From Myxococcota bacterium (lineage in GTDB: Bacteria > Myxococcota_A > UBA9160 > JAFDDA01): DNA of 64,000 bases. The stretch lies in assembly GCA_965228475.1 (NCBI GenBank), contig OZ245817.1, positions 4,352,001 to 4,416,000 on the forward strand. Reading direction: 5' to 3'. Below the pieces are notes generated by a model. The model did no database searches, was not told the origin of the DNA, and worked only from the letters and a program-made list of their open reading frames with translations. The position numbers were made by a program, and so were the translations under genes. Positions 1 through 64,000 of the stretch are shown here, piece by piece (within the stretch, counting starts at the first letter, position 1; each line of letters starts with the position of its first letter).

Positions 1-835
1 GGGACTTCGCGTAGTCCGAGTGCGGATTCAGCTCGTAGACGGTCGCATCGACAACGAACTCGTTCGAGGTGCGATGGAGATCCAGGGAAACCGAGAGGAA
101 CGCTGGGAGGAAGAAGCGGAACGCCTCGGCACTGAAGAAGCTCATCCCGTCGTAGTTCCGGCAGAGCACCTCCTGCGGAATCCCCTGCCACGATTCCCAG
201 GCTTCGAAAGGCAGGATCGCCGTCTCATCTCGCGAGTCCGGATGGAGCAGCGACCCGTTCGGTGGGCGCGGAACCTCGGCGAACACCTCGGCAATGCGCG
301 CCTTCAACTCGTCCATCTGTCCTCCCTGGATCCGGCGAGCGATCGCGGCCGCGATCCGCTCCGGTGGTGACCCTGCCGTCGGCACGTGCGTGGCGAAGTC
401 GTCGCTCCCGTGCGCGCGGCAACACTCCTCGGCCCGGCGATGGACCCAGGCGTAGTCCGGATCCTCCGCGGACTCCCCACGCGCGGCAAGGCGGCTCCGC
501 ACGACATCGAGGGGCGCCGTGAGGCAGAAATGGAGCACCGGGCGCCCCGGCAAAGCCAACCCCTCGCGGAACTCCGCGAGTATGCTGCGATCGGAGAATG
601 CCATCGGCACGATCACGGTGGAAGAGAGCACGCCCGTCGCCCGTGCGCCGAGAATGGACAAGCGCCGCCAGGCCGCGAGTTCCTGGAAGTCCGAGCGGTC
701 GTAGCCCGGCATGCGCATGAGCGCGAGGCCGACCCACTCCGGGTCGAAGATTCGGGCCCGCGGCAGGAAGCGCCGCAGATGACGCGCGACGGTCGTCTTC
801 CCGACGCCGAAGGAACCGTTCAGAAGGACGTACAC
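1..835 (-). CDS. TmrB-like P-loop ATPase fused in frame to a DUF6714-like domain (runs off the window edge)
   Basis: Hand translation from GTG 835 gives VYVLLNGSFGVGKTTVARHL...IFDPEWVG, open through ...RRIQGGQ-MDELKARIAEVF...MSFFSAEAFRFFLPAF to base 1. It is absent from the ORF track because there is no stop in the window. Confidence 0.7.
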   Translation of the reverse strand, partial: MYVLLNGSFGVGKTTVARHLRRFLPRARIFDPEWVGLALMRMPGYDRSDFQELAAWRRLSILGARATGVLSSTVIVPMAFSDRSILAEFREGLALPGRPVLHFCLTAPLDVVRSRLAARGESAEDPDYAWVHRRAEECCRAHGSDDFATHVPTAGSPPERIAAAIARRIQGGQMDELKARIAEVFAEVPRPPNGSLLHPDSRDETAILPFEAWESWQGIPQEVLCRNYDGMSFFSAEAFRFFLPAFLSVSLDLHRTSNEFVVDATVYELNPHSDYAKS

Positions 836-972
836 GTGGAGTCCGTCTCACGAAGGGGCGATGGGGTCTCCCGCGGAAGGAGCCCCGAGAGGCTACCGGA
901 TCTGCCTGGCCTCAGGGTACGATCCGGGCGCGAGGCCCGCGCGTGGTGGGCGCGAGGCAGCGGAGGCTCCCG

Positions 973-1710
973 GTGGCGAAGGTCTGGTTCGATGAGCAGG
1001 TCGCGGCGCGCTACGACGAGACGTCGGCCCACATGTACGAGAGCGCCGTGCTCGACCCGGCGGTCGATTTCCTCGCGGCCCTGGCCGGCGACGGCGGCGC
1101 CCTCGAGTTCGGCATCGGGACCGGCCGCATCGCGCTCCCGCTGGCCGAGCGCGGCGTGCGCGTCCACGGGATCGACAACTCCGAGCCCATGATCGAACGG
1201 CTGCGCCGCAAGCCCGGAGCGGAGCGGATCGCCTGCAGCGTGGGCGACTTCGCGACGACACGGGTCGAGGGCGAGTTCGCCCTCGCCTATCTCGTCTTCA
1301 ACACGATCACCAACCTCACGACCCAGGACGAGCAGGTCGCCTGCTTCCGGAACGCCGCGGCCCACCTCGCGCCGGGCGGCCGGTTCGTGATCGAGGTCTA
1401 CGTGCCCCAGCTCCGCCGCGTCCCGCCCGGCGAAACCGTCCGCCCGCACGACGTGAGCCCGACCCACCTCGGCTTCGACGAGTACACGGACTTCGTCGGA
1501 CAGATCCAGTACTCCCACCACTACTGGATCGACGGCGGAACGCTCCGCACCTTCTCGGCACCCTTCCGCTGGGTCTGGCCCTCGGAGCTCGACCTGATGG
1601 CCCGGCTCGCCGGACTCACCCTTCGCGAGCGTTACGCCGGATGGACGCGTGACCCCTTCACCGGCGAGAGCCCCGCCCACGTCTCGGTCTGGGAGAAGCC
1701 CGCCGAGTAG
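973..1710 (+). CDS. Class I SAM-dependent methyltransferase
   Basis: Motif I ALEFGIGTGR, then GIDNSEPM and HLAPGGRFV; GGAGG precedes GTG 973. Confidence 0.9.
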   Translation: MAKVWFDEQVAARYDETSAHMYESAVLDPAVDFLAALAGDGGALEFGIGTGRIALPLAERGVRVHGIDNSEPMIERLRRKPGAERIACSVGDFATTRVEGEFALAYLVFNTITNLTTQDEQVACFRNAAAHLAPGGRFVIEVYVPQLRRVPPGETVRPHDVSPTHLGFDEYTDFVGQIQYSHHYWIDGGTLRTFSAPFRWVWPSELDLMARLAGLTLRERYAGWTRDPFTGESPAHVSVWEKPAE

Positions 1711-1726
1711 CGAGCACCGTCTCGCC

Positions 1727-2179
1727 TCAGGCCGAGAACCGGCTCGGGTCGATCTCGTGGGTGGCATCGGGTGAGTCGACGCGCTCGAATCCGATCGCCT
1801 CGTAGAACCGCATCGCACCGGGATCGTTCGTTCGCAGACGCACGGAGACGTAGTAGCCCTGAGCGCGTGCGAGCACCCGCGCCACCAGGAGCCGCGCGAC
1901 GCCCCGCCGGCGCGCATCCGGAGAGACGTAGAGTCGGCGCACCCGACCGACCGAACCATCCGTGGCGAACGGATCGCGGTTCAATCCGCAAACACCGACG
2001 AGACGTCCTTCGGCGTGGGCTGCGAAGAGCACCTCGCCCGGGCCGTCGAAACGATTCTCACCGGATGCCCAATCGTCGCCCAGCCTCACCAGGTGCCGGT
2101 ACCCTTCGCGAACGCTGGCGGCGGCCAGCGCCTCGAAGCCGGCGGGAAGCTCTCGAAGGCTCTCGACCTCGATCTCCAT
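1727..2179 (-). CDS. GNAT family N-acetyltransferase
   Basis: RRLYVSPDARRRGVA acetyl-CoA motif and FYEAIGF; start at MEIEVES. Confidence 0.85.
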   Translation of the reverse strand: MEIEVESLRELPAGFEALAAASVREGYRHLVRLGDDWASGENRFDGPGEVLFAAHAEGRLVGVCGLNRDPFATDGSVGRVRRLYVSPDARRRGVARLLVARVLARAQGYYVSVRLRTNDPGAMRFYEAIGFERVDSPDATHEIDPSRFSA

Positions 2180-2204
2180 GGCGGCGCCCCCCGCTCCATG
2201 CGGG

Positions 2205-2663
2205 TCAGGCGCCCTTCCGGCGCTTCTTCGAGAGGTGGTACGTGAGCGCTCTCGCGATGCAGAACGAGATCTCCTCCTTCGGGAGCTCGTCCCCTGTTTC
2301 GAAGACGATCGCGCGGTTGCCCTCGAAGCGCAGCCGATCCGCGAACAGCCCACGGAACTCCTCGACGAGGCTCGTCTGGCAGTGGAAGTACATCGCGTAC
2401 TCGTCGGGCCTCGAGCGCTTCCAACCGATCCGGATCGTCGTCCCGGCTTTCGTCTCGGGCGTCAGGTAGGCCGGCTCGCCCCACCGGAGCGCCTCCTCGA
2501 CCCGCCCTACCCCGTCGGTCGCCTTCGCCGTCGCGAAGACGAGCTTCCTCAACTCGAGGAGTCGGCGACGGATCTTCGGCGGATAGCCCGCGAAAACCGC
2601 GGACACCTCTTCGTTCGCGAAGGAAGCCACCGGGGCGCTAGCCGAGCGCCGGAGTGACGGCAC
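2205..2663 (-). CDS. DUF1801 (YdhG-like) domain protein
   Basis: EEALRWGEPAY, YFHCQTSLV and FEGNRAI motifs; start uncertain. Confidence 0.75.
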   Translation of the reverse strand: MPSLRRSASAPVASFANEEVSAVFAGYPPKIRRRLLELRKLVFATAKATDGVGRVEEALRWGEPAYLTPETKAGTTIRIGWKRSRPDEYAMYFHCQTSLVEEFRGLFADRLRFEGNRAIVFETGDELPKEEISFCIARALTYHLSKKRRKGA

Positions 2664-3213
2664 GGATGAACGATACCTGGAGGGCCGTCAGGAGAACCAG
2701 ACCGCCCCAGTGGACCTTTTCGTTCGAGGAGAAGCTCAGCGCGATCAGCATCGCGACGGCGGCGAGGCGAACGGCCTGCCCGACGTGGAGGGTCGCCTCG
2801 ACCAGGGCGAACTCCGCGAGGGTGCCGAGCGCGACCCAGGCGGCCATGAGGAGGAAGATCGCACGACAGACCGAGAAGTAGTGCGCTCGGGGTTCCGCCC
2901 GGTCCGTCGCGCCTGCCGGAGGAAGGACGATCCCCGCGGCGCCGACCAGGGGCAGCAGGGGCAGCAGCGCGAGCAGGAAACTCCCGAAGTTCCAGTGAAC
3001 GGCCCGGAAGCCCCAGTAGCCCCACACGGTCTGCAGGAGCGCACCGAGGAGGAGAACCGAAACGGCGAGCTGCAGCGGAAACGGCCGAGCCTCGGAACGG
3101 TCGAGATACTGGCGCCCCCAACCGGAGAGGATCTCCGAAGCGCCGAAGGCGACGATGAAGGACATCAGGACGATGACGTACTCGAACTGGGACACGCCGG
3201 AAAATTCTATCAC
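2638..3213 (-). CDS. Multi-pass membrane protein, similar to cassette gene 14475-15029
   Basis: Hydrophobic segments; FEYVIVLMSFIVAFG...ILSG and RAHYF align by eye with FEFIMVLESIVVGLG...ILSG and RSHYF. Confidence 0.7.
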   Translation of the reverse strand: MIEFSGVSQFEYVIVLMSFIVAFGASEILSGWGRQYLDRSEARPFPLQLAVSVLLLGALLQTVWGYWGFRAVHWNFGSFLLALLPLLPLVGAAGIVLPPAGATDRAEPRAHYFSVCRAIFLLMAAWVALGTLAEFALVEATLHVGQAVRLAAVAMLIALSFSSNEKVHWGGLVLLTALQVSFIRAVTPALG

Positions 3214-3238
3214 GCCGCCGCCGGGCTAGACTCGCGGC

Positions 3239-3613
3239 ATGAGGAAGCAGTACCACCCGCTCCCCTCGGAGAAGGGCCTTCTCGTCTGGGACGTGGACCG
3301 GCTGGTCGAGCTCTCCCGGGACTTCCCCGTCGAGACCGTCGCGCTCGAAGACATCTGGGAGCTCGATCGCGTGCGCTGGTTCGACGAGACCCACCCGCCG
3401 ACGCCGAGGGCGCTCCTCGAGCACATCCGGCTGATCGAAGAGGCGGACCTCTCCTATCCGATCATCCTCGGGGCCGATGGCCGCGTCATGGACGGCATGC
3501 ACCGGATCCTGCGCGCGCTGCTCCGGGGCGAGACGCGAATCCAGGCGCGCCGCTTCACCGTCGATCCGGAGCCCGACTACGTCGGCGTGAGCCTCGACGA
3601 CCTGCCCTACTGA
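3239..3613 (+). CDS. Small ParB/Srx-like hypothetical protein
   Basis: ADLSYPIIL...VMDGMHR resembles the ParB N-terminal DGxHR motif. Confidence 0.65.
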   Translation: MRKQYHPLPSEKGLLVWDVDRLVELSRDFPVETVALEDIWELDRVRWFDETHPPTPRALLEHIRLIEEADLSYPIILGADGRVMDGMHRILRALLRGETRIQARRFTVDPEPDYVGVSLDDLPY

Positions 3614-4059
3614 CCGCGCCCGGCTTCGGCCCCCACGCGCTCGAAGCGAAGATCGGAACCCGCGGTGTCGCTCGCCGAGAGCGCGATGGCACTCTCCTCC
3701 GCCCGCACCGTGATGGCGACCTGGGGCTCCCCGCCCGGCGCGGGCGGAATCCCGACGACGACGAACTCCCCCAGGAAGTGGTTCTGCGCGACCAACCCGG
3801 CGGTGCCGCGGAAGAGCGTCAGGGAAATCTCGTCCTGATCGTCGATGGCCGTGCTGAAGGTGTTCGTCGCTTCACACGGGACCCGGCAGCCGGCCTCGAG
3901 CAGCGGCGTGAAGACCCCGCCGAGCGTCTCGATCCCGACCGACTGGACCAGCTCGCCTTCCTCGATCGCGGGCGAGTTGGGCTCGACGGTCAGGGTGGCA
4001 ACCTGGCTCCCGGGAGCGCAGGCCACGAAGAGCAGCAACAGGGCGAGTCGTTGGGTCAC
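3607..4059 (-). CDS. Predicted lipoprotein with a stand-alone Hsp70 substrate-binding domain
   Basis: SVGIETLGGVFTPLL, FSTAIDDQ and LGEFVVVGIPPAPGGEPQVAIT match the DnaK SBD-beta; N-terminal LLLLFVAC lipobox; GTG overlaps the upstream TGA. Confidence 0.75.
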   Translation of the reverse strand: MTQRLALLLLFVACAPGSQVATLTVEPNSPAIEEGELVQSVGIETLGGVFTPLLEAGCRVPCEATNTFSTAIDDQDEISLTLFRGTAGLVAQNHFLGEFVVVGIPPAPGGEPQVAITVRAEESAIALSASDTAGSDLRFERVGAEAGRGQ

Positions 4060-4568
4060 GGTTCTCTTGCCTCCAGGAACAGCAGGATCAAGGCGCCGAA
4101 CATCGCGCCCGCGACGCAGGAATGCCACGTGAGCGAGACGAGGTAGATGAAGCGGAGTGAGTCCAGGCCCCCGAACACAGCGAATGCGACCTGCGCCGCG
4201 ATCACGAGGAGGCCGCCGAGGAAGAGCACCGTACCGGACGCAGTACTCAAGGGATTGGCGTTCTCGCCCGCCGCCCGGAGGGGGATGATCCGTCGCGCTC
4301 CGAGGACGTAGTGGAAGGAGTGGGCCGCCGCGTACGCGAGGTTGGCGCCCACCCAGAGCGCACGTTCGTTCCTCATGATCTGCTCGAGTACCTGGGGAAG
4401 GAGCGCGAAGAACACCACCAGGGCAGAGGTCTCGAGGAGTGAGAGGAGCGCGAGGCGATCGGCCTCGGCCCAAGGGCCGGAGACGCGCGACCGGAGCGTG
4501 GCGGCGATGGCGCTGAAGCCCGCGATCGCGATTCCGATCTCTGCGAAGTTGCGAAGCGTCTCGAACAT
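4056..4568 (-). CDS. Membrane protein
   Basis: About 5 hydrophobic helices; AEIGIAIAGFSAIA resembles 6303-6782. Confidence 0.7.
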   Translation of the reverse strand: MFETLRNFAEIGIAIAGFSAIAATLRSRVSGPWAEADRLALLSLLETSALVVFFALLPQVLEQIMRNERALWVGANLAYAAAHSFHYVLGARRIIPLRAAGENANPLSTASGTVLFLGGLLVIAAQVAFAVFGGLDSLRFIYLVSLTWHSCVAGAMFGALILLFLEAREP

Positions 4569-4601
4569 GTCGTCGGGCCCGACTCCCGGTATGCGAGGAC
4601 C

Positions 4602-5039
4602 CTACCAAACCCCGCGGCGGCGCAGCCTCCGTACCTGTTCCCGCGTCAGCTGCGGCAAGGCGTCGTGGATCTCGTACCACGGAGCCTTGCCCTCGACGAA
4701 GATGTGCCGATCGGGGGTGAGGTCGGCCCCTGCCTCGAGCAACCCCGCCGGGATCTCGAACCAGCTCGCACCCGCGGGCGGGTCGGGCACGGGCGAGCCG
4801 CAGCGCGAGCAGAAGGCCGTGCGGTAGGCCGGGGGCTTCTCCCGGACCGGAGCTTCGTAGGTGCAAATCAACTCGGCGCCCGACAGCAGTCGGAAGTCTT
4901 CGATTCGGACGCCGAGCCCGGCGACGAAGGCCGAACCGGAGGCCTTTCGGCACCTCGGGCAGTGACAGAGTTCGAATGGACCCACGGCTTCGTCGAGCTC
5001 GAAGGTCACGCCGCCGCAGAGACACGCGCCCCGGATCAT
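4602..5039 (-). CDS. GFA/CENP-V family Zn-binding protein
   Basis: GACLCG, CHCPRCRK and FCSRCGS cysteine motifs. Confidence 0.9.
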   Translation of the reverse strand: MIRGACLCGGVTFELDEAVGPFELCHCPRCRKASGSAFVAGLGVRIEDFRLLSGAELICTYEAPVREKPPAYRTAFCSRCGSPVPDPPAGASWFEIPAGLLEAGADLTPDRHIFVEGKAPWYEIHDALPQLTREQVRRLRRRGVW

Positions 5040-5091
5040 CGGCCCGACTCCTTCCCCTGCGGCCCGCCGCCCCGCTACCCGCGCAGCCGCG

Positions 5092-5529
5092 TCAACGGGC
5101 CTCGCGGTCCAGCTTCTCGATCCGCGCGACGTGACGCCCGCCCTCGAAGGGATGCGAGAGCCAGACCTCGACGATCCGCAGCGCCAGGTCCTCGGTGAGG
5201 AGGCGCTCGCCCAGCGAGATCATGTTCGCATCGTTGTGGGCGCGCGCGAGCCGCGCCGTCTCCTCGCTCCAGCACAGGGCGCAGCGGACCCCGCGCACCC
5301 GGTTCGCGGCCATCGCCTCGCCGTTGCCCGAACCGCCGAGAACGATCCCCCGCTCGCACTCTCCGCGAGCCACGGCCTGCGCGGCGGGCCCGATGAAGTC
5401 CGGGTAGTCGACCGACGTCTCGGAATCCGTCCCGAAATCGCGCACCTCGTAGCCGCGCTCCCGAAGGAAACCCACGAGAACAGCCTTGTAGCGGAACCCC
5501 GCATGATCCGAAGCGATCGCGATGCGCAT
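5092..5529 (-). CDS. rpiB: Ribose-5-phosphate isomerase B
   Basis: IAIASDHAG, VDYPD, GGSGNGEAMAAN, ARAHNDAN and FEGGRH motifs. Confidence 0.95.
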   Translation of the reverse strand: MRIAIASDHAGFRYKAVLVGFLRERGYEVRDFGTDSETSVDYPDFIGPAAQAVARGECERGIVLGGSGNGEAMAANRVRGVRCALCWSEETARLARAHNDANMISLGERLLTEDLALRIVEVWLSHPFEGGRHVARIEKLDREAR

Positions 5530-6123
5530 CTACCCGCTCGCCCCGCACGGCCCCAGGCCGACCAACACCCCGACCCGATCGCGCTTGCCGCCGAGGACGA
5601 CGTAGAAGACGTTCGTCGCCGTGTTCAGGCCTTCGTACTTCTCGAGCATCTGATCGAGCAGCGCGTCGTACCGCTCCTTCGGGAGCGCGTCGACGCGGGT
5701 CGCAGCGGCGCATGCCTGGCGGAGCTGGCCGTTGCGGGTCATCGAGATCGGAGCGCCCGCGAGCAAGCGGCTCGCAGCTTCCGGAGGCGCGTCGTAGTAC
5801 ATGAGCGGCCCGTCGCTCCCGTCGAGCACCCAGACTCTGGCAGTGTGCGCCCCCTCGATCTCGAGCTGAACCACCTCGCCCGATTCCCAGGTCGACTCGA
5901 CGTACTTCCAGGCCGCACCCCAACACCCCGCCCACACCCCGATGACCGTCACCGCGAGCATCGCGTCGCGCGGCGAAGGCCGGCGCAGGAACTTGATCAG
6001 AAGAAACACGCCGAGGCCGACACCGAGCCACGCGAGCAGCCCGTTGCGGTCGATCGCGAGGAAGGCCGCTGCGAGGAGCAGCCCGGCGGCAGCCCCAAGG
6101 GCGGCCCATCGGCTAGCACTCAT
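5530..6123 (-). CDS. Hypothetical membrane-anchored protein
   Basis: Three N-terminal hydrophobic helices; abuts rpiB. Confidence 0.65.
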   Translation of the reverse strand: MSASRWAALGAAAGLLLAAAFLAIDRNGLLAWLGVGLGVFLLIKFLRRPSPRDAMLAVTVIGVWAGCWGAAWKYVESTWESGEVVQLEIEGAHTARVWVLDGSDGPLMYYDAPPEAASRLLAGAPISMTRNGQLRQACAAATRVDALPKERYDALLDQMLEKYEGLNTATNVFYVVLGGKRDRVGVLVGLGPCGASG

Positions 6124-6302
6124 GAAGCCCTCGACGACGGTCCTTCATCGGGGAATCGCACTCCCGGGTGAGATGCCGGTGACGCGCCCCGGCCAAGCGC
6201 CGGCATCCTAACACGCCCCTTCGGGCTTGAGGCGGATGCGGGATCCAGGCGGCAGGGGACGCACGAACGGAACGAGGGGAGACTTGCGTTCGACCGGAGC
6301 GT

Positions 6303-6782
6303 TCAATTCGAGGAGTCCAGGGCGCTCCCGAGCGTAAGGACACCTGCCAGCAGGTACCAGACAAGCCCGGCAAGGAAGACTCCATAGTCGGAGAACGGCT
6401 GTCCGACTGCATTGAGCGTTTGGAGAACCGTGTTGATTCCCCCGATCGTGAGAACCGCGGCAGTCACTACGCCAGATCGAATGTGCTCTTCGTGCACCGC
6501 CGACCCGAGCTTCAGGTACCACCCGGCATTGAACAGGGCCATCAGGGCGCTGCAGATTCTGAACTGGTAGTCGGGGTGCAGATTGGTCGTTGAGAGGAGG
6601 ACATGAAGCAAGCTCAAGAACAACGCGCCAAAGCAGATGCTGAGAAGTGAGTAGAGTCTCCACCTGGCGTCTTCGTCGCGGACCCGAATCGGCCGGATCG
6701 AGATGGCGACCGACGCGAATCCCGCGAGCATCAGCGAAAGCTGCGCAAGGGCCAGCGAGAGGTCCGAGTCCGTCGTCGTCAC
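6303..6782 (-). CDS. Membrane protein
   Basis: Hydrophobic; AQLSLMLAGFASVA resembles 4056-4568. Confidence 0.65.
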   Translation of the reverse strand: MTTTDSDLSLALAQLSLMLAGFASVAISIRPIRVRDEDARWRLYSLLSICFGALFLSLLHVLLSTTNLHPDYQFRICSALMALFNAGWYLKLGSAVHEEHIRSGVVTAAVLTIGGINTVLQTLNAVGQPFSDYGVFLAGLVWYLLAGVLTLGSALDSSN

Positions 6783-6858
6783 CTACTTCCTCCAGAACGG
6801 TTCAACCCGAGGTCGAACTCTCTGCAGAAGGCTGGTGCGACTCATCCGGCGACCAGCG

Positions 6859-7383
6859 TCAGGCACCGCGCTGCGGCCTGGCAAGGAACTCCTGCCAGCG
6901 CGCGTCGGTCTCGGGGTCCCGGGTGGCGTCGGCAAGCTGCGCTTCCACGAAGGACGTGAAGCTCTCGGAGAACGGAGCGGGGCTCGCATGCCACCAGTCC
7001 CGAACGCCGGGATGGGAGAGCCACCAGCGGATCGTGGCCGACCAGCGCGCCCAGATCTCCTCCGGGATGGCTCCGGCCCTGGCTTGATGGAAGATGAACT
7101 CGAAGGCGCCGAATGCCTCCACGAACCACCAGGTGAACTGGATTCGCTCCTGGGGCGAGAGGGATTGGATGTCGGCAACGCCTCGGGCGTGGAGGGTCGC
7201 CAGCTCCGGATCCTGACTGAGAGCCGATTGCGTTGCAGAGATCCGATCGACCACGCGCGCGAAGTTCTCGGCGCGAATCGAGTCCGTGTTCTGACGGACC
7301 TGGATCGCGAGGTAGACGAGCGAGAAGATGACGACGATTCCGCCGATGAACTCCCCGAGGTCTGCGAGATCTCCGAGCTCCAG
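6859..7383 (-). CDS. Hypothetical protein with N-terminal TM helix (start codon unclear)
   Basis: LGEFIGGIVVIFSLVYLAIQVRQNT...PGVRDWW reads as a coherent protein. It begins directly after an attC relic with no clear ATG. Confidence 0.6.
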   Translation of the reverse strand: MELGDLADLGEFIGGIVVIFSLVYLAIQVRQNTDSIRAENFARVVDRISATQSALSQDPELATLHARGVADIQSLSPQERIQFTWWFVEAFGAFEFIFHQARAGAIPEEIWARWSATIRWWLSHPGVRDWWHASPAPFSESFTSFVEAQLADATRDPETDARWQEFLARPQRGA

Positions 7384-7389
7384 CGTTGC

Positions 7390-7492
7390 CCCCGCGCCGA
7401 GCGGACCCGGACCCAGGCCCGACGCGCGGAAGGCTACCAAACATGAATTGGGGCGCCCTGTTGAGCCTCCGGCCGCAGCGCCTTGTTGCGCT
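7390..7492 (-). repeat. Degenerate attC relic
   Basis: Minus strand GCGCAACAAGGCGCTGC...TGGTAGCCTTCC shares two blocks with the attC at 10462-10596; the R' end is lost. Confidence 0.5.
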
Positions 7493-7555
7493 GCCCGCCT
7501 CGTGGGATGATCGAAGGGGTCTGCGGGCGGGCCGCGCAACCGAAGGAGAGCGCCG

Positions 7556-8215
7556 ATGGGACGAAGGATCTCGCGACGGAGCCTCCTCGCGGGCGCTGCG
7601 GGGACGCTGGCGTGGGCAGGTTCCGCTTCATGGAACACCGCAAGGGGAGCGACCATGACTCCGAAGTTCGAGTTGGAGCGGTTCATCGAGGAACTCGAGC
7701 AAGCGAACGGCGAGAGCGAACCCCAATCCGCGATCGACGAAGTGCTGGCCCGGACGGTCGCCGACCCGTCGAAGGTGCTGGCGGGCCTGGGAGAGCCGAG
7801 CGCTGCCGGGCTGCACACGCTCTACCACTCCCGCAGCCTCACTGTTCTCAACGTGGTCTGGGCGCCTCTCATGATTCTGATGCCGCACAACCACGAGATG
7901 TGGGCGTCCATCGGGATCTACACCGGACGCGAGGACAACATCCTCTGGGAACGGCGGGGCGGCGTCGTGGAAGCCACGGGTGCCGCGTCCTTGTCCGAGA
8001 AAGAGGTCTTCCCCCTACCGGAAGATGCGATTCACTCCGTCTCCAACCCGATCCGCCGACTCACCGGCGCAATTCACGTCTACGGCGGCGACTTCTTCGA
8101 AGTGCCGGGACGAAGCGAATGGGATCCCGAGACGCTTGCCGAGCGCGAACTGGACCTGGATGCCGCCCGTGAGCGGTTCAAGGAAGCGAGCGACCGCTTC
8201 GATTCGAACCCGTAG
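7556..8215 (+). CDS. Cysteine-dioxygenase-like cupin, possibly Tat-exported
   Basis: PHNHEMW, IHSVSNP and GAIHVYGGDF motifs; N-terminal SRRSLL followed by a hydrophobic stretch; alternative ATG at 7655. Confidence 0.8.
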   Translation: MGRRISRRSLLAGAAGTLAWAGSASWNTARGATMTPKFELERFIEELEQANGESEPQSAIDEVLARTVADPSKVLAGLGEPSAAGLHTLYHSRSLTVLNVVWAPLMILMPHNHEMWASIGIYTGREDNILWERRGGVVEATGAASLSEKEVFPLPEDAIHSVSNPIRRLTGAIHVYGGDFFEVPGRSEWDPETLAERELDLDAARERFKEASDRFDSNP

Positions 8216-8533
8216 TCAGACGAGCCCACCGGCCAAGGCCCGATAGACGAGGGCGCCGACGGCCACCGCGGCGAGCGATACCAGGCCGGTCCCGACTGCC
8301 AGACCGATGCGCGACCCGATCGGGACCCCCTTCTCGGTCAGGGCTGCCGCGATTACGCCCACGCAGGCGGGGACGACCAGGAAGGGCCCGCTGAGATAGA
8401 GCGGCATGTCCGGGCCGTACTCGAGGAAGGCGAACACGGGAAAGATGAAGAGTCCCGTGACGAACGATACGGCGACGCTCCAACCGAGAACGCTGGCAGG
8501 AACGGTCGGACGCGGATCGCGCTCACTACTCAA
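8216..8533 (-). CDS. Small three-helix membrane protein
   Basis: Hydrophobic 105-aa ORF directly downstream of an attC relic. Confidence 0.55.
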   Translation of the reverse strand: MSSERDPRPTVPASVLGWSVAVSFVTGLFIFPVFAFLEYGPDMPLYLSGPFLVVPACVGVIAAALTEKGVPIGSRIGLAVGTGLVSLAAVAVGALVYRALAGGLV

Positions 8534-8534
8534 T

Positions 8535-8650
8535 GTTGGACTCTCCGGCGTTCAGCCCATTCCAGGGCACGGACGGCGTACGCCCCAGAACAGTACCACG
8601 AGCCGATTCGAATGAGCTGTGGGGCGTCAGCCGCGACGACTCGTGACACG
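8535..8650 (-). repeat. Degenerate attC relic
   Basis: Plus strand cgccccagaacagtaccacg...atgagctgtggggcgtcagccgc aligns with the main attC cgccagaatcctaccacg...atgagcccttggcgtctgctgc; core boxes are lost. Confidence 0.55.
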
Positions 8651-9382
8651 GCGCTGATTCCGGAGGAGCGGCGCGAGATCCAGCGGTGGAGACCAGGGGT
8701 TCTGGAACCTGTAGCCAGGCGGGATGGAAACGCGCGGGTCGACTTTGGGGCCCATGCGACCCATGCCGAAGACGATCGGTCGGGCAGGCGAGTCGAGGTA
8801 CTCGGAAACTCCGGGAAGCGAGGCGACCCGAGAACGGAGCGCGACGAGTTCTTCGAACTCGGCGAGGACCGCCGGAAAGTACGCGTCGACCTCGTCGAGG
8901 AAGCAGAACGCGACGCAGTCCACGTGGCCGAACTCGGCGCCGAACCAGCTCGTGGAAGCGTCTCGATCCCGACAGAGCGAAGCCGACAGCATCTTCAGGC
9001 GCGGCTCGAGGGTCGCCTCCGCATAGGATTCGAGATGGGCGTAGTAGTCCTCGACCCAGTTGAAGCGCCAAAGGTCTTCCTGGAACGTGGCGATCGCGTC
9101 GTGCGCGGCGTCGAGCTGCGCGCGCGCCAGATCGTCGCGGGCGCCCTGGGTGAGTTTCTTCCCGAGGTATCTCAGGATCGCGTGGCTCTCGCAGAGAAGC
9201 ACGCCATCCGTTTCGAAGATGGGCAGGCCACCGAAGGGCAGCCCGGGCTTGAGCGCTTCCCATTCATCCGCCGAGACGACCCGGTGGTCTTCGAACTCCG
9301 TCTGCGTGGCATGCAGGAGAATACGGATCGCCTCGGCCCGGCCGCGCATCTCGAAGTAGGCGAGCCGCGGATGCATCGTCAT
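8627..9382 (-). CDS. Glutathione S-transferase family protein
   Basis: YFEMRGRAEAIRILL, PFGGLP and ESHAILRYL motifs. Confidence 0.9.
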   Translation of the reverse strand: MTMHPRLAYFEMRGRAEAIRILLHATQTEFEDHRVVSADEWEALKPGLPFGGLPIFETDGVLLCESHAILRYLGKKLTQGARDDLARAQLDAAHDAIATFQEDLWRFNWVEDYYAHLESYAEATLEPRLKMLSASLCRDRDASTSWFGAEFGHVDCVAFCFLDEVDAYFPAVLAEFEELVALRSRVASLPGVSEYLDSPARPIVFGMGRMGPKVDPRVSIPPGYRFQNPWSPPLDLAPLLRNQRRVTSRRG

Positions 9383-9423
9383 CTCCCTAGACGCCGTGGC
9401 CGCGCGCCGACGAGGCCACGCGC

Positions 9424-9906
9424 CTAGAGCCAGCGACGAACACGATTCTTGTACGACAGATAGGTTTCACCGAACTTCCGTTCGAGGTACGTCTCTTCGG
9501 GAAGAATGACGAACCGCTGGAGAAGCCACGCTGCAACCGGAGTGAGCACGAGGATCCACCAGTTCATGAGGACGACGGAGAACCCGATGCAGACGAGTAC
9601 CATCTGCAGGTACATCGGGTTTCGAGTCACGCGAAACGGGCCGCGCTCCTCGATGTGCGGTGTAGGCTTCCACGGATTCTCGCTCTGCCCACCCTGCCGA
9701 AACAGCACCACGGGCCACAGGCCTAGCACGAGAATCGCGCCGGCCACGATCGCTCCCCCGAGCCAGTAGCGTTCGGGGCTCGGGAAGCTGAAGCCCAGGT
9801 GGATGGGCCAGAGCCAGTTCAGACCGACGCCGAGCAGGATCGCCGCCAAGGGAATACCGGGCGGGAAGACGCGTACCGCAGCAGCATCGACGGGCTCCGA
9901 TGTCAT
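9424..9906 (-). CDS. Isoprenylcysteine carboxyl methyltransferase / PEMT family membrane protein
   Basis: GPFRVTRNPMY and EETYLERKFGETY...VRRWL motifs. Confidence 0.9.
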   Translation of the reverse strand: MTSEPVDAAAVRVFPPGIPLAAILLGVGLNWLWPIHLGFSFPSPERYWLGGAIVAGAILVLGLWPVVLFRQGGQSENPWKPTPHIEERGPFRVTRNPMYLQMVLVCIGFSVVLMNWWILVLTPVAAWLLQRFVILPEETYLERKFGETYLSYKNRVRRWL

Positions 9907-10042
9907 CCGGATCTGGCCCCCGTGTTCAGCAGCGCCGACGGCGCTGACGCTCAGCGCTGCACCGCCGAGACCGACGCCAGAATCCTACCACGCAACACTT
10001 GGGCACGAGCCTGTCGCGTCCGCTGTAGTGCTTCGCTAGGCG
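9907..10042 (-). repeat. Degenerate main-family attC
   Basis: The central body matches the main repeat; R'' reads GCCTAGC and R' is destroyed. Confidence 0.8.
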
Positions 10043-10467
10043 GCACGCTCTTCACGCGATGAGCCCACTAGCAAAGAGCCCGCGAGGCAGGACCCGCTCG
10101 TGAAGGCTGCACCAACGAGCTGCTCGAGGCGCTCGAAGAGCCCCGGCGGTTCCGCCCAGTAGACGGAGGTGAAGGCGAGGACGACGTAGAGCACCGCAGG
10201 CACGAGGACCCACCTCCTTGGGTGCGTAGACTCGACGAGGTATGCGGTGAGACCACCAACGCCGATTGCAATGACGGCCTCGGGAAGACCTAGGACGATC
10301 GGGGAGAGCAAGGCGAACGAGAGCTCACTCTTGTACGTGATGCCCTCGACGAGGCGAGCCCAAGGCATCGAAAGCCAGAACATGGCCCACCGCGAGAGAA
10401 GACACGCGCCGACACCGACAAGAACGTTCCTTGCATGGACGCGACTGACTACCACCGCGATGCCCAA
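10036..10467 (-). CDS. Cassette membrane protein
   Basis: Hydrophobic ORF filling the inter-attC space; the TTG start lies in the core GTTGGGC. Confidence 0.6.
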   Translation of the reverse strand: MGIAVVVSRVHARNVLVGVGACLLSRWAMFWLSMPWARLVEGITYKSELSFALLSPIVLGLPEAVIAIGVGGLTAYLVESTHPRRWVLVPAVLYVVLAFTSVYWAEPPGLFERLEQLVGAAFTSGSCLAGSLLVGSSREERAA

Positions 10468-10596
10468 CGGAATGGGCGCTCAGCTGCCACCAACACGCTG
10501 ACCGCCAGCGGCGCGGCAACCCCGTCCCAGTGCCGGAAGGCTACCAGACTTGGTTCGAACCCGGTGTTGGTGGTCAGCTGCAGCGCCTTGTTGGGC
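10462..10596 (-). repeat. attC, divergent family
   Basis: GCCCAAC aaggcgctgcagctg...cagctgagcgcccattcc GTTGGGC; arms are complementary and the interior differs from the main family. Confidence 0.9.
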
Positions 10597-10749
10597 AGCA
10601 TGCGCAACCACGGTCTCAGCCGATCGCACTTGAGAATGCGAGGCCCCACCGCCACGATTCAACGACGGCTTTGCGCCGTTGGCAGGCGCTCGACTTCAAG
10701 CATCTCGGCAAGTAGCTTGAGTGCGATGACCGAGCTCGGCAAGTCTCCG

Positions 10750-11268
10750 ATGGTTGGCAACCGCATTGTCGTTACCGGCATGGCCGGTGCAGGCAAGAGT
10801 ACTTTCTCGCGGACGCTGTCGACGAAGACTGGCCTTCCGGTCATCCATCTCGACCTCCATAGCTGGAATCCAGGCTGGCTTCGGGTGCCCCAGGGCGAGT
10901 TCCTCGAGAAACAACGAGTCCGGCTTGCTGGGGATCGGTGGATCGTCGACAGCAACGACGTCGATGACGACCTCCTGGTCGAGCGCGCAGACACACTCGT
11001 GATCCTCTCCACGCCTTGGTGGATCTGCTCGTGGCGGGCTTTCAGGCGCGGACTACGGAGACCTCGTGGTGCTCAACTGCCCGACGGTTGCGACGAATCG
11101 CTCTCGCAGCGGCTCCGAGATGAATGGGGAATCGTATGGCGCAACTGGCGGAACCGGAAGACAGTGCCCGAACGTGACCGTGCTCTTGCCTCGCACTGCC
11201 GTGGGTTCATGCAGGTCCACGTCTTGAGTTCGAAGCGAGAGGCGGCCGACTTCGCGGAATGTATCTGA
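10750..11268 (+). CDS. Adenylate-kinase-like P-loop protein (FlaR/topology modulation family), antisense to the array
   Basis: RIVVTGMAGAGKST, LPVIHLD, WIVD and ERADTLV motifs; start could also be ATG 10726. Confidence 0.85.
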   Translation: MVGNRIVVTGMAGAGKSTFSRTLSTKTGLPVIHLDLHSWNPGWLRVPQGEFLEKQRVRLAGDRWIVDSNDVDDDLLVERADTLVILSTPWWICSWRAFRRGLRRPRGAQLPDGCDESLSQRLRDEWGIVWRNWRNRKTVPERDRALASHCRGFMQVHVLSSKREAADFAECI

Positions 11269-11319
11269 GGGGCGGCGTTGGGCCGAGAACGGACGGGCGC
11301 AGAATGAACTCTCGATGCT

Positions 11320-11454
11320 GCCGAACGGATCAGGTCTTCAGCTGCGCCCAACAGCGCTGACCGCCAACGCCGGGGCACGACGTCCGCCGCCAGGATGGCA
11401 CCACGAAGCGATCGGAGCGAGCTGCTGGGCGTCCGGTTCAACCGCCTGTCAGGC
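11320..11454 (-). repeat. Degenerate attC
   Basis: Cores read GCCTGAC...GTTCGGC; the ggatcagg..ttcagc end is retained. Confidence 0.7.
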
Positions 11455-12207
11455 CGCCGGATCCGATGGCTCGCCCGCGGGAGTCGCATCCGGTGGCGAA
11501 ACAGTCAGAACGATCTTGCCGGACTCGGAGGCGGTTTGGAGAAGGCGCAGCTGGAAGAGGCCCGGGTTCTTGTCAAAGACTCGCGCCGCGTTTGCCAAGC
11601 TCCGAAGTGCGGCGGTCTCTCCGCGTGCTCGCTCGAGGCCCGCCTGCGCTTCCTGCCTGGCACGGGCGGTTTGCGAGAACGCCTCTTTGAGAGACCCCGG
11701 GAACATGATGTCCTTGATCGAAATCGATCGAAGTTCGAGACCCAGCGCCCTCGCCGAAGGTTCGACCTCGACTTGGAGCCTCGCAGAGAGGTCGGCGCGA
11801 GACTGGAGGATTTCTTCGATCGGCTTCTCGCCAATGGCGCCCCGAAGGGCCGCCTGTGCCTTGGCGTAGAGCGATTCCTCGTAGCTGGCAGATTCCAAGG
11901 TGGCTGCCTTCGGGTCCGAGACCCGAACTTCAAGGAGTAGACTCACTTTCAGTGAGACGCCATCCGACGACAGCAGTTCTTGGCCCGGAATCGTGATGAT
12001 CCGGGGCCGCGCCTCAAGGAGCTGTATGGAGGTCAGGGGCACGAAGGTCCAGTAGCTACCCGGGGAAAGGACCCCTGCGAACTTTCCTCGGACGAAGCGG
12101 ACCGCATGTTGGTACTCGAAGACGGTAATGCGGCGGATGACCATCGAGAAGCCCGCGAGAAAGATGGCGAGCAACAGCGCGAATCCGAGAAAGCTCCAGA
12201 AGGTCAT
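11449..12207 (-). CDS. Slipin / SPFH (band 7) family protein
   Basis: N-terminal TM helix, GQELLSSDGVSLKVS, IKDIMFPG and ARGETAALRSLANAAR; GAGGAG ribosome-binding site. Confidence 0.92.
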   Translation of the reverse strand: MTFWSFLGFALLLAIFLAGFSMVIRRITVFEYQHAVRFVRGKFAGVLSPGSYWTFVPLTSIQLLEARPRIITIPGQELLSSDGVSLKVSLLLEVRVSDPKAATLESASYEESLYAKAQAALRGAIGEKPIEEILQSRADLSARLQVEVEPSARALGLELRSISIKDIMFPGSLKEAFSQTARARQEAQAGLERARGETAALRSLANAARVFDKNPGLFQLRLLQTASESGKIVLTVSPPDATPAGEPSDPAA

Positions 12208-12235
12208 ACGTGAATCTCCTCGGACCGAGCCTCAA

Positions 12236-12416
12236 GGGGGCGCAGACTGGAGGCGGGAACCCGAAGCTCACAAGGCCCCCAAAACTGCTGCGTTGCCGCT
12301 GCCCCCCTGAGACCGGCTTTTGGGATTCGAACCCGAGGCTTTCGCCCACCCGAGGGAGGGCAATGCACGGAACGCGGCATGAGATTCATGATGCGCCGCT
12401 GCCGTCTCCCAGACGG
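12236..12416 (-). ncRNA. Candidate structured RNA or leader with a tRNA T-arm-like motif upstream of the slipin gene
   Basis: Hairpins CCGTC-tggga-GACGG, GCGGC..CATGA-atc-TCATGCCGC and GGC-GAAA-GCC; GGG-TTCGAAT-CCC at 12322-12334; long stem GGGGGGCAG...CTGCGCCCCC; TGGTATTAT at 12418-12426 just upstream. Confidence 0.55.
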
Positions 12417-12433
12417 GATAATACCAAGGAGTT

Positions 12434-12535
12434 CAGGGCGCTGACACTCAGCGCTGCACCGCCGTGATTGAGGCCAGGATCCTGCCACGACACTTCGGGA
12501 GAGCCCTTGGCGCCGGCTTCAAGGCCTTGGCTGAG
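12434..12535 (-). repeat. Truncated degenerate attC
   Basis: Main-family body gggcgctgacactcagcgctgcacc...aaggccttgg; the R'/L' end is missing. Confidence 0.75.
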
Positions 12536-12547
12536 CGGCGATGCAGC

Positions 12548-13063
12548 CTATCCGCGCGGAGCGTGCCGAGAGCGCTGCTGCGAGCCCAACCACCGCGCGA
12601 TCGCGGGTGCGTGGAAGGTGAGGACGTAGCCAATGAGGAGCTCAGCAACCGCCGAGACTCGATACGGCCATACAGTTGAGGGATCCGGATCTGGGCCGGG
12701 CTCTACGTTTCCCACGATCCAATCCGCCGAGAGGTACGCCAGATAGAGAAAGCCCGAGACGAAGTAGAACAAGCCGACGAGCGTCACGACGTTCTCGAGT
12801 GTGAGATAGCTCGACTCGTCGGAGCGCTCAGCCCTTGGCGGGCGCCCGAACAACGAAGCGGCAAGTGAGTACCGCCCGAAGATCAACGAGAACCCGATGC
12901 CAAGGGACGCGAGTAGCGGACCCAGGGTGACGAACAACCCGAACGCACCGATCGGCCCATGGACAACCTGCATGAAGAAGAAGCTCGCCAGGGAGATCGA
13001 CTTGTACAGAAGGAAGAAGCCACACAGGGAGATCGCGACGACACCGAGGTCATATCGATGCAA
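12548..13063 (-). CDS. Cassette membrane protein
   Basis: Four hydrophobic helices; GGAGGTGA ribosome-binding site. Confidence 0.7.
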   Translation of the reverse strand: MHRYDLGVVAISLCGFFLLYKSISLASFFFMQVVHGPIGAFGLFVTLGPLLASLGIGFSLIFGRYSLAASLFGRPPRAERSDESSYLTLENVVTLVGLFYFVSGFLYLAYLSADWIVGNVEPGPDPDPSTVWPYRVSAVAELLIGYVLTFHAPAIARWLGSQQRSRHAPRG

Positions 13064-13209
13064 GTCACCTCCTCACCTTCGCCGCCCAACGGATCAGGCC
13101 TTCAGCAGCGCCGAGGGGCTGACACTCAGCGCTGCACCACCACGACCGACGCCAGGATCCTACCACGGCACTTTGTACCCGAGCCGATGGCGGCCGCTGC
13201 AAGGCCCTA

Positions 13210-13668
13210 CTAGACAGCCGGCCAACCAACCGGCCACTCCTCTATGTCTCGGAGCTCTGATGTGTAGGCAGCCTCGTTCGTCGCGACCTTGCTCTGGCAG
13301 TGAATCGCGCAGCGATGCATGGTATCGGTTCGGACTGACCGTCCGTCATTGAAGTACTGCTCGTTCGTCGTCCGATCCTGCCATCGAATCTCGCTAAACG
13401 AGAGCCTCGCCTCTAACGAGGCCTGAGTAAGGGCAGCTATCGGGATTCGGTTTGCCTCGAGATCCTCGAGAAGCCACAAGCGAAGCTCCTCCGCGATGGA
13501 GAGCTTAGGAATTGACCTACCCTCGAACGCACAGCTCCCAGACAGCACGTCCACCCGGATCGTGCCCGAGCCCAGCTCGACGAGTCGAGGCTTGGAACTG
13601 ATGAGACGCCAGCCACAGAACATGTGGCAGATGGTGTCTGCAGTGTGTTGGAGTCGTTTCCTTCGCAT
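13210..13668 (-). CDS. Cassette hypothetical protein
   Basis: ORF fills the cassette; ICHMFCGWRL; stop falls at the attC edge. Confidence 0.7.
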   Translation of the reverse strand: MRRKRLQHTADTICHMFCGWRLISSKPRLVELGSGTIRVDVLSGSCAFEGRSIPKLSIAEELRLWLLEDLEANRIPIAALTQASLEARLSFSEIRWQDRTTNEQYFNDGRSVRTDTMHRCAIHCQSKVATNEAAYTSELRDIEEWPVGWPAV

Positions 13669-13684
13669 CGGGTCTCGCCCGGCG

Positions 13685-13814
13685 GCCTAACGGATACGGC
13701 GCTCAGCTGCAGCCACGGCCATGAAGTTCAGCGGAGTGCCTAAGTGGAACCCAAATAGTACCAGGGTCCGATTGGACGGAGCTATTGGCTGTCAGCTACA
13801 GCACCTTGTTGGGC
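13685..13814 (-). repeat. attC, divergent family
   Basis: GCCCAAC aaggtgctgtagctgacagcc...ggctgcagctgagcgccgtatcc GTTAGGC. Confidence 0.9.
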
Positions 13815-13821
13815 GGCCGCT

Positions 13822-14313
13822 TTACTTGGGCGGATGAAAGCCAACCCGCCGCGCTACGGATCGAGGGCTTCGGAACAGAAAGATACCGATCGCGATGCCC
13901 ACCACCCCGGAGACCAGAGATCTGACGGATACAGCGGTCATATACCCGTGAAGATCGCTGGAGAGGACATTCATTAGGAGCGAAACGATGCCGACTGCGA
14001 GTGATATTCCAGAAGACACGAGTAGCCAGAGCCCTGCAATCGCAATGCCCGCGACGACCAGGGACTCCGTAGAGAGCTCCCCAGGGCCGGCGCTGGGAAA
14101 AGCACGGCGTGCTAGCTGCTCGTTCCTGACGACCAGATAGAGTCCAGGCACTGCCACGACAATCGCAACTACGACTGACCCACCGATCTGGAAGAAGAGC
14201 ATTTCGGAGTTCGAGCTTGTGTACTGGAACGCAGAACTGAGCGCAGAGAACACTCCCGACAAGGTGACATGCAGACCCACAAGAATGAAGCCGAGTCTCG
14301 CAGTATCGAACAC
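13822..14313 (-). CDS. Cassette membrane protein
   Basis: Four hydrophobic helices; architecture resembles 12548-13063. Confidence 0.7.
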   Translation of the reverse strand: MFDTARLGFILVGLHVTLSGVFSALSSAFQYTSSNSEMLFFQIGGSVVVAIVVAVPGLYLVVRNEQLARRAFPSAGPGELSTESLVVAGIAIAGLWLLVSSGISLAVGIVSLLMNVLSSDLHGYMTAVSVRSLVSGVVGIAIGIFLFRSPRSVARRVGFHPPK

Positions 14314-14474
14314 CGAGCCGCCTAACGGATCAGGCCTTCAGCGGCGCCGAGGGCGCTGACTCTCAACGCCGCACTACCGAGACCGACGCCAGAATCCTAC
14401 CACGCAGCGATTGGGCAGACGCCCTTGGCGTCTGCTGCAAGGCCTTGTTAGGCGGCGGATGGGCCAAGCAACGA

Positions 14475-15029
14475 TCACGACAGGTCTGGCATTCCGGCGG
14501 CGATGTTCCAAGCGGCGATCGCAGCTCCTGCCAGCAGCAGAACCGCATGCGTACCCGAGTGAGGCGAAGCTGCGAGAACGAGAGCTCCCCCCGCCGTGAC
14601 AGCGCTGGGAAGGTTCTTGGTCACGAGCAGCGGGTCGCCGAAGGCCAGAGACGGCCCAACCATCGATGTAGTTGCGCTGGCGGCGACGATGCCAAAGAGA
14701 ACACGGTGTCGGTCGAAGTAGTGACTTCGGAGGTCCGTGCCACCAGGCGGAGGAAAAGCGAGGTGTGCAAGGACGTAGAGCAAAACGGGACTCGCCAGGA
14801 TGAGGAGCAGCTGGCCAAAACCCCAGACCGCATGCGAACGAAGCTCCCACGCGTGCCACCAGACCTGGATCAATGTCAGGAGTATCAGGCTCGCGAGGAG
14901 CAGCGGCTGCCAAGCGGCTACCGTTACCTGCCGTTCCAGCACCGCATGGGAGAGTCCGGACAGGATCTTGGCCACGCCTAGGCCGACGACGATCGACTCC
15001 AGGACCATGATGAACTCGAAGAGCGACAC
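14475..15029 (-). CDS. Cassette membrane protein
   Basis: FEFIMVLESIVVGLGVAKIL and DLRSHYF; fills the cassette. Confidence 0.75.
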   Translation of the reverse strand: MSLFEFIMVLESIVVGLGVAKILSGLSHAVLERQVTVAAWQPLLLASLILLTLIQVWWHAWELRSHAVWGFGQLLLILASPVLLYVLAHLAFPPPGGTDLRSHYFDRHRVLFGIVAASATTSMVGPSLAFGDPLLVTKNLPSAVTAGGALVLAASPHSGTHAVLLLAGAAIAAWNIAAGMPDLS

Positions 15030-15165
15030 AGCTCCGCCGCCTAACGGATCAGGCCTTCAGCGGCGCCGAGGGCGCTGACAATCAGCGCTGCACCACTGCG
15101 GCCGACGCCAGAATCCTACCACGCCACTTTGGGCCCGAGCCCTTGGCGTCCACTGTAAGGCCTTG

Positions 15166-15612
15166 TTAGGCGGCTGCCCCCCGAAGTTCAAAGAAAGCCA
15201 AGACCGCAATGAATGCCAGAATGCCTCTCCCAAAGGCGAGGTATGCGGCCGCTGACAAAGCGACAAGCCAAGGCGGCGGCTCCTCTCCCGACTCGCCGAA
15301 TCCTGAGGCGAACCCTTCGGCGAAGTCGCGGGCGGGCCGCAGCCCTGTGTAGATGAGCGATACGGCAAGCGGGATCCCCGCCCAGGCGCGCCCCGCGCAG
15401 AGCAGTAGGGCGAGCCCGGCGTGGAGAATGAACCTTGCAGCGATTCCGAACTTCACGCCCATTGCTCGGCCTCGAGCACGGGGCGAATCGTCCTCGGGTT
15501 GGACCAATGGGAGCGCCGTGAGCCCCGGCGCCTCGACCAACGCGACAACGAGAAAGAGAGCAACGAGCCACAGCGGCGCGCCCCAGATCTCCCACCCGAT
15601 GGTTTCGGTCAC
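15166..15612 (-). CDS. Cassette membrane protein
   Basis: Hydrophobic; the stop is the TAA of R'' GCCTAAC. Confidence 0.7.
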   Translation of the reverse strand: MTETIGWEIWGAPLWLVALFLVVALVEAPGLTALPLVQPEDDSPRARGRAMGVKFGIAARFILHAGLALLLCAGRAWAGIPLAVSLIYTGLRPARDFAEGFASGFGESGEEPPPWLVALSAAAYLAFGRGILAFIAVLAFFELRGAAA

Positions 15613-15746
15613 CGAGGCCGCCTAACGGATCAGGCCTTCAGCGGCGCCAAGGGCGCTGACTCTCAGCGCTGCACCACCGCGGCCGACGCCAGAATCCTAC
15701 CACGGCACTTTGAGCCCGAGCCCTTGGCGTCCGCTGCAAGGCCTTG

Positions 15747-16148
15747 TTAGGCGGCTGGCTGGGCTGAGGCTCTCGCAGCCAATAGACGAGAAATCGTTGC
15801 AGCTACCGGAGCGACTGCGGAGGCAAGGAGCGCCCAGTGAGACAACGTAAGGTCACTTGGGCCGAGCAACCCAAGGTTGGAAGTGAATATCGGAATGTCC
15901 CGGATCGCTACGAGAACAAATACGACAATGAATGCCGCAAACAACAGGCGCCCATCTGAGCGAGCAATTGCCACACTCAGGCTCAGCTGGATACAAACAG
16001 ATACGACCGAGATTCCGACGATGAGGTCTGGAAATCCGAGAGCGCGAAAGGAGAGCACTCGGCAGAACTCGTTCGCAGCTGCCAGCGCACCCGCAGCGGA
16101 TGCAACGAGCCGCACCTTGTGACCGTAGTTGTGCCCCGCGGTGCTCAC
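15747..16148 (-). CDS. Cassette membrane protein
   Basis: Hydrophobic; stop lies in R''. Confidence 0.6.
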   Translation of the reverse strand: MSTAGHNYGHKVRLVASAAGALAAANEFCRVLSFRALGFPDLIVGISVVSVCIQLSLSVAIARSDGRLLFAAFIVVFVLVAIRDIPIFTSNLGLLGPSDLTLSHWALLASAVAPVAATISRLLAARASAQPAA

Positions 16149-16297
16149 GGCAAAGCTGCCTAACGGATCAGGCCTTCAGCAGCGCCGAGGGCGCTGACTC
16201 TCAACGCCGCGCCACCGAGACCGACGCCAGAATCCTACCACGCAGCAATTGGGCACGAGCCCTTGGCGTCTGCTGTAAGGCCTTGTTAGGCGGCTGG

Positions 16298-16645
16298 CTA
16301 GCTGGAAGGAAACCGTAGTTGCGAGAAAGCTCGTTCTTGGAATACCAAAACGAGACTCCGAGCGAACTGGAGCGCTTGGTGCTCTACAGCGCTCCGATCA
16401 AGCAAGTCGAGCTCCTGCTTTAGTTCGGAGACGAGGACGCGACTCGGCCTACCCAACTCGCTGAGGCTGGCATCCAGCCGCACCGAGAGAGTGTCTAGCC
16501 GGGCGGGAGTTGGGCCACCCGGATCGACTACGAGATGAGCGGATAGATGGGCCAGAGATTTGAGTAAGGCGCGGACCTTCGCGTTGAACTCAAGCTGTCT
16601 CAGTTCGGCAAGAGTCCTGGGTGGGAACCTCCTGAAGTCACACAC
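16298..16645 (-). CDS. Cassette hypothetical protein
   Basis: Only ORF spanning the cassette. Confidence 0.5.
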   Translation of the reverse strand: MCDFRRFPPRTLAELRQLEFNAKVRALLKSLAHLSAHLVVDPGGPTPARLDTLSVRLDASLSELGRPSRVLVSELKQELDLLDRSAVEHQALQFARSLVLVFQERAFSQLRFPSS

Positions 16646-16788
16646 CGAGTTGCCGCCTAACGGATCAGGCCTTCAGCAGCGCCGAGGGCGCTGAACCTCA
16701 ACGCCGCACTACCGAGACCGACGCCAGAATCCTACCACGCTGCCTTTGGGCAGACGCCCTTGGCGTCTGCTGCAAGGCCTTGTTAGGC

Positions 16789-17146
16789 GGCGGCTAACGT
16801 TCTCACTGCAAGAGGCGCGACGAAATAGGATTCTTGAACACGAAGCCGAGTGAGCCACCCGACCAGGGCTCAAACGAACACGACGTAGCGCGACGTAGGA
16901 CCCTCAGAGCCCGATGCCGCGCCCAGCCGAAGGAGCCGCAGCGAAGCCAGGCACCCCGAAGCCTGCCCCCCGAGGAGCCGGAGTGATTGCCTGCCGGAAC
17001 CGGTGCACGCCACCGAGCCGTGGAGCCGAGAACCCTGGAACGAGCCCGGCTCGAGGTAGCGCCTCACCATGAGCTCGCTGAAACCAGAAAGAAGAACGCT
17101 TCGGAAAGGCGAGCTGCACCTGGCTGAGGAAACCTGCAGGCAAGCC
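16789..17146 (-). other. ORF-less cassette, family A copy 1
   Basis: Only short low-complexity ORFs; near-identical to 22306-22663. Confidence 0.8.
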
Positions 17147-17297
17147 GCCTAACGGATCAGGCCTTCAGCGGCGCCAAGGGCGCTGACACTCAGCGCTGCG
17201 CCACCGTGGCCGACGCCAGAATCCTACCACGCCGCATTTGGGCAGGAGCCCTTGGCGTCCGCTGCAAGGCCTTGTTGGGCGGCGGGCTACCGCGAAG

Positions 17298-17543
17298 CTA
17301 GCCGCGGGGAGAACCAGTTGCAGCAGCTAGACGATCTCGCGCAGCTGCCAGAAGGTCTTGGTACTCGGGCTGGAGGGGTTGCACGAGGAGGCGTTCAAAC
17401 GCTGCGCAGAGATTCCAGAGCGCAGCTCTCTCTGCACCGTGCTCTACGGTGAGCGCGTCCTGCTCTGTGAACCTCGATACGAACTCGAAGAGGACCAGCG
17501 CTTCATCCTCGGTGAATCGGATCTCGACTTCACCCTGGGACAT
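17298..17543 (-). CDS. Cassette small hypothetical protein
   Basis: FTEDEALVLFEFVSRF...ERAALWNL; fills the cassette and has a ribosome-binding site. Confidence 0.75.
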   Translation of the reverse strand: MSQGEVEIRFTEDEALVLFEFVSRFTEQDALTVEHGAERAALWNLCAAFERLLVQPLQPEYQDLLAAARDRLAAATGSPRG

Positions 17544-17697
17544 GATTTTCCCTTCGCGCCGCCGCCCAACGGATCAGGCCTTCAGCAGCGCCGAGGGCGC
17601 TGACTCTCAACGCCGCACCACCGAGACCGACGCCAGAATCCTACCACGCAGCGTTTGGGCATGAGACCTTGGCGTCTGCTGGAAGGCCTTGTTAGGC

Positions 17698-18026
17698 GGC
17701 GGCTAACGTTCTCACTGCAAAGAGGCGCTGGATGCGCCTACACAATGACGCGCCGCTAACGGCTGCGACCTATCGTGACGCAACTCCCGCGCGCTTTGAC
17801 TGCCCACCCGAAGAAACCGGACCGACGCCAGACACCCCGGAGGTCGCCCCCGAGGAGCCGGCGTGATTGCCGGCCGGAACCGGTGCACGCTACCGAGCTG
17901 TGCAGCCGAGAACCCTGGAACGAGTTCGGCTCGAGGCAGCGCCTCACCATGGGCTCGCTGAAACCAGAAAGAAGAACGCTTCAGAAAGGCAAGCAGTAAC
18001 TGGCCGAGGGAACTTGCGGGCAAGCC
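17698..18026 (-). other. ORF-less cassette, family A diverged variant
   Basis: Shares both termini and the block ccccgaggagccgg...ctgaaaccagaaagaagaacgcttc with family A; reading frames are not conserved. Confidence 0.8.
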
Positions 18027-18168
18027 GCCTAACGGATCAGGCCTTCAGCAGCGCCGAGGGCGCTGGCTCTCAACGCTGCGCTACCGAGGCCGACGCCAGA
18101 ATCCTACCACGCAGCAATTGGGCACGAGCCCTTGGCGTCTGCTGGAAGGCCTTGTTAGGCGGCGGGCT

Positions 18169-18675
18169 CTAGCGGTTCTTGTCTTGGTTTTGATGGTTGA
18201 GGCTGCGAACGCCTGCCCGCGCGATTCCTCTCGCTACAGGCCCGCCACGTTGCTCAAGGTCTCGAAACGCGGCCCTGGCCACAACCTCATCAGGGGGCCC
18301 AGCGAAAGTCACTCTGAGCTCCGAATCCTCAGGAATATCGAACTCACCGAGGGCCGACTTGGCAGCATCGAGGACGGGCTCGAGACGCGCCATGGTTATG
18401 GACTCGAGCTTCTTCTTCTTGGGCGGGCTGGTGTGTGACTCTACGACTAGGTCAAAGACACCGTGAGAGACTCGCTCTCGCCGGAAGGAAAGAACATGCC
18501 GCCTCCGTGAATAGACTTGCATGTTCATACAATGAGACTGCTCGCTCAGAAGAGTCTCGAAGAAGACTCCCAGAGAGTCGGGACCCTCACATCGATGGCG
18601 AATAGGTTTGCCCAGCCACCACCACGTGATGGCGGCCATCAAGAAGACAGCTCCAATTGAGGCGAGCCACGTCAT
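18169..18675 (-). CDS. Cassette protein with N-terminal TM anchor
   Basis: ATG 8 nt after the core; fills the cassette. Confidence 0.65.
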   Translation of the reverse strand: MTWLASIGAVFLMAAITWWWLGKPIRHRCEGPDSLGVFFETLLSEQSHCMNMQVYSRRRHVLSFRRERVSHGVFDLVVESHTSPPKKKKLESITMARLEPVLDAAKSALGEFDIPEDSELRVTFAGPPDEVVARAAFRDLEQRGGPVARGIARAGVRSLNHQNQDKNR

Positions 18676-18823
18676 TCACGCCGCCTAACGGATCAGGCCT
18701 TCAGCAGCGCCAAGGGCGCTGACCTTCAACGCCGCACTACCGAGACCGACGCCAGAATCCTACCACGCAACATTTGGGCACGAGCCCTTGGCGTCTGCTG
18801 ATAGGCCTTGTTAGGCGGCGCGG

Positions 18824-19227
18824 CTATGACCATGAGCCAAACCAAGCCTTGTGAAACTCGAATTGCTCGGCGACCGTGCCTGGTACAACGTCAGGTCCGG
18901 TCTCGAAGATGTCCTTAGACACTCCGCCCGGCTCACCCATAGTGTTGACGTAGGCCTTCAGACCTCTCCCCATGTCGCGGGACATCGCCGAAGGCCAGAC
19001 GTTCTTGGCAGCTCCATAGCAGAGCAGTCTGTGCCCGGACGTTTCGATCGGCCTGCGAGCCCGTTGCAAGGACGCAAAGAAGTCTGACTCTGAGCCGCAC
19101 CGGTGATCTCACCGAAGCGAATGACAACGTTGCATGCAAAGCCAGCGGACCACCACTCCAGCCGAGCGCTCCCGGCGGATGAGTCGGCGCAGAGTACCGG
19201 CACCGTGGTGCGCTTTCGTTCACTCAC
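18824..19227 (-). pseudogene. Frameshifted cassette gene
   Basis: The N-half MSERKRTT...GEITGAA and the C-half ESDFFASLQRARR...CYGAAKNVWPSAMSRDMGRGLKAY are in different frames, joinable by a 1-nt indel near 19093. Confidence 0.65.
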
Positions 19228-19383
19228 CGCGTTCGACGCGCCGCCTAACGGATCAGGCCTTCAGCAGCGCCGAGGGCGCTGACTCTCAACGCCGCACTAC
19301 CGAGACCGACGCCAGAATCCTACCACGCCACTTTGGGCCCGAGCCCTTGGCGTCTGCTGTAGGGCCTTGTTGGGCGGCGGGCC

Positions 19384-19809
19384 CTAGAGTGAGCAGGCAG
19401 AAACCAGAGCTAGCCGAGATGGAACGCCGGGCACCCACCCTCTAGCGAGAACGAGAGACAAGATGAAGGCTGCAAGGACCGCCAGCGCGACCGCAGCACC
19501 TTCCTGGATTCCCCTCGATCGGTCGCTGATCGCAGCTCTGCGCTCACTGCCCCGGAGAATCGAAAAGTTGACGGCTGCGATGAAAGCTATGACGAGGAGC
19601 AAAGCCAGACGGCTTGGCCAGACGCATGCGATACCTGACCACGCCAACAGGATTATGAGTGACTGCAGCAAGAGCAGCTGAAGCACGCAATGGCACGCAC
19701 CAACGGAGATGATCGGATTCAGGTCGTCGCTATTGAGGTAGTGCCGACCAAAGAGACGAGAGAGTGAATCGTAGACTCGCCCGATCAAGGGTTCCGCGAC
19801 GCCGCCCAA
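19384..19809 (-). CDS. Cassette membrane protein
   Basis: Hydrophobic; TTG start lies inside the core site. Confidence 0.55.
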   Translation of the reverse strand: MGGVAEPLIGRVYDSLSRLFGRHYLNSDDLNPIISVGACHCVLQLLLLQSLIILLAWSGIACVWPSRLALLLVIAFIAAVNFSILRGSERRAAISDRSRGIQEGAAVALAVLAAFILSLVLARGWVPGVPSRLALVSACSL

Positions 19810-19931
19810 CGGATCAGGCCTTCAGCGGCGCCAAGGGCGCTGACACTCAGCGCTGCACCACCGAGGCCGACGCCAGGATCCTACCACGGCACTCTTGGGC
19901 CCAAGCCCTTGGCGTCCGCTGGAAGGCCTTG

Positions 19932-20336
19932 TTAGGCGGCTCCCACGGTCCCGGAGATGCGCAGCAGAGCCGGTGCGGGGCACGAGAAGCTCGCTGTGAG
20001 ATTCCAGCCGGTGGAGTCCTTGGGTCGAAGACTCGAACTGTCGAGCGCCAGTCTGATACGAGCGTGACCCTGAGGAGCTATTGCGCCGGACAGAAAGAAC
20101 CTCTTGTCAGTTGACTGCAAGGAGCACTCGCCCTTGAGGCGTTTCTGGCAGTGTTTGGCAGCCGCGAAGAACGCGTCGAGGTCACGATTTCTGAACTCAA
20201 CCTCAATTGATGAGGACACGCCCCGAACCTGGACCCTGGCCTTTCCGGTCCGGCGACTGCCGTCTCCGGGCGGATGGCTAGGCAACGAGACTTTGACCTG
20301 CTCGTTCTGGCCGACAATGAAATCGAGCCGGCTCAC
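19932..20336 (-). CDS. Cassette hypothetical protein
   Basis: Fills the cassette; stop lies in R''. Confidence 0.65.
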   Translation of the reverse strand: MSRLDFIVGQNEQVKVSLPSHPPGDGSRRTGKARVQVRGVSSSIEVEFRNRDLDAFFAAAKHCQKRLKGECSLQSTDKRFFLSGAIAPQGHARIRLALDSSSLRPKDSTGWNLTASFSCPAPALLRISGTVGAA

Positions 20337-20503
20337 ACCACCTGCCGCCTAACGGATCAGGCCTTCAGCGGCGCCAAGGGCGCTGACACTCAGCGCTGCA
20401 CCACCGCGACCGATGCCAAAATCCTACCACGACACATTTGATCAGAAGCCCTTGGCGTCCGCTGCAAGGCCTTGTTAGGTGGCTGGCGACCCCAGCCCTC
20501 GCT

Positions 20504-20863
20504 CTAAAGGCTTGCCCCATGCCCTTGGCGCTCAAAGAGCAAGGCAACGGCCCCTACAAGGAACGCCGCTGGAGTGAGCAACAGCTCTGGTGAGGGTATG
20601 GCGATGAATCTTCCGAGCTCTCCGAATGACCCCACGCCGAAGACGAACAAGAAGAAGCCGTCTGTCTTTCGGTCGCGCGCGGTTGCGAAAATGAAGCCGA
20701 TGCCTATTCGCAGCAGTCCACCCAGGAGCCACATTGCCGAAAGATCGACTGGAGCGTCGAGCCTCCACGCACCGAACGCATCCCACGCATCTGCGAATCC
20801 GGAACCGATGCCCAGGCCGCCCGCTGCCACTCGAAGCGCTCCCGGCGTCACCGTTCCAGCCAC
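20504..20863 (-). CDS. Cassette membrane protein
   Basis: Hydrophobic; GTG overlaps the core GTTAGGTG. Confidence 0.6.
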   Translation of the reverse strand: MAGTVTPGALRVAAGGLGIGSGFADAWDAFGAWRLDAPVDLSAMWLLGGLLRIGIGFIFATARDRKTDGFFLFVFGVGSFGELGRFIAIPSPELLLTPAAFLVGAVALLFERQGHGASL

Positions 20864-21006
20864 CTAACGGATCAGGCCTTCAGCGGCGCCAGGGGCGCTG
20901 ACACTCAGCGCTGCGCCACCGTGACCGATGCCAAAATCCTACCACGCCGCATTTGATCACGAGCCCTTGGCGTCCGCTGCAAGGCCTTGTTGGGCGGCTG
21001 CTCAAG

Positions 21007-21294
21007 CTATTTCTTGATGTCGTTGGGGCAAGCTTTTTCTGGCTCGCTACCAGCATAAATTGTGCCGTCTTGGCAGGTGATGACAGTTCCGCGCTGCGCA
21101 GCGGGGGACGCGCTCCCGCTACTTGCAGAACCGGAGTTCGACTGACACGCACGGTGCTTCGCGTGGTTGTGTACGTGGTAGCCGCCACGCTTGCGATCAT
21201 GGTGCCCACCGCACCGATCCGTTCCGCCGCTGTGAGCTAGCGCGACATGGGGTGAAACTAGGGAAAGACAGAGGGAGAGAACGGCGAATCGCAT
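21007..21294 (-). CDS. Secreted YHYH-domain small protein
   Basis: Signal peptide ending ALA, then HSGGTDRCGGHHDRKRGGYHVH. Confidence 0.75.
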   Translation of the reverse strand: MRFAVLSLCLSLVSPHVALAHSGGTDRCGGHHDRKRGGYHVHNHAKHRACQSNSGSASSGSASPAAQRGTVITCQDGTIYAGSEPEKACPNDIKK

Positions 21295-21448
21295 CTCATG
21301 CCGCCCAACGGATCAGGCCTTCAGCAGCGCCGAGGGCGCTGACTCTCAACGCCGCACTACCGAGGCCGACGCCAGAATCCTACCACGCAGCGTTTGGGCA
21401 CGAGCCCTTGGCGTCTGCTGCAAGGCCTTGTTAGGCGGCCAGGCGAGC

Positions 21449-21718
21449 CTACACCTCTGGATCGAACTCTCCGGTCGCGAGGAAGGTGAGCTCGCGATCC
21501 GAGAACTCAGACTCTTGAAGTAGCCAACGGGCTCGGTGAGCCGACTCCGCGCCAACCGAGAGCAGTACCTTTGTGGGGACGGCCGCGACAGACTGGATGA
21601 CATAGACCGACGAGAAGACTCCGCCCGATTGGAGCATGCCTTGTACGACCTCGGCGGTACCCATCGAGTCGAACTCCAAGACGAACTCACCATCGGGGAC
21701 AGGGTCGTCGTCGCTCAT
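21449..21718 (-). CDS. Cassette small protein (DUF2007-like)
   Basis: AEVVQGMLQSGGV...LSVGAESAHRARWLL. Confidence 0.65.
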   Translation of the reverse strand: MSDDDPVPDGEFVLEFDSMGTAEVVQGMLQSGGVFSSVYVIQSVAAVPTKVLLSVGAESAHRARWLLQESEFSDRELTFLATGEFDPEV

Positions 21719-21855
21719 GCCGCCTAACGGATCAGGCCGTCAGCAGCGCCGAGGGCGCTGACATTCAGCGCTGCGCCACCGCGACCGACGCCAGAATCCT
21801 ACCACGCTGCGTTTGGGCATAAGCCCTCGGCGTCTGCTGCACGGCCTTGTTGGGC

Positions 21856-22171
21856 GGGAAGCCGCGCCCTACCGCTGCGCACAACGCAAAGCGACTTGCC
21901 CCCAGCCGAAGCCCTCCCCTTTGCTCGCAACGGCTCGTGATGCGCAGCCTCACGGGACGCCAGAAACCGGACCTGCGAGGAGCTCGCGCCAGGGCGCGAA
22001 CCCGCTCGCCGACGCGCTAGAGCCCAAGGCCAGACGCCGAGGCGCGACGGGCCCTGGACAGCCACACCGGCGAAGACGGCGAGTGACATGACGTTGGCAA
22101 ACTGGAAGAGGTGAGAAGGGAAAGAACGTTCGGGCCGACACTGAAACCAAGAAAAGAATCGACTGCTTGCC
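21856..22171 (-). other. ORF-less cassette, family C
   Basis: No credible ORF; same strand skew as family A and a shared ctgaaacca-gaaa-gaa block. Confidence 0.65.
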
Positions 22172-22305
22172 GCCCAACGGATCAGGCCTTCAGCAGCGCC
22201 GAGGGCGCTGAACCTCAACGCCGCACTACCGAGACCGACGCCAGAATCCTACCACGCTGCCTTTGGGCAGACGCCCTTGGCGTCTGCTGCAAGGCCTTGT
22301 TAGGC

Positions 22306-22663
22306 GGCGGCTAACGTTCTCACTGTAAGAGGCGCGACGAAATAGGATTCTTGAACACGAAGCCGAGTGAGCCACCCGACCAGGGCTCAAACGAACACGA
22401 CGTAGCGCGACGTAGGACCCTCAGAGCCCGATGCCGCGCCCAGCCGAAGGAGCCGCAGCGAAGCCAGGCACCCCGAAGCCTGCCCCCCGAGGAGCCGGAG
22501 TGATTGCCTGCCGGAACCGGTGCACGCCACCGAGCCGTGGAGCCGAGAACCCTGGAACGAGCCCGGCTCGAGGTAGCGCCTCACCATGAGCTCGCTGAAA
22601 CCAGAAAGAAGAACGCTTCGGAAAGGCGAGCTGCACCTGGCTGAGGAAGCCTGCAGGCAAGCC
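22306..22663 (-). other. ORF-less cassette, family A copy 2
   Basis: Two substitutions seen relative to 16789-17146; carries the same attC variant. Confidence 0.8.
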
Positions 22664-22797
22664 GCCTAACGGATCAGGCCTTCAGCAGCGCCGAGGGCGC
22701 TGTCTCTCAACGCCGCACTACCGAGACCGACGCCAGAATCCTACCACGCAGCATTTGGGCAGAAGCCCTCGGCGTCTGCTGGAAGGCCTTGTTGGGC

Positions 22798-24725
22798 AGC
22801 AGCCACGAACCAACCTCCCCTCTTGAGCGCAGACTGTGCTCAAGAGACCGGAGCCTCCAGAAACGACAACGACAGATCTGGACGAGTGAGCCACTCGAGC
22901 ACCGGCGATGAGCAGCCAAGGCGGCGACCTAGGATGAAACCAGGCCCTTGCCCTGCCCCGCTCGGCTTGGCGGCTACGACGCCAGACGCCGACAAAGCCA
23001 CGGTGCGCAACGCACCGGGAGACCGAGACAGATGCGCCGAGGAATCAGCCGAGAATCCTAGTGCGAACTCGGTCTGAGATCTGAGCCGAAGATCTGAACA
23101 AAGAACCCGAAACCAAGCCGCTCTCGAGCAAGGAGCGTTCACTCAGGATGCGCAGCAGAACGCTGCCCAACGGATCAGGCCTTCAGCAGCGCCGAGGGCG
23201 CTGACTCTCAACGCCGCACTACCGAGACCGACGCCAGAATCCTACCACGCACCAATTGGGCATGAGCCCTTGGCGTCTGCTGATAGGCTTTGTTGGGCAG
23301 CTGTCACGAACAGCCACCACCCAACGCAGGCCGTGCTCACGAAGAACCTGAGCCTCCAGAAAGAACAGCGACAGATCTGGCCGAGTGAGCCGCCAGAACA
23401 GCACCGACGAGCAGCCGAAGCAGAGGAGACGACCCGCCAAGGGCCGAACAGAGGATGAAACCAGGCTCTTGCCCTGCCCCGCTGCGCCTGGCCGCCACGA
23501 CGCCAGACGCCGACAGAGCCACGGTGCGCAACGCACCGGACGACCGAAGCACAGGCGCCGAGAAACCAGCCGAGAATCCTAGTGCGAACTCGCCATGTGA
23601 CCTGGGCCGAAGATCTGAACAAAGAACCCGAAACCAAGCCGCTCTCGGGCAAAGAGCGTGAACTCAGGATGCGCAGCAGATCGCTGCCCAACGGATCAGG
23701 CCTTCAGCGGCGCCGAGGGCGCTGACACTCAGCGCTGCACCACCGTGGCCGACGCCAGAATCCTACCACGAGACTTTGAACCCGAGCCCTTGGCGTCCGC
23801 TGCAAGGCTTTGTTGGGCAGCTGTCACGAACAGCCACCACCCAACGCAGCCCGTGCTCACGAGGAACCTGAGCCTCCAGAAAGACAACGACAGATATGGG
23901 CGAGTGAGCCACAAGAGCTGCGCCAGCGAGCAGCCGAAACAAAGGCGACGAGCTCCCGGGGCTCGAACCGAGGATGAAACCAGGCTCTTGCCCTGCCCCG
24001 CTCGGCCTGGCCGCCACGACGCCAGACGCCGACAAAGCCACAGTGCGCAACGCACCGGACGACCGAAACAGATGAGCCGAGAACTCAGCCGAGAATCCTA
24101 GTGCGAACTCGCCGTGCGATTCGGGCCGAAGACCTAAACAGAGAACCCGAAACCGAGCCGCTCTTGGGCAAGGAGCGTGAACCCAGGATGCGCAGCAGAT
24201 CGCTGCCCAACGGATCAGGCCTTCAGCAGCGCCGAGGGCGCTGACTCTCAACGCCGCACTACCGAGACCGACGCCAGGATCCTACCACGCAGCATTTGGG
24301 CACAAGCCCTTGGCGTCTGCTGAAAGGCTTTGTTGGGCAGCTGTCACGAACGGCCACCACCCAACGCAGGCCGTGCTCACGAGGAACCTGAGCCTCCAGA
24401 AAGAACAACGACAGATCTGGCCGAGTGAGCCGCCAGAGCAGCACCGACGAGCAGCCGAAGCAGAGGCGACGACCTGCCAAGGGCCGGACAGAGGAGGAAC
24501 CCAGGCCCTTGCCCTGCCCCGCTCGGCCTGGCCGCAACGACGCCAGACGCCGACAAAGCCACGGTGCGCAACGCACCGGACGACCGAAACAGATGCGCCG
24601 AGAAATCAGCCGAGAATCCTAGTGCGAACTCGCCATGTGACCTGGGCCGAAGATCTGAACAAAGAACCCGAAACCAAGCCGCTCTCGGGCAAGGAGCATG
24701 AACTCAGGATGCGCAGCAGATCGCT
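22798..24725 (-). other. Four consecutive ORF-less cassettes, family B (22798-23164, 23299-23685, 23819-24204, 24339-24725)
   Basis: Homologous 367-387 bp bodies, each with its own attC; indels break all reading frames between copies. Confidence 0.85.
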
Positions 24726-24859
24726 GCCCAACGGATCAGCGTTAAGCGGCCGGCAACAGCGCCGACCGACTCCGCCGAGACACCGAAGTATGCCGCCAGA
24801 CGGCACCCAAGGTCAATTGAACGCAGCTGTTGACGGTCCGCTTCAACGCTTTGTTGGGC
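24726..24859 (-). repeat. attC, divergent family
   Basis: GCCCAAC aaagcgttgaagcggaccgtcaacagc...gctgttgccggccgcttaacgctgatcc GTTGGGC. Confidence 0.9.
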
Positions 24860-24894
24860 GGCACGCGCTCCTCCCGGCCGAGTGTAAGGGAAGG

Positions 24895-25509
24895 CTAGGG
24901 TTTGGCCGGACGCTGGTCGATGAGGCCCAGGCGAGCCACTCGGCTCTGGGGCTCGAGCACGGCTCCGGGCGCGATCACCGCATTCGCTCCAATCCGTGAC
25001 CCGTCGCCGATGAGCGCGCCGAACTTCTCAACCCCGGTATCGACGGTTGCGTCGCGCCAGACGAAGCGAATCCGCTTCTCGGTCAGTTCGTTTCGGTAGT
25101 TCGCGACCTTCGCACCGGCTTCGACGTTCACATCAGTACCGAGAATCGAGTCACCCACGAAACTGAGGTGAGCGACCTTGGAGGCTCTCAGCATAAACGT
25201 GGATTTCAGCTCGCACGCAGGCCCAACAATGCATGCCTCACCCACGAAGACGCCGCCTCGAAGGTAGGCGCCCGCCGCGACGAGTGAGTTCGCGCCCACG
25301 ATTGCAGGGCCCTTGACCACCGCGCCACGCTCAATCTCTGCGGATCTGTGGACGGCAACGTCGCCTTCGATCTCGAAGTCGGCGGGTAGCCCTCGGATCG
25401 CGGCTGCGACTAGCTCCGCCGACGTCGAGGTGGGCAGCCATGGATCTCCTTCGACATGGCCGAACGGGCTCGACACCCATTCAGAGGCGAAGTCTGCAAT
25501 GCGGATCAT
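24895..25509 (-). CDS. Hexapeptide-repeat (left-handed beta-helix, GlmU C-terminal-like) transferase
   Basis: GAVVKGPAIVG, AHLSFVGDSILG and KFGALIGDGSRIGANAV; may start at TTG 25530. Confidence 0.9.
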   Translation of the reverse strand: MIRIADFASEWVSSPFGHVEGDPWLPTSTSAELVAAAIRGLPADFEIEGDVAVHRSAEIERGAVVKGPAIVGANSLVAAGAYLRGGVFVGEACIVGPACELKSTFMLRASKVAHLSFVGDSILGTDVNVEAGAKVANYRNELTEKRIRFVWRDATVDTGVEKFGALIGDGSRIGANAVIAPGAVLEPQSRVARLGLIDQRPAKP

Positions 25510-25670
25510 GCTGTGAACCGTGCCGCCCAACGGATCAGGCCTTCAGCAGCGCCGAGGGCGCTGACTCTCAGCGCTGCACTACCGAGACCGACGCTAGGAT
25601 CCTACCACGCGGCGTTTGGGCAGATGCCCTTGGCGTCTGCTGCAAGGCCTTGTTAGGCGGCCGGGCGCGC

Positions 25671-26312
25671 CTAGGCCGAGCTGCTCACGAAGGTCGCGAG
25701 GTTCCATGTGCCGTGAGCAAAGACCGCAGGAACGACGCTCCTAGTGTGGACTCGAGCAGCCGACAGGACTGCACCGAGAGCAGCCAGCGTGAGAAGAGTG
25801 GTGGGGTTCTCGGCGCCATGTAAGAGCAGCCAGGGGACGAGGGCCAGAACAGAAGCGAGGACTTCACCTCCAACCGCTGGTGCAAGAATGGACGTTGCGA
25901 AGCCTCGGTAGAGGAACTCTTCGATGGCAGGGCCAACTACGATAGCCACGATCGCCAGAAGAAGAGGCGCAGCTTCTGCGTTGAGCGAAGCAGTGCGTTC
26001 TGAGCTGGAGCCGATCGCTGTGCAAGCGAGCCACGTGAGCCCGCCCGCCAGCGACCAGAGCACTACGCCCCGCGCCGATACGTGGCGGACGGCGAAAACC
26101 GCCCGAACGCTGCACCACTGCGCGCCAACGAGTGCGGCTGCGACGACAGCCATGGCGCCACTGACGACGATGGAGACCAGGAACACGTCCGACCCGCTCC
26201 CGCCGACCAACCCGGAGAGAATGCTTGGGGTCAGCAACAGGAGAGCGAAGTGGGCGGCCACAACGCTGGCGACGGCGAGAAGACGACGATGCTGTGGTTC
26301 GTGCGCGGTCAA
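25671..26312 (-). CDS. CPBP (Abi/CAAX) intramembrane glutamic endopeptidase
   Basis: EEFLYRG, LLH and AHGTWN motifs. Confidence 0.88.
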   Translation of the reverse strand: MTAHEPQHRRLLAVASVVAAHFALLLLTPSILSGLVGGSGSDVFLVSIVVSGAMAVVAAALVGAQWCSVRAVFAVRHVSARGVVLWSLAGGLTWLACTAIGSSSERTASLNAEAAPLLLAIVAIVVGPAIEEFLYRGFATSILAPAVGGEVLASVLALVPWLLLHGAENPTTLLTLAALGAVLSAARVHTRSVVPAVFAHGTWNLATFVSSSA

Positions 26313-26470
26313 TAGGCCGCCTAACGGATCAGGCCTTCAGCAGCGCCGAGGGCGCTGACTCTCAACGCCGCACTACTGAGACCGCCGCCAGAATCCTACC
26401 ACGCAGCGTTTGGGCATGAGCCCTTGGCGTCTGCTGCAAGGCCTTGTTGGGCGGCGGCAGGAGATGACAC

Positions 26471-26824
26471 TCACGCATCCTCTTCCTGGAACGCGGCGAT
26501 CTCCCGTAAAAATTGATCGAGCTTCGGATCGAAGAGGCCCTTCACGAGGCAGAGGATCGAGACCGTGGTGGTGTGGTCATCCCACTCCTCAGGTCTCGTG
26601 CGAGAGGCATTGATGTTGAGCAACCCCTGGCCGGCCTTCCTTGGACCCTCCCAGATTGGATCAACCGTGTAGGTCAGAAAGAGCTGACGCCCATACGATG
26701 CGCGGCGGGACTCAAGCAACCACTGCTCATCGCACCACCAGTCGGGCGAAGAGTCCTCGATCGAGACGAGCTCCCAACCTCCGTGGACCAGTCCAGAGAG
26801 AATTCTCTCCTTGTACTTCGCCAC
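26471..26824 (-). CDS. Cassette hypothetical protein
   Basis: DWWCDEQWLLES...FLTYTVDPIWEG; fills the cassette. Confidence 0.7.
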   Translation of the reverse strand: MAKYKERILSGLVHGGWELVSIEDSSPDWWCDEQWLLESRRASYGRQLFLTYTVDPIWEGPRKAGQGLLNINASRTRPEEWDDHTTTVSILCLVKGLFDPKLDQFLREIAAFQEEDA

Positions 26825-26982
26825 GCGCCGCCGCCCAACGGATCAGGCCTTCAGCGGCGCCAAGGGCGCTGACACTCAGCGCTGCTCCACCGTGGCCGAC
26901 GCCAGAATCCTACCACGACACTTTGAACCCGAGCCCTTGACGTCCGCTGCAAGGCCTTGTTGGGCTGCAAGGCGAGAACGCC

Positions 26983-27366
26983 CTAGAACAAGGCGAGCAC
27001 CCGAGGGCCGAACACGAGAAGCCCAATGAAGACTGCCCCGATGGCCGCGATGAGAACTGCACCAGCTGCGACGTCCTTCGCGCGCTCTACCATTGGATGG
27101 AACTCAGGGGACGCGACGTCACAGAGGGACTCGAAGGCCGTATTGAGGGCCTCGGCGCTCCACACCGCAACGATGGCGAGGGTTAGAGCGAGCCACTCAC
27201 CTCGGCCGACCTGAAAATAGAGACCGGCCGCCACGACTACGACTGAGGCCAGCGCGTGGATCCAGGCGTTGTGCTGAGACCTCAGCATGACGCCGATGCC
27301 ACGCAACGCGTACTGAATGCTGCGGAGGCGCTCGGTTAGGCTGAATCGTCCCAGCTTGCTGCCCAA
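26983..27366 (-). CDS. dgkA: Diacylglycerol/undecaprenol kinase family protein
   Basis: AEALNTAFE and AKDVAAGAVL motifs; TTG start lies within the core. Confidence 0.9.
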   Translation of the reverse strand: MGSKLGRFSLTERLRSIQYALRGIGVMLRSQHNAWIHALASVVVVAAGLYFQVGRGEWLALTLAIVAVWSAEALNTAFESLCDVASPEFHPMVERAKDVAAGAVLIAAIGAVFIGLLVFGPRVLALF

Positions 27367-27544
27367 CGGATCAGGCCTTCAGCGGCGCCAAGGGCGCTGA
27401 CACTCAGCGCTGCGCCACCGTGGCCGACGCCAGGATCCTACCACGCCACTTTGGGCCCGAGCCCTTGGCGTCCGCTGTAAGGCCTTGTTAGGTGGCTGCC
27501 CGAGGGAACTCAGGCTCAACTCGAGCGTAAGCGGAGAACTCACC

Positions 27545-27778
27545 TTAGACGAGAAGAAGTGCCGCTATTGCGAGAAGGGTTGCTCCCCCCAGGAACACAC
27601 ATACGATTTCTTGACGGGCCGAGACTGCCTTAGGTGGGTAGTGTCCGAGCGAAACGACGCGCAAGACAACGAGACCAACGAAACTGCAGGCGCCTATGAC
27701 CCCCGCGGCGGCCGCCTCTAGCAGACCAACTAGTGCCTGGAGCACGTAGACGACGAGTTCGAGCAGATCGATGAGCAC
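27545..27778 (-). CDS. Cassette small membrane protein
   Basis: Hydrophobic 77-aa ORF containing VSLGHYPP. Confidence 0.55.
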   Translation of the reverse strand: MLIDLLELVVYVLQALVGLLEAAAAGVIGACSFVGLVVLRVVSLGHYPPKAVSARQEIVCVFLGGATLLAIAALLLV

Positions 27779-27969
27779 GAGACGGCACCAGTGGTGTCAG
27801 CGCAGCGTCCGATAGTCGCCTTTGCCACCTAACGGATCAGGCCTTCAGCAGCGCCGAGGGCGCTGACTCTCAACGCCGCACCACCGAGGCCGACGCCAGA
27901 ATCCTACCACGCAGCGTTTGGGCATGAGCCCTTGGCGTCTGCTGATAGGCCTTGTTAGGTGGCTGAGCT

Positions 27970-28317
27970 CTAGCGGCTCGACGAGGCTGACACGAGAGCG
28001 AACACCGAAAGGCACCCGAGCCCCATGAGGAAATAGCCCGCGCGATACGCTCGACGGTGCCACGGTGACATGCTGGACGACCCGAAAGAGATCCGAACTC
28101 CAGACCGGACGACGGATAGCTTGGCGACCAAGAAGAGCGCGACACCTACGAAGAACGAACCAAGAGCGAGGTACGAGACGTCGCGGGGAGCTTGGTGTGC
28201 GTTGACGACGAACAGGGCCAAGACGAGGCCTACGGCTAGCGGCATCAAGACGATGAAGAAGTTGGCGAGAGCTTCCCGCTGGCCCACGGTGACGAACTCC
28301 TTCGTTCGACCAGCCAC
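27970..28317 (-). CDS. Cassette membrane protein
   Basis: LFLVAKLSV...ISFGSSSM...YRAGYFLM; GTG overlaps the core. Confidence 0.7.
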   Translation of the reverse strand: MAGRTKEFVTVGQREALANFFIVLMPLAVGLVLALFVVNAHQAPRDVSYLALGSFFVGVALFLVAKLSVVRSGVRISFGSSSMSPWHRRAYRAGYFLMGLGCLSVFALVSASSSR

Positions 28318-28443
28318 CTAACGGATCAGGCCTTCAGCGGCGCCGAGGGCGCTGACACTCAGCGCTGCACCACCGCGGCCGACGCCAGGATCCTACCACG
28401 CCGCATTTGGGCAGGAGCCCTTGGCGTCCGCTGCAAGGCCTTG

Positions 28444-28902
28444 TTAGGCAGCACGACTCGAAGTCTCTTGCCACATGCGAAAGAGGATGAAGGCTGCGAC
28501 GCACGCCATCAGGTCTGCGCCCACGAGCTGAACGGGCCTGGGTTCAGGCCACCATGAGAGGGCTGCATGGAAGCCGAAGAGCGAGAACCGCGGAAGCACA
28601 GCCATGGGTTCTGGGGAGAGGCGGAGGAAGATGGAGAAGATCAGTCCCGTAGAGAACTCGTAACGAAACCCACCGAGCACCACGGCGGGCACCGAGAGAA
28701 CCTGCACGACAAGCGAGCCAAGGATACCGGAACGAGAACGATAGAGACGAACGCCGAAGGCGAGACCGGCGGCGAAGAGCGAGAGCTGGAGAACAAGGAG
28801 AACCCAATAGAGCGGATGCGCCTTGGCAGGCACGGCGACCAATGACGCGGCGACAAGACCGAGGCCTAGCGTAGAGCCGAGGCACTGCTCAAGTGCGATC
28901 AC
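28444..28902 (-). CDS. Cassette membrane protein
   Basis: Hydrophobic; stop lies in R''. Confidence 0.6.
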   Translation of the reverse strand: MIALEQCLGSTLGLGLVAASLVAVPAKAHPLYWVLLVLQLSLFAAGLAFGVRLYRSRSGILGSLVVQVLSVPAVVLGGFRYEFSTGLIFSIFLRLSPEPMAVLPRFSLFGFHAALSWWPEPRPVQLVGADLMACVAAFILFRMWQETSSRAA

Positions 28903-29075
28903 ACGAACTAAGCGGCCATGACGTTCCAGCGTGCTGCCTAACGGATCAGGCCTTCAGCAGCGCCGAGGGCGCTGACCTTCAACGCCGCACTACCGAGACC
29001 GACGCCAGAATCCTACCACGCAGCGTTTGAGCATAAGCCCTTGGCGTCTGCTGGAAGGCCTTGTTGGGCTGCGCG

Positions 29076-29333
29076 CTACCGAGCAGCTGAAGGAAAGCCC
29101 CGAAGCAACCCGGCCACGCTCAAGTCCTCATCGAGGTCCGGCCAATGAATGCCCGCACCGTCTCCGAGGAACTCGTAGTTCTCTCTCTGCTCGACGGTTG
29201 CCCGAGCAAGCCTTGGAAACCAAGCAAGGGGAGCAGCAACACGACGGCCATCCGCAAGAACGACCATGAGCTCATCTTCTGAGAAAGAGAGCTCCTTAAC
29301 GCGGGGATCAACGCTCGGCTGCGAAGAACTCAT
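29076..29333 (-). CDS. DUF2442 domain protein (toxin-antitoxin partner)
   Basis: LADGRRVAAPLAWFPRL and GIHWPDLDEDLSV motifs. Confidence 0.9.
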   Translation of the reverse strand: MSSSQPSVDPRVKELSFSEDELMVVLADGRRVAAPLAWFPRLARATVEQRENYEFLGDGAGIHWPDLDEDLSVAGLLRGFPSAAR

Positions 29334-29550
29334 GCCAAGCCTCCTCGAACTGGTCACGGTGCTCCTCAACAAGACGCTCGATCCGACGTAGCTCGTGAGC
29401 AGCGAACCCGACGGAAGATGCTAGCGCGACAGGCCGAACCCAGAACTTGCACAAGGCTTGCTCACGCTGAACATGGATGTGGACCGGCTCTAACCCCTCG
29501 TTTGAAAAGAAGAAGAACCGATAAGGCCCGATTCGTTTAACCGTGGGCAT
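29308..29550 (-). CDS. DUF4160 domain protein (toxin-antitoxin partner)
   Basis: MPTV...GPYRFFFFSNEGLEPVHIHV...KFW...AWHEFF; overlaps the DUF2442 gene. Confidence 0.9.
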   Translation of the reverse strand: MPTVKRIGPYRFFFFSNEGLEPVHIHVQREQALCKFWVRPVALASSVGFAAHELRRIERLVEEHRDQFEEAWHEFFAAER

Positions 29551-29722
29551 GGGATGAGCCTACCGAAGCCGCCGCGCTGCCCAACGGATCAGGCCTTCAG
29601 CGGCGCCAAGGGCGCTGACACTCAGCGCTGCACCACCGTGGCCGACGCCAGAATCCTACCACGGCACTTTGAGCCCGAGCCCTTGGCGTCCGCTGCAAGG
29701 CCTTGTTAGGCGGCACGCCTGC

Positions 29723-29977
29723 TCACTCGTAGCCCTTGCCGGCCAGAAGGAACTGAGCGAACTGCCGCCAGAGATTCGAGGTGTCAATCCCAGTGGACGC
29801 CCCGAAATCTGAATCTTCTGCCCAGGCGTGACCGGCTTCGAGAAACTCCTCGATCGTGCCGCTCTCCCACCCCGACGCACCGGCGGCGCAGTCTCGCTCC
29901 ATGGCCTTCGCGAACGCCAAGAAAGTCCGAGCGTCCCGAACGCCAGCAACAAGGTCTTCGGGCCTGCCCGATGCCAC
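29723..29977 (-). CDS. Cassette small hypothetical protein
   Basis: WESGTIEEFLEA...W...FAQFLLAGKGYE. Confidence 0.75.
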   Translation of the reverse strand: MASGRPEDLVAGVRDARTFLAFAKAMERDCAAGASGWESGTIEEFLEAGHAWAEDSDFGASTGIDTSNLWRQFAQFLLAGKGYE

Positions 29978-30113
29978 TTCGTGCCGCCTAACGGATCAGG
30001 CCTTCAGCAGCGCCGAGGGCGCTGACTCTCAACGCCGCACTACCGAGACCGACGCCAGAATCCTACCACGCAGCAGTTGGGCAGGAGCCCTTGGCGTCTG
30101 CTGCAAGGCCTTG

Positions 30114-30413
30114 TTAGGCGGCGGGCCCCGGCGCCTCGAACTCTCGGAGAATGGCCTTCAACTTCTCTTCTCGAAGCAGCAGGGAGTAGTTGAGGGCGGC
30201 GATGCCGAGAAGAGATGCCGCTGCGGGGAGACTCGAGAAGCTCAGTACCCGAACTCCAGTGAAGCGTTCGAGCGCGAGAACGCCGAACACCAAACCAATC
30301 ATCTCGGCCGCGGAGAGTAGGAACCAAGCCATATCTTCAGGTGCGTAGTAGCGGGGCGAGCTAGGCGAGAGGAGATAGAGCCGGTAGAACAAATAGCGGT
30401 ATCCACGAAGCAC
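30114..30413 (-). CDS. Cassette membrane protein
   Basis: YRYLFYRLY plus two TM helices; stop lies in R''. Confidence 0.65.
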   Translation of the reverse strand: MLRGYRYLFYRLYLLSPSSPRYYAPEDMAWFLLSAAEMIGLVFGVLALERFTGVRVLSFSSLPAAASLLGIAALNYSLLLREEKLKAILREFEAPGPAA

Positions 30414-30501
30414 CCGTTCCCGCCGCCTAACGGATCAGGCCTTCAGCAGCGCCGAGGGCGCTGACTCTCAACGCCGCACTACCGAGACCGACGCCAGAAT
30501 C

Positions 30502-31023
30502 CTACCACGCAGCAGTTGGGCACGAGCCCTTGGCGTCTGCTGATAGGCCTTGTTGGGCGGCTGGAACAATCCGCTGGCTTACGCTGACTACAACAGGCGA
30601 GTCCTCACTGAGAGTCAGAAACACGAGGAAGCGACTGGTTAGCCACGACAGGTACCTGCGAAATCTCGTTCCGGGCGAGGGCGTCCCTGGGCCGAACTGA
30701 GAACTCAGGGCTGACTCGTACTCACCGAATGCCAGCCCAGCCTCCTCATCGCTGGCGAAGGAGAGGTTGACGCCGACTGAGATCACGGAGCCGTCTCTGC
30801 AGAAGTAGGCGATCTCGGCTTCCCGATTGCCATGAGTTCCCGAGAACATCAAGATCGAGTCGCCGATCTCTGACGGCGATGAACCCTTGAAGCGCGACCC
30901 TTCGCGCCGCTCAGCGTCGAGGATCGCAGCGCAATCTTCGCCCAAACCGACGCTGCGCAGTTGATAGCTCTCGCCGTTATCGGATACGAGCATGGCCAGG
31001 GCTACTGTGAGTTCTCGAATCAA
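30502..31023 (-). CDS. Cassette hypothetical protein reading into its own attC
   Basis: The ORF continues ~57 nt into attC 30425-30558. Confidence 0.55.
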   Translation of the reverse strand: MIRELTVALAMLVSDNGESYQLRSVGLGEDCAAILDAERREGSRFKGSSPSEIGDSILMFSGTHGNREAEIAYFCRDGSVISVGVNLSFASDEEAGLAFGEYESALSSQFGPGTPSPGTRFRRYLSWLTSRFLVFLTLSEDSPVVVSVSQRIVPAAQQGLSADAKGSCPTAAW

Positions 31024-31167
31024 GCGCTGCCCAACGGATCAGGCCTTCAGCGGCGCCAAGGGCGCTGACACTCAGCGCTGCGCCACCACGGCCGACGCCA
31101 GAATCCTACCACGACACTTTGAGCCCGAGCCCTTGGCGTCCGCTGAAAGGCCTTGTTAGGCGGCGGG

Positions 31168-31689
31168 CTATTCGACCTCTGGCGTTCGGGAAACCTCTCT
31201 TCCGCCTTCATAGGTAACGGCGGTTCGGGCCGATCCGTCCGGCTCGTAGAACCGCCACACGCCGACCCGTTTGCCGACATCATGACGGCCATCCGACTTG
31301 AGGGAACCATTGGGGTGCCAAGTGCGAAAGACGCCATGCAGCTCGTTGGAACGCCACTCGGCGAGGATCTTCTTCGTTCCGTTCGGGTACCAGTGCGTGG
31401 CCAACTGTTCGCCTGAGCCGAGGTGCCGCCTTTCGGATTCGGCGCGGCCATTCGAGTCAAAGGACACCCACGAACCAGACTCGACTCCCTTGCGGTGCCA
31501 GCCAATCGTTTGAAGGTGACCGGAGTCGTCGAAGTGCAGGAGTTGGCCCTCCAGCGAACCGTCCGGCCAAGTACAGCCAATTGTGCCGTTCGTCTCGTGT
31601 AGCGAGGTTCCGCTCGGGCAGCGAAGAACTGCCTCACTTGCACATCCTACGGCGAGGATTGAGAGAGTGACCGCGAGCGAACGAATGAT
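31168..31689 (-). CDS. MORN-variant repeat (YwqK-like) predicted lipoprotein with no canonical start codon
   Basis: HWYPNGTK, TWHPNGSLK and GVWRFYEPDG repeats; the frame is open upstream to IIRSLAVTLSILAVGC. Confidence 0.75.
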   Translation of the reverse strand: MIRSLAVTLSILAVGCASEAVLRCPSGTSLHETNGTIGCTWPDGSLEGQLLHFDDSGHLQTIGWHRKGVESGSWVSFDSNGRAESERRHLGSGEQLATHWYPNGTKKILAEWRSNELHGVFRTWHPNGSLKSDGRHDVGKRVGVWRFYEPDGSARTAVTYEGGREVSRTPEVE

Positions 31690-31847
31690 ACTTCCCGCCG
31701 CCTAACGGATCAGGCCTTCAGCAGCGCCGAGGGCGCTGACATTCAACGCTGCACTACCGAGACCGACGCCAGAATCCTACCACGCAGCATTTGGGAATGA
31801 GCCCTTGGCGTCTGCTGCAAGGCCTTGTTGGGCTGCGGGCTACAGAG

Positions 31848-32159
31848 TCAATAAGCGAGAAAGTCGGACAACTGCGATTGCCACTCCTCTAGGGGGTGAC
31901 TCGCCAACACGCAGATTGCCAAACCAGCCGCTTCGATCTCGCTGAGCGTCGCGACCTGCAGCCCGGTCGGAGCGAGATCCGATGGAGAAAGCACTTCGTT
32001 CAGCTCTCCGGCGGGGGGCACTTCACGCCACGCAACGCCGCAAGCAGGGCAGAAGACGAAAACGCGCCCCCCGACAAGGTCTCTGGCGAAGAACAACCCA
32101 CCGATGCCTACGCAGACGGGACACGAACCAGCCGAGTGAATCTTACCCTTGGGACTCAT
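31848..32159 (-). CDS. First-position cassette: small zinc-ribbon protein
   Basis: CPVC...FVFCPACGVAW motifs. Confidence 0.7.
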   Translation of the reverse strand: MSPKGKIHSAGSCPVCVGIGGLFFARDLVGGRVFVFCPACGVAWREVPPAGELNEVLSPSDLAPTGLQVATLSEIEAAGLAICVLASHPLEEWQSQLSDFLAY

Positions 32160-32169
32160 GAGATCATCG

Positions 32170-32200
32170 TGCCGCTGCCCAACTAGTTTATCGATCGGCC
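32170..32200 (-). other. attI candidate
   Basis: Minus strand gatcgataaactaG|TTGGGC (core 32177-32183) starts cassette 1 and matches its R'' GCCCAAC (31827-31833); it is not preceded by a main-family attC arm. Confidence 0.8.
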
Positions 32201-32230
32201 TCCGAGTCTCTCCCGGAATCAGCCTTGTTC

Positions 32231-32259
32231 AGTCTAAACCGAATCGCGTGGCAGGGGAA
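32231..32259 (-). promoter_or_regulatory. Candidate cassette promoter Pc
   Basis: TTCCCC-N17-TAGACT upstream of attI, with a weak -35; a second -10 TATTAT lies at 32334-32339. Confidence 0.3.
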
Positions 32260-32361
32260 AACACGCGGAGGGGTGCGGGGTTGGGATGGGGCGGCGGTTA
32301 TTTGCGGGTGATTGGGTTGAGCGGTTGGGGTTCATAATATGTGCGGGGGTGGGGTCGGGAA

Positions 32362-33336
32362 TTAGAGGTGGTCCGCGGGGCTGGGGACGGCGGCGGGGCC
32401 TCGGTTGAGGACGTGGGTGTAGATCATGGTGGTCTTGGCGTTGCGGTGGCCGAGGAGTTCCTGGACGGTGCGGATGTCGGAGCCGGTCTCGAGCAGGTGG
32501 GTCGCGAAGCTGTGGCGCAGGACGTGGCAGGTGACGCGGCGGCCGATGCCCGCCCGGCGGCCCGCCTCGGAGACGGCGCGCTGGAGGCCCGAGCTGTGGG
32601 CGTGGTGACGCTGGCGCTCACCCGTTCGGGGGTCGGCTCCAATGCCCTGGCTCGGGAAGACCCACTGCCACTCCCAGAGGGAAGCGGCCCGGGGATACTT
32701 CCGCCCGAGCGCGTGGGGGAGGCGGACCCGGCCGAACCCCTTGGCCAGGTCCTGGCGGTGTAGCTCGCGAACGCGCTCGAGGTGCGGGCCGAGCGCCGCT
32801 TCGGCGCTGCGTGGGAGGATCGCGGGGCGGTCCTTCCCGCCCTTGCCGTTGCGCAGCGTGATCTGGTGCAACCCGAAGTCGATGTCCCGCACGCGCAGGC
32901 GGAGACACTCCATGAGCCGCAGGCCCGAGCCGTAGAGCAAGGTGCCCATCAGGCCGTAGGTCGGGGAGAGGCCGTGGAGCTCCGCCAGGACGAGCCGGAT
33001 CTCCTCCCGCGCCAACACGACGGGGAGCCGCCGCTTCGGCCGCGCACGGACGCGGTCGCGAAGGCCCTCGAGTTCCCGGCGCAGCAGGACGCGGTAGGTG
33101 AAGACGAGCGCTGCGAGTGCCTGGTTCTGGGTGGAGGCCGAGACTTCGCGTTCGGTCGCGAGCCAGTTCAGGAACTCGACGACTTCGTCCGTCCCCATCT
33201 CCTCCGGGTGGCGCTTCTCGTGGTAGAGGATGAAGCGGCGCGTCCAGTGGACGTAGGTCTTCTCCGTCCGCGGGCTGTAGTGGCGGACACGGATGGCGTC
33301 GCGCAGCTGATCGAGGAAACGAGGCGGCTCGCGCAC
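32362..33336 (-). CDS. intI: Integron integrase
   Basis: [52 protein letters not shown], the IntI-specific insertion [44 protein letters not shown] and [11 protein letters not shown] 33336 preceded by GAGG. Confidence 0.98.
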
Positions 33337-33370
33337 GTCTGGCCTCGGGGACCAGCGGGGAGAGGAAGCG

Positions 33371-33376
33371 ATTATA
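33371..33376 (-). promoter_or_regulatory. Candidate -10 box of the intI promoter
   Basis: Perfect TATAAT 35 nt upstream of the intI start in otherwise GC-rich DNA. Confidence 0.5.
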
Positions 33377-33416
33377 GGCAGCGTCGGCCGGCGCGGCGAA
33401 CGCGGAAGGCCCTGCC

Positions 33417-34655
33417 CTACTCCCGCCCGAGCGCGACGTCGCGGCAGATGGCCGGGGCGCGGACGGGGTTGCAGCGGGCCGGGAGGTCGCCGGGCAGGTC
33501 GACGGAGTAGTCCGTGAAGCGCGGGTCCGGGCGGAAGTAGTCCGTGCTCACCCACTGGGCGCCGCTCGCGAGGGCGGCGTCGCGCTGGGTGGTGTCGCCC
33601 GTGCGGGCCTGCTCGGTATCGCCGTCGGCGCGGGTGCGGACGACGTAGCCGGCGGAGACGAGGTCCGGGATCAGGTTCGGGTCGCTGCCCTGGGGGTTGT
33701 TGACCTTGACGAAGGCGGCGTCGGGCTCGCCGGGCGTGCTGTTCGTGAACAGGATGCGGCCTTCGAGGCTCTCGGCGCCGTCGCGGTAGAGGTCCCGGTG
33801 CGCGCCGCCGTTGTCGTGGGCGAACATGACCTTGCCGCGCAGCTTGCCGAGCGTCGGCCAGCCCTTGGTCAAGATCGCATGCTCGAGCGTCGGCGAGGTG
33901 TGGCGCACGTCGTCCGGCAGGATGATCCGGTCCTCGGGGAAGACGGAGAGGATCTCGGCGTCGAGATCCCGGTAGAGCGCCGAATCGAACTTCACCACCG
34001 TCGGCAGGATCGGCACGAAGAAGTCGCTGTCCTTCGCTTCGACGAGGATCAGGATCGGCAGGTGGTTCGGGTTCGCATCGGACCAGGCCTTCACCTGCTC
34101 GAGGCAGGCGACGAAGGTCAGGCACGTGGTGTCGAAGTCCGAGTGCTGGACGTGCAGCACCTTGAAGCCCGGCTCGTCGAGGGCCGGTTCGCCGCTCTCG
34201 ATGTCCTCGCCGATCAGCGAGAGAGCGATGCGCGTCGAGTAGAGGCCGCCTTCCGGGTCCGCGAAGACGTCGAGCTCGATCTGGCGGATGCCGTCGGCCT
34301 CGAACTGAACGGGGAGCGGGTCGTGGCTGTACTGCCAGGCGAGCGCCATGGGGTCGAAGCTCAGGAAGAGATCGAGCAGCGCCTGGCTCGGCTCGATGTG
34401 ATAGCTGTTGTGGCTCCCGATCACCTGGACGTCGTTCAGGCGCAGGCAGAGGTCGGCGATCTTGCGGTTGAAGAAGGCGACCCAGCGCCCGATGGCCTTG
34501 TTCGGAAACAGGTCTTCGACCGTTTCGTAGAGCGCCTGTTGGGCCGGGGCCATGGAGCAGAAGACGTCGTCGCTCTCGGCGCGCGCGGAGGCGGGCACGG
34601 TCAGGAGAAGAGCGGCGAGGGCCAGGACGGGAACGCGGAGCTTCAGCTTGGGCAT
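33417..34655 (-). CDS. Secreted Ca-dependent phosphoinositide-specific phospholipase C-like protein
   Basis: Signal peptide; [29 protein letters not shown] and SGAQWVSTD motifs. Confidence 0.88.
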
Positions 34656-34749
34656 GGCCCATCCTATAAGCAGGCCCCCCAGAAAGAAACGATTTCGTGA
34701 CGGCCGCGTGCAGCTCGCCGGCAGCTCCGAGGCAGCCGGCCCTACCCGC

Positions 34750-35292
34750 TCAGCTCGGCGGCAGGGGCGTCGCGGCCTCGCAGCGCAGGGAGATGTCCTC
34801 GCTCTCGGCGGTCGTCTTGGGGGCGAAGCGGGGCCCCTCGTCGGACTTTCGCGCGTCCTCGCCCCCGGAGACGAACCGGAAGCCGAGGGCGCTGCTCCGG
34901 AAGCGGGCCTCCCCCACCTGCACCTCGCCGCAGTCCGCCCGGCACGAGATCTGCCAGGTGAACACGTCGTCGAGGAGCCAGCGGTTCCCCTTGCCGCCGA
35001 CCTTCTTGGCGCCGGCCAGGTACTCGGGCCCGTCCTCGTAGACGTTGCGCTGCATGGCGACGTAGCGGCCGGAGGTCTCGATCGCCCCGAGCAGCACCGT
35101 CGGCAGCTCGTTGCCCGCCTCGATCAGGGCCGAGACCTTCATCACACCCGTCCGCCCGCACTGCAGGACGAAGCGGTTGCGGGGGTTCGTCGGCGAGTGG
35201 GCGACCGAGAGCACCTCGAGCGCTGCACTCGGGGAAGCGGCGACGAGGGAAGCCAGAAACCAACCGGCGGTGAGCCGTGCGATGTGATTCAT
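34750..35292 (-). CDS. Secreted hypothetical protein
   Basis: Signal peptide and GC-type codon usage. Confidence 0.7.
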   Translation of the reverse strand: MNHIARLTAGWFLASLVAASPSAALEVLSVAHSPTNPRNRFVLQCGRTGVMKVSALIEAGNELPTVLLGAIETSGRYVAMQRNVYEDGPEYLAGAKKVGGKGNRWLLDDVFTWQISCRADCGEVQVGEARFRSSALGFRFVSGGEDARKSDEGPRFAPKTTAESEDISLRCEAATPLPPS

Positions 35293-35607
35293 GGCGGAAT
35301 ACTACGGGTTCCCGGGCCGGTCACCGAACCGACGCCGTTTCGGGCCATCTGGAACGGCGGAACCGGAACGCCGGAACCACAATCCCCACGGGATCCAGGC
35401 AGCGCCGTCCTGACCAGGGGTCCGATCCGGCGCGAACCCCCGAAACAGAACGGCGGCCTCCGTTTCGACGCTGCTCGGTGTCACCCATCGCAGGGCAACG
35501 AAAAATCGAGAGATCCAAAGGTTTCCTCGAAAGCCGATTCTCCCGACGAGAAAGCGCCACCACAAGAGTAGAATGATGGCGCAGTCCGTCTCGCGGGGGG
35601 GGGAGCG

Positions 35608-37725
35608 GTGGCTGAGCCGTCGTCGTTGTTGCTGCTCGCACTCGCGAGCGTCGTCAGTACCTTGCTCGGAGCGCTCCTCTTCCGCGCCTCGCGCATGGAA
35701 TCCATGTGGGCTTTCGCGATGGGTTCGCTGCTCGGGGGCGAAGCCATGCAAGCGGCCGGCTTCCCCGCAGCCGCACTCTTCTTCTGCGCGCTGTCTCCCG
35801 CATTCCTCGTCGCGGGCGGGCTCTTGTTCGCGGGGCGCCGCCTGACGCTGGCCTTCCTCCCGCTCGCCCTCGGCTACGGCGCGCTCCACGGCTGGCTCGG
35901 GCTCGCGGGCCAGGCGGGCCTGGCCAAAGGGCTCGGACTCCTCGTCGAACCGACGGCCCTGGGTGCGACCGCCCTCCTGTGCCTGCGCGAAGAAAAGAAG
36001 CCGGCCGCTGCCGCCCTGATCACCGCGCTCGGCATGGCTTCCTTCGCGGCGACCGAAGGCATCGGCCACGTCTCGGCGCTGCTCATCCCGACGCAGCCGA
36101 CGGGGCTTCCGCGGCTCGCCCTCGGTTTCCTCGCCGCCGGTCTGCTCATCGCCTCCTCGATCCTGCGCTGGCGCGATCTCGGAGAACGAGCGAGGCGACG
36201 CGTGCGCGAAACCCACGACCGCTTCGAAGCGATCGCCTCCGCCGCGCACGACATGATCCTCGAAGTGGACGAAGACCGGCGCATCGCCTGGATCAGTCCG
36301 GGGGTAAGCCGCCTCCTCGACTACCAGCCCGAGGAGCTCGTCGGCGTGGCGCTCGCCGAGAAACTCCATCCCGGCGACCTCGCCATGGTCACGGCACGCG
36401 CCGGCCCCTTCGAAGACGACTCGGTGGGGCTGCTCCCGCCGGTTCGGGTCCGCGCCAAGGACGGCACGTGGCGGCTCCTCGAGGGTTCCCTGCGCGGGCG
36501 CCCGGGCGAGGCCGGCGGCGCGCGCTTCGTCATCATCGCGCGCGACGTGACGGACCGGCTCCGCTTCGAAGAGAGCCTCCGCTCGGCGCGCAAGCACGAG
36601 AGCCTCGCCCTCCTGGCCGGGGGCGTCGCCCACGATTTCAACAACGCCCTGATGGGCGTTCTCGGCGGGGTCGACGAGCTGCGCCAACGCGTCCCGGGCG
36701 ACTCCGCACTGCGCCCGATCGTGGGGGAGATCGAGACCTCCGCGGAGCGGGCCACGCGTCTCACGGACCAGCTCGTGAGCTATGCCGGACGCGGCGCGCT
36801 GCGGCCCGAGACCCTCGACCTCACCGCACTCACCGGAGAGATGTCGAGCCTCTTGAGCCGCACCCTGCCCGAACTCATCTCCGTCGAGTTCAAACCCGGC
36901 GGCGACGCACACGTCCAGGGCGACGGCGGGCGCGTGCGGGAAGCGCTCGTCGCGCTCCTGACCCACGCCCGCGAGAGCGTCACGCCGAACGGCGGACGCA
37001 TCACGGTCACCACCGGCGTCGCCTCCCTCGAAGCCGAACGGCTCCGCGCCATGGTCCTCGGCGAAGACCGCCCGCCCGGAAGTTACGCCTTCGTCGAGGT
37101 CACCGACGACGGGGACGGCATGGACGCCGACGCCCGGGATCGTCTCTTCGACCCGTTCTTCGTCCCACGCACCCAGGGCAGCGGCCTCGGGCCGGCCACG
37201 GTCCTCGGCCTCGCGCGAAGCCACGAGGGCGCGATCGAAGTCCTCTCGAACCATGGCTACGGAACGTCCATCCGTCTGTTCCTGCCCGAGGCGAGCGGCG
37301 CGGCGCTCCTCGTGAACGAACGGAGCCCGCAGCGCATCGCGCCGGAGTGGCGCGGCTCGGGCGTCGTGCTCGTCGTCGACGACGAAGAGCCCATCCTTCG
37401 CCTCGCGCGGCGAACGCTCGAGCCGCGGGGCTTCGAGGTCTGGACCGAGGCCAACGGCCGCGACGCCGTCGAGACCTTCCGGCGCCACCGCGGAGAGATC
37501 CGAGCCGTGGTCATGGACGTGATGATGCCGGAGATGCGCGGCGACGACGCCCTCGTCTCGATGCGCCGCTACGACCCGGACGTGCCCGTCGTCCTCTCGA
37601 GCGGCTGGAACATCGACGAGTGCCTGAAGCGGGTCTCGCGCGACGAGATCGCGGCCTTCCTGCCGAAGCCCTACCGGCACGGCGACCTGCTCGCGTGCCT
37701 GCGGGACGTGCTCGAAACGGAGTAG
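35608..37725 (+). CDS. Membrane PAS / histidine kinase / receiver hybrid sensor
   Basis: LAGGVAHDFNN H-box, DDGDGMD, FDPFF, GSGLG, VLVVDDE, MDVMMP and FLPKPY motifs. Confidence 0.93.
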   Translation: MAEPSSLLLLALASVVSTLLGALLFRASRMESMWAFAMGSLLGGEAMQAAGFPAAALFFCALSPAFLVAGGLLFAGRRLTLAFLPLALGYGALHGWLGLAGQAGLAKGLGLLVEPTALGATALLCLREEKKPAAAALITALGMASFAATEGIGHVSALLIPTQPTGLPRLALGFLAAGLLIASSILRWRDLGERARRRVRETHDRFEAIASAAHDMILEVDEDRRIAWISPGVSRLLDYQPEELVGVALAEKLHPGDLAMVTARAGPFEDDSVGLLPPVRVRAKDGTWRLLEGSLRGRPGEAGGARFVIIARDVTDRLRFEESLRSARKHESLALLAGGVAHDFNNALMGVLGGVDELRQRVPGDSALRPIVGEIETSAERATRLTDQLVSYAGRGALRPETLDLTALTGEMSSLLSRTLPELISVEFKPGGDAHVQGDGGRVREALVALLTHARESVTPNGGRITVTTGVASLEAERLRAMVLGEDRPPGSYAFVEVTDDGDGMDADARDRLFDPFFVPRTQGSGLGPATVLGLARSHEGAIEVLSNHGYGTSIRLFLPEASGAALLVNERSPQRIAPEWRGSGVVLVVDDEEPILRLARRTLEPRGFEVWTEANGRDAVETFRRHRGEIRAVVMDVMMPEMRGDDALVSMRRYDPDVPVVLSSGWNIDECLKRVSRDEIAAFLPKPYRHGDLLACLRDVLETE

Positions 37726-37766
37726 CGCGCTCGCTCGCCGCGGGCGCTACTTGCCCGCCGCCGTCT

Positions 37767-38990
37767 CTACTTGCTCGCTGCCGTCGCCAGATCCCACATC
37801 GGCATGTAGACGCCGAGCGCCAGCACCAGGACGATCAGCCCGACGAACACCACGAGCAGGGGCTCGAGCACGTCGCCGACCTTCTTGCTCTCGTGGGCGA
37901 CCTCGCGTTCGTAGAACGAGGCGAGCTGGTTCATCATCCGCGCCGTCTCGCCCGTCTCCTCGCCGACGGCGATCATCTGGAGCGCCAGCGGGCTGAAGAG
38001 CTCGGCGTTCCGCGCAGCCCGCTCGAGGGTCTCTCCGCGCGGGATGGCCTCGGCCATGCCGCGAATCCGCTCGGCGACCCAGACGTTGTCCGTGACGTTC
38101 CCGCCGAGTTTCAAGGATTGGATGATCGGCACGCCGGCCTTGTTCGCGATCGCGAAGGAGCGGGCGAAGCGGGCGATGGCCGCACGCTCCATGAGGCTCC
38201 CGAGGACGGGGATCTTGAAGAGCCTCGAGTCCTTGAACATCCGTCCGCGTTCGGTCTGGAGCGCGTAGCGCGCCCCGAAGAAGCCGGCCGCGGCGGCCAC
38301 GACCATCTGCGGCCACCACGCCACCGTGAAGTCGGAGGTGGCGATCATGATGCGCGTCGCCAGGGGCAGCTCGACGCCGGCGTTGGCGAAAACGTTCGCG
38401 AAGGCCGGCACGACGAAGCGGTTGATGATCGCGATCGCGACCACCACCGCACCGACCACGATCAGCGGGTAGCGGACCGCGCCCTTCACGAGCTGCCGCG
38501 TCTCCTCCTCGGTCTCGTAGAAGCTCGCGAGCTGTTCGAAGGATTCCTCGAGCGTTCCGCTCTCTTCTCCGACCTGCACCACCGAGACGAACAGGTGCGG
38601 GAAGACGTCGGGGTGCCGGGCCAGCGAGGCCGCCAGGGTGCGCCCGCTGCGCAGCGCCTCGTGCACCGTCGAGAGGGTCTCGGTCATCTCGGGCGTGCGC
38701 GCGGATTCGGCCACGCTCAGGATCGAGCGCAGGATCGGAACGCCGGCCCGCGTCAGCGAGTAGAGCTGCCGGGCGAGCATGGCGAGGTCCGTCGAACGCA
38801 TCTTCGTGCGGCGCAGACCCGCGAAGAACGCGCCCACCGAAGTCGATTCGGATCGCGCCGGCTCGATCGAGATCGGGACGATGCCGCCGTCGGCGAGCTG
38901 GGCGGCCACGGCTCCCGGGGAATCCGCTTCGACCAGACCGCTCACGGGCCGGGCGTTCTGGTTGCGCCCCGTGTAGCGGAAGACGCTCAC
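37767..38990 (-). CDS. mshG: MSHA platform protein (GspF/PilC family)
   Basis: RQLYSLTRAGVPI, VGEESGTL and QMIAVGEETG; operon position. Confidence 0.88.
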   Translation of the reverse strand: MSVFRYTGRNQNARPVSGLVEADSPGAVAAQLADGGIVPISIEPARSESTSVGAFFAGLRRTKMRSTDLAMLARQLYSLTRAGVPILRSILSVAESARTPEMTETLSTVHEALRSGRTLAASLARHPDVFPHLFVSVVQVGEESGTLEESFEQLASFYETEEETRQLVKGAVRYPLIVVGAVVVAIAIINRFVVPAFANVFANAGVELPLATRIMIATSDFTVAWWPQMVVAAAAGFFGARYALQTERGRMFKDSRLFKIPVLGSLMERAAIARFARSFAIANKAGVPIIQSLKLGGNVTDNVWVAERIRGMAEAIPRGETLERAARNAELFSPLALQMIAVGEETGETARMMNQLASFYEREVAHESKKVGDVLEPLLVVFVGLIVLVLALGVYMPMWDLATAASK

Positions 38991-40741
38991 TGCTCGTCCG
39001 TGGCCCCGGTGCCCGCTTCGGCCGTTTCACCCTGGGGCGCGCTCGGCGCCGCCTCGGCCCCGCTCGCGACGCGCAGGACTTCGTCGATGCTCGTCAGACC
39101 CTGGCGCGCGTAGATCAGCGCGGTGTGTTCGAGCCGCCGGAACCCTTCGGCCTTGCCCGCCGCCCGCGTGTAGCCGGCGACGTCCTCGCGGCGCAGGGCA
39201 TCGGCCATCGTCTCGTTGATGGCGAGCATCTCGTAGACGCCGATGCGGCCTCGGTAGCCGGCGTCGTGGCAGGCGCCGCAGCCCCGCCCGCGGTAGAACT
39301 CGAGCTCCGCCCACTTCGGCCCGGCGAGCTTCGTGACGGCCGCCTTCTCCTGGGCATCGAGCGCCACCGGCTCCCGGCACTCTTCGCACACCCGCCGGAT
39401 GAGGCGCTGCGCGACGATCCCGAGCAGCGAGGTCGCCACGAGGTAGCCCTCGGCACCCATGTCGATCAGGCGCGGCGCGGTCGCGATGGCATCGTTCGTG
39501 TGGAGCGTCGCGAGCACGAGGTGGCCGGTCATGGCGGCGCGCAGGCCGATCTCCGCGGTTTCCTTGTCGCGGATCTCACCGACCATCAGGACGTCGGGGT
39601 CCTGGCGCAGGGCGGCGCGCAGGACGCGGCCGAAGGTCAGGTCGATCTTCGGCTGCACCTGCACCTGATTGACCCGCGCCATGCGGTACTCGACCGGGTC
39701 TTCGACGGTGATGATCTTCGTCTCGGCGTCGTTCAGCTCGCGCAGGCCGGCGTAGAGCGTCGTCGTCTTGCCGCTGCCGGTCGGGCCGGTCACGAGCAGC
39801 ATGCCGTGGGGCCGGTTCAGGAGCTCGCGGAAGATCGCAAGCGCCTCCTTCGGCATCCCGATGTCGTCGAGACCCATGCCGTGGCTCTGGTCGAGGATGC
39901 GCAGCACGACGGATTCGCCGTGCTGGATCGGCATGGTCGAGAGGCGGACGTCGATCGAGCGGTTGTCGACGCGGAGCTGGAAGCGGCCGTCCTGGGGAAT
40001 GCGCTTCTCGGAGATGTCGAGGTGCGCCATGAGCTTCAGCCGCAGCACGAGGGCCGGACCGATCCGGGTCTCCTTCATCACCTCTTCGTGCAGCACGCCG
40101 TCGACGCGCTGCCGGATGCGCAGGAGCTTGTCGTCGGGCTCGATGTGGATGTCCGAGGCGCCCATGCGGATCGCGTCCTCGAAGAGGTGCTGGAGCAGCC
40201 GGACGACCGGTGCGTCGCTCTCGTCGACGTCCTCGGAGAGGCTCGCGAGATCGACGTCGTCGTCCGAGAGTTCCTCGTCGAGCTCGACGGCGAGCTTCTG
40301 GACTTTCTCGTTCTGCCGGTAGACCTTGTCGAGGAAGGCGAGCAGCGAGCTCTCCGTCACGCCGGCCGGGCGGACGACGCGCCCGAGCTGACGCGTGAGC
40401 TCGTCCATGGCCATCACGTCCGTCGGATCGGACATGGCGACGAGGTAGCCGCCGGCGTTCTCTTCGATCGGGATCGCGCGGAATCGCCGCGCGTGGGTCT
40501 CCGGGAGCTTCTTCACGACCTCGACGTCGAGTTCCGCGCTGCGCAGGTCGATCTTCGGGATGGAGAGCTGGGTGCAGAGCAGCTCGATCAGCACCTCCTC
40601 GCTCACGTAGCCGAGTTCGACGAGGGTGCGTCCGAGCTTGCGGCCGGTCTTCTTCTGGGCGGAGAGCGCCTCTTCCACCTGGGCGCTGGTGAGGATTCCC
40701 TGCTTCTCGAGCAGCTCGCCGATGCGGATGCGCCGGCTCAT
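38987..40741 (-). CDS. mshE: MSHA assembly ATPase with MshEN c-di-GMP-binding domain
   Basis: RIGELL..QG..., KLGRTLVELG, ASDIHIEP, GPTGSGKTT and LRQDPD motifs. Confidence 0.92.
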   Translation of the reverse strand: MSRRIRIGELLEKQGILTSAQVEEALSAQKKTGRKLGRTLVELGYVSEEVLIELLCTQLSIPKIDLRSAELDVEVVKKLPETHARRFRAIPIEENAGGYLVAMSDPTDVMAMDELTRQLGRVVRPAGVTESSLLAFLDKVYRQNEKVQKLAVELDEELSDDDVDLASLSEDVDESDAPVVRLLQHLFEDAIRMGASDIHIEPDDKLLRIRQRVDGVLHEEVMKETRIGPALVLRLKLMAHLDISEKRIPQDGRFQLRVDNRSIDVRLSTMPIQHGESVVLRILDQSHGMGLDDIGMPKEALAIFRELLNRPHGMLLVTGPTGSGKTTTLYAGLRELNDAETKIITVEDPVEYRMARVNQVQVQPKIDLTFGRVLRAALRQDPDVLMVGEIRDKETAEIGLRAAMTGHLVLATLHTNDAIATAPRLIDMGAEGYLVATSLLGIVAQRLIRRVCEECREPVALDAQEKAAVTKLAGPKWAELEFYRGRGCGACHDAGYRGRIGVYEMLAINETMADALRREDVAGYTRAAGKAEGFRRLEHTALIYARQGLTSIDEVLRVASGAEAAPSAPQGETAEAGTGATDEQ

Positions 40742-42150
40742 CGCGCGAGGGCCTCGACGCGGGCTTCGGCCCAGCGGGCCGGGCGCTCGCCCAGGCCGCC
40801 GACGCGAAGGGCCGCGCGGTACGCCGTATGGGCCGGCTCGCGCTGGCCGAGGGCCTCGAGCGAGATGCCCATGCCGAGCCAGGCGTCCGCGCGGTGCGGA
40901 GAAAGCTGGAGCACGTTTCGGAACGACGTCACCGCCGCTTCGTGGCGCTCGAGATCCTGGAGCAGCGAGGCGCGCAGGGCGTGCAGCGCGACGTCGTCGA
41001 AGGGGACGGGGGCGATGCGGGCGAGGACGGCGAGTGCTTCCGCGCTCCGTCCCTCGTCGGCGCGGAGTCCGGCCAGGAGCTTCGCCACGGAGGCGCTCGT
41101 CGGGTTGCGAGCGTGAAGCCGGGTCAGGAGCTCGGCGGCTTCGGTGCGGCGTCCTTCGTGGAGCCAGGCCTGCGCGAGGGCCAGGGAGGCGCCCTCGTGG
41201 CCCGGGGCTTCGCGAAGCGCGCTCTGCAGGAGTGTCAACGCCTCGGACGTGGCCCCCGCCTCGAGCAGGGCGTTCGCCTCGCGCACGTTCGCCGTCGCGC
41301 GCTCGGCGGGCGTCGCCTCGCGCTCGGTCCTCTCCATGCGGACGTCCGGCGTATCGACGACCTCCGGGGCCGCCTGGGCGGGCGGCGCCGGAGCTCGTAC
41401 GGAAGTCGGGGAAGGGATCTCGGGAAGAGCCGCCACCCGGGGCCGGCGCGGTGCAGGCTTCGCTCGCTTCGGCGGAGCCGCATGGAGTTCGAGAGCGATG
41501 TGGCTTCCGGCGGCGCGGCGAACGAGCTGGCTCCGGAAGTCGACCTCGCCCTCGAAGGCAAGGCGGACGACGACGCCCTCGGCCTCCTCGACGAGGTCGA
41601 GCCCCTTCAACCAGGGCGTGTCCACCCGCCCGGCCGTGGTCGGGTCGAGGGACGATGCGATCTTCACGCCGCCGAGCGTCAGGTAGAGCTCACCGTCGAT
41701 GAGCACGGGCCGGGGTTCGCTGCCGAGCGGTCCGGTGACCTCGAGATCCACGCGGACGCGGCTCGGCCCGCCGTCGACGAAGAGCGTGCGTAGCTCGGAT
41801 CGGTGTGCGATCGCCGATTCCAGAGCATCGGCCGGATCGGACGGCGACACGGCCGGGGGCGGGGCCGCGACGTCGGGAGTCCGCTGCGGCGACGCGGCGG
41901 CGATCCGCTGCTGAACGGCCTCGGGCAAGACCGCCCGGGGCGTCAGCGCGAAGCGTTCGGCGAAGCGCGCCGCGTCCCCGTCGCGTGCGGCGAGCCAACC
42001 CGCCACGGCGCAGCCGGCCAGCAGGATCAGCACGAAGCGGGGAATCACGACCGCCCGCCGCGGGCTCGGCCTCGGCGGAACGGGCTGCCCCCACCCCTCT
42101 TCGTCCTTGCGGCGATCGAGGTCCCGGAGCGTTTCGTTGATGAGGCTCAT
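40738..42150 (-). CDS. mshN: MshN-like TPR protein
   Basis: MSLINETLRDLDRR start and C-terminal TPR repeats (AWLGMGISLE). Confidence 0.75.
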   Translation of the reverse strand: MSLINETLRDLDRRKDEEGWGQPVPPRPSPRRAVVIPRFVLILLAGCAVAGWLAARDGDAARFAERFALTPRAVLPEAVQQRIAAASPQRTPDVAAPPPAVSPSDPADALESAIAHRSELRTLFVDGGPSRVRVDLEVTGPLGSEPRPVLIDGELYLTLGGVKIASSLDPTTAGRVDTPWLKGLDLVEEAEGVVVRLAFEGEVDFRSQLVRRAAGSHIALELHAAPPKRAKPAPRRPRVAALPEIPSPTSVRAPAPPAQAAPEVVDTPDVRMERTEREATPAERATANVREANALLEAGATSEALTLLQSALREAPGHEGASLALAQAWLHEGRRTEAAELLTRLHARNPTSASVAKLLAGLRADEGRSAEALAVLARIAPVPFDDVALHALRASLLQDLERHEAAVTSFRNVLQLSPHRADAWLGMGISLEALGQREPAHTAYRAALRVGGLGERPARWAEARVEALAR

Positions 42151-43010
42151 CGGATGCGTCTCCAACCGCGCTGGGGCGCGGAGGTCGCGAAGCGCGAACC
42201 CTTCGCGGTGTCGGTGTCGGCGACCGCGCGCCGCACGTGGCGCCAGCCGACGCGGCCCTGCCCTCTCCCGTAGGCCGCGAGCATCGCCTTGTGGCACAGC
42301 AGGTTCATGATGCGCGGGTTCCCGCCGCTCGCGCGGTGAAGCGCCTGGATCGCGGTGCGGGTGAAGGGGACGTCGCCCGAGCGGCCCGCCGCGGAAAGCC
42401 GCTGCGTGAGATAGCTCCGGGCATCGTTCGCCGAGACGGGTGCCAGACGCGCCGTGAAGCTCACTCGCTGCGCCAGCTGGCGGAGCGCGTGGGTCCGCAG
42501 CCGCTCTTCGAGCTCGGGCTGGCCGAAGAGGACGACCTGGAGGAGGCGGTGGCGTTCGGTCTCGAGGTTCGTGAGCAGGCGGATCGCCTCGAGGCTCGCC
42601 GTCGGAAGCGACTGCGCCTCGTCGACCACGAGCACCGTCCGCCGGCCGTCGAGGTGGAGTTCGAGCACACGGTCTTGGATGCGTTCGAGGAGCGCGTGGG
42701 TGGGCGCATCGTCGTCGACCGCCACGCCGAGCTCGCGCGCGACCGCCGCGTAGACGCCCTTCGGCCCGAGGAACGGGTTCGGCAGGTACGCCGTGACGAA
42801 GCGCTCATCGAGTTCACCGAGCAGCATGCGGCAGAGCAGGGTCTTCCCGGTCCCCACCTCACCGATCACCTGGATGAAGCCTTCTTCTTCGTGGAGCGCC
42901 GTCACGAGGGTCTCGAGCGCCTCGCGATGGCTCGCGAGGGGCACGAAGAATCCCGTGTTCGGCGTCAGCGAGAAGGGCTTCTCGCGCAGTCCGAAGTGGC
43001 GTAGGTACAA
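42147..43010 (-). CDS. mshM: ExeA-family AAA ATPase
   Basis: MYLRHFGLREKPFSLTP, GEVGTGKT, DEAQ and RLLTNLETE motifs. Confidence 0.9.
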   Translation of the reverse strand: MYLRHFGLREKPFSLTPNTGFFVPLASHREALETLVTALHEEEGFIQVIGEVGTGKTLLCRMLLGELDERFVTAYLPNPFLGPKGVYAAVARELGVAVDDDAPTHALLERIQDRVLELHLDGRRTVLVVDEAQSLPTASLEAIRLLTNLETERHRLLQVVLFGQPELEERLRTHALRQLAQRVSFTARLAPVSANDARSYLTQRLSAAGRSGDVPFTRTAIQALHRASGGNPRIMNLLCHKAMLAAYGRGQGRVGWRHVRRAVADTDTAKGSRFATSAPQRGWRRIR

Positions 43011-43020
43011 CGCGCCCTCC

Positions 43021-44718
43021 TCAGTTCCGGCTCATCGAACGGACGCGCTGCGTGGTCTCGTCGACCTTGCGGCTCCATCCGCCGACCTCGACGATCTCCG
43101 GGCGCAGCAGGATCACCAGCTCGTTCTTGCGGGCGACCTGACGCTTCTGCCGGAACGCGCCGCCGATCAGCGGGATGTCTCCGAGCAGCGGCAGCCGTGC
43201 GTCCTTCTCGTCGAGCACGTTCTCGATGAGGCCGCCGATCACGATCACCTGGCCGCTCCGCGCCCGGACGATGCTGTCGGACTCGCGGATGGTGGAGAAG
43301 GCCAGCGGCAGCTGGAGCGTCGCGACGCCCGCGCCGAGGTTGATCTGCTTCACCTGGTCACGGACCTGACTGACGGCCGGGTGGACGTGGAGCGTGATGT
43401 CGTCCTTCTCTCCGATGCGCGGCGTCACGTCGAGCGCGATGCCCGAGAAGAAGGGCGTGAGCGTGACGTCGGGCGAGGTCGTCGTGGCCGTGCCGGTGAC
43501 GGTGGTGGTCGACACGTCGGTCACGAAGAACTCGTCGTTGCCGACCTTGATGACGGCCTTCTGGTTGTTGAGCGTCGAGATGCGCGGGCTCGAGAGGACC
43601 TCGACGTCGCCCTGGGTCTTCAGGAGCTCGATGAAGGCGGCGAACTCGTCGAGGGCGACGGCGATGCTGAAGACGCCGCCGAAGGCCGAAGCCGCGGCGC
43701 CCTGGATCATGGCGAGCATGGCCGGGTCGAGGATGCCCGCGTTGCCGGCCGTATCGGACGGCGCGACCTGGTCGAGGAGCCCCGTCCCGCCACCGTTCAG
43801 CGTCGTGCCGCCGCCGGTCTGGGAGAGCGCCAGCGAGTTGCCGAGAACGCCGCTCCAGTTGATGCCCTGCTGGTAGCCGTCCGAGAGCGAGACCTCGAGG
43901 ATCTTCGCCTCGATGATCACCTGACGGCGAAGGTTCTTGTGCGCCTGGTCGAGGTAGTCCTCGACCATGGCGAGTTCGCGCGGCATGGCGCGGACGGTGA
44001 CGATGCCGGCGTGCGGCGACGACATGACGGATCGGCCTTCGCCGCTCCCGACGATCGCGGCCACGGTCTTCCCGAGCTCGCTCCAGAAGTCCGCCGCCGT
44101 CTCGGTCTCGACGTGGGTTCCGGTGAGGGTCGAGGTCTCGGAGGAGCCGGTGGTGGTCCCTTCGGACCCACTGCTGCTCTCGCCCTGCTCGCTCACCTGC
44201 CCGGAGCTGACGCGCGTCTGCGAGTGACCCTGGCGGGAGACGTTCAGGTAGTCGACGTGGAAGACCCGGGTCTCGAGGCGGGCCGGGGTCACCTCCCAGC
44301 CGCCGTCGACGCGCCGGTACTGGAAGCCGTGCACCTCGCGAAGCGTCTCGAGCACCTGGGCGACCGTCACGCTCTTCAGGTTCATCGTGACTTCGCCGTC
44401 GACGCCGGGGTGGACGACCATGCCTTCGCGCGTCCCCTCGACGAGGTTCATCAAGAAACTCCGCACCGGCGCCCGCACCACGGCGACGTCGAAGCGCTGG
44501 GGCGCCTCCCCGCCTTCGGGCGTCGTCTCGGCCAGGTCGGACAGGGACGGCCGGAGCGCGTCGCGGACCTCCTTCGGCGCGGTCGGCGGCGGAAGCGGCG
44601 GCGACGTCTCGGCGAGCCCCTGGAAGGCATCGTCCATCGGCTTCGGAACGGTCGTTTCGAAGGTCGAGCAGCTTCCCAGGAGGAAGGTCAGCGGCACGAG
44701 CAACCATCGACGACTCAT
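43021..44718 (-). CDS. mshL: MSHA secretin (lipoprotein)
   Basis: LGSC lipobox; RQVIIEAKILEV, NNQKAVIKVG and PFFSGIALDVTP motifs. Confidence 0.93.
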   Translation of the reverse strand: MSRRWLLVPLTFLLGSCSTFETTVPKPMDDAFQGLAETSPPLPPPTAPKEVRDALRPSLSDLAETTPEGGEAPQRFDVAVVRAPVRSFLMNLVEGTREGMVVHPGVDGEVTMNLKSVTVAQVLETLREVHGFQYRRVDGGWEVTPARLETRVFHVDYLNVSRQGHSQTRVSSGQVSEQGESSSGSEGTTTGSSETSTLTGTHVETETAADFWSELGKTVAAIVGSGEGRSVMSSPHAGIVTVRAMPRELAMVEDYLDQAHKNLRRQVIIEAKILEVSLSDGYQQGINWSGVLGNSLALSQTGGGTTLNGGGTGLLDQVAPSDTAGNAGILDPAMLAMIQGAAASAFGGVFSIAVALDEFAAFIELLKTQGDVEVLSSPRISTLNNQKAVIKVGNDEFFVTDVSTTTVTGTATTTSPDVTLTPFFSGIALDVTPRIGEKDDITLHVHPAVSQVRDQVKQINLGAGVATLQLPLAFSTIRESDSIVRARSGQVIVIGGLIENVLDEKDARLPLLGDIPLIGGAFRQKRQVARKNELVILLRPEIVEVGGWSRKVDETTQRVRSMSRN

Positions 44719-45095
44719 CGAGATTCCTTTCCTTCGCCGGCATGGGGCAGCGCCGACGATTCTCGGACCGGGGTCTTCACCGAGGGACCGAACAGAGTCA
44801 GGGTGACGGGCCCGTCGGGCCCGTGGAGTTCGACGCGGGTCGCTTCGATGCGCGCGACCGTGGCGGCGCCGACGGCGTCGCCCTCCTGGACGCGCCGCCC
44901 ATCGATGACGGCGGTGCGCCGCCCTTCGAGGGTCAGGATCGCCGAGAGCTCCCGCGCCGGTGCGCTCGCGCTCGCTTCGGCGACCGGAACGATGCGCGGC
45001 GGACGCGTCGGATCCTCGAGCGCGCGCGCATCGAGGACGAAGGCGATGCCGACCGCCAGCGCCCAGAGTGCCGCGAGGGACGGGGCGTTAGACAC
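44715..45095 (-). CDS. mshK: MshK-like protein
   Basis: LEDPTRPP, LSAIL and AVIDG motifs. Confidence 0.8.
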   Translation of the reverse strand: MSNAPSLAALWALAVGIAFVLDARALEDPTRPPRIVPVAEASASAPARELSAILTLEGRRTAVIDGRRVQEGDAVGAATVARIEATRVELHGPDGPVTLTLFGPSVKTPVRESSALPHAGEGKESR

Positions 45096-45762
45096 CGATC
45101 CAGCCCTCCTGCTCGCTCAGGGTGAACAGGCGCAGGCGGACCCGCGCCTCCGGATACGTGACGACCTCGTAGTCGAGCGACTCCCAATAGAGGCTCCAAC
45201 CGAGCCGCTCCACGGCGCGCAGGTAACGCAGGGTGTCGAAGTAGCCGCCGCGGTACTCGATCTCGACGACGTGCTTGTAGAGCGCCGGTCGGGCAGCGCC
45301 CTCCACCGCAGCGGTCGCTTCGCCGTCCTCCTCTTCTTCCAGCGCGGAGACCGGCGCCAGGAGCTCGAGACGATCGAGCGTGAGCCCGTGCTGCTCGGCG
45401 AGGATCTGTCGCAGGGCGCCGACCATCTCGTCCGGCGTGATGAGCTGGCTCGCGCGCTCGGCGAGTTCCGCGTCGAGCTGCTCGATCTGGGCGACGAGCC
45501 GGTCCCGCTCTTCCCGGGATTGGCGGTCCGGGTCGCTGGCGGCGCTCGCGGCGGCGTCCGAGCTGCGCCGGTCGAGGGCTTCGAGCTGACTCTGGGCTGC
45601 TTCGATGCGCTGGGCCGCGCCGACGCGCTCCGCCTCGATGTCGTCCCAGAACAGGACGGTCCAGGCGCCCCAGAGGACGAGCAGGCTCGCTCCGGCGACG
45701 GCGACCCGTTCGCGCAGGCTCAGCGCATCCACGGCGGCAACGAGCTTGTGGACGTGGACCAT
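45088..45762 (-). CDS. mshJ: MshJ-like protein
   Basis: DALSLRER, LYKH, YFDTLRYL and WESLDYEVVTYPEA motifs. Confidence 0.85.
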   Translation of the reverse strand: MVHVHKLVAAVDALSLRERVAVAGASLLVLWGAWTVLFWDDIEAERVGAAQRIEAAQSQLEALDRRSSDAAASAASDPDRQSREERDRLVAQIEQLDAELAERASQLITPDEMVGALRQILAEQHGLTLDRLELLAPVSALEEEEDGEATAAVEGAARPALYKHVVEIEYRGGYFDTLRYLRAVERLGWSLYWESLDYEVVTYPEARVRLRLFTLSEQEGWIGV

Positions 45763-45770
45763 CAGTTCCT

Positions 45771-47318
45771 TCAAGGCGTGTCTCCCGGCTCGCGGCGGCT
45801 GCCGAGCGAGAACGCCACGACGCCCGGCCCCGCTTCGGGCGAGCCGAGTTCGAAGGCGCGGAAGGACTTCCCGGCGAAGGCCGGCTCCCCCTTCAGGCTG
45901 GAGAGCCAGGACGGCACCGCCTCCGGGCTCATCGCTGCGCCGGCGAGAGAGATCGACTCGCCACCCGCGAGCAGTGCGATCCGCTCGAGCCAGACGTCTT
46001 CGCGGCGAAGCCGCGCGAGCGTCTCGAAGGTTTCGGAGAAGCCCGTCAGGTTCCCGAGCCCTCCCCCCGAGAGCGCCTCGAGCATGCGCGACTTCCCGAC
46101 GCGCGCCTCGCGCAGCGCCGCGATCTGCACCGCCAGGCTCTCGTCGGGGCCGATGGCCCGGGTGCCTTCGACGCTCTCGATGCGGGCGGATGCGGCCGCG
46201 ACCTGCGCCTCCATCGCCTCGATCGTCTGCGCGGTGCGGGTGTTCTGCCAGGAGCCGAAGAGCGTCATGCCGACCAGGCCGACGAGGAAGATCGCGGAGG
46301 CCTTGAGCAGCGTGTCCCCGGAGAAGGGTGCGCCCGAGAGGGCGGCCTGCGGATTCCACATCTCCAGGTGGCGGCCTTCGGCGCGGCGGAGCGCGGCGCA
46401 GAACGCGGCCAGGGCCTTGTCCTGGAGATCCTGGGGAAGGGAGACCGTGGTATCGACGAGATTCGCCAGGTCGATCTGCGCGACCGAAACCTGGGTGTTG
46501 TCCTGCAGGTGGGCGACGAAGGGGCCGAGCTCGAAGGGAGACGGCAGGACCCAGAGCGCCTGCGCCGGCACGCGGCCGAAGTTGCTCTCGAAGTAGTCGA
46601 GGGAGCGCTGCACCTCGAGCAGCACGTTCTCGAGGTCCGGGCCGATCTCCTCGGAAGCCGACTCGAGGCCCGAGAACGTCTCGAGCACCGAGAGGTCGGT
46701 CACGAGGTCGCGCGCCATGCAGAGGTCGCCGCCGCGCGTGACGCCGAAGCGGCTCCGCTTGGGCGAGAGGCGGAGGAAGGCCTGGCCTTCGCTGGCGTCG
46801 CCGACCACGGGCGAGAGGTTCAGGAGGGCCGTCTCCCGGATCTCGACGGCGGCGGGCTCGAGGCCGCTTTCGCGCAGCGTCTCGACCACCTGGTCGATGA
46901 GCTCCGCGCGGGCCGCCACGGCGAACATGCTTCGGCTCGCGTCCGGCCCTTCCACCGGGAGCGGCAGGCAATCCACGACCGCGTGCACGGGGTCGAAGTC
47001 GAGCTCGTCGCGAAGCGCCCAGCGCGTGGCTTCGCGCAGCTCGTCGTCGGGAACGTCGGGCGCATCGATGGGCCGGACCACGTAGGCATCGGAAGGCAGC
47101 ACGGCGGTCGCGGGAACTCCGGCGAGCCCGTGCTCGCGAACCGCACCGGAGAGTGCGAGCGCGAACTCGTCGGGCCCGTCGAACTTCACGTACTCGCACA
47201 CTTCGAGCGCAGGACGATCGTCCCCGTCCATCAGGTGCACGAGTGCGAAGCCATCTGTATCGATCGCGACGCCGACACGGCCTCGCGCCGCGCCGCTCGC
47301 CTTCCAGCCTAGAACCAT
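45771..47318 (-). CDS. mshI: MshI-like protein (PilM-like plus PilN-like domains)
   Basis: PDVPDDELREATRW, LEVQRSLDYFE, a TM helix and VWLERI. Confidence 0.8.
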   Translation of the reverse strand: MVLGWKASGAARGRVGVAIDTDGFALVHLMDGDDRPALEVCEYVKFDGPDEFALALSGAVREHGLAGVPATAVLPSDAYVVRPIDAPDVPDDELREATRWALRDELDFDPVHAVVDCLPLPVEGPDASRSMFAVAARAELIDQVVETLRESGLEPAAVEIRETALLNLSPVVGDASEGQAFLRLSPKRSRFGVTRGGDLCMARDLVTDLSVLETFSGLESASEEIGPDLENVLLEVQRSLDYFESNFGRVPAQALWVLPSPFELGPFVAHLQDNTQVSVAQIDLANLVDTTVSLPQDLQDKALAAFCAALRRAEGRHLEMWNPQAALSGAPFSGDTLLKASAIFLVGLVGMTLFGSWQNTRTAQTIEAMEAQVAAASARIESVEGTRAIGPDESLAVQIAALREARVGKSRMLEALSGGGLGNLTGFSETFETLARLRREDVWLERIALLAGGESISLAGAAMSPEAVPSWLSSLKGEPAFAGKSFRAFELGSPEAGPGVVAFSLGSRREPGDTP

Positions 47319-47476
47319 GGGTCACCCCAGCCCGGACCCCTCCAAGGGCCCTCAGGCGTTTCCCATCGCCTTCTAGAACGGCAAAACGACAGAGAACCTG
47401 AAACGAGTCAGGCCCGTTTTCGGTTCCACCGGGGAAAGCCCGAGGGCCGAACCCCTCGCGATGCTAACGTCGCTCG

Positions 47477-48238
47477 ATGCTTCGCCGGATCTACTCGTCG
47501 CTGTACTGGGGCTTCGTGACCGCGAGCTCGATCGCGCTGTTCCCGGTGGCCTTACTAGTATGGGCGGTGACGGCGCCCTTCGATCGGCGCAAGGTGGTGC
47601 TCCACCGCTTCACCTGTTTCTGGGCGTCGCTCTACACCTGGTTCAACCCGGCCTGGCCGGTCACGGTGACGGGCCGGGAACACATCCAGCCCGGCGAGAC
47701 CTATGTGATGGTCGCCAACCACCTCTCGGTGATCGACATCTTCGTGCTCTTCCGGCTCTGGCGGCACTTCAAGTGGGTGTCCAAGGTCGAGAATTTCCGC
47801 ATTCCGTGCATCGGCTGGAACATGCACCTGAACGGCTACGTCCCGCTCCGCCGAGGCGACCGCGCGAGCGTGATCGAGATGATGCGGGCCTGCGAACGGG
47901 AGCTCGCCGCGGGCAGCTCGATCATGATGTTCCCCGAGGGCACGCGCTCGATGACGGGACAGCTCCGCCCCTTCAAGACCGGCGCCTTCGAGCTGGCGCT
48001 GAAGGCCCGCAAGCCCATCCTGCCGATCGCGCTCTCGGGCACCCTCGAAGCGCTGCCCGACCGCGGCGTCCTCCTCCAGGGCTACCACCCGATCGAGCTC
48101 AAGGTGCTCGAGCCGATTCCCTACGAGAGCTTCGCGGGCGCCTCGGCCGAGGACACGGCGCTGCGCGTGCGCGAGATCCTTGCCGCCGAGCTCGCCGACA
48201 AGAACCTGACGCCCTCGGACGCCACGCCAGAGGGCTAG
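47477..48238 (+). CDS. 1-acyl-sn-glycerol-3-phosphate acyltransferase family protein
   Basis: NHLSVID and FPEGTRS motifs. Confidence 0.92.
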   Translation: MLRRIYSSLYWGFVTASSIALFPVALLVWAVTAPFDRRKVVLHRFTCFWASLYTWFNPAWPVTVTGREHIQPGETYVMVANHLSVIDIFVLFRLWRHFKWVSKVENFRIPCIGWNMHLNGYVPLRRGDRASVIEMMRACERELAAGSSIMMFPEGTRSMTGQLRPFKTGAFELALKARKPILPIALSGTLEALPDRGVLLQGYHPIELKVLEPIPYESFAGASAEDTALRVREILAAELADKNLTPSDATPEG

Positions 48239-48244
48239 GGAGCG

Positions 48245-49795
48245 CTAGGCCGGGAGCGGGATGCGGATGCGGAACTCCGTCCCGCCGCCCTCGCGCTCTT
48301 CCGCCACGACGTCACCGCCAACGTTCTCCACCTGCGCTCGCACGATCGCGAGCCCGAGGCCCGTGTGGCGGTCGCGCGGGGCCGAGCCGGGCCGGTAGCT
48401 GAAGAAGCGGTCGAAGATGCGCTCGCGGTGTTCGCGCGGGATCCCGGGGCCGCGGTCGAGGACGCGCACGACGGCGAAGTCCTCTTCGCGCGAGAGCTCG
48501 ACCCGGATCCCGGCGTCGGGCGGCGAGAACCCGGCGGCGTTGTCGATGACGTTCTCGATGGCGCGCGCGATTCCGTCCGCCGGCACCGAGACCTCGACGG
48601 GCTCCTCGGGATGGACGACCTCGATGCGCCGCTCGCCGCGCGTCCGGAAGGACTCCGCCAGCCCGTCGAGGAGCGCGGCGAGATCCACGGCTTCGGGCGC
48701 TTCGGGCCAGGCGCCCGCGTCGAGACGGGAGACCTCCTGCACGCCGGCCAGCAGGAGCTCCATGCGTGCGATCTCGCGCTGGATCATCTCGAGGAAGCGC
48801 TTGCGCTCCCCGGCGTCGTCGACCTCGGCGAGCATCTCGCTCGCGGCGCGGATGGAACCGAGCGGGTTGCGCAGCTCGTGGGAGACGTCCGAGGCGAAGG
48901 ATTCGACCCAGCCGATGTGGGCGTCGAGCCTTCGCGTGAGTGCTTCGAGCGCGCGGCCGAGGTCGCCGATCTCGTCGCGCCGGTTCGAGGCGTGGAGCGG
49001 CCCGCGCAGGCGGCCGCGCGCATCGAGCAGCGAGTCGGCCTGGTTGCGCAACCGGACGAGCGGGCGCGCGATGGTCGTCGAGACGACGAGCGAGAGCACG
49101 ACCGCGGCGACCAGAGAGGCGAGGAACACGCGCAGCACGTCCATGCGGAGCTGATAGAGCTTCTGGAGGATCCGGTAGGTCGATTGCGAAACCAGCACGA
49201 CGCCGGTCACGTCGTCGCCGCGGCGGATCGGCAGCGCGCTGTAGAGCGTGACCGAGCGCTGGCCGCCCGAGGAGATGCGCGTCGCGGCGCCGTAGTTCCC
49301 GTTCAGGGCCGCGCGGATCTCGCGGCCCTCGAGCGGGCCGCCGCCGGTGTAGGCGTCGGCGCTCGCGTGGGGCGCTTCCGGGGGCAACAGGTACTCGCGC
49401 CACAGGCGGAACGGCAGGGCCCCCAGGCGATAGAGCAGCCCGTCCCGCGGCCCGGGAGGCCGGTTCAGGATCGGGTCGTCCGGGCGCAGCGCGCCGAGCT
49501 GGCTCGAGTCCACGAGCAGCCGCCCGGCGGCGTCGAGCACGCGCAGGCGCGCTTCAGATTCCTGGTCGAGGGCGACGAGCGTCCGACGCGCGTCCTGCTC
49601 CCCGAGCGGCGAACGGCCGGAGAGCGCTGCGGCGAGCAGACGGCCCTGGTGCACCATCGCCCGCTCCTGATCGCGCAGGAGCTGCTGCTCGTAGGTATCG
49701 AGGAAGAGGACGCCGGCCGCGGGCAGGAACACGAGCAGGACGTTGAAGGCGAGCAGGCGCACCTGGATGCGCGCCAGGGCCTTGCGCAGCCTCAC
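48245..49795 (-). CDS. HAMP sensor histidine kinase (PdsS/ChvG-like)
   Basis: RRDEIGDL, DVSHELRNPL, DRGPGIP and TGLGLAIV motifs. Confidence 0.9.
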   Translation of the reverse strand: MRLRKALARIQVRLLAFNVLLVFLPAAGVLFLDTYEQQLLRDQERAMVHQGRLLAAALSGRSPLGEQDARRTLVALDQESEARLRVLDAAGRLLVDSSQLGALRPDDPILNRPPGPRDGLLYRLGALPFRLWREYLLPPEAPHASADAYTGGGPLEGREIRAALNGNYGAATRISSGGQRSVTLYSALPIRRGDDVTGVVLVSQSTYRILQKLYQLRMDVLRVFLASLVAAVVLSLVVSTTIARPLVRLRNQADSLLDARGRLRGPLHASNRRDEIGDLGRALEALTRRLDAHIGWVESFASDVSHELRNPLGSIRAASEMLAEVDDAGERKRFLEMIQREIARMELLLAGVQEVSRLDAGAWPEAPEAVDLAALLDGLAESFRTRGERRIEVVHPEEPVEVSVPADGIARAIENVIDNAAGFSPPDAGIRVELSREEDFAVVRVLDRGPGIPREHRERIFDRFFSYRPGSAPRDRHTGLGLAIVRAQVENVGGDVVAEEREGGGTEFRIRIPLPA

Positions 49796-50532
49796 GAAGC
49801 CGGGGCCTCCCGGCCCGCTCGACGGTAGCGGTAGCCGAGCCCGTGGACGGTCTCGACGCAGGCGAAGCCCTCGGTCACGGTCTCGAACTTCCGCCGGATG
49901 CGCTTGATGTGGCTATCGATGGTGCGCTCGCTCACGAAGGCGTCGTGCGGGTAGCCCTCTTCCATGAGCTGGCGGCGCGTCTTCACCTGGCCGGGGCGCC
50001 GCGCCAGCGCCGCGAGGATCAGGAACTCGGTGACGGTGAGGGCGACCTCCTGGCCGTCCCAGCGGGCGGTGTAGCCGTCGAGGTCGAGCACCAGTTCGTC
50101 CACTTCGACGGCGGTGCCGTCGGCGGCGGGCTCGGCGCCACGCAGCAGCGCGAGGCGGCGGAAGAGCACCTTCACGCGCGCCGTGAGCTCGCGCATCGAG
50201 AACGGCTTGCACAGGTAGTCGTCGGCCCCGAGTTCGAGGCCGAGGATGCGGTCGAGCTCCTCGTCCTTCGAGGTCAGGAAGATGATGGGCATCGTCTCCG
50301 AGAGCGTGCGGAGCTTGCGGCAGAGTTCGAGGCCGTCCATGCGGGGCATCAGGATGTCGAGCACGGCCACGTCCGGGAGGGCGCCGTTCGAGAAGCTCTC
50401 CCACGCGGCGGCGCCGTCCGCATGGCTCTCCACGACGTAGCCTTCGCGATCGAGGGCGAAGCCCACGCTCTCGCGAATGCTCTGCTCGTCGTCGACCACC
50501 GCGACGCGTCCGAGGGCGGGTTCCTTGGCCAT
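49792..50532 (-). CDS. OmpR-family response regulator (PdsR/ChvI-like)
   Basis: VVDDE, LTVTEF and RTIDSHIKRIRRKF motifs. Confidence 0.92.
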   Translation of the reverse strand: MAKEPALGRVAVVDDEQSIRESVGFALDREGYVVESHADGAAAWESFSNGALPDVAVLDILMPRMDGLELCRKLRTLSETMPIIFLTSKDEELDRILGLELGADDYLCKPFSMRELTARVKVLFRRLALLRGAEPAADGTAVEVDELVLDLDGYTARWDGQEVALTVTEFLILAALARRPGQVKTRRQLMEEGYPHDAFVSERTIDSHIKRIRRKFETVTEGFACVETVHGLGYRYRRAGREAPAS

Positions 50533-50736
50533 GCCGCGAGGCTACCGCCTCCCCGTCCGTGCGGGAAGCGGGCCGCCGGCGCGTGCGGTGGATTGCCCCA
50601 GACTCGCCACATCTTTCCCCGTCATCGCCCCGGGAGGCGGCCGCCCCTGCCCTCTCCTGCTGCTTTCCTGCAGCCGTGCCGCGCTCGGTCGCCGACCACG
50701 GAGCCGCGGATGAGAGGCAACAGGGAAGGAGCGGGC

Positions 50737-52833
50737 ATGACGTCGTGGCGGGAGAAGGCCGGGGGATGCGGGGGTCGCGGGTGTTCGGGGTGCGGGGGCC
50801 CCCGGCGCTGGCGGCGGACCGTCGAGGCCTTCCTGCTCGTGGCGATGGCATCGCTCGCTCCTTCCCGAACGCTCCTGGCCCAGACGGTGCCGGACGCCAC
50901 CTCCGCCGAAACGCCGCCGGGAGGTCACCTGCTGCTGCGCGCGGCGGATGGCAGCGAGAGCGTCGCGCCGGTGCTCGAGGTCGACGTCGTCCTGCGCGTC
51001 GCGGGCATGGTGGCCCGGGGGAGCGTTTCGCAACGCTTCGCGAACCCGAGCGATCGCTGGCTCGAGGCGCTCTACGTCTTCCCGCTCCCCGAGCATGCGG
51101 CGGTCGACGGCCTGCGCATGCAGATCGGCGAGCGGCGCATCGAAGGGGAGATCCGCGAGCGCGAACAGGCGCGGCGCGTCTACGAGGCGGCGCGGGCGAA
51201 CGGGCAGCGCGCTTCGCTGCTCGAGCAGCACCGGCCGAACGCCTTCACCTCGCGGGTGGCGAACATCCCGCCCCGCTCCGAGATCCGCGTCGAGATCGAT
51301 TTCCAGCAGTCCGTCGCGTACCGCGACGGGGAGTTCGACCTGCGGCTCCCCTGGATCGTGGCCCCTCGCTACTTCCCGCCGGGAGCGACGAGCGGCGAAG
51401 CGGTTGCGGACGACGCGGCGATGCTCTCCCGTGAGGCCGCGGCGGCGGCGGCGGCGGAGGGCGTGGCGCCCGACGTCGCGCTCGCGATCGATCTCGACCC
51501 CGGCGTCGCCCTCGACGCGATCGAGAGCCCGACCCACGCGCTGCGCTTCGAACACCTCGATGCCAACCGCCTGCTCGTCACCCTCGAGGACGACACCGTA
51601 CCCGCGGACCGCGACTTCGTGCTCCGCTGGCGCCCGACGCCGGGCCGCCAGCCGATGGCGAGCCTCTTTCGCGAGGAGCGCGACGGGGAGCACTACCTGC
51701 TGCTCATGCTACTCCCCCCGGCCGCGTCTGAAGCGGAGGGCCCACCCGCGCGTGCGCCGGAAGCGCGGGAGATCGTCTTCGTGATCGACACCTCGGGCTC
51801 CATGGGCGGCGCCTCGATCGTGCAGGCGCGCGCGGCGCTCCGCCTCGCGATCGAACGCCTCGAACCCCGCGACCGCTTCAACCTCATCGCGTTCGCTTCC
51901 GAAACCCGAACGCTCTTCCCGAAGTCGACCCACGCCGACCCGGGCGCCGTCGAGAGGGCTCTCGACTTCGTCGACGGCCTCGAAGCGGGCGGGGGAACCG
52001 ACATGCTCCCGGCCCTGCTTGCCGCCCTGCGCGACGAACGCGGCGGGGACGGCCTGCGCCAGATCGTCTTCGTGACCGACGGCTGCGTCGGCAACGAGGC
52101 GCAGCTCTTCTCGGCGGTCCGCGCGGGGCTCGGACGCTCGCGCCTGTTCACCGTCGGCATCGGGAGCGCACCGAACGGACACTTCATGGACGGGGCGGCG
52201 CGCTTCGGGCGCGGCGCACGGGTCTCGATCGCTTCTCCGGAGGAGGTCGGAACGAGGATGGAAGCGCTCTTCGCGAAGCTCGAGCGGCCGGCGCTGACGG
52301 AGCTCGAGATCGCGTGGCCGGACCGCACCGAGAGCTGGCCCGCGCGGCTGCCCGACCTCTACTTCGGCGAGCCGCTCGTCGTCACCGCACGCGTCTCGCG
52401 TTTCCTCGGCGACGTCCGGGTCTCCGGGATTCTCGGCGGCCGGCCGTGGGAAGCGGCGCTCCCCTTCACCCCGGGCCGCAGCGAACTCGGCATCGAGAAG
52501 CTCTTCGGGCGGCGCAAGATCGCAGCCCGCATGGATGGGCTCATCACCGGCGATTCGGAGGAACACGTGAAGCGTGACGTCCTGGAAACCGCCCTCGAAC
52601 ACGGCCTCGTCTCCCGGTACACGAGCCTCGTGGCGGTCGAGCGAACGCCCGCGAGGCCGCTCGGCGAAGGGCTCGCCGAGGGCCGGGTCGCACCGGGGAC
52701 GCCGGCCGGCTTCGTACTTCCCCAGGGCGCGACGCCCGCACCGCTCTGGCTCGCCTGGGCGCTGACCTCTGGCCTCGCCGGAGTCGGCTTCGCCCTGCGA
52801 GCGCGCTGGACGGCGCAACGAGAACGGCCGTGA
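50737..52833 (+). CDS. Proteobacterial sortase target protein (VIT + vWA domains)
   Basis: YVFPLPEHAAVD, IDTSGSMGG MIDAS and VFVTDG; C-terminal LPQGA followed by a TM helix and basic tail. Confidence 0.9.
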   Translation: MTSWREKAGGCGGRGCSGCGGPRRWRRTVEAFLLVAMASLAPSRTLLAQTVPDATSAETPPGGHLLLRAADGSESVAPVLEVDVVLRVAGMVARGSVSQRFANPSDRWLEALYVFPLPEHAAVDGLRMQIGERRIEGEIREREQARRVYEAARANGQRASLLEQHRPNAFTSRVANIPPRSEIRVEIDFQQSVAYRDGEFDLRLPWIVAPRYFPPGATSGEAVADDAAMLSREAAAAAAAEGVAPDVALAIDLDPGVALDAIESPTHALRFEHLDANRLLVTLEDDTVPADRDFVLRWRPTPGRQPMASLFREERDGEHYLLLMLLPPAASEAEGPPARAPEAREIVFVIDTSGSMGGASIVQARAALRLAIERLEPRDRFNLIAFASETRTLFPKSTHADPGAVERALDFVDGLEAGGGTDMLPALLAALRDERGGDGLRQIVFVTDGCVGNEAQLFSAVRAGLGRSRLFTVGIGSAPNGHFMDGAARFGRGARVSIASPEEVGTRMEALFAKLERPALTELEIAWPDRTESWPARLPDLYFGEPLVVTARVSRFLGDVRVSGILGGRPWEAALPFTPGRSELGIEKLFGRRKIAARMDGLITGDSEEHVKRDVLETALEHGLVSRYTSLVAVERTPARPLGEGLAEGRVAPGTPAGFVLPQGATPAPLWLAWALTSGLAGVGFALRARWTAQRERP

Positions 52834-53423
52834 CGGCGCGTGCCGCGGCGGCAGCGTGCGGACTGTTCGCGGCGGTCTGCGCAGCGAACGCGCTGTGGCT
52901 TCCGGCGAAAGCCGCGCTCGCCCAGGTGCTCCTCGACGCGGCGTACCAGCGGACCCTCCTCGCCGGGAACGCCGCGCGCCCGTGGCCGTGGTCCGATGCC
53001 TGGCCGGTCGCGCGCATCGAAGCGCCGGAGCGTGGGCAGCGCTTCGTCGTCCTCTCCGATGCCTCGGGGCGCTCGCTCGCCTTTGCGCCCGGCCACCTTT
53101 CGGGAACGGCCCTTCCGGGAGGTGCCGGCACGAGCATCGTCGCCGGGCACCGCGACACGCACTTCGCGTTCCTGCGCGAGCTCGTCGCGGGGGATCTGGT
53201 GACGGTCGAAGACGCACGCGGCGGGCACCATCGCTTCCGGGTGCGGGAGACCGCCGTGGTGCACGAACGCGACGCGCGCGTCGCGGGCGTGGGCGTCGCG
53301 GACCGGCTCGTGCTCGTGACCTGCTGGCCCTTCGACGCCGTGCGCCCCGGAACGAAGTGGCGCTACGTCGTGATCGCCGAGCGGGAGGACGCCGCGCCCG
53401 CGATCCCCTCGCGGCGCGTCTAG
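52830..53423 (+). CDS. Class GN (proteobacterial) sortase
   Basis: AKAALAQVLL, PWPWSD, AGHRDTHF and LVTCWPF motifs. Confidence 0.93.
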   Translation: MTARAAAAACGLFAAVCAANALWLPAKAALAQVLLDAAYQRTLLAGNAARPWPWSDAWPVARIEAPERGQRFVVLSDASGRSLAFAPGHLSGTALPGGAGTSIVAGHRDTHFAFLRELVAGDLVTVEDARGGHHRFRVRETAVVHERDARVAGVGVADRLVLVTCWPFDAVRPGTKWRYVVIAEREDAAPAIPSRRV

Positions 53424-53438
53424 CTGCAGCCCTCCCGG

Positions 53439-54218
53439 CTACTCGCGCGTCATGCGGGCCAGCAGTTCGCCGAGCCGGCGCGGCACTTCGTTCAGCATCC
53501 CGAGGGAAGCGGTCGCGCGCGGCAGGCGGACGTGGCGCCGGTCGTTCTTCACGGCATCGATGATCGCGTCCACGACCTGCGACACCGGCATCTGGACCTC
53601 CTTCGCGCCCTTGCCGCCGCGGAGCTTCGCGTAGGGGCCGTAAGCCTGGGTGGCGTCGTCCATCTCCGTTGCCGCGCTCCCGATCTCGACCAGCGTCGTG
53701 CCGATGCCGCGCCCCGAGAGGTCGACACGCAGCCCGGCCGTGTAGTGGGACAGGCCGGCCTTGCTCGCGCCGTAGTAGACGAGCCCGGGGGGCGCTAGGA
53801 TCGCCGCGATCGAGGACATGTTCACCACGTGGCCGCCGCCCCGCTCGAGCCAGCGCGGAATGAGCTTCGCCGTGATCTGCATCGGCGCGAGCAGGTTCGT
53901 CTGGACGATCTGCTCGATCTCTTCGGGCGAGTTGTCGAGCATGTGCTTCACGTGGGAGACGCCGGCGTTGTTCACGAGCACGTCGATCGGCCCGGCCTCG
54001 CTCTCGACGCGATCGACGAGGCCGAGCACCTGCTCGCGGTCCATCAGATCGCAGACGTGCGCGGTGCCCCCGTGCTGGCCGACGAGCTCCTCGAGCGGTT
54101 CGGCTTTCCGCGCGGAGAGCGCGAGGACGCACCCCTCGCGTGCGAAGGCCTCGACCATCCCGCGCCCGAGCCCGCGCGAGGCCCCGGTGATGAGTACGCG
54201 CTTGCCTCGAAGATCCAC
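53439..54218 (-). CDS. Short-chain dehydrogenase/reductase
   Basis: TGASRGLG, NNAG and YGASK motifs. Confidence 0.92.
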   Translation of the reverse strand: MDLRGKRVLITGASRGLGRGMVEAFAREGCVLALSARKAEPLEELVGQHGGTAHVCDLMDREQVLGLVDRVESEAGPIDVLVNNAGVSHVKHMLDNSPEEIEQIVQTNLLAPMQITAKLIPRWLERGGGHVVNMSSIAAILAPPGLVYYGASKAGLSHYTAGLRVDLSGRGIGTTLVEIGSAATEMDDATQAYGPYAKLRGGKGAKEVQMPVSQVVDAIIDAVKNDRRHVRLPRATASLGMLNEVPRRLGELLARMTRE

Positions 54219-54232
54219 CTTTCGCTCCTCGC

Positions 54233-54820
54233 TCAGGGAACCGCGAAGCCGCGCGCATCCTCGCTCCACGCGGGAGCGTTGCGCACGGCCTCGAGAACCT
54301 CGTCCGAAGTTTCGACGACGGACCACATCTCACGGTGCCGCTCGTCCATGAACCGTTCCTCGACCGCGGATTCGAGCAGGCGGATCGCCGGGTCGTAGAA
54401 GCCGCGCACGTTCACCAGCACGATCGGGTTCGCATAGAGCCCGAGCCGCTTCCAGGTGATCGCCTCGAAGAGCTCCTCGAAGGTTCCGCAGCCCCCGGGC
54501 AGGGCGACGATCGCGTCGGCCCGGTCGATCATCAGCCGCTTGCGTTCGTGGAGATCCGCCACGACGTGCAGGTCCGTCAGGCGGGGGTGGCCCCACTCGA
54601 GGTCGTGCATGAAGCGGGGTAGGACGCCTTCGACCCGGCCGCCGCGCGCCAGGGCGCCGTCCGCGAGCGCGCCCATCGAGCCGACCGCGCCGCCGCCGTA
54701 GACGACGGTCGCACCGGCTTCCGCCAGAAGTTCGCCCAGGCGGCCCGCCGACTCCCGGAACGCCGGGTCGGCCTGCCGGCTCGACGCGCAGTAGACGGTG
54801 ACGGTGGAAGGCGTCGACAT
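54233..54820 (-). CDS. LOG family nucleotide phosphoribohydrolase
   Basis: VYGGG, HERKRLM and PGGCGTFEE motifs. Confidence 0.92.
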   Translation of the reverse strand: MSTPSTVTVYCASSRQADPAFRESAGRLGELLAEAGATVVYGGGAVGSMGALADGALARGGRVEGVLPRFMHDLEWGHPRLTDLHVVADLHERKRLMIDRADAIVALPGGCGTFEELFEAITWKRLGLYANPIVLVNVRGFYDPAIRLLESAVEERFMDERHREMWSVVETSDEVLEAVRNAPAWSEDARGFAVP

Positions 54821-55062
54821 CGCTCGGGTTCCCTGGGCTCGGGGCCTGAAAGACCCCGGGTTCGGGGCTAGAAAGAAGATGGGCCGAGCTTAGCCCGCCC
54901 CGCTGCAGGTGGCGTGCTGCATCGGCGGGTTCGTGGCGGCGAAGTGCGGCGGGCGGTGAATCAAACCGGAACCGGTTGCGTCCGTTCGGGTTGAACGGGA
55001 GTCGACGAAGTGGCCCCGGGACGTCCCGGCCACCCCGCTCCCGCCTTCCGGAAGGAGGATCC

Positions 55063-55563
55063 ATGGTCCCCGCTTCGACCCGCCCCTTCGGGCCCGCCGC
55101 CCGCTGGCCTTCGGCGCTGACGGCCCTCGCGCTGGCCCTCGGTCTCACGGCGTGTGTGGCCTCGGCGCCGCGAAACGTTTCAACCGCCTCGGGGCTCGCC
55201 GAGGAATCGCGCGCCGCGATCGAAGACGGCGTCCGCCTCTACGAGGCGGGCGAGTACGCCATGGCAGCGCGACGCTTCGGCGACGGCGCGAGCATGGCCG
55301 ACCGCATGGGCGACGATGCCCTCGCCTGGCGCTCCGTCGCCGCCGAGTGCACGAGCTGGCTGCTCGCGCGGCTCCTGCGCGAGTTCGACGCCTGCAGCGG
55401 CCGGCTCGAGACCGCCCAGCGCCGCGCCCACGAAACGAGCGGCGGCACGAACGCCCTGATCTCCCTCGGCGCCGTCGCCGGGGGCCGCGGACAGCCCGCC
55501 GTGAACGTCCCCCGGGCCGTGCGCAGCGTCGTGCGCCACCGCCCGCAGCCGGAGGACTTCTGA
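55063..55563 (+). CDS. Predicted lipoprotein, TPR-like
   Basis: AGGAGG ribosome-binding site and LTAC lipobox. Confidence 0.75.
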   Translation: MVPASTRPFGPAARWPSALTALALALGLTACVASAPRNVSTASGLAEESRAAIEDGVRLYEAGEYAMAARRFGDGASMADRMGDDALAWRSVAAECTSWLLARLLREFDACSGRLETAQRRAHETSGGTNALISLGAVAGGRGQPAVNVPRAVRSVVRHRPQPEDF

Positions 55564-55649
55564 TGTCCCCCACGAACCGACTCCGCTCGCCCCGCGCAAC
55601 GCGCCGCTCGCTTCGCACAACGCGCCGTTCGCTTCGCCGAGGAATTCCC

Positions 55650-56594
55650 ATGCTTCACCGCATCTCCCTGCTCGCCGTGTTCGCAGCGGCTCCGCTCGTC
55701 ACCTCCCTCGCCCTGCCCGCCAGCGTCACCGCCGCTGGCCGGGAACGCGCCTCCGAACTCATCCCGGAGCTGATGGGGCGGATCCTCGAATCCCAGGAGC
55801 AGATCCGCGAGCGCGAGGGCGAGTACTCGCCGCTCATCCAGCGCTACAACGAGAAGCTCGTCGCTTCGCGCCAGGCCATCCAGGACGCCGGCTCCGACGA
55901 GGTCGCCGCCGAGGCCCTCGTCGACTACGTCGAGACCTATGCGGCCCGGCTCGAGGTCCAGGAGGAGGGGCTCGACGGGATCCGCTCCTCCCTCGTGCGC
56001 ATGCGCGCCGATGCACGCGAGCTCGTGCGCGTGGCCGAGCGCTCGGGCGCCCGCGGCGAGGAATCGCCGGACGAGCGCAAGCCGTTCTACGAAGACCAGT
56101 TCCAGGGCGTCGCCGCGGGAACCGCCGAGCTCGCCGAGCGACTCGGCCGCGAGGCGGAGATCGCCACCACGGGCTCGGTGCTCCAGGCCGCGTGGGCCGT
56201 GCACGGGGAGATGGCGATCCCCCTGCCGGAGCTCGGACCGGACAGCGCCCTCGCCTTCGCGCGACGGGTGGAGGGGCTCTACGCCCAGTACCAGGCCCGC
56301 GCGAACCAACTGCGGACCGAACGCCGCGCGACGCGCCGGCTGCTCGACCTGCTGATCGAGCGCCAGCTCGGCCAGCGGCTCGACGCCCTGTTCGCCGGCA
56401 ACGAATCCGTCGGCCTCGGCGCGCTGCTCTCCGCCGAGGGCAAGACGGAAGACTGGAACGATCTCGGCCGCGTGGTTTCGCGCGTGGTCGGCATGCCCAA
56501 CTACGACGCCGATGGAGACGGACGCGACGACGCCTACGAGCGCCTCGACTTCTTCGCCCGCGGCGTCCACCGGGACGAGGAGAAGGTGCGATGA
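55650..56594 (+). CDS. Exported coiled-coil protein
   Basis: GAGG plus ATG, signal-like N-terminus and heptad-rich helices; may start at 55563. Confidence 0.75.
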   Translation: MLHRISLLAVFAAAPLVTSLALPASVTAAGRERASELIPELMGRILESQEQIREREGEYSPLIQRYNEKLVASRQAIQDAGSDEVAAEALVDYVETYAARLEVQEEGLDGIRSSLVRMRADARELVRVAERSGARGEESPDERKPFYEDQFQGVAAGTAELAERLGREAEIATTGSVLQAAWAVHGEMAIPLPELGPDSALAFARRVEGLYAQYQARANQLRTERRATRRLLDLLIERQLGQRLDALFAGNESVGLGALLSAEGKTEDWNDLGRVVSRVVGMPNYDADGDGRDDAYERLDFFARGVHRDEEKVR

Positions 56595-57073
56595 AGTCCT
56601 TCCAGACGAAGCTTCGGTTCTCCAAAGCGCGACGCCGTGCGCTCGGCCGCTTCACCGCGGCGGCCATGCTCGCCGGCGCGGGCCTTTTCCTCGCCGCTCC
56701 CGCCCAGGCGGACTCGTGCCGCGAGTGGCGCGTCGAGCACCACGAGTGGAAGAGCGAGGCCGTCCGCCGCTACCTCGACGGCTCGCCGGGCAAGGACCTC
56801 GACAACGCGGTCTTCGAGATGCTCCAGCGCGAGGCCTACCTGACCTCCTGCAACATGCCCGTCCGCCGGGCGCGGCAGGCGTTCGTCGGCTGGCGGCTCG
56901 TCGGGCGCGGCGCGGACGAGTACGGCCGCGCGGTGGTCGAGTCCCTGCTCGAGGAAGCGGGGATGGACCTCACCGTGCGCAACTGGTTCGGTCCGATGCT
57001 CGGTGCTGCCGGCCCGACCGCGAGCCTCGCGGACCCCGCCTACGGCGACCCGACGGGCTCGACCCGGCGCTAG
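56591..57073 (+). CDS. Exported hypothetical protein
   Basis: RRR followed by a hydrophobic stretch and AQA signal; two Cys; ATGA overlap with the previous gene. Confidence 0.7.
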   Translation: MKSFQTKLRFSKARRRALGRFTAAAMLAGAGLFLAAPAQADSCREWRVEHHEWKSEAVRRYLDGSPGKDLDNAVFEMLQREAYLTSCNMPVRRARQAFVGWRLVGRGADEYGRAVVESLLEEAGMDLTVRNWFGPMLGAAGPTASLADPAYGDPTGSTRR

Positions 57074-57076
57074 CCG

Positions 57077-57595
57077 ATGCGCGGGACCTTCGTCGCAGCC
57101 TGTCTCGGCGTGCTCGCCGCGGCGCCGGTCGTCGCACTGGCGGTCGCCGGCGTTTCGCCCGGCGAGCTGCCGGGCGCGAGCGTCCGCGGGCTGCGCAACG
57201 AGGTCGCCTCGGTCGGCTGGGTGCTCGTCCCGCAGCTCGTGCTCGCGGTGGCGATCCTCGGCCTGGCGCTCCAGCAGGCGGTGCGCCGCGCCGCGCGGCT
57301 CGAGCGCCTGACGCCGCCGGGATGGCTCTCGCCGGCGGTCGAGTCGGCCCTGCTGCTCGGCCTGCTCGGCACGATCAGCGGCATGGTGGCCGGCTTCCTC
57401 GGAACGTCGCCGGACGCCCTCGAGCCCGGACCGCTCGTGCACGGGCTCGGCGCCGCACTGCGCAGCACCTTCGTCGGCTTCGCCATCGCCCTGGTCGGCG
57501 TCTGGCTGAAGCAGGACGAACCGAACGTCTCAAGGGAGGGGCCTCCGTTTCCGCCACACCTCTCCCCGAGCGGTCGGCCGGGGAGTCTTCCGTGA
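57077..57595 (+). CDS. Short MotA/TolQ/ExbB proton-channel family protein
   Basis: LLGLLGTISGMVAGF and GLGAALRSTFVG motifs. Confidence 0.8.
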   Translation: MRGTFVAACLGVLAAAPVVALAVAGVSPGELPGASVRGLRNEVASVGWVLVPQLVLAVAILGLALQQAVRRAARLERLTPPGWLSPAVESALLLGLLGTISGMVAGFLGTSPDALEPGPLVHGLGAALRSTFVGFAIALVGVWLKQDEPNVSREGPPFPPHLSPSGRPGSLP

Positions 57596-57987
57596 GCGGA
57601 AGCTCCCCGGTCGGCTACGCGCTCTACTTCATCGACGTCCTCGCATGCCTGCTCTTCTGCATCGTGCTCACGCTGGTGGGCGCGCGTTTCTCGACGGAGA
57701 CGACGGTCCTCGTCGACCTTCCGGATCTCGCGGGCTCCGCCGGCGTCGCCGCGGAACCGGATGCGCTCTCCGTGACGGTCCTCGAAGCGGACGGAACGAC
57801 GCGCTTCTACCTCGAGGACGAGGCCGTGTCCTTCGAAGAGCTGCGCGAACGCCTTCGCTTCGCCGCCCCGGAGACGGTGCGCATCCGCTCCGAAGAAACG
57901 GCCCTCGCCCGGGTGATCGGGCTGGCCCATGAGTCGGGCATCGGCGACGTCGAGCTCGCCTACGAAACGCGCGGAGGATCCCGATGA
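57592..57987 (+). CDS. ExbD/TolR family protein
   Basis: FIDVLACLL with the conserved TM Asp, and VDLP. Confidence 0.8.
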   Translation: MSGSSPVGYALYFIDVLACLLFCIVLTLVGARFSTETTVLVDLPDLAGSAGVAAEPDALSVTVLEADGTTRFYLEDEAVSFEELRERLRFAAPETVRIRSEETALARVIGLAHESGIGDVELAYETRGGSR

Positions 57988-58613
57988 TTCGTTTTCTCAC
58001 GACCCTCGTGATCACACTCGCCCTCGCCGTGGCCGCGGCGGCCTGGTGGACCGGTGCGGACGATCCGGAGCCCGTCGCGATCGAAACGGGTGAGGCGAGC
58101 GCCGCGCTCGAGCCCGGTCTCACGCCGGTGGAACCCGAGGCCGCGCCGTCCGTCCCTGCCCTTCCCGAGTTGGCGAGTCCGGCGAGGACGGTCCCGGACC
58201 CGAAGCCGCCCGAGCCGGCCGCCCGCGAACTCCCGCCGATCCCGCCGATCCCGGCGCCCCACTTCGAGGCGCCTCCCGTGCGGACGCTCGCGGCCATCCC
58301 GGCGCCCGAGTTTGCGCGCCCCGAGCAGGAGCCGCCCCCCGAGGCGGCCGCCGCGCTCCCCGAAGAAACGCCGCCCGTCGAGGAAACGGAGCTTCCGACC
58401 CTTCCGGCCTTCGAGACCCCCGCGCCGGGCGAGCCCACGACCATCGAGGCGATTCTCGCCGCGAACCCGGACCTCGGACCGACCGCCGAGGAAGAGCTCG
58501 AGCAGTGGGAAGAGAGCCAGAAGACGGTCGCCCTGGGGAGCGAGCACGACCGAAGTGCCTCGCGCATCCGCCGGCTGCTCGACGTCTACGAAGGGTTGCG
58601 GGGGCGCCGCTAG
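57984..58613 (+). CDS. Membrane-anchored Pro/Glu-rich protein
   Basis: N-terminal TM helix and Pro-rich linker; coupled by gene overlap. Confidence 0.7.
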   Translation: MIRFLTTLVITLALAVAAAAWWTGADDPEPVAIETGEASAALEPGLTPVEPEAAPSVPALPELASPARTVPDPKPPEPAARELPPIPPIPAPHFEAPPVRTLAAIPAPEFARPEQEPPPEAAAALPEETPPVEETELPTLPAFETPAPGEPTTIEAILAANPDLGPTAEEELEQWEESQKTVALGSEHDRSASRIRRLLDVYEGLRGRR

Positions 58614-59737
58614 TGCCGACCGATCGCGCCATCCGCTGGGCCTGTCAGCTCGTGGTCATCGTCTGGCTCGCCACCGCCCTCGGCTGGCGCGAGCTTGCGC
58701 CGCGCGAGGTGCGCGTCGCGGTGCAGCCGACCTCGGTCGAGGCCGTCGCGCTCCCGCCAGTACCGGCCGCCGAACCCGAGGAAGAGACCGAGGCGGAGCC
58801 CGAAAACGCCGCGGCGCCCGAACCCGCTGCCCCCGAGATCGCCGAGGCGCCCGAGCCCGAACCGGCACCGCCCGAGCCGGCCGAGGCGCCCGAACCCGAG
58901 CCCGCCCCGCCCGAAGTCGCCGAAGCGCCGGTGCCGGAGGCACTTCCCGAGCCCGAACCCGAGCCCGCCCCGGTGGACGTCGCCGAGGCCCCCGAGCCCG
59001 AGCCCATCGAAGCGGCCGAGATCCCCGAGCTCGCTGCGGCGGAGGAGCCCGAGCCCCTCGAAGCGGAGCCTGCCCCCCTCGAACCGGCCGAGCTCCCCGA
59101 GGCGGACCCGGCCCCGCTCGAGGTCGCCGAAGCCCCGGCGCCCGAACCCGCGCCTACTCTAGAAGCTCCCCTCGCCGCTCCGCCCCTCCCCCTCCAGACC
59201 GTCAGCGAGGCCGACGTCGCCCGGGGCGGAACGCTGCTCACCGGGGACGAAGGCTTCCCCGTGCTCGAGAGCCGCTACGAGGCCTTCGGGAGCTTCGGCG
59301 ACTACGCCCGCGCGATGCAGGCCCTCGGAGCCCGCTTCGTCGTGGTGGAGCGCCACGCCATCCTGGGAACGATCGACCCGTGGACCCTCGAGGCCGGCAC
59401 CCTGGCCGACGCCGCCGCCCTCTCTCCCCGCGCCCGCGACTACGCGGGGGAGCCCGCCCTGCTCGCCGCCAGCCGCACCGTCCGTCGCCGCCACGGGAAC
59501 CGGGCCGAGATCATGATGCTCGTGCCGCGCCGCATCGACGCGGCCCTCTTCGGCGGCATCACCCGGGCCCTCGAAGCGCGGGGCCGCGCACCGGGCGCCT
59601 ACCGGCAGATCCTGGCCCGGTACGAACGCGGGCCGGGCGGAAGCCTCCGCCTGCGGGTCGAGGCGGCGGTCGGCAAGGATGGCCGCAAGGAACCCCTCCC
59701 GCTGCTCTTCGACCTCTCCCGGCTCGTCCGCACCTGA
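58613..59737 (+). CDS. TonB/TolA-like architecture protein with an unrecognised C-terminal domain
   Basis: TM helix, a long EAPEPEPAP repeat and a globular C-terminus. Confidence 0.7.
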   Translation: MPTDRAIRWACQLVVIVWLATALGWRELAPREVRVAVQPTSVEAVALPPVPAAEPEEETEAEPENAAAPEPAAPEIAEAPEPEPAPPEPAEAPEPEPAPPEVAEAPVPEALPEPEPEPAPVDVAEAPEPEPIEAAEIPELAAAEEPEPLEAEPAPLEPAELPEADPAPLEVAEAPAPEPAPTLEAPLAAPPLPLQTVSEADVARGGTLLTGDEGFPVLESRYEAFGSFGDYARAMQALGARFVVVERHAILGTIDPWTLEAGTLADAAALSPRARDYAGEPALLAASRTVRRRHGNRAEIMMLVPRRIDAALFGGITRALEARGRAPGAYRQILARYERGPGGSLRLRVEAAVGKDGRKEPLPLLFDLSRLVRT

Positions 59738-59835
59738 GGCCCCGCCGGGTTCGCATCCGCGATGCCGGCGAGCTGCGCTTCCCCCCGGAGGCCGCTCGGT
59801 GTTAGTTTGGGCCCCTACCGTTTCAGGGGGTCCCC

Positions 59836-61632
59836 ATGGCAGCGTTCAACGGCACCGAGCAGGTCAGAAAGGTCGACAACTTCATCCAGGCCTTCCACAT
59901 CATGTCCGAGGCCGTGCCCGAACGAGAGGCCCTGCGCACGTCGGACGGTCAGTCCTCGCTCTCCTGGGGCGAGGTGCGGCAGCGGGTCGACGCCATCGCC
60001 GGCGGGCTCGCGAAGCTCGGCGTCGCGCGCGGCGAGACCGTCGCCCTGATGCTCTCGAACCGGCCCGAGTTCCACCTGTGCGATCTCGCCACCATGAGTG
60101 CCGGCGGAACGCCCTTCTCGATCTACCAGACGCTCCCGCCGGAATCGATCGAGTACGTCGTGGGCGATGCGGGCGCGCGCGTCGCGATCATCGAGCGCGC
60201 CTTCTTCGAGAACTTCATGAAGGCGCGCCAGAACCTCCGGGACCTCGAGCACGTGATCGTGATCGACGGCGAGGGCGAAGGCGGCACCCTCACGCTCACC
60301 GAGATCGAAGGTTCGAACCCCGGCTTCGACACCGCCGCCAGCGCTGCGGGCATCGGCGCCGAGGACCTCCTCACGCTGATCTACACCTCGGGCACCACGG
60401 GCCCGCCGAAGGGCGTGCAGCTCACCCACGCGAACCTGCTCGCCGGCGTGCGGATCCTCGACCAGGTGATCAACATCCCGGACGGCGCGCGCGTCATCTC
60501 CTGGCTGCCGACGGCCCACATCGCGGAGCGCGCCGCCAACTACTACATCCCGCTCGTCTTCGGGGCGACCATCACCACCCTCGACGACCCGCGCAGCATC
60601 ATCAAGGTGCTGCCCGAGGTGAAGCCGAACTTCTTCTTCGCCGTGCCGCGCATCTGGGAAAAGATGAAGGCCGGCATCGAAGCCCAGCTCGAGCAGCTGC
60701 CGGAGGAGACGGCCGCGCTCGCGAAGAAGGCCATCGAGGCCGGCATCCAGAAGGTCCGCCTCGAACAGGCCGGGCAGGAGGTTCCGGCGGAGCTCGCCGC
60801 GGTCTGCGAGCGCGCGGACGGTGAGCTCTTCGCGCGGCTCCGGGCGCTCCTCGGACTCGAGGAAGCCCGCGCCATCAACACGGGCGCCGCGCCGACGCCC
60901 GTCGAGGTGCTCGAGTTCTTCCACGCGATCGGGCTCGAGCTCGCGGAACTCTGGGGCATGTCGGAGACCTGCGGCGCCGGTACGACGAACCCGCCCGGCA
61001 AGGTGCGGCTGGGAACGGTCGGCCCGCCGGCCCCCGAGATCGAGATCAAGCTCGACGGCGACGGCGAGATCCTGATCCGCGGCCCCATCCTCATGCAGGG
61101 CTACCGCAACCTCCCGGAGAAGACCGCCGAGACCTTCACCGAGGACGGCTGGCTCCGCACCGGCGACATCGGCGAGTTCGACAGCCACGGCTACCTGAAG
61201 ATCGTCGACCGCAAGAAGGAGCTGATCATCAACGCCGCGGGCAAGAACATGGCGCCCATCAACATCGAGGGGAAGCTCAAGGGATCGAGCCCCTTCATCG
61301 GGCAGGCCTGCGCGATCGGCGATGCGCGCCCCTACAACACGGCGCTGATCGTCCTCGATGCGGACTACGTCCCCGCCTGGGCGGCCCAGAACGGCATCGA
61401 GGAGACTACGCTGGAGGCGCTCGCGGAGAACGAGAAGATCGTGGCCGCCGTCGAGGCGGGCGTCGCCTCGGCGAACGAGAAGCTCTCCCGCGTCGAGCAG
61501 ATCAAGAAGTTCCACATCGTCCGCGGCGATTGGCTGCCGGGCGGCGACGAACTCACGCCGACCATGAAGCTCAAGCGCAAGCCGATCGCCGAGAAGTACG
61601 CCCGCGAGATCGAGGAGCTCTACGCGAAATGA
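59836..61632 (+). CDS. Long-chain fatty acid-CoA ligase (AMP-binding)
   Basis: YTSGTTGPPKG, WGMSE, GWLRTGDIG and ELTPTMKLKR motifs. Confidence 0.95.
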   Translation: MAAFNGTEQVRKVDNFIQAFHIMSEAVPEREALRTSDGQSSLSWGEVRQRVDAIAGGLAKLGVARGETVALMLSNRPEFHLCDLATMSAGGTPFSIYQTLPPESIEYVVGDAGARVAIIERAFFENFMKARQNLRDLEHVIVIDGEGEGGTLTLTEIEGSNPGFDTAASAAGIGAEDLLTLIYTSGTTGPPKGVQLTHANLLAGVRILDQVINIPDGARVISWLPTAHIAERAANYYIPLVFGATITTLDDPRSIIKVLPEVKPNFFFAVPRIWEKMKAGIEAQLEQLPEETAALAKKAIEAGIQKVRLEQAGQEVPAELAAVCERADGELFARLRALLGLEEARAINTGAAPTPVEVLEFFHAIGLELAELWGMSETCGAGTTNPPGKVRLGTVGPPAPEIEIKLDGDGEILIRGPILMQGYRNLPEKTAETFTEDGWLRTGDIGEFDSHGYLKIVDRKKELIINAAGKNMAPINIEGKLKGSSPFIGQACAIGDARPYNTALIVLDADYVPAWAAQNGIEETTLEALAENEKIVAAVEAGVASANEKLSRVEQIKKFHIVRGDWLPGGDELTPTMKLKRKPIAEKYAREIEELYAK

Positions 61633-63074
61633 CCCAGCCCCTGGATCTCGACGCCACCGCCCAGGCGGAACTCGTCCGCAGCGGTGAAGTGAAGCCCCAG
61701 GAGCTGGTGGATGCCGCCATCGAGCGCGCGGAGCGCCTCGACGAGGATCTCAACGCCGTGATCCTGCCGCGCTACGAGGAAGCGCGCGGCACGGCGGCGG
61801 GCGAGCTTCCGGACGGCCCCTTTCGCGGCGTCCCGTTCCTGCTGAAGGATCTCGGTGCGAACTTCGCCGGCTGGCCCAACCACAACGGGATGCAGGCGCT
61901 GAAGGACGCCGGCTGGACGACGCCCGTCGATTCCGTGCTGGCCGCGCGCTTCCGGGAGGCCGGCTTCGTGACGCTCGGGCGCACCAACTCGCCGGAGCTC
62001 GGGCTCGCACCGATCACCGAGCCGAGCGCCTACGGCCCGGCGCGAAACCCCTGGGACCTCGATCACTCGCCGGGCGGCTCGAGCGGTGGCTCCTCGGCGG
62101 CGGTGGCCGCGGGAATCGTCGCGGTCGCGCACTCGAGCGACGGCGGAGGTTCGATCCGCATCCCGGCAGCGCATGCGGGCCTCGTCGGCCTGAAGCCCTC
62201 GCGCGGGCGCAACTCCTTCGGCCCGGAAGTGGGCGAGCGCTGGTTCGGCTGCTCCTGCGAGGGTGTCGTCTCGCGCACGGTGCGCGACACCGCGGCCGTG
62301 CTCGACGCCACCCACGGCCCGGCCGCGGGCGACCCCTACGGCTGCCCGCCCCCGGCTCGCTCCTATCGAGAAGAAGTCGGGGCGGCCCCCGGCCCGCTGC
62401 GCATCGGCCTGCTCGATCACGGCCCGCGCGGGGTCGACATCCACGAAGACAACGCCATCGCCGTGCGCAACGCCGCGCGCGCGCTCGAGGGCCTCGGGCA
62501 CACCGTCGAGCCCTCCCATCCGAGCGTGCTCGACGATCAGGAGATCGTGCTCTCCTTCGTGAAGGTCGTGATGGCCTCGTGTGCGGCGGCCCTCGATTCC
62601 TGGGGCCAGAAGATCGGCCGTGCGATCGAGGAGAAGGACGTCGAGCCCATGACCTGGGCGATCGCCTCGCGCGGCCGCGACATCAGCGCGCCGGACCTGG
62701 CCGCCGCCGTCTCGTTCATGCACGCCGCCGGCCGGAACACCGGCGCCTGGCACGAGAGCGGCTACGACCTGCTGCTCACGCCCACGTGCGGCCAGCCGCC
62801 GCCGCAGATCGGAGAGCTCGTCTCGCCGCCGGAGGAGCCGCTGCAGGGTTACATCCGCTCGGGGCCCTACGGCATGTTCACGTCGCCGTTCAACATGACG
62901 GGCCAGCCCGCCATCAGCCTTCCGCTGCACTGGAACGACGCCGGGCTTCCGATCGGCGTGCAGCTCGTCGCGCCGTATGCGGGGGAGGACCGGCTCCTTC
63001 GCGTCGCCGCGCAGCTGGAACAGGCCCTCCCCTGGGCCGACCGTCGGCCGACGGTCAACGCATTCGGGACCTGA
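61629..63074 (+). CDS. Amidase signature family protein
   Basis: [16 protein letters not shown] and [10 protein letters not shown] motifs. Confidence 0.95.
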
Positions 63075-63159
63075 ACCCTGGGAGGTTGCAGGTCCACTCC
63101 TCCGAGAAGCGACCGGCGGGGGAAAGGGTTGGACCCGCCGGCCGCTCTCGGCCGGAGCG

Positions 63160-63750
63160 CTAGCGACGCCCCCGGCGCCAGATTCCCACCAGGGCACCGG
63201 CAACCAGCAGGGCGGCACTGGGCTCGGGCACGCTTGCGCCGCCATAGGTCCCGTCACCCCCACCCACGGTGTAGCTGGCGTTGAGCCCGAAGTTGAAGTG
63301 CTCACCGAGGCTGATGAGTCCCGTGGGCCCGAAATCGAAGATCTCGTTGAACCCCATGCCGATGCCATAGTGGACTTGATCGAACCCGTGCGAGAAGCTC
63401 CCGCTGGGGTTGAGCCCCGGCGGGGTGCCTCCCAGGTGGTAGACACCGGCGAAGCTGTGGAGGTATCCGTCTTCGAAGACGACGGTGCCCTCGTAGGTGA
63501 ACGGACCATCGCCTGCGTTGGGCTCCTCCCGGAACGTCACGTTGAGGTCCCAACCCCAGACGCAACCCCCATAGGCGCAGGAATCGAAGGTCACTTCGCT
63601 CGCGGCGCTTGACTCGAGGATGAAGAGCGCGTTGTAGCCGACCTCCGCCTCGTTCGAGTAGACGACGGTCAGGCTCACGGCCGAGGCCGGGGCTCCGGAG
63701 AACAACATGGCCAGGCCCAGGGCCAAGCCGGCAAGGAATCGAACAGACAT
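63160..63750 (-). CDS. PEP-CTERM sorting domain protein
   Basis: Signal peptide and C-terminal VPEPSAALLVAGALVGIWRRGRR. Confidence 0.9.
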   Translation of the reverse strand: MSVRFLAGLALGLAMLFSGAPASAVSLTVVYSNEAEVGYNALFILESSAASEVTFDSCAYGGCVWGWDLNVTFREEPNAGDGPFTYEGTVVFEDGYLHSFAGVYHLGGTPPGLNPSGSFSHGFDQVHYGIGMGFNEIFDFGPTGLISLGEHFNFGLNASYTVGGGDGTYGGASVPEPSAALLVAGALVGIWRRGRR

Positions 63751-63827
63751 GAACAACAACACCTCCTTGCCCGCCGATGCGTCTAAACAGTCGAAAGGGC
63801 AATTTTAATTATACCGAGTGAACTATT

Positions 63828-63843
63828 TGCAACCGACGTGCCA
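63828..63843 (-). promoter_or_regulatory. Sigma-54 (-24/-12) promoter
   Basis: Minus strand TGGCAC-gtcgg-TTGCA is a consensus match, upstream of the PEP-CTERM gene. Confidence 0.85.
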
Positions 63844-64000
63844 TCTCGCCCCGTCGCAGGGTCCGACTCTCAAGCTGCCGGAAACAGGAAGGTTTTCACC
63901 TCGACTCGACCGCGACCTCCAGATCGCATTGGGAACGACGGTTCCTCTCTAGCCACCAGAGAGGAAAAATTGTTCCGTCGGTCTATTCGCATGGGGACGC

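Follow-up and report, generated by a model that had tools for sequence, protein, structure and literature searches.

The standard integron model describes promoterless cassettes, a single Pc and distal cassettes as a silent reserve (PMC11014356, PMC8876359; these and all papers below are cited from excerpts). For Vibrio sp. DAT722, Michael and Labbate (2010) argued that distal cassettes are expressed via intra-array promoters (PMC2945992). At the junction of cassettes 20 and 21, a sigma-70-type promoter overlaps attC and drives the next cassette of a large chromosomal array, much as proposed here. However, DAT722 shows one promoter at one junction, which is attributed to diverse cassette-borne promoters (PMC2945992), whereas here almost all attCs of the array, and related attCs of 22 other genomes, have one box in a constant position. 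Vibrionaceae superintegrons have gene-less cassettes that likewise bring intra-array promoters into sedentary chromosomal integrons (Blanco et al. 2024, PMC11014356), and for cassette F2 one mapped start lies inside an attC. In that system, the activity is tied to particular gene-less cassettes with scattered starts, and the excerpts propose no conserved attC-borne promoter.

The repeats of Vibrio cholerae share with this locus long (~120-130 nt), species-typical attCs, a long variable terminal structure and dozens of cassettes (PMC8876359, PMC5027507). Their apex conservation is given no function in the excerpts, whereas here it matches promoter contacts, and the central unpaired spacer is lopsided here (1 nt vs 5). 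In group IIC-attC introns, a promoter at attC also restores expression of the downstream cassette, but it comes from the inserted mobile intron and not from the attC sequence itself (PMC3001079). Reverse integrons of Treponema denticola resemble this locus in having intI co-directional with the cassettes and extra promoters within the array (PMC6557892). Those promoters lie in ORF-less cassettes, unlike the boxed attC described here, which occurs in both inverted and classical layouts. Our literature search turned up no attC sites with a conserved promoter of their own.

The array and its attC sites

The window is the whole 64,000-nt stretch of Myxococcota DNA that was analysed (GCA_965228475.1 OZ245817.1:4352001-4416000). 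Next to intI, it holds 38 tandem single-gene cassettes. The minus strand is the cassette-sense strand because stop codons stand just ahead of R'' and the longest ORF is sense in 28/38 cassettes. In these 28 cassettes, the first possible ORF start lies 3-33 nt past R'. The cassettes themselves leave no space for a promoter. The integrase gene shares its strand with the cassettes and lies upstream of them, which is the inverted layout. The features are as follows, all on the minus strand (-).

32362..33336, -, intI integron integrase (translation; Pfam Phage_integrase 6.4e-31, Phage_int_SAM_4 5.6e-30)
32177..32183, -, candidate attI crossover core GTTGGGC, ahead of the first cassette ORF (31848-32159)
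31700..31833, -, main-family attC, TGGTAGGAT at 31774-31782
31029..31161, -, main-family attC, box 31103-31111
30425..30558, -, main-family attC, box 30499-30507
29986..30119, -, main-family attC, box 30060-30068
29579..29711, -, main-family attC, box 29653-29661
28936..29069, -, main-family attC, box 29010-29018
28316..28449, -, main-family attC, box 28390-28398
27827..27960, -, main-family attC, box 27901-27909
27361..27493, -, main-family attC, box 27435-27443
26833..26965, -, main-family attC, box 26907-26915
26319..26452, -, main-family attC, box 26393-26401
25525..25658, -, main-family attC, box 25599-25607
24726..24859, -, divergent attC without box, TTGACC-N18-CATACT at ~24787-24816 on the same strand
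24205..24338, -, main-family attC, box 24279-24287
23686..23818, -, main-family attC, box 23760-23768
23165..23298, -, main-family attC, box 23239-23247
22664..22797, -, main-family attC, box 22738-22746
22172..22305, -, main-family attC, box 22246-22254
21722..21855, -, main-family attC, box 21796-21804
21303..21436, -, main-family attC, box 21377-21385
20862..20995, -, main-family attC, box 20936-20944
20347..20480, -, main-family attC, box 20421-20429
19804..19937, -, main-family attC, box 19878-19886
19243..19375, -, main-family attC, box 19317-19325
18683..18816, -, main-family attC, box 18757-18765
18027..18160, -, main-family attC, box 18101-18109
17564..17697, -, main-family attC, box 17638-17646
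17147..17280, -, main-family attC, box 17221-17229
16655..16788, -, main-family attC, box 16729-16737
16158..16291, -, main-family attC, box 16232-16240
15620..15752, -, main-family attC, box 15694-15702
15039..15171, -, main-family attC, box 15113-15121
14320..14453, -, main-family attC, box 14394-14402
13685..13814, -, divergent attC, TGGTACTAT at 13755-13763
13084..13215, -, main-family attC with degenerate R'', box 13157-13165
12408..12535, -, truncated attC relic, mutated box TGGCAGGAT at 12479-12487
11320..11454, -, divergent attC, TGGTGCCAT, no TA
10462..10596, -, divergent attC, TGGTAGCCT at 10538-10546
9926..10027, -, attC relic with both outer arms lost, TGGTAGGAT kept at 9982-9990
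8590..8598, -, attC-like relic, TGGTACTGT
7431..7439, -, attC-like relic, TGGTAGCCT; 5' arm recognisable, 3' arm not

Core sites GCCYAAC ... GTTRGGY stand at both ends of 32/32 intact copies and fit R'' (RYYYAAC) and R' (GTTRRRY). The imperfect palindrome folds to a long stem, in which 96.1% of 1120 cells are paired as against 22.9-44.7% when the partners are slid. Five pairs have both partners substituted; at column 21/111, for example, 19 copies have AU and 12 have GC. Top-strand columns 16 and 23 are single-base bulges without a partner and lie in the 3' arm of the plus strand fold; they supply the extrahelical bases that the recombined (bottom) strand should have in its R''/L'' arm. With core sites, stem, bulges and tandem arrangement present, the sites are integron attCs and are predicted to be recombined by IntI.

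The exact motif CGTGGTAGGAT occurs in 34 copies in the window (0.35 expected), and at up to one mismatch there are 37 matches (0.35 expected; the largest count in 100 shuffles was 2). All 34 exact copies are on the minus strand, and 33 of them lie inside 13084-31833, which agrees with the 33 main-family copies of the sequence-only reading. The intact set comprises 32 attCs of 133-134 nt, no two of them identical, with a mean column identity of 92%. Columns 50-60 are invariant, and CGTGGTAGGAT is the longest apex run free of variation. The motif had been described rightly as invariant but too short, since the full invariant block is CGTGGTAGGATYCTGGCGTCGG. An even longer invariant run, GGCCTGATCCGTT, lies in the L'/R' arm. 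The most variable part is columns 34-49, just upstream of the invariant block (~15 freely varying nucleotides next to the motif had been claimed), and the distance from the hexamer end to the G|TT crossover is 68 nt, the value given before.

TGG precedes TAGGAT in 32/32 intact copies. The TG falls at -15/-14, one base ahead of the hexamer, and across the related attCs (see below) T-12, A-11 and T-7 are conserved, the middle less so, as in an extended -10 element. Between 5000 and 34000, TGnTAnnnT occurs 40 times on the minus strand vs once on the plus strand. The -10-like elements claimed for three divergent attCs are all present, but a fourth divergent attC (11320-11454) carries TGGTGCCAT, which lacks the TA. 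Boxes reported in relics at ~8595 and ~7435 were found again (TGGTACTGT at 8590-8598, TGGTAGCCT at 7431-7439). An invariant promoter-like box in the attC apex is confirmed. Stored cassettes, silent in the textbook model, may be expressed, as each promoter signature faces the next cassette.

Conservation across the order and the host promoter signal

A covariance model of the attC matched in 87/151 genomes of the order (G000 included). Further attCs were found by their arms alone (the finder's stray hits across the 5-Mb genome number 4), yielding 107 attCs from 25 loci in 22 other genomes of 8 families of the same Myxococcota order. Counts among these 107 overstate independence because the attCs are relatives, and the 25 loci were chosen from hits of the covariance model, which contains the box, a mild ascertainment bias. 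TGnTAnnnT is present in 61 of the 107 apexes on the top strand vs 4 on the bottom strand (shuffled mean 2.7, max 8), and GnTAnnnT in 80 vs 9 (shuffled mean 13.3, max 23). GGTA is kept in 79/107. Among these 79, T occupies position -7 in 75 and -15 in 60, and G occupies -10 in 66, while -14 is G in 79/79 as fixed by the selection on GGTA. The middle positions are free, with the commonest base in 41 at -9 and in 29 at -8. The conserved positions, -15/-14, -12/-11 and -7, are the sigma contacts. The box lies ~36 or ~70-78 nt from the attC end depending on the length class, always on the same strand.

GnTAnnnT is absent from 27/107 attCs, and a looser rescue pattern, GN[TC]ANNNT, is common by chance (32/107 shuffled apexes). 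The box-less classes carry other promoter forms in the position and orientation of the box: TTGACC-N18-CATACT (the 24726 site in the window and 4 loci of other genomes), TGGCATACT (3 sites), TGGCATCAT (2 sites) and TTGACA-N17-GAGACT or GACACT (2 sites). A link to inverted integrases had been suggested. It did not hold, as the same boxed attC type is also found in classical divergent layouts.

The box matches the promoter signal of the host. Host tRNA genes are preceded by TAGnnT / TAnnnT or TGGTATGCT, for example CGTGGTATGCT, GTGGCATACT and CATACT. Up to 150 nt upstream of ORFs, integron regions excluded, TGnTAnnnT is co-oriented in 116 cases vs anti-oriented in 23, as against 110/97 for the control TGnTCnnnT and 19/33 for TGnTAnnnC, all counted on crude gene calls (3164 ORFs, 75% of the genome). 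The frequency of G at -14 is 0.56 at co-oriented vs 0.30 at anti-oriented sites, and only 5/116 co-oriented sites have TTG at -35. By these statistics, promoters without a -35 are the norm in this genome, and the host polymerase probably uses TGnTAnnnT sites. No two-hexamer promoter was found in 27000-32400.

A second apex block, CTGGC, lies 1-2 nt past the hexamer and equals the box in its conservation across genomes (0.90, 0.95 and 0.89 for its GGC in 87 aligned attCs). A weaker block, YCAAT, is also conserved in this alignment. No counterpart of CTGGC was found downstream of ordinary host -10 sites. Therefore, there is constraint beyond the -10 element, and the apex is not otherwise free. 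Per-column conservation bears out the invariance of the box in the 32 intact copies, but across genomes it does not set the box apart from CTGGC. In addition, the G at -13 is fixed, although an extended -10 has no need for it.

Explanations for the conserved apex

CTGGC and YCAAT, which a -10 element leaves unexplained, could point to apex blocks kept for recombination, by way of bottom-strand shape, stability, strand choice or contact with IntI or a host factor, the promoter likeness being incidental. For some attC sites, inversion of the VTS altered how often they recombine and how strictly one strand is selected (PMC5027507), and by eye main-family GGTAGGA is like the R' core GTTAGGC at 5/7 positions. 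However, the same excerpts report that the integrase does not bind the VTS. Conservation falls precisely on -15/-14, -12/-11 and -7 and leaves the middle free, and the box-to-R' distance shifts between classes (~36 vs ~75 nt). Classes without the box bear unrelated promoter forms, no consistent pairing partner was seen for the box or CTGGC, and the box is kept in the armless relics 9926-10027, 8590-8598 and 7431-7439, few as these cases are. We regard this explanation as rather unlikely. It is also improbable that TGGTA and CTGGC, which are spaced by roughly one helical turn, are the target of a DNA-binding protein, for instance an array repressor or silencer acting with or without a promoter. 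Two conserved TGG-containing blocks 10-12 nt apart, one of them no general feature of host -10 sites, would suit such a protein. Against it, the spacing varies in the 79 GGTA attCs (GG-N9-GC in 30, N10 in 28, N11 in 15, N12 in 5), the 114-115-nt attC class keeps the box but lacks CTGGC, and no candidate protein was identified.

A sigma-54 promoter, whose -24 and -12 elements would be the GG and the GC, is contradicted by the same spacing; we rejected this candidate and give it hardly any credence. The main family reads TGGTAGGATTCTGGC, which is GG-N10-GC, but sigma-54 promoters (TGGCAC-N5-TTGC) have GG and GC exactly 10 nt apart, and this obligatory N10 is present in only 28/79 GGTA attCs. TGC at -14 to -12 is found in 0/79, and the 114-115-nt class is without any GC. 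Finally, the box could be an ancestral leftover of the attC type with no present function, since all these attCs are homologous and homogeneous attC repeats are known in chromosomal integrons (PMC8876359). This is very improbable: the rest of the apex is near-random (many columns with a majority of 0.3-0.5), whereas G, G, T, A and T stand at 0.86-0.94, and the strand bias is 61 vs 4.

The reading that we favour, as reasonably probable, is that the attC is both a recombination site and a sigma-70-type extended -10 promoter for the next cassette. All sequence tests fit such an element directed into the next cassette; the proposed link to inverted integrases and the otherwise free apex were the parts that failed. 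The arms R''/L'' and L'/R', with the two bulged plus strand bases, would fold as the IntI recombination site, and the apex would act as the extended -10, (T)G-G-TAgnnT without a -35, on the cassette-sense strand. Transcription by the housekeeping RNA polymerase would begin ~6-8 nt past the hexamer, close to where CTGGCR has its conserved C-purine step. The transcript would cross the 3' half of the attC (~61 nt) and enter the next cassette, where the start codon would follow a few to some 30 nt past R'. Use of the box by RNA polymerase, the start position and the promoter strength are predictions from sequence. With a promoter in each attC, each cassette would therefore have its own transcript, be it near to the integrase end or far from it.

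For this Myxococcota order as a whole, we suggest only tentatively that the attC is a two-in-one module of recombination site and constitutive promoter, giving position-independent expression of the array. If so, large chromosomal arrays would be expressed gene banks in which cassette order is less important, and what a cell pays and gains by keeping cassettes would need rethinking. Each cassette that enters the array would bring along the promoter that serves the one behind it, and a cassette cut out as a circle would have its gene transcribed from the attC that it carries. The apex uniformity of chromosomal attC repeats would likewise be accounted for by selection on the promoter, the first functional reason for it.

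Two side observations concern single sites. In the cassette following the attC at 11320..11454, the longest ORF runs antisense. The relic at 12408..12535 carries, apart from its mutated box, a separate TGGTATTAT at 12418-12426, in the expected place of the 3' arm.

The integron and its attC sites

A complete chromosomal integron lies in the window. Both intI and the cassettes lie on the − strand, in line with the inverted layout that the sequence-only reading had assumed. About 38 cassettes follow downstream of intI on the same strand, from 31833 to about 10000, and decayed remains continue to about 7400. Stop codons directly before R'' identify the − strand as the cassette-sense strand. The longest ORF is in sense in 28 of the 38 cassettes, and the first possible start codon lies 3–33 nt past R'. 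TAGACT, which lies past the intI stop and ahead of the first cassette ORF, is a candidate Pc because the identical hexamer precedes two tRNA genes. Rfam at gathering thresholds matched no family anywhere in the window.

Features of the integron and sites outside the intact main family. The seven individual attC sites and relics were located with a covariance model built from the alignment of the 32 intact attCs
about 32362–33336, − strand: intI, IntI-type tyrosine recombinase (Pfam Phage_integrase 6.4e-31, Phage_int_SAM_4 5.6e-30; translation)
32231–32236, − strand: TAGACT, candidate Pc, between intI stop and first cassette ORF
32177–32183, − strand: GTTGGGC, candidate attI crossover, between intI stop and first cassette ORF
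24726–24859, − strand: divergent attC
13685–13814, − strand: divergent attC
13084–13215, − strand: near-intact attC
12408–12535, − strand: attC relic
11320–11454, − strand: divergent attC
10462–10596, − strand: divergent attC
9926–10027, − strand: attC relic
G000:C1:3912628–3917864 (L012), same genome, about 440 kb from the integron: second attC cluster of the same family, integrase-less (3 sites by arms, more by covariance model)

Main family: The 32 intact attCs are 133–134 nt long, and no two are alike (alignment A1, 92% mean column identity). Next to R'' (GCCYAAC), the arm on that side has an unpaired A and then three helices, namely the 7-bp L box, one of 6 bp and one of 10 bp, with a bulged base between the first two and a bulged A between the last two. 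The other arm provides the helix partners, an unpaired GATCC and R' (GTTRGGY). Pairing holds in 96.1% of 1120 cells and falls to 22.9–44.7% with the partners slid. Column 21/111 shows covariation in the 6-bp helix, with 19 A-U and 12 G-C copies. The bulges lie on the 3' arm of the + strand fold, and the consensus folds better as + strand (−26.5 vs −20.1 kcal/mol for the − strand). Hence, the + strand should be the recombined bottom strand, which agrees with the ORF direction.

Central spacer: The unpaired central spacer is lopsided in all main-family attCs, e.g., 31700–31833, with one base (A, column 8) on the R''/L'' side and five (GATCC, columns 123–127) on the L'/R' side. GATCC is invariant in the window's main family and nearly so across the order. 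In the accessible descriptions of published attC sites, by contrast, the spacer has five to six bases on each arm.

Cassettes: Identical sequence stands right before the attC in two sets of three cassettes each (attCs 16655–16788, 17564–17697 and 22172–22305; 23165–23298, 23686–23818 and 24205–24338), and cassettes 17 and 28 agree in their ORF pattern. The array therefore contains duplicated or paralogous cassettes. A 94-nt "tRNA-???" called inside a cassette by ARAGORN in a whole-genome run (window 26041–26134, − strand; G000 4378041–4378134) is probably a false positive.

The apex box in the window and across the order

There are 34 exact copies of CGTGGTAGGAT, against an expectation of 0.35, and every one is on the − strand. 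The sequence-only reading had counted 33 copies, and 33 of the 34 lie within 13084–31833. The motif fills columns 50–60 of A1, the longest invariant run of the 66-column apex, and the invariant block extends past it as CGTGGTAGGATYCTGGCGTCGG. The 16 columns on its 5' side are the most variable in the whole site. Between 5000 and 34000, the general box, TGnTAnnnT, has 40 matches on the − strand and a single one on the + strand. Its − strand matches include the further boxes that had been named (10546, 13763, 8598 and 7439), and the 24726 site has TTGACC, 18 nt and CATACT as described. What the sequence-only reading observed is thus confirmed. The attCs of the L012 cluster carry the same box.

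With the covariance model, matches turn up in 87 of 151 genomes from the order, among them G000 (the genome holding the window), and in 46 of 65 genera. So that the motif could be counted independently of how sites were detected, we employed a finder that relies on the arms only (core sites and two helices). Over the whole 5-Mb genome, it returned 33 window sites, the 3 second-cluster sites and only 4 stray matches. From 32 fetched loci, it returned 107 distinct attCs (25 loci, 22 other genomes, 8 families), which are relatives and no independent draws. The loci were taken from matches of a model that contains the box, although box-less sites were still readily found. TGnTAnnnT is present in 61 of the 107 apexes on the top (cassette-sense) strand and in 4 on the bottom strand, against a shuffled mean of 2.7 (max 8). 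For GnTAnnnT, the values are 80, 9 and 13.3 (max 23).

An alignment of 87 of these sites conserves the two G positions at 0.94 and 0.92, the following T at 0.94 and A at 0.87, and a T five positions beyond the A at 0.86; the rest of the apex is poorly conserved. Of the 107 attCs, 79 bear GGTA. In promoter numbering, T stands at −15 in 60 of these and at −7 in 75, and G stands at −10 in 66; −9 and −8 vary freely, the commonest base reaching 41 and 29. Such a pattern from −15 to −7 is how an extended −10 element is conserved. The distance from the box to the attC end is about 36 nt in the 114–115-nt and about 155-nt classes and 70–78 nt in the 130–137-nt class, with the strand identical throughout. 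IntI relatives were also tried as a source of the motif; 80 loci at 50–59% identity gave only 15 weak model matches, mostly short attCs of 60–78 nt with classical layout, which added nothing on the motif.

The box had been tied to inverted integrases. This link did not hold among the fetched loci that include intI, as box-type attCs accompany a co-directional intI in L005, L100 and the window and a divergent intI in L004, L102 and L109. Hence, the box is a feature of the attC type rather than of the layout, and within one attC lineage the integrase has switched orientation.

The box as a probable promoter and its alternatives

Five concordant lines of sequence evidence support the proposal that each attC carries a promoter for the next cassette. 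The best explanation, which we regard as reasonably probable, is that the box acts as a sigma-70-type extended −10 promoter reading into the next cassette. The host's own promoters are consistent with this. Upstream of its tRNA genes, we found the −10 elements TAGACT, TAGGTT, TAGCTT, TAGAAT and TAGCCT, among others; one tRNA-Leu, one tRNA-Pro and one tRNA-Glu gene have CGTGGTATGCT, GTGGCATACT and CATACT, respectively. In a gene-start set built on 3164 crude ORF calls, which cover 75% of the genome, and with the two integron regions excluded, TGnTAnnnT within 150 nt upstream is co-oriented with the ORF in 116 cases and anti-oriented in 23. The controls have no such bias (TGnTCnnnT 110/97, TGnTAnnnC 19/33, TGnCAnnnT 43/35). 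G at −14 reaches 0.56 at co-oriented and 0.30 at anti-oriented TAnnnT sites, and exact TGGTAGGAT also precedes ordinary host genes. As far as sequence statistics can tell, the host reads an extended −10-type signal. TTG at −35 distance is found at only 5 of the 116 co-oriented sites; host housekeeping promoters thus seem largely −35-independent, and the attC family's lack of a −35 follows the rule in G000 and is no weakness. A two-hexamer promoter scan of 27000–32400 gave 0 sites, as expected for a promoter without −35.

The main rival is that the apex blocks serve recombination or protein binding, possibly besides acting as a promoter. A second apex block, CTGGC(R), lies 1–2 nt past the hexamer (0/1-nt indel; e.g., 31762–31767, − strand, columns 62–67 of A1) and is as conserved as the box (GGC 0.90, 0.95 and 0.89 in the 87 aligned attCs). 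It is absent downstream of ordinary host −10 sites. G at −13 is also fixed, and a −10 element accounts for neither of the two. By eye, the 87-site alignment offers neither CTGGC nor the box a consistent pairing partner within the apex. According to the accessible text of Nivina et al. (2016, PMC5027507), nucleotide skew in the apex can influence strand choice, and the integrase does not bind there. Under the extended −10 reading, CTGGC(R) may set the transcription start, which is a guess; a C-purine step lies 6–7 nt past the hexamer.

A sigma-54 reading (GG-N10-GC) was rejected, as the spacing varies (N9 30, N10 28, N11 15 and N12 5 of 79) and TGC occurs in none. We also considered whether starting in the apex lets an RNA avoid the attC hairpin, leaving its ribosome-binding region unpaired, and saw no clear effect: with predicted start codons, the mean unpaired probability over −20 to +3 was 0.39 for apex-started vs 0.35 for read-through RNAs and was higher in 12 of 18 cassettes.

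The accessible parts of earlier reports describe a single sigma-70-type promoter that overlaps an attC at the junction of cassettes 20/21 in the Vibrio sp. DAT722 array and drives the following cassette (Michael and Labbate 2010, PMC2945992), promoter-carrying gene-less cassettes, one of whose starts falls within an attC (Blanco et al. 2024, PMC11014356), and reverse integrons together with promoter-bearing ORF-less cassettes (PMC6557892). A 2022 review (PMC8876359), in the part available, covers cassette-borne, intron-borne and ORF-less-cassette promoters and none built into attC; the accessible text of PMC12772301 has nothing on attC-borne promoters. Within the full-text literature searched, whose coverage ends at subscription journals, we found no description of a conserved promoter in the attC apex.

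Other candidate promoter forms and single sites

GnTAnnnT is missing in 27 of the 107 attCs, and in many of these a different promoter form occupies that region, again on the cassette-sense strand. In about half a dozen of the 27, no promoter form was found.

Promoter forms in box-less attCs
TTGACC-N18-CATACT: 4 loci and the 24726 site of the window
TGGCATACT: 3 sites
TGGCATCAT: 2 sites
TTGACA-N17-GAGACT or GACACT: 2 sites
TGTAnnnT forms: several sites

As evidence of alternative promoters, these forms are no more than suggestive, since loose patterns are common by chance (GN[TC]ANNNT in 32 of 107 shuffled apexes). The full −35/−10 pairs do not count among these loose patterns.

11320–11454: This attC has a box without TA (TGGTGCCAT) and is the only such attC in the array. 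It precedes cassette 10596–11320, the one with a clear long ORF on the opposite strand, which is a single case.

6205–6213: TGTTAGGAT lies here on the − strand at the far end of the array, about 60–100 nt before the chromosomal ORF 5075–6109. Rather than an attC relic, it appears to be a normal promoter of the box's type.

Follow-up and report, generated by a model that had tools for sequence, protein, structure and literature searches.

Four diverged members of one gene-less integron cassette family in a Myxococcota chromosome

Integron cassettes that carry no gene have been known in Vibrio since 2006. The non-coding Vibrio cassettes are described, in the part of Boucher et al. (2006; PMC1382264) that we draw on, as lacking both protein matches and a synonymous-site pattern and as tending to be paralogous, with homologues only in close relatives, to which they are >80% identical over their whole length. 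Two explanations are offered there: such cassettes might be selfish elements, or they might serve the integron in some useful way (Boucher et al., 2006; PMC1382264). More recently, promoter activity was reported for most of the Vibrio gene-less cassettes tested, an activity that could not be predicted by software (Blanco et al., 2024, NAR 52:2961; PMC11014356). Gene-less Treponema cassettes with promoter activity are attributed in the same article to Tansirichaiya et al. (via PMC11014356).

Here we describe a region of a Myxococcota chromosome that consists of four diverged members of one gene-less integron cassette family, referred to as family B. The four are a known kind of element, the gene-less mobile integron cassette, and very probably represent a paralogous family. 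The finding as it stands is ordinary. With it, a pattern known mainly from Vibrio and Treponema is also seen in a high-GC genome in which the integrase gene is co-directional with the cassettes.

The integron and its four family B cassettes

The window, that is the whole stretch of 64,000 nt that was analyzed, contains a large chromosomal integron in a host genome of ~70% GC. Using an nhmmer profile built from the array's own recombination sites, we found 39 attC sites of ~134 nt each between positions 9908 and 31833, which corresponds to an array of ~22 kb with ~39 cassettes. The integron integrase gene intI lies next to it. Its product matches TIGR02249 with 422.5 bits (cut-off 265) over profile positions 1-315 of 315 and also matches the Pfam families PF00589 and PF13495, and 529 nt separate its stop codon from the end of the array. 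The cassettes are read on the minus strand, as is intI: the longest cassette ORFs lie on this strand in 30 of 34 cases, and so do all cassette ORFs with Pfam support (Hexapep, Rce1-like, Band 7 and PEMT). Because intI and the cassettes share the minus strand, the integrase points into its own array. Such co-directionality is described as atypical and as known from Treponema (PMC11014356). The features of the region are as follows.

32362..33420, minus strand: integron integrase gene intI (TIGR02249), 3' end towards the array
24726..24859, minus strand: divergent attC of the upstream hexapeptide-transferase cassette, 68.0 bits (nhmmer)
24339..24725, minus strand: body of c1, the copy nearest intI, 387 nt, non-coding
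24205..24338, minus strand: attC of c1, 134 nt, 135.6 bits (nhmmer)
23819..24204, minus strand: body of c2, 386 nt, with a 1-nt deletion relative to c1 and c3
23686..23818, minus strand: attC of c2, of a second attC subtype, 127.2 bits (nhmmer)
23299..23685, minus strand: body of c3, 387 nt
23165..23298, minus strand: attC of c3, 133.0 bits (nhmmer)
22798..23164, minus strand: body of c4, the most diverged copy, 367 nt, with a 22-nt deletion
22664..22797, minus strand: attC of c4, 132.2 bits (nhmmer)
22306..22663, minus strand: gene-less body of a second family (family A), adjoining family B; further copies at 16789-17146 and 17698-18026
21856..22171, minus strand: single-copy gene-less body (b16), periodicity p 0.95, 9.8% A on the sense strand

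Positions 22664-24731 are occupied by four complete integron cassettes in tandem, each composed of a body and its own attC of 133-134 nt. Each unit begins with the TT of the GTTGGGC core before it and runs through the body into its own attC. Measured from crossover to crossover on the minus strand, the units span 24731-24211, 24210-23692, 23691-23171 and 23170-22670, giving lengths of 521, 519, 521 and 501 nt for c1 to c4 that agree with the repeat spacing. The 5' boundary of c1 is the R' core of the divergent attC at 24726..24859, whose cassette contains an ORF (24895-25530, minus strand) that matches Hexapep, PF00132.

Every family B body is flanked by GCCCAAC or GCCTAAC on one side and GTTGGGC on the other, in agreement with the inverse core RYYYAAC and the core GTTRRRY. 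The attC sites that bound the bodies reach 127-136 bits with the attC profile built from this array, and their DNA folds into imperfect hairpins with z scores of -2.9 to -3.7 (c1 -2.89, c4 -3.71). The fold of the attC plus strand shows two single-base bulges in the 3' arm, which we take to be the mark of the recombinogenic bottom strand. Bounding attC sites, an attC hairpin and an array that adjoins an integron integrase identify the units as integron cassettes. With all filters off, the attC profile detected no hidden degenerate attC within the bodies at E <= 10.

The sequence-only reading had described four homologous bodies of 367-387 bp that diverged by substitutions and indels, and its coordinates and sizes turned out to be exact. 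Body identity is 94.8% between c1 and c3, 89.7% between c1 and c2, 88.1% between c2 and c3 and 80-83% between c4 and the others, so that the copies range from 80 to 95% identity and are further separated by indels of 22, 2, 4 and 1 nt. Private substitutions number 4 in c1, 13 in c3, 30 in c2 and 41 in c4. The unique parts of c1, c2, c3 and c4 were each matched with 0 differences by short-read contigs of two runs, and the tandem copies are therefore not an assembly artefact.

The same reading held that the attC interiors of the four copies differ. A clear difference is seen for c2 only, whose attC has its nearest relatives at 26833 (96.2% identity) and 29579 (95.5%) rather than in c1, c3 and c4. 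The attC sites of c1, c3 and c4 are 94.8-95.5% identical (c3 and c1 95.5%). Since the attC of c2 represents a different subtype, a single recent tandem duplication is disfavored, as had been proposed.

Family B is embedded in a longer run of cassettes of this kind. Between 21856 and 24725, six gene-less cassettes follow one another, namely the four of family B, one of family A and the single-copy body b16. Paralogous bodies make up 7 of 34 in the array, and all seven are gene-less (four B and three A). Within family A, identity is 99.4% and 86%, and the 99.4% identical copy is located 5.5 kb away rather than adjacent. A relationship between families A and B was considered and rejected, as their local alignment reached z 2.5 vs 2.9 for a control pair; BLASTP of the frames of A and B gave E 0.009, on a low-complexity stretch.

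Coding potential of the bodies

The bodies contain ORFs of 64-162 aa, but these are single-copy and differ between the copies. None of the frames that have a start codon is common to all four, in line with the initial observation that a shared ORF is lacking. Coding sequence in this integron is readily recognized by its base-by-codon-phase periodicity. All 13 of the array's ORF cassettes of comparable size are periodic (p from 0.014 down to 8e-8), phase 1 being marked by G and phase 2 by T. Family B lacks such periodicity (c1 p 0.072, c2 0.33, c3 0.056, c4 0.15), and so do the three other gene-less bodies (p 0.8, 0.13 and 0.95). A single array thereby provides an internal control, in which coding cassettes are periodic in 13 of 13 cases and gene-less bodies in 0 of 7.

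The pattern of substitution leads to the same result. The 42 variable sites found in 238 ungapped columns are distributed over the three phases as 17/12/13, and a search for synonymous excess in six frames yielded a best p of 0.094. One sense frame has a dN/dS of 0.32-0.77, compared with ~1 in the other two, with a permutation p of 0.065 before correction for the number of frames; once the frames are counted, neither this value nor the p of 0.094 is significant.

Protein homologues were not found either. Six family B ORFs matched 0 Pfam families at E <= 1, and a 108-aa frame compared with 5.8 billion protein clusters gave 0 matches at E <= 0.001 from 57 candidates. When 291 ORF segments of the array were compared with family B by tblastn, nothing better than E 0.002 was obtained.

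How, then, do the bodies come to contain long open frames? On both strands, their stop-triplet counts equal those of dinucleotide shuffles. The long open frames are thus explained by a stop-poor composition, and selection for open frames was rejected on the same grounds. A 41-codon frame that begins at the TTG of the core and is open in 3 of 4 copies was also considered, but it is without synonymous excess. Taken literally, the ORF-length rule for gene-less cassettes (150 bp in Boucher et al., 2006; 210 bp in Blanco et al., 2024) would not admit the family B bodies; this rule was written for AT-rich Vibrio (PMC1382264; PMC11014356). The bodies do agree with the confirmatory rule for non-coding cassettes of Boucher et al. 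(2006), as they are alike over their whole length, show no synonymous pattern and have no protein matches. What would identify a protein-coding gene or a pseudogene, namely periodicity, synonymous excess and protein homologues, is absent throughout. We conclude that the family B bodies are non-coding.

Passengers of the integron or functional cargo

If the bodies do not encode proteins, what maintains them? We tentatively prefer the reading that they are passengers or selfish elements of the integron. The only functional part of each unit would then be its attC, which the integron integrase could fold, cut and rejoin, and the family would have multiplied and persisted through attC-mediated excision and insertion. 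Unequal or gene-conversion-type recombination between attC sites that are 87-96% identical might copy the units or pair bodies and sites anew. An unexpressed unit would cost the host little, and its body could drift in a nearly neutral manner, with no need for a sequence-specific cargo function. We prefer this reading because the tests for specific elements were negative while their positive control worked, and because the substitutions and indels look unconstrained. The behavior of the cassettes also resembles that of such passengers: paralogy in this array is confined to gene-less bodies, a family A cassette was copied at 99.4% identity to a place 5.5 kb off, variants of family B are present in runs of two other studies, and Vibrio shows a like pattern (PMC1382264).

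The placement of substitutions was addressed with the alignment of the four bodies. The 42 variable sites are dispersed as expected at random (p 0.31) and invariant runs extend to at most 26 columns (p 0.20), in tests that rest on four sequences and have little power. Five blocks had been put forward as invariant. Four of them are, whereas the hairpin block is not, as c2 reads CAGTGCG...CGCACCG (column 173). Since the substitutions are placed at random, the invariant blocks are no more than chance would leave at this divergence and are not evidence of constraint. The proposal that the cargo is selected fared no better: variable sites are random, indels are tolerated, and we found no Rfam family, no excess folding and no promoter in a consensus scan. 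Neutral divergence with no transcript, structure or promoter activity, the outcome that the sequence-only reading had itself named as fatal to selected cargo, is half borne out, by the divergence and the lack of structure. Tandem repeats inside the bodies amounted to three trivial entries.

Some observations are less easily reconciled with passengers. Copies that have diverged by 5-20% still stand in tandem, and relatives with 87-97% identity occur in other samples. Both count against the passenger reading, and Boucher et al. interpreted persistence of this kind as pointing to purifying selection (PMC1382264). A further observation concerns composition. The plus strand of family B is rich in A (27-28%) and poor in T (8.5-11%), as had been noticed from the letters; accordingly, the sense (minus) strand is A-poor (8.5-11%) and T-rich. 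The four-fold sites of the coding cassettes have A at 0.14 and T at 0.18, and both family B and the other gene-less bodies contain far less A, and more T, than this. The genome-wide skew and the attC sites likewise fail to predict an A-poor, T-rich sense strand. A replication-linked skew was rejected as the cause. The composition of family B may be under at least some constraint, and the A-poor sense strand is the one feature that hints at it.

The main rival to the passenger reading is that the bodies are promoter cassettes, in which a promoter in sense or antisense orientation would drive or silence neighbors far from the promoter of the array. We consider this unlikely, yet it has a clear precedent in the gene-less cassettes of Vibrio and Treponema, and sense-strand promoter activity was seen in most of 29-30 Vibrio gene-less cassettes (PMC11014356). 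Moreover, in an array of ~22 kb, distal cassettes would need internal promoters. The sense strand of each copy contains a single TANNNT (TAGGAT, body position 105), which in every copy falls within the longest invariant block. However, TAGGAT has no -35 partner, as TTGNNN is absent 15-19 nt upstream of it in every family B copy, and the stretch upstream varies between the copies. A consensus scan detected no sigma-70-like promoter in any body on either strand. TA occurs just 2-3 times on the sense strand, and both T and TANNNT are almost absent from the antisense strand. In addition, what follows downstream of the four copies is two more gene-less cassettes and no genes. The negative scan is in itself weak evidence, as in-silico prediction failed in Vibrio (PMC11014356). 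Terminators in the bodies were in no excess over shuffle expectation. By eye, we also noticed sigma-54-like and ECF-like words in family B, which are weak and partly variable between copies.

A broader version of functional cargo takes the composition as its starting point. The A-poor gene-less bodies at 21856-24725 (family B, family A and b16) could form a functional cis-acting class whose composition is kept by selection, a view that we regard as quite unlikely. Its members might be promoter cassettes that use TAGGAT, a word that is also found at the apex of almost every attC. Alternatively, they might bind, or act as decoys for, a factor recognizing the apex word of the attC. Should the family B bodies carry promoters despite their scarcity of TA, promoter cassettes would appear to be a general integron design and not a side effect of AT-richness.

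A second rival is a non-coding RNA cargo. A body could give rise to a small or antisense RNA that acts by base pairing or protein binding, and such a role has been suggested for gene-less cassettes as a group (PMC11014356). Two details of the alignment favor such an RNA: the substitution in the CGGTGCG/CGCACCG hairpin leaves a G-U pair in place, though only in the minus-strand RNA, and a 5-bp hairpin at alignment columns 240-256 contains one compensatory change. Nevertheless, a search of positions 6000-34000 against Rfam at E <= 1 returned only a chance microRNA match at 18034-18158, outside family B. Neither strand of the whole c1 body has a folding energy better than that of shuffles (z +0.80 and +0.76). 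In the alignment-fold test (four sequences, column shuffles), body windows ranged from z -1.5 to +2.2. The attC windows, used as positive control, reached z -2.0 on both strands, so that a real hairpin is within reach of the test. The covariation term of the family B consensus fold is positive, and thus unfavorable, on both strands, and the substitutions are placed at random, as outlined above. Family B therefore shows neither of the hallmarks of a known structured RNA, a covariance-model match or a folding energy below that of shuffles. Taken together, we judge RNA cargo to be very unlikely.

A similar judgment applies to the possibility that the bodies are decayed protein-coding cassettes, relics of small genes whose start codon and frame were lost either prior to amplification or in its course. 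None of the four copies has a stop in one of the sense frames between alignment columns 33 and 330, and it is this frame that has the lowest dN/dS (0.32-0.77). Indels that break the frame between copies resemble those of a pseudogene, and the abundance of T is reminiscent of the coding cassettes in the array, whose second codon position is T-rich. On the other hand, no residual periodicity is left, the excess of synonymous changes falls short of significance (p 0.065 and 0.094), and 3 of 4 copies have no start codon for the open frame before column 144-165. The frame has no Pfam family, no relative among the 5.8 billion protein clusters and no similar ORF in the array, and its openness is explained by composition. 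A long-decayed gene is a minor possibility with little chance of being correct.

Finally, it is highly improbable that the bodies are cis-acting DNA sites or decoys that have TAGGATTCT in common with the apex of almost all of the array's attC sites and bind the same host or integron factor: this 9-mer does occur both in the longest invariant block of family B and at the attC apex, and by eye a second 9-mer, CTGGCGTCG, is also common to both, but by our own estimate a common 9-mer between 134 and 387 nt has a chance of ~0.18 per strand before composition is considered, the attC profile matches nothing in the bodies at E <= 10, and we know of no binding factor.

Distribution and comparison with known gene-less cassettes

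In its own genome, family B is represented by these four copies only. The genome's other attC cluster (3.906-3.918 Mb) is without family B, and 8 of its 8 bodies show coding periodicity. The body was found in 0 of 2 genomes of the same taxonomic family and in 0 of 192 other genomes of the order, of which 7 matched the attC part. In a phylum sample of 400 other genomes, matches were confined to 29-53 nt (E 1e-4 to 9e-4), and a mismatch-tolerant search for the family B blocks in the loci retrieved gave no more than isolated short matches. An attC 19-mer had 13 single matches in genome contigs and revealed no array. A search of metagenomes for relatives had been suggested from the sequence; an exact-word scan of metagenome contigs with a family B 18-mer produced chance matches only, at 13 loci and over 18-22 nt.

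Sequencing runs of two other studies did contain pieces of family B, 87-97% identical and in at least two variants each, and the run with the highest share held one further variant at low depth. Gaps in the cover of two runs were given no weight, and the runs listed included no RNA run. These pieces indicate that family B exists in several versions in other populations. The best reading of the distribution is that the family is lineage-restricted.

How do these cassettes compare with those described before? The family B bodies depart from the Vibrio cassettes in several respects, as far as the cited part of Boucher et al. (2006; PMC1382264) describes the latter. They exceed the 150-bp ORF limit, their sense strand is A-poor, and the four copies are adjacent. 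They belong to a host of ~70% GC in which intI is co-directional with the cassettes, and the likeness to Vibrio concerns the pattern, a likeness of sequence not being expected. With the promoter cassettes of Vibrio and Treponema, as these are presented in PMC11014356, family B shares the setting of gene-less cassettes in a long sedentary array. Unlike the AT-rich Vibrio cassettes of that article (PMC11014356), it is GC-rich and has almost no TA, and a scan of its sequence revealed no -35/-10 pair.

The closest correspondence is with the non-coding Vibrio cassettes of Boucher et al. (2006; PMC1382264), again within the limits of the part cited. As in Vibrio, the bodies have no common ORF, no synonymous pattern and no protein matches, and their homologues, restricted to close relatives, are alike from end to end. 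As in Vibrio, too, an array contains several paralogues with 80-95% nucleotide identity, and the paralogues are the non-coding cassettes.

Gene-less cassettes and a recent-looking copy

Six gene-less cassettes stand consecutively at window 21856-24725: the single-copy cassette b16, a family A cassette (b17) and the four family B copies. Together they leave a part of the array of about 2.9 kb free of genes. Paralogues within the array were found among gene-less bodies only, with 7 of the array's 34 bodies having one. Two family A cassettes are closely alike:

Window 16655-17146, gene-less cassette of family A
Window 22172-22663, gene-less cassette of family A

Their bodies are 99.4% identical and their attC sites 99.3% identical, they are located 5.5 kb apart and their neighbours are unrelated. 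This looks as though a single cassette was recently copied to a mid-array position, and such a copy suggests that the integrase, or else gene conversion, is active in the array.

ORF cassettes, the distal end and related attC sites

At window 13815-31833 the ORF cassettes are extremely compact, with leaders of 0-33 nt and trailers of 0-35 nt, and several of their ORFs begin inside the core of the attC before them, or right at it. Because the leaders are this short and ORFs begin at the core, any ribosome-binding site that such cassettes may possess must lie inside the upstream attC. At the distal end of the array (window 9908-13814) the attC sites are degenerate, scoring 54-87 bits, and a further faint match is present at 7420-7488 (E 0.0017). 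These sites are interspersed with larger ORFs (Band 7, PEMT), and the distal end looks like an old part of the array in decay.

Beyond the window, the same genome has another cluster of sites of this attC family, with nine matches on the minus strand (G000:C1:3906323-3917864), where all eight bodies between attC sites display codon periodicity. Sites that resemble attC and are related to those of this array were detected in two metagenome-assembled genomes from genome_contigs, whose record labels are Gammaproteobacteria and Deltaproteobacteria (loci L014 and L017; similarity of 70% over 140 nt and 96% over 25 nt), and related attCs in seven genomes from the order to which the window belongs (L039-L045).

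Orientation of the array and its integrase

According to cumulative GC skew over the whole genome, replication starts near 4.83 Mb and terminates near 2.34 Mb. By this placement the cassettes have the leading strand as their sense strand, with the bottom strands of the attC sites on the leading-strand template, an orientation reported as typical for large sedentary integrons. Two features lie near the first attC:

Window 32362-33420, minus strand, intI, 3' end facing the array (9908-31833)
Window 31848-32159, 103-aa ORF in the gap that separates the first attC from the intI stop

The gap spans 529 nt, and its ORF gave no family match. Since its 3' end faces the array, intI is co-directional with the cassettes, an arrangement described in an excerpt of PMC11014356 as atypical and known from Treponema.
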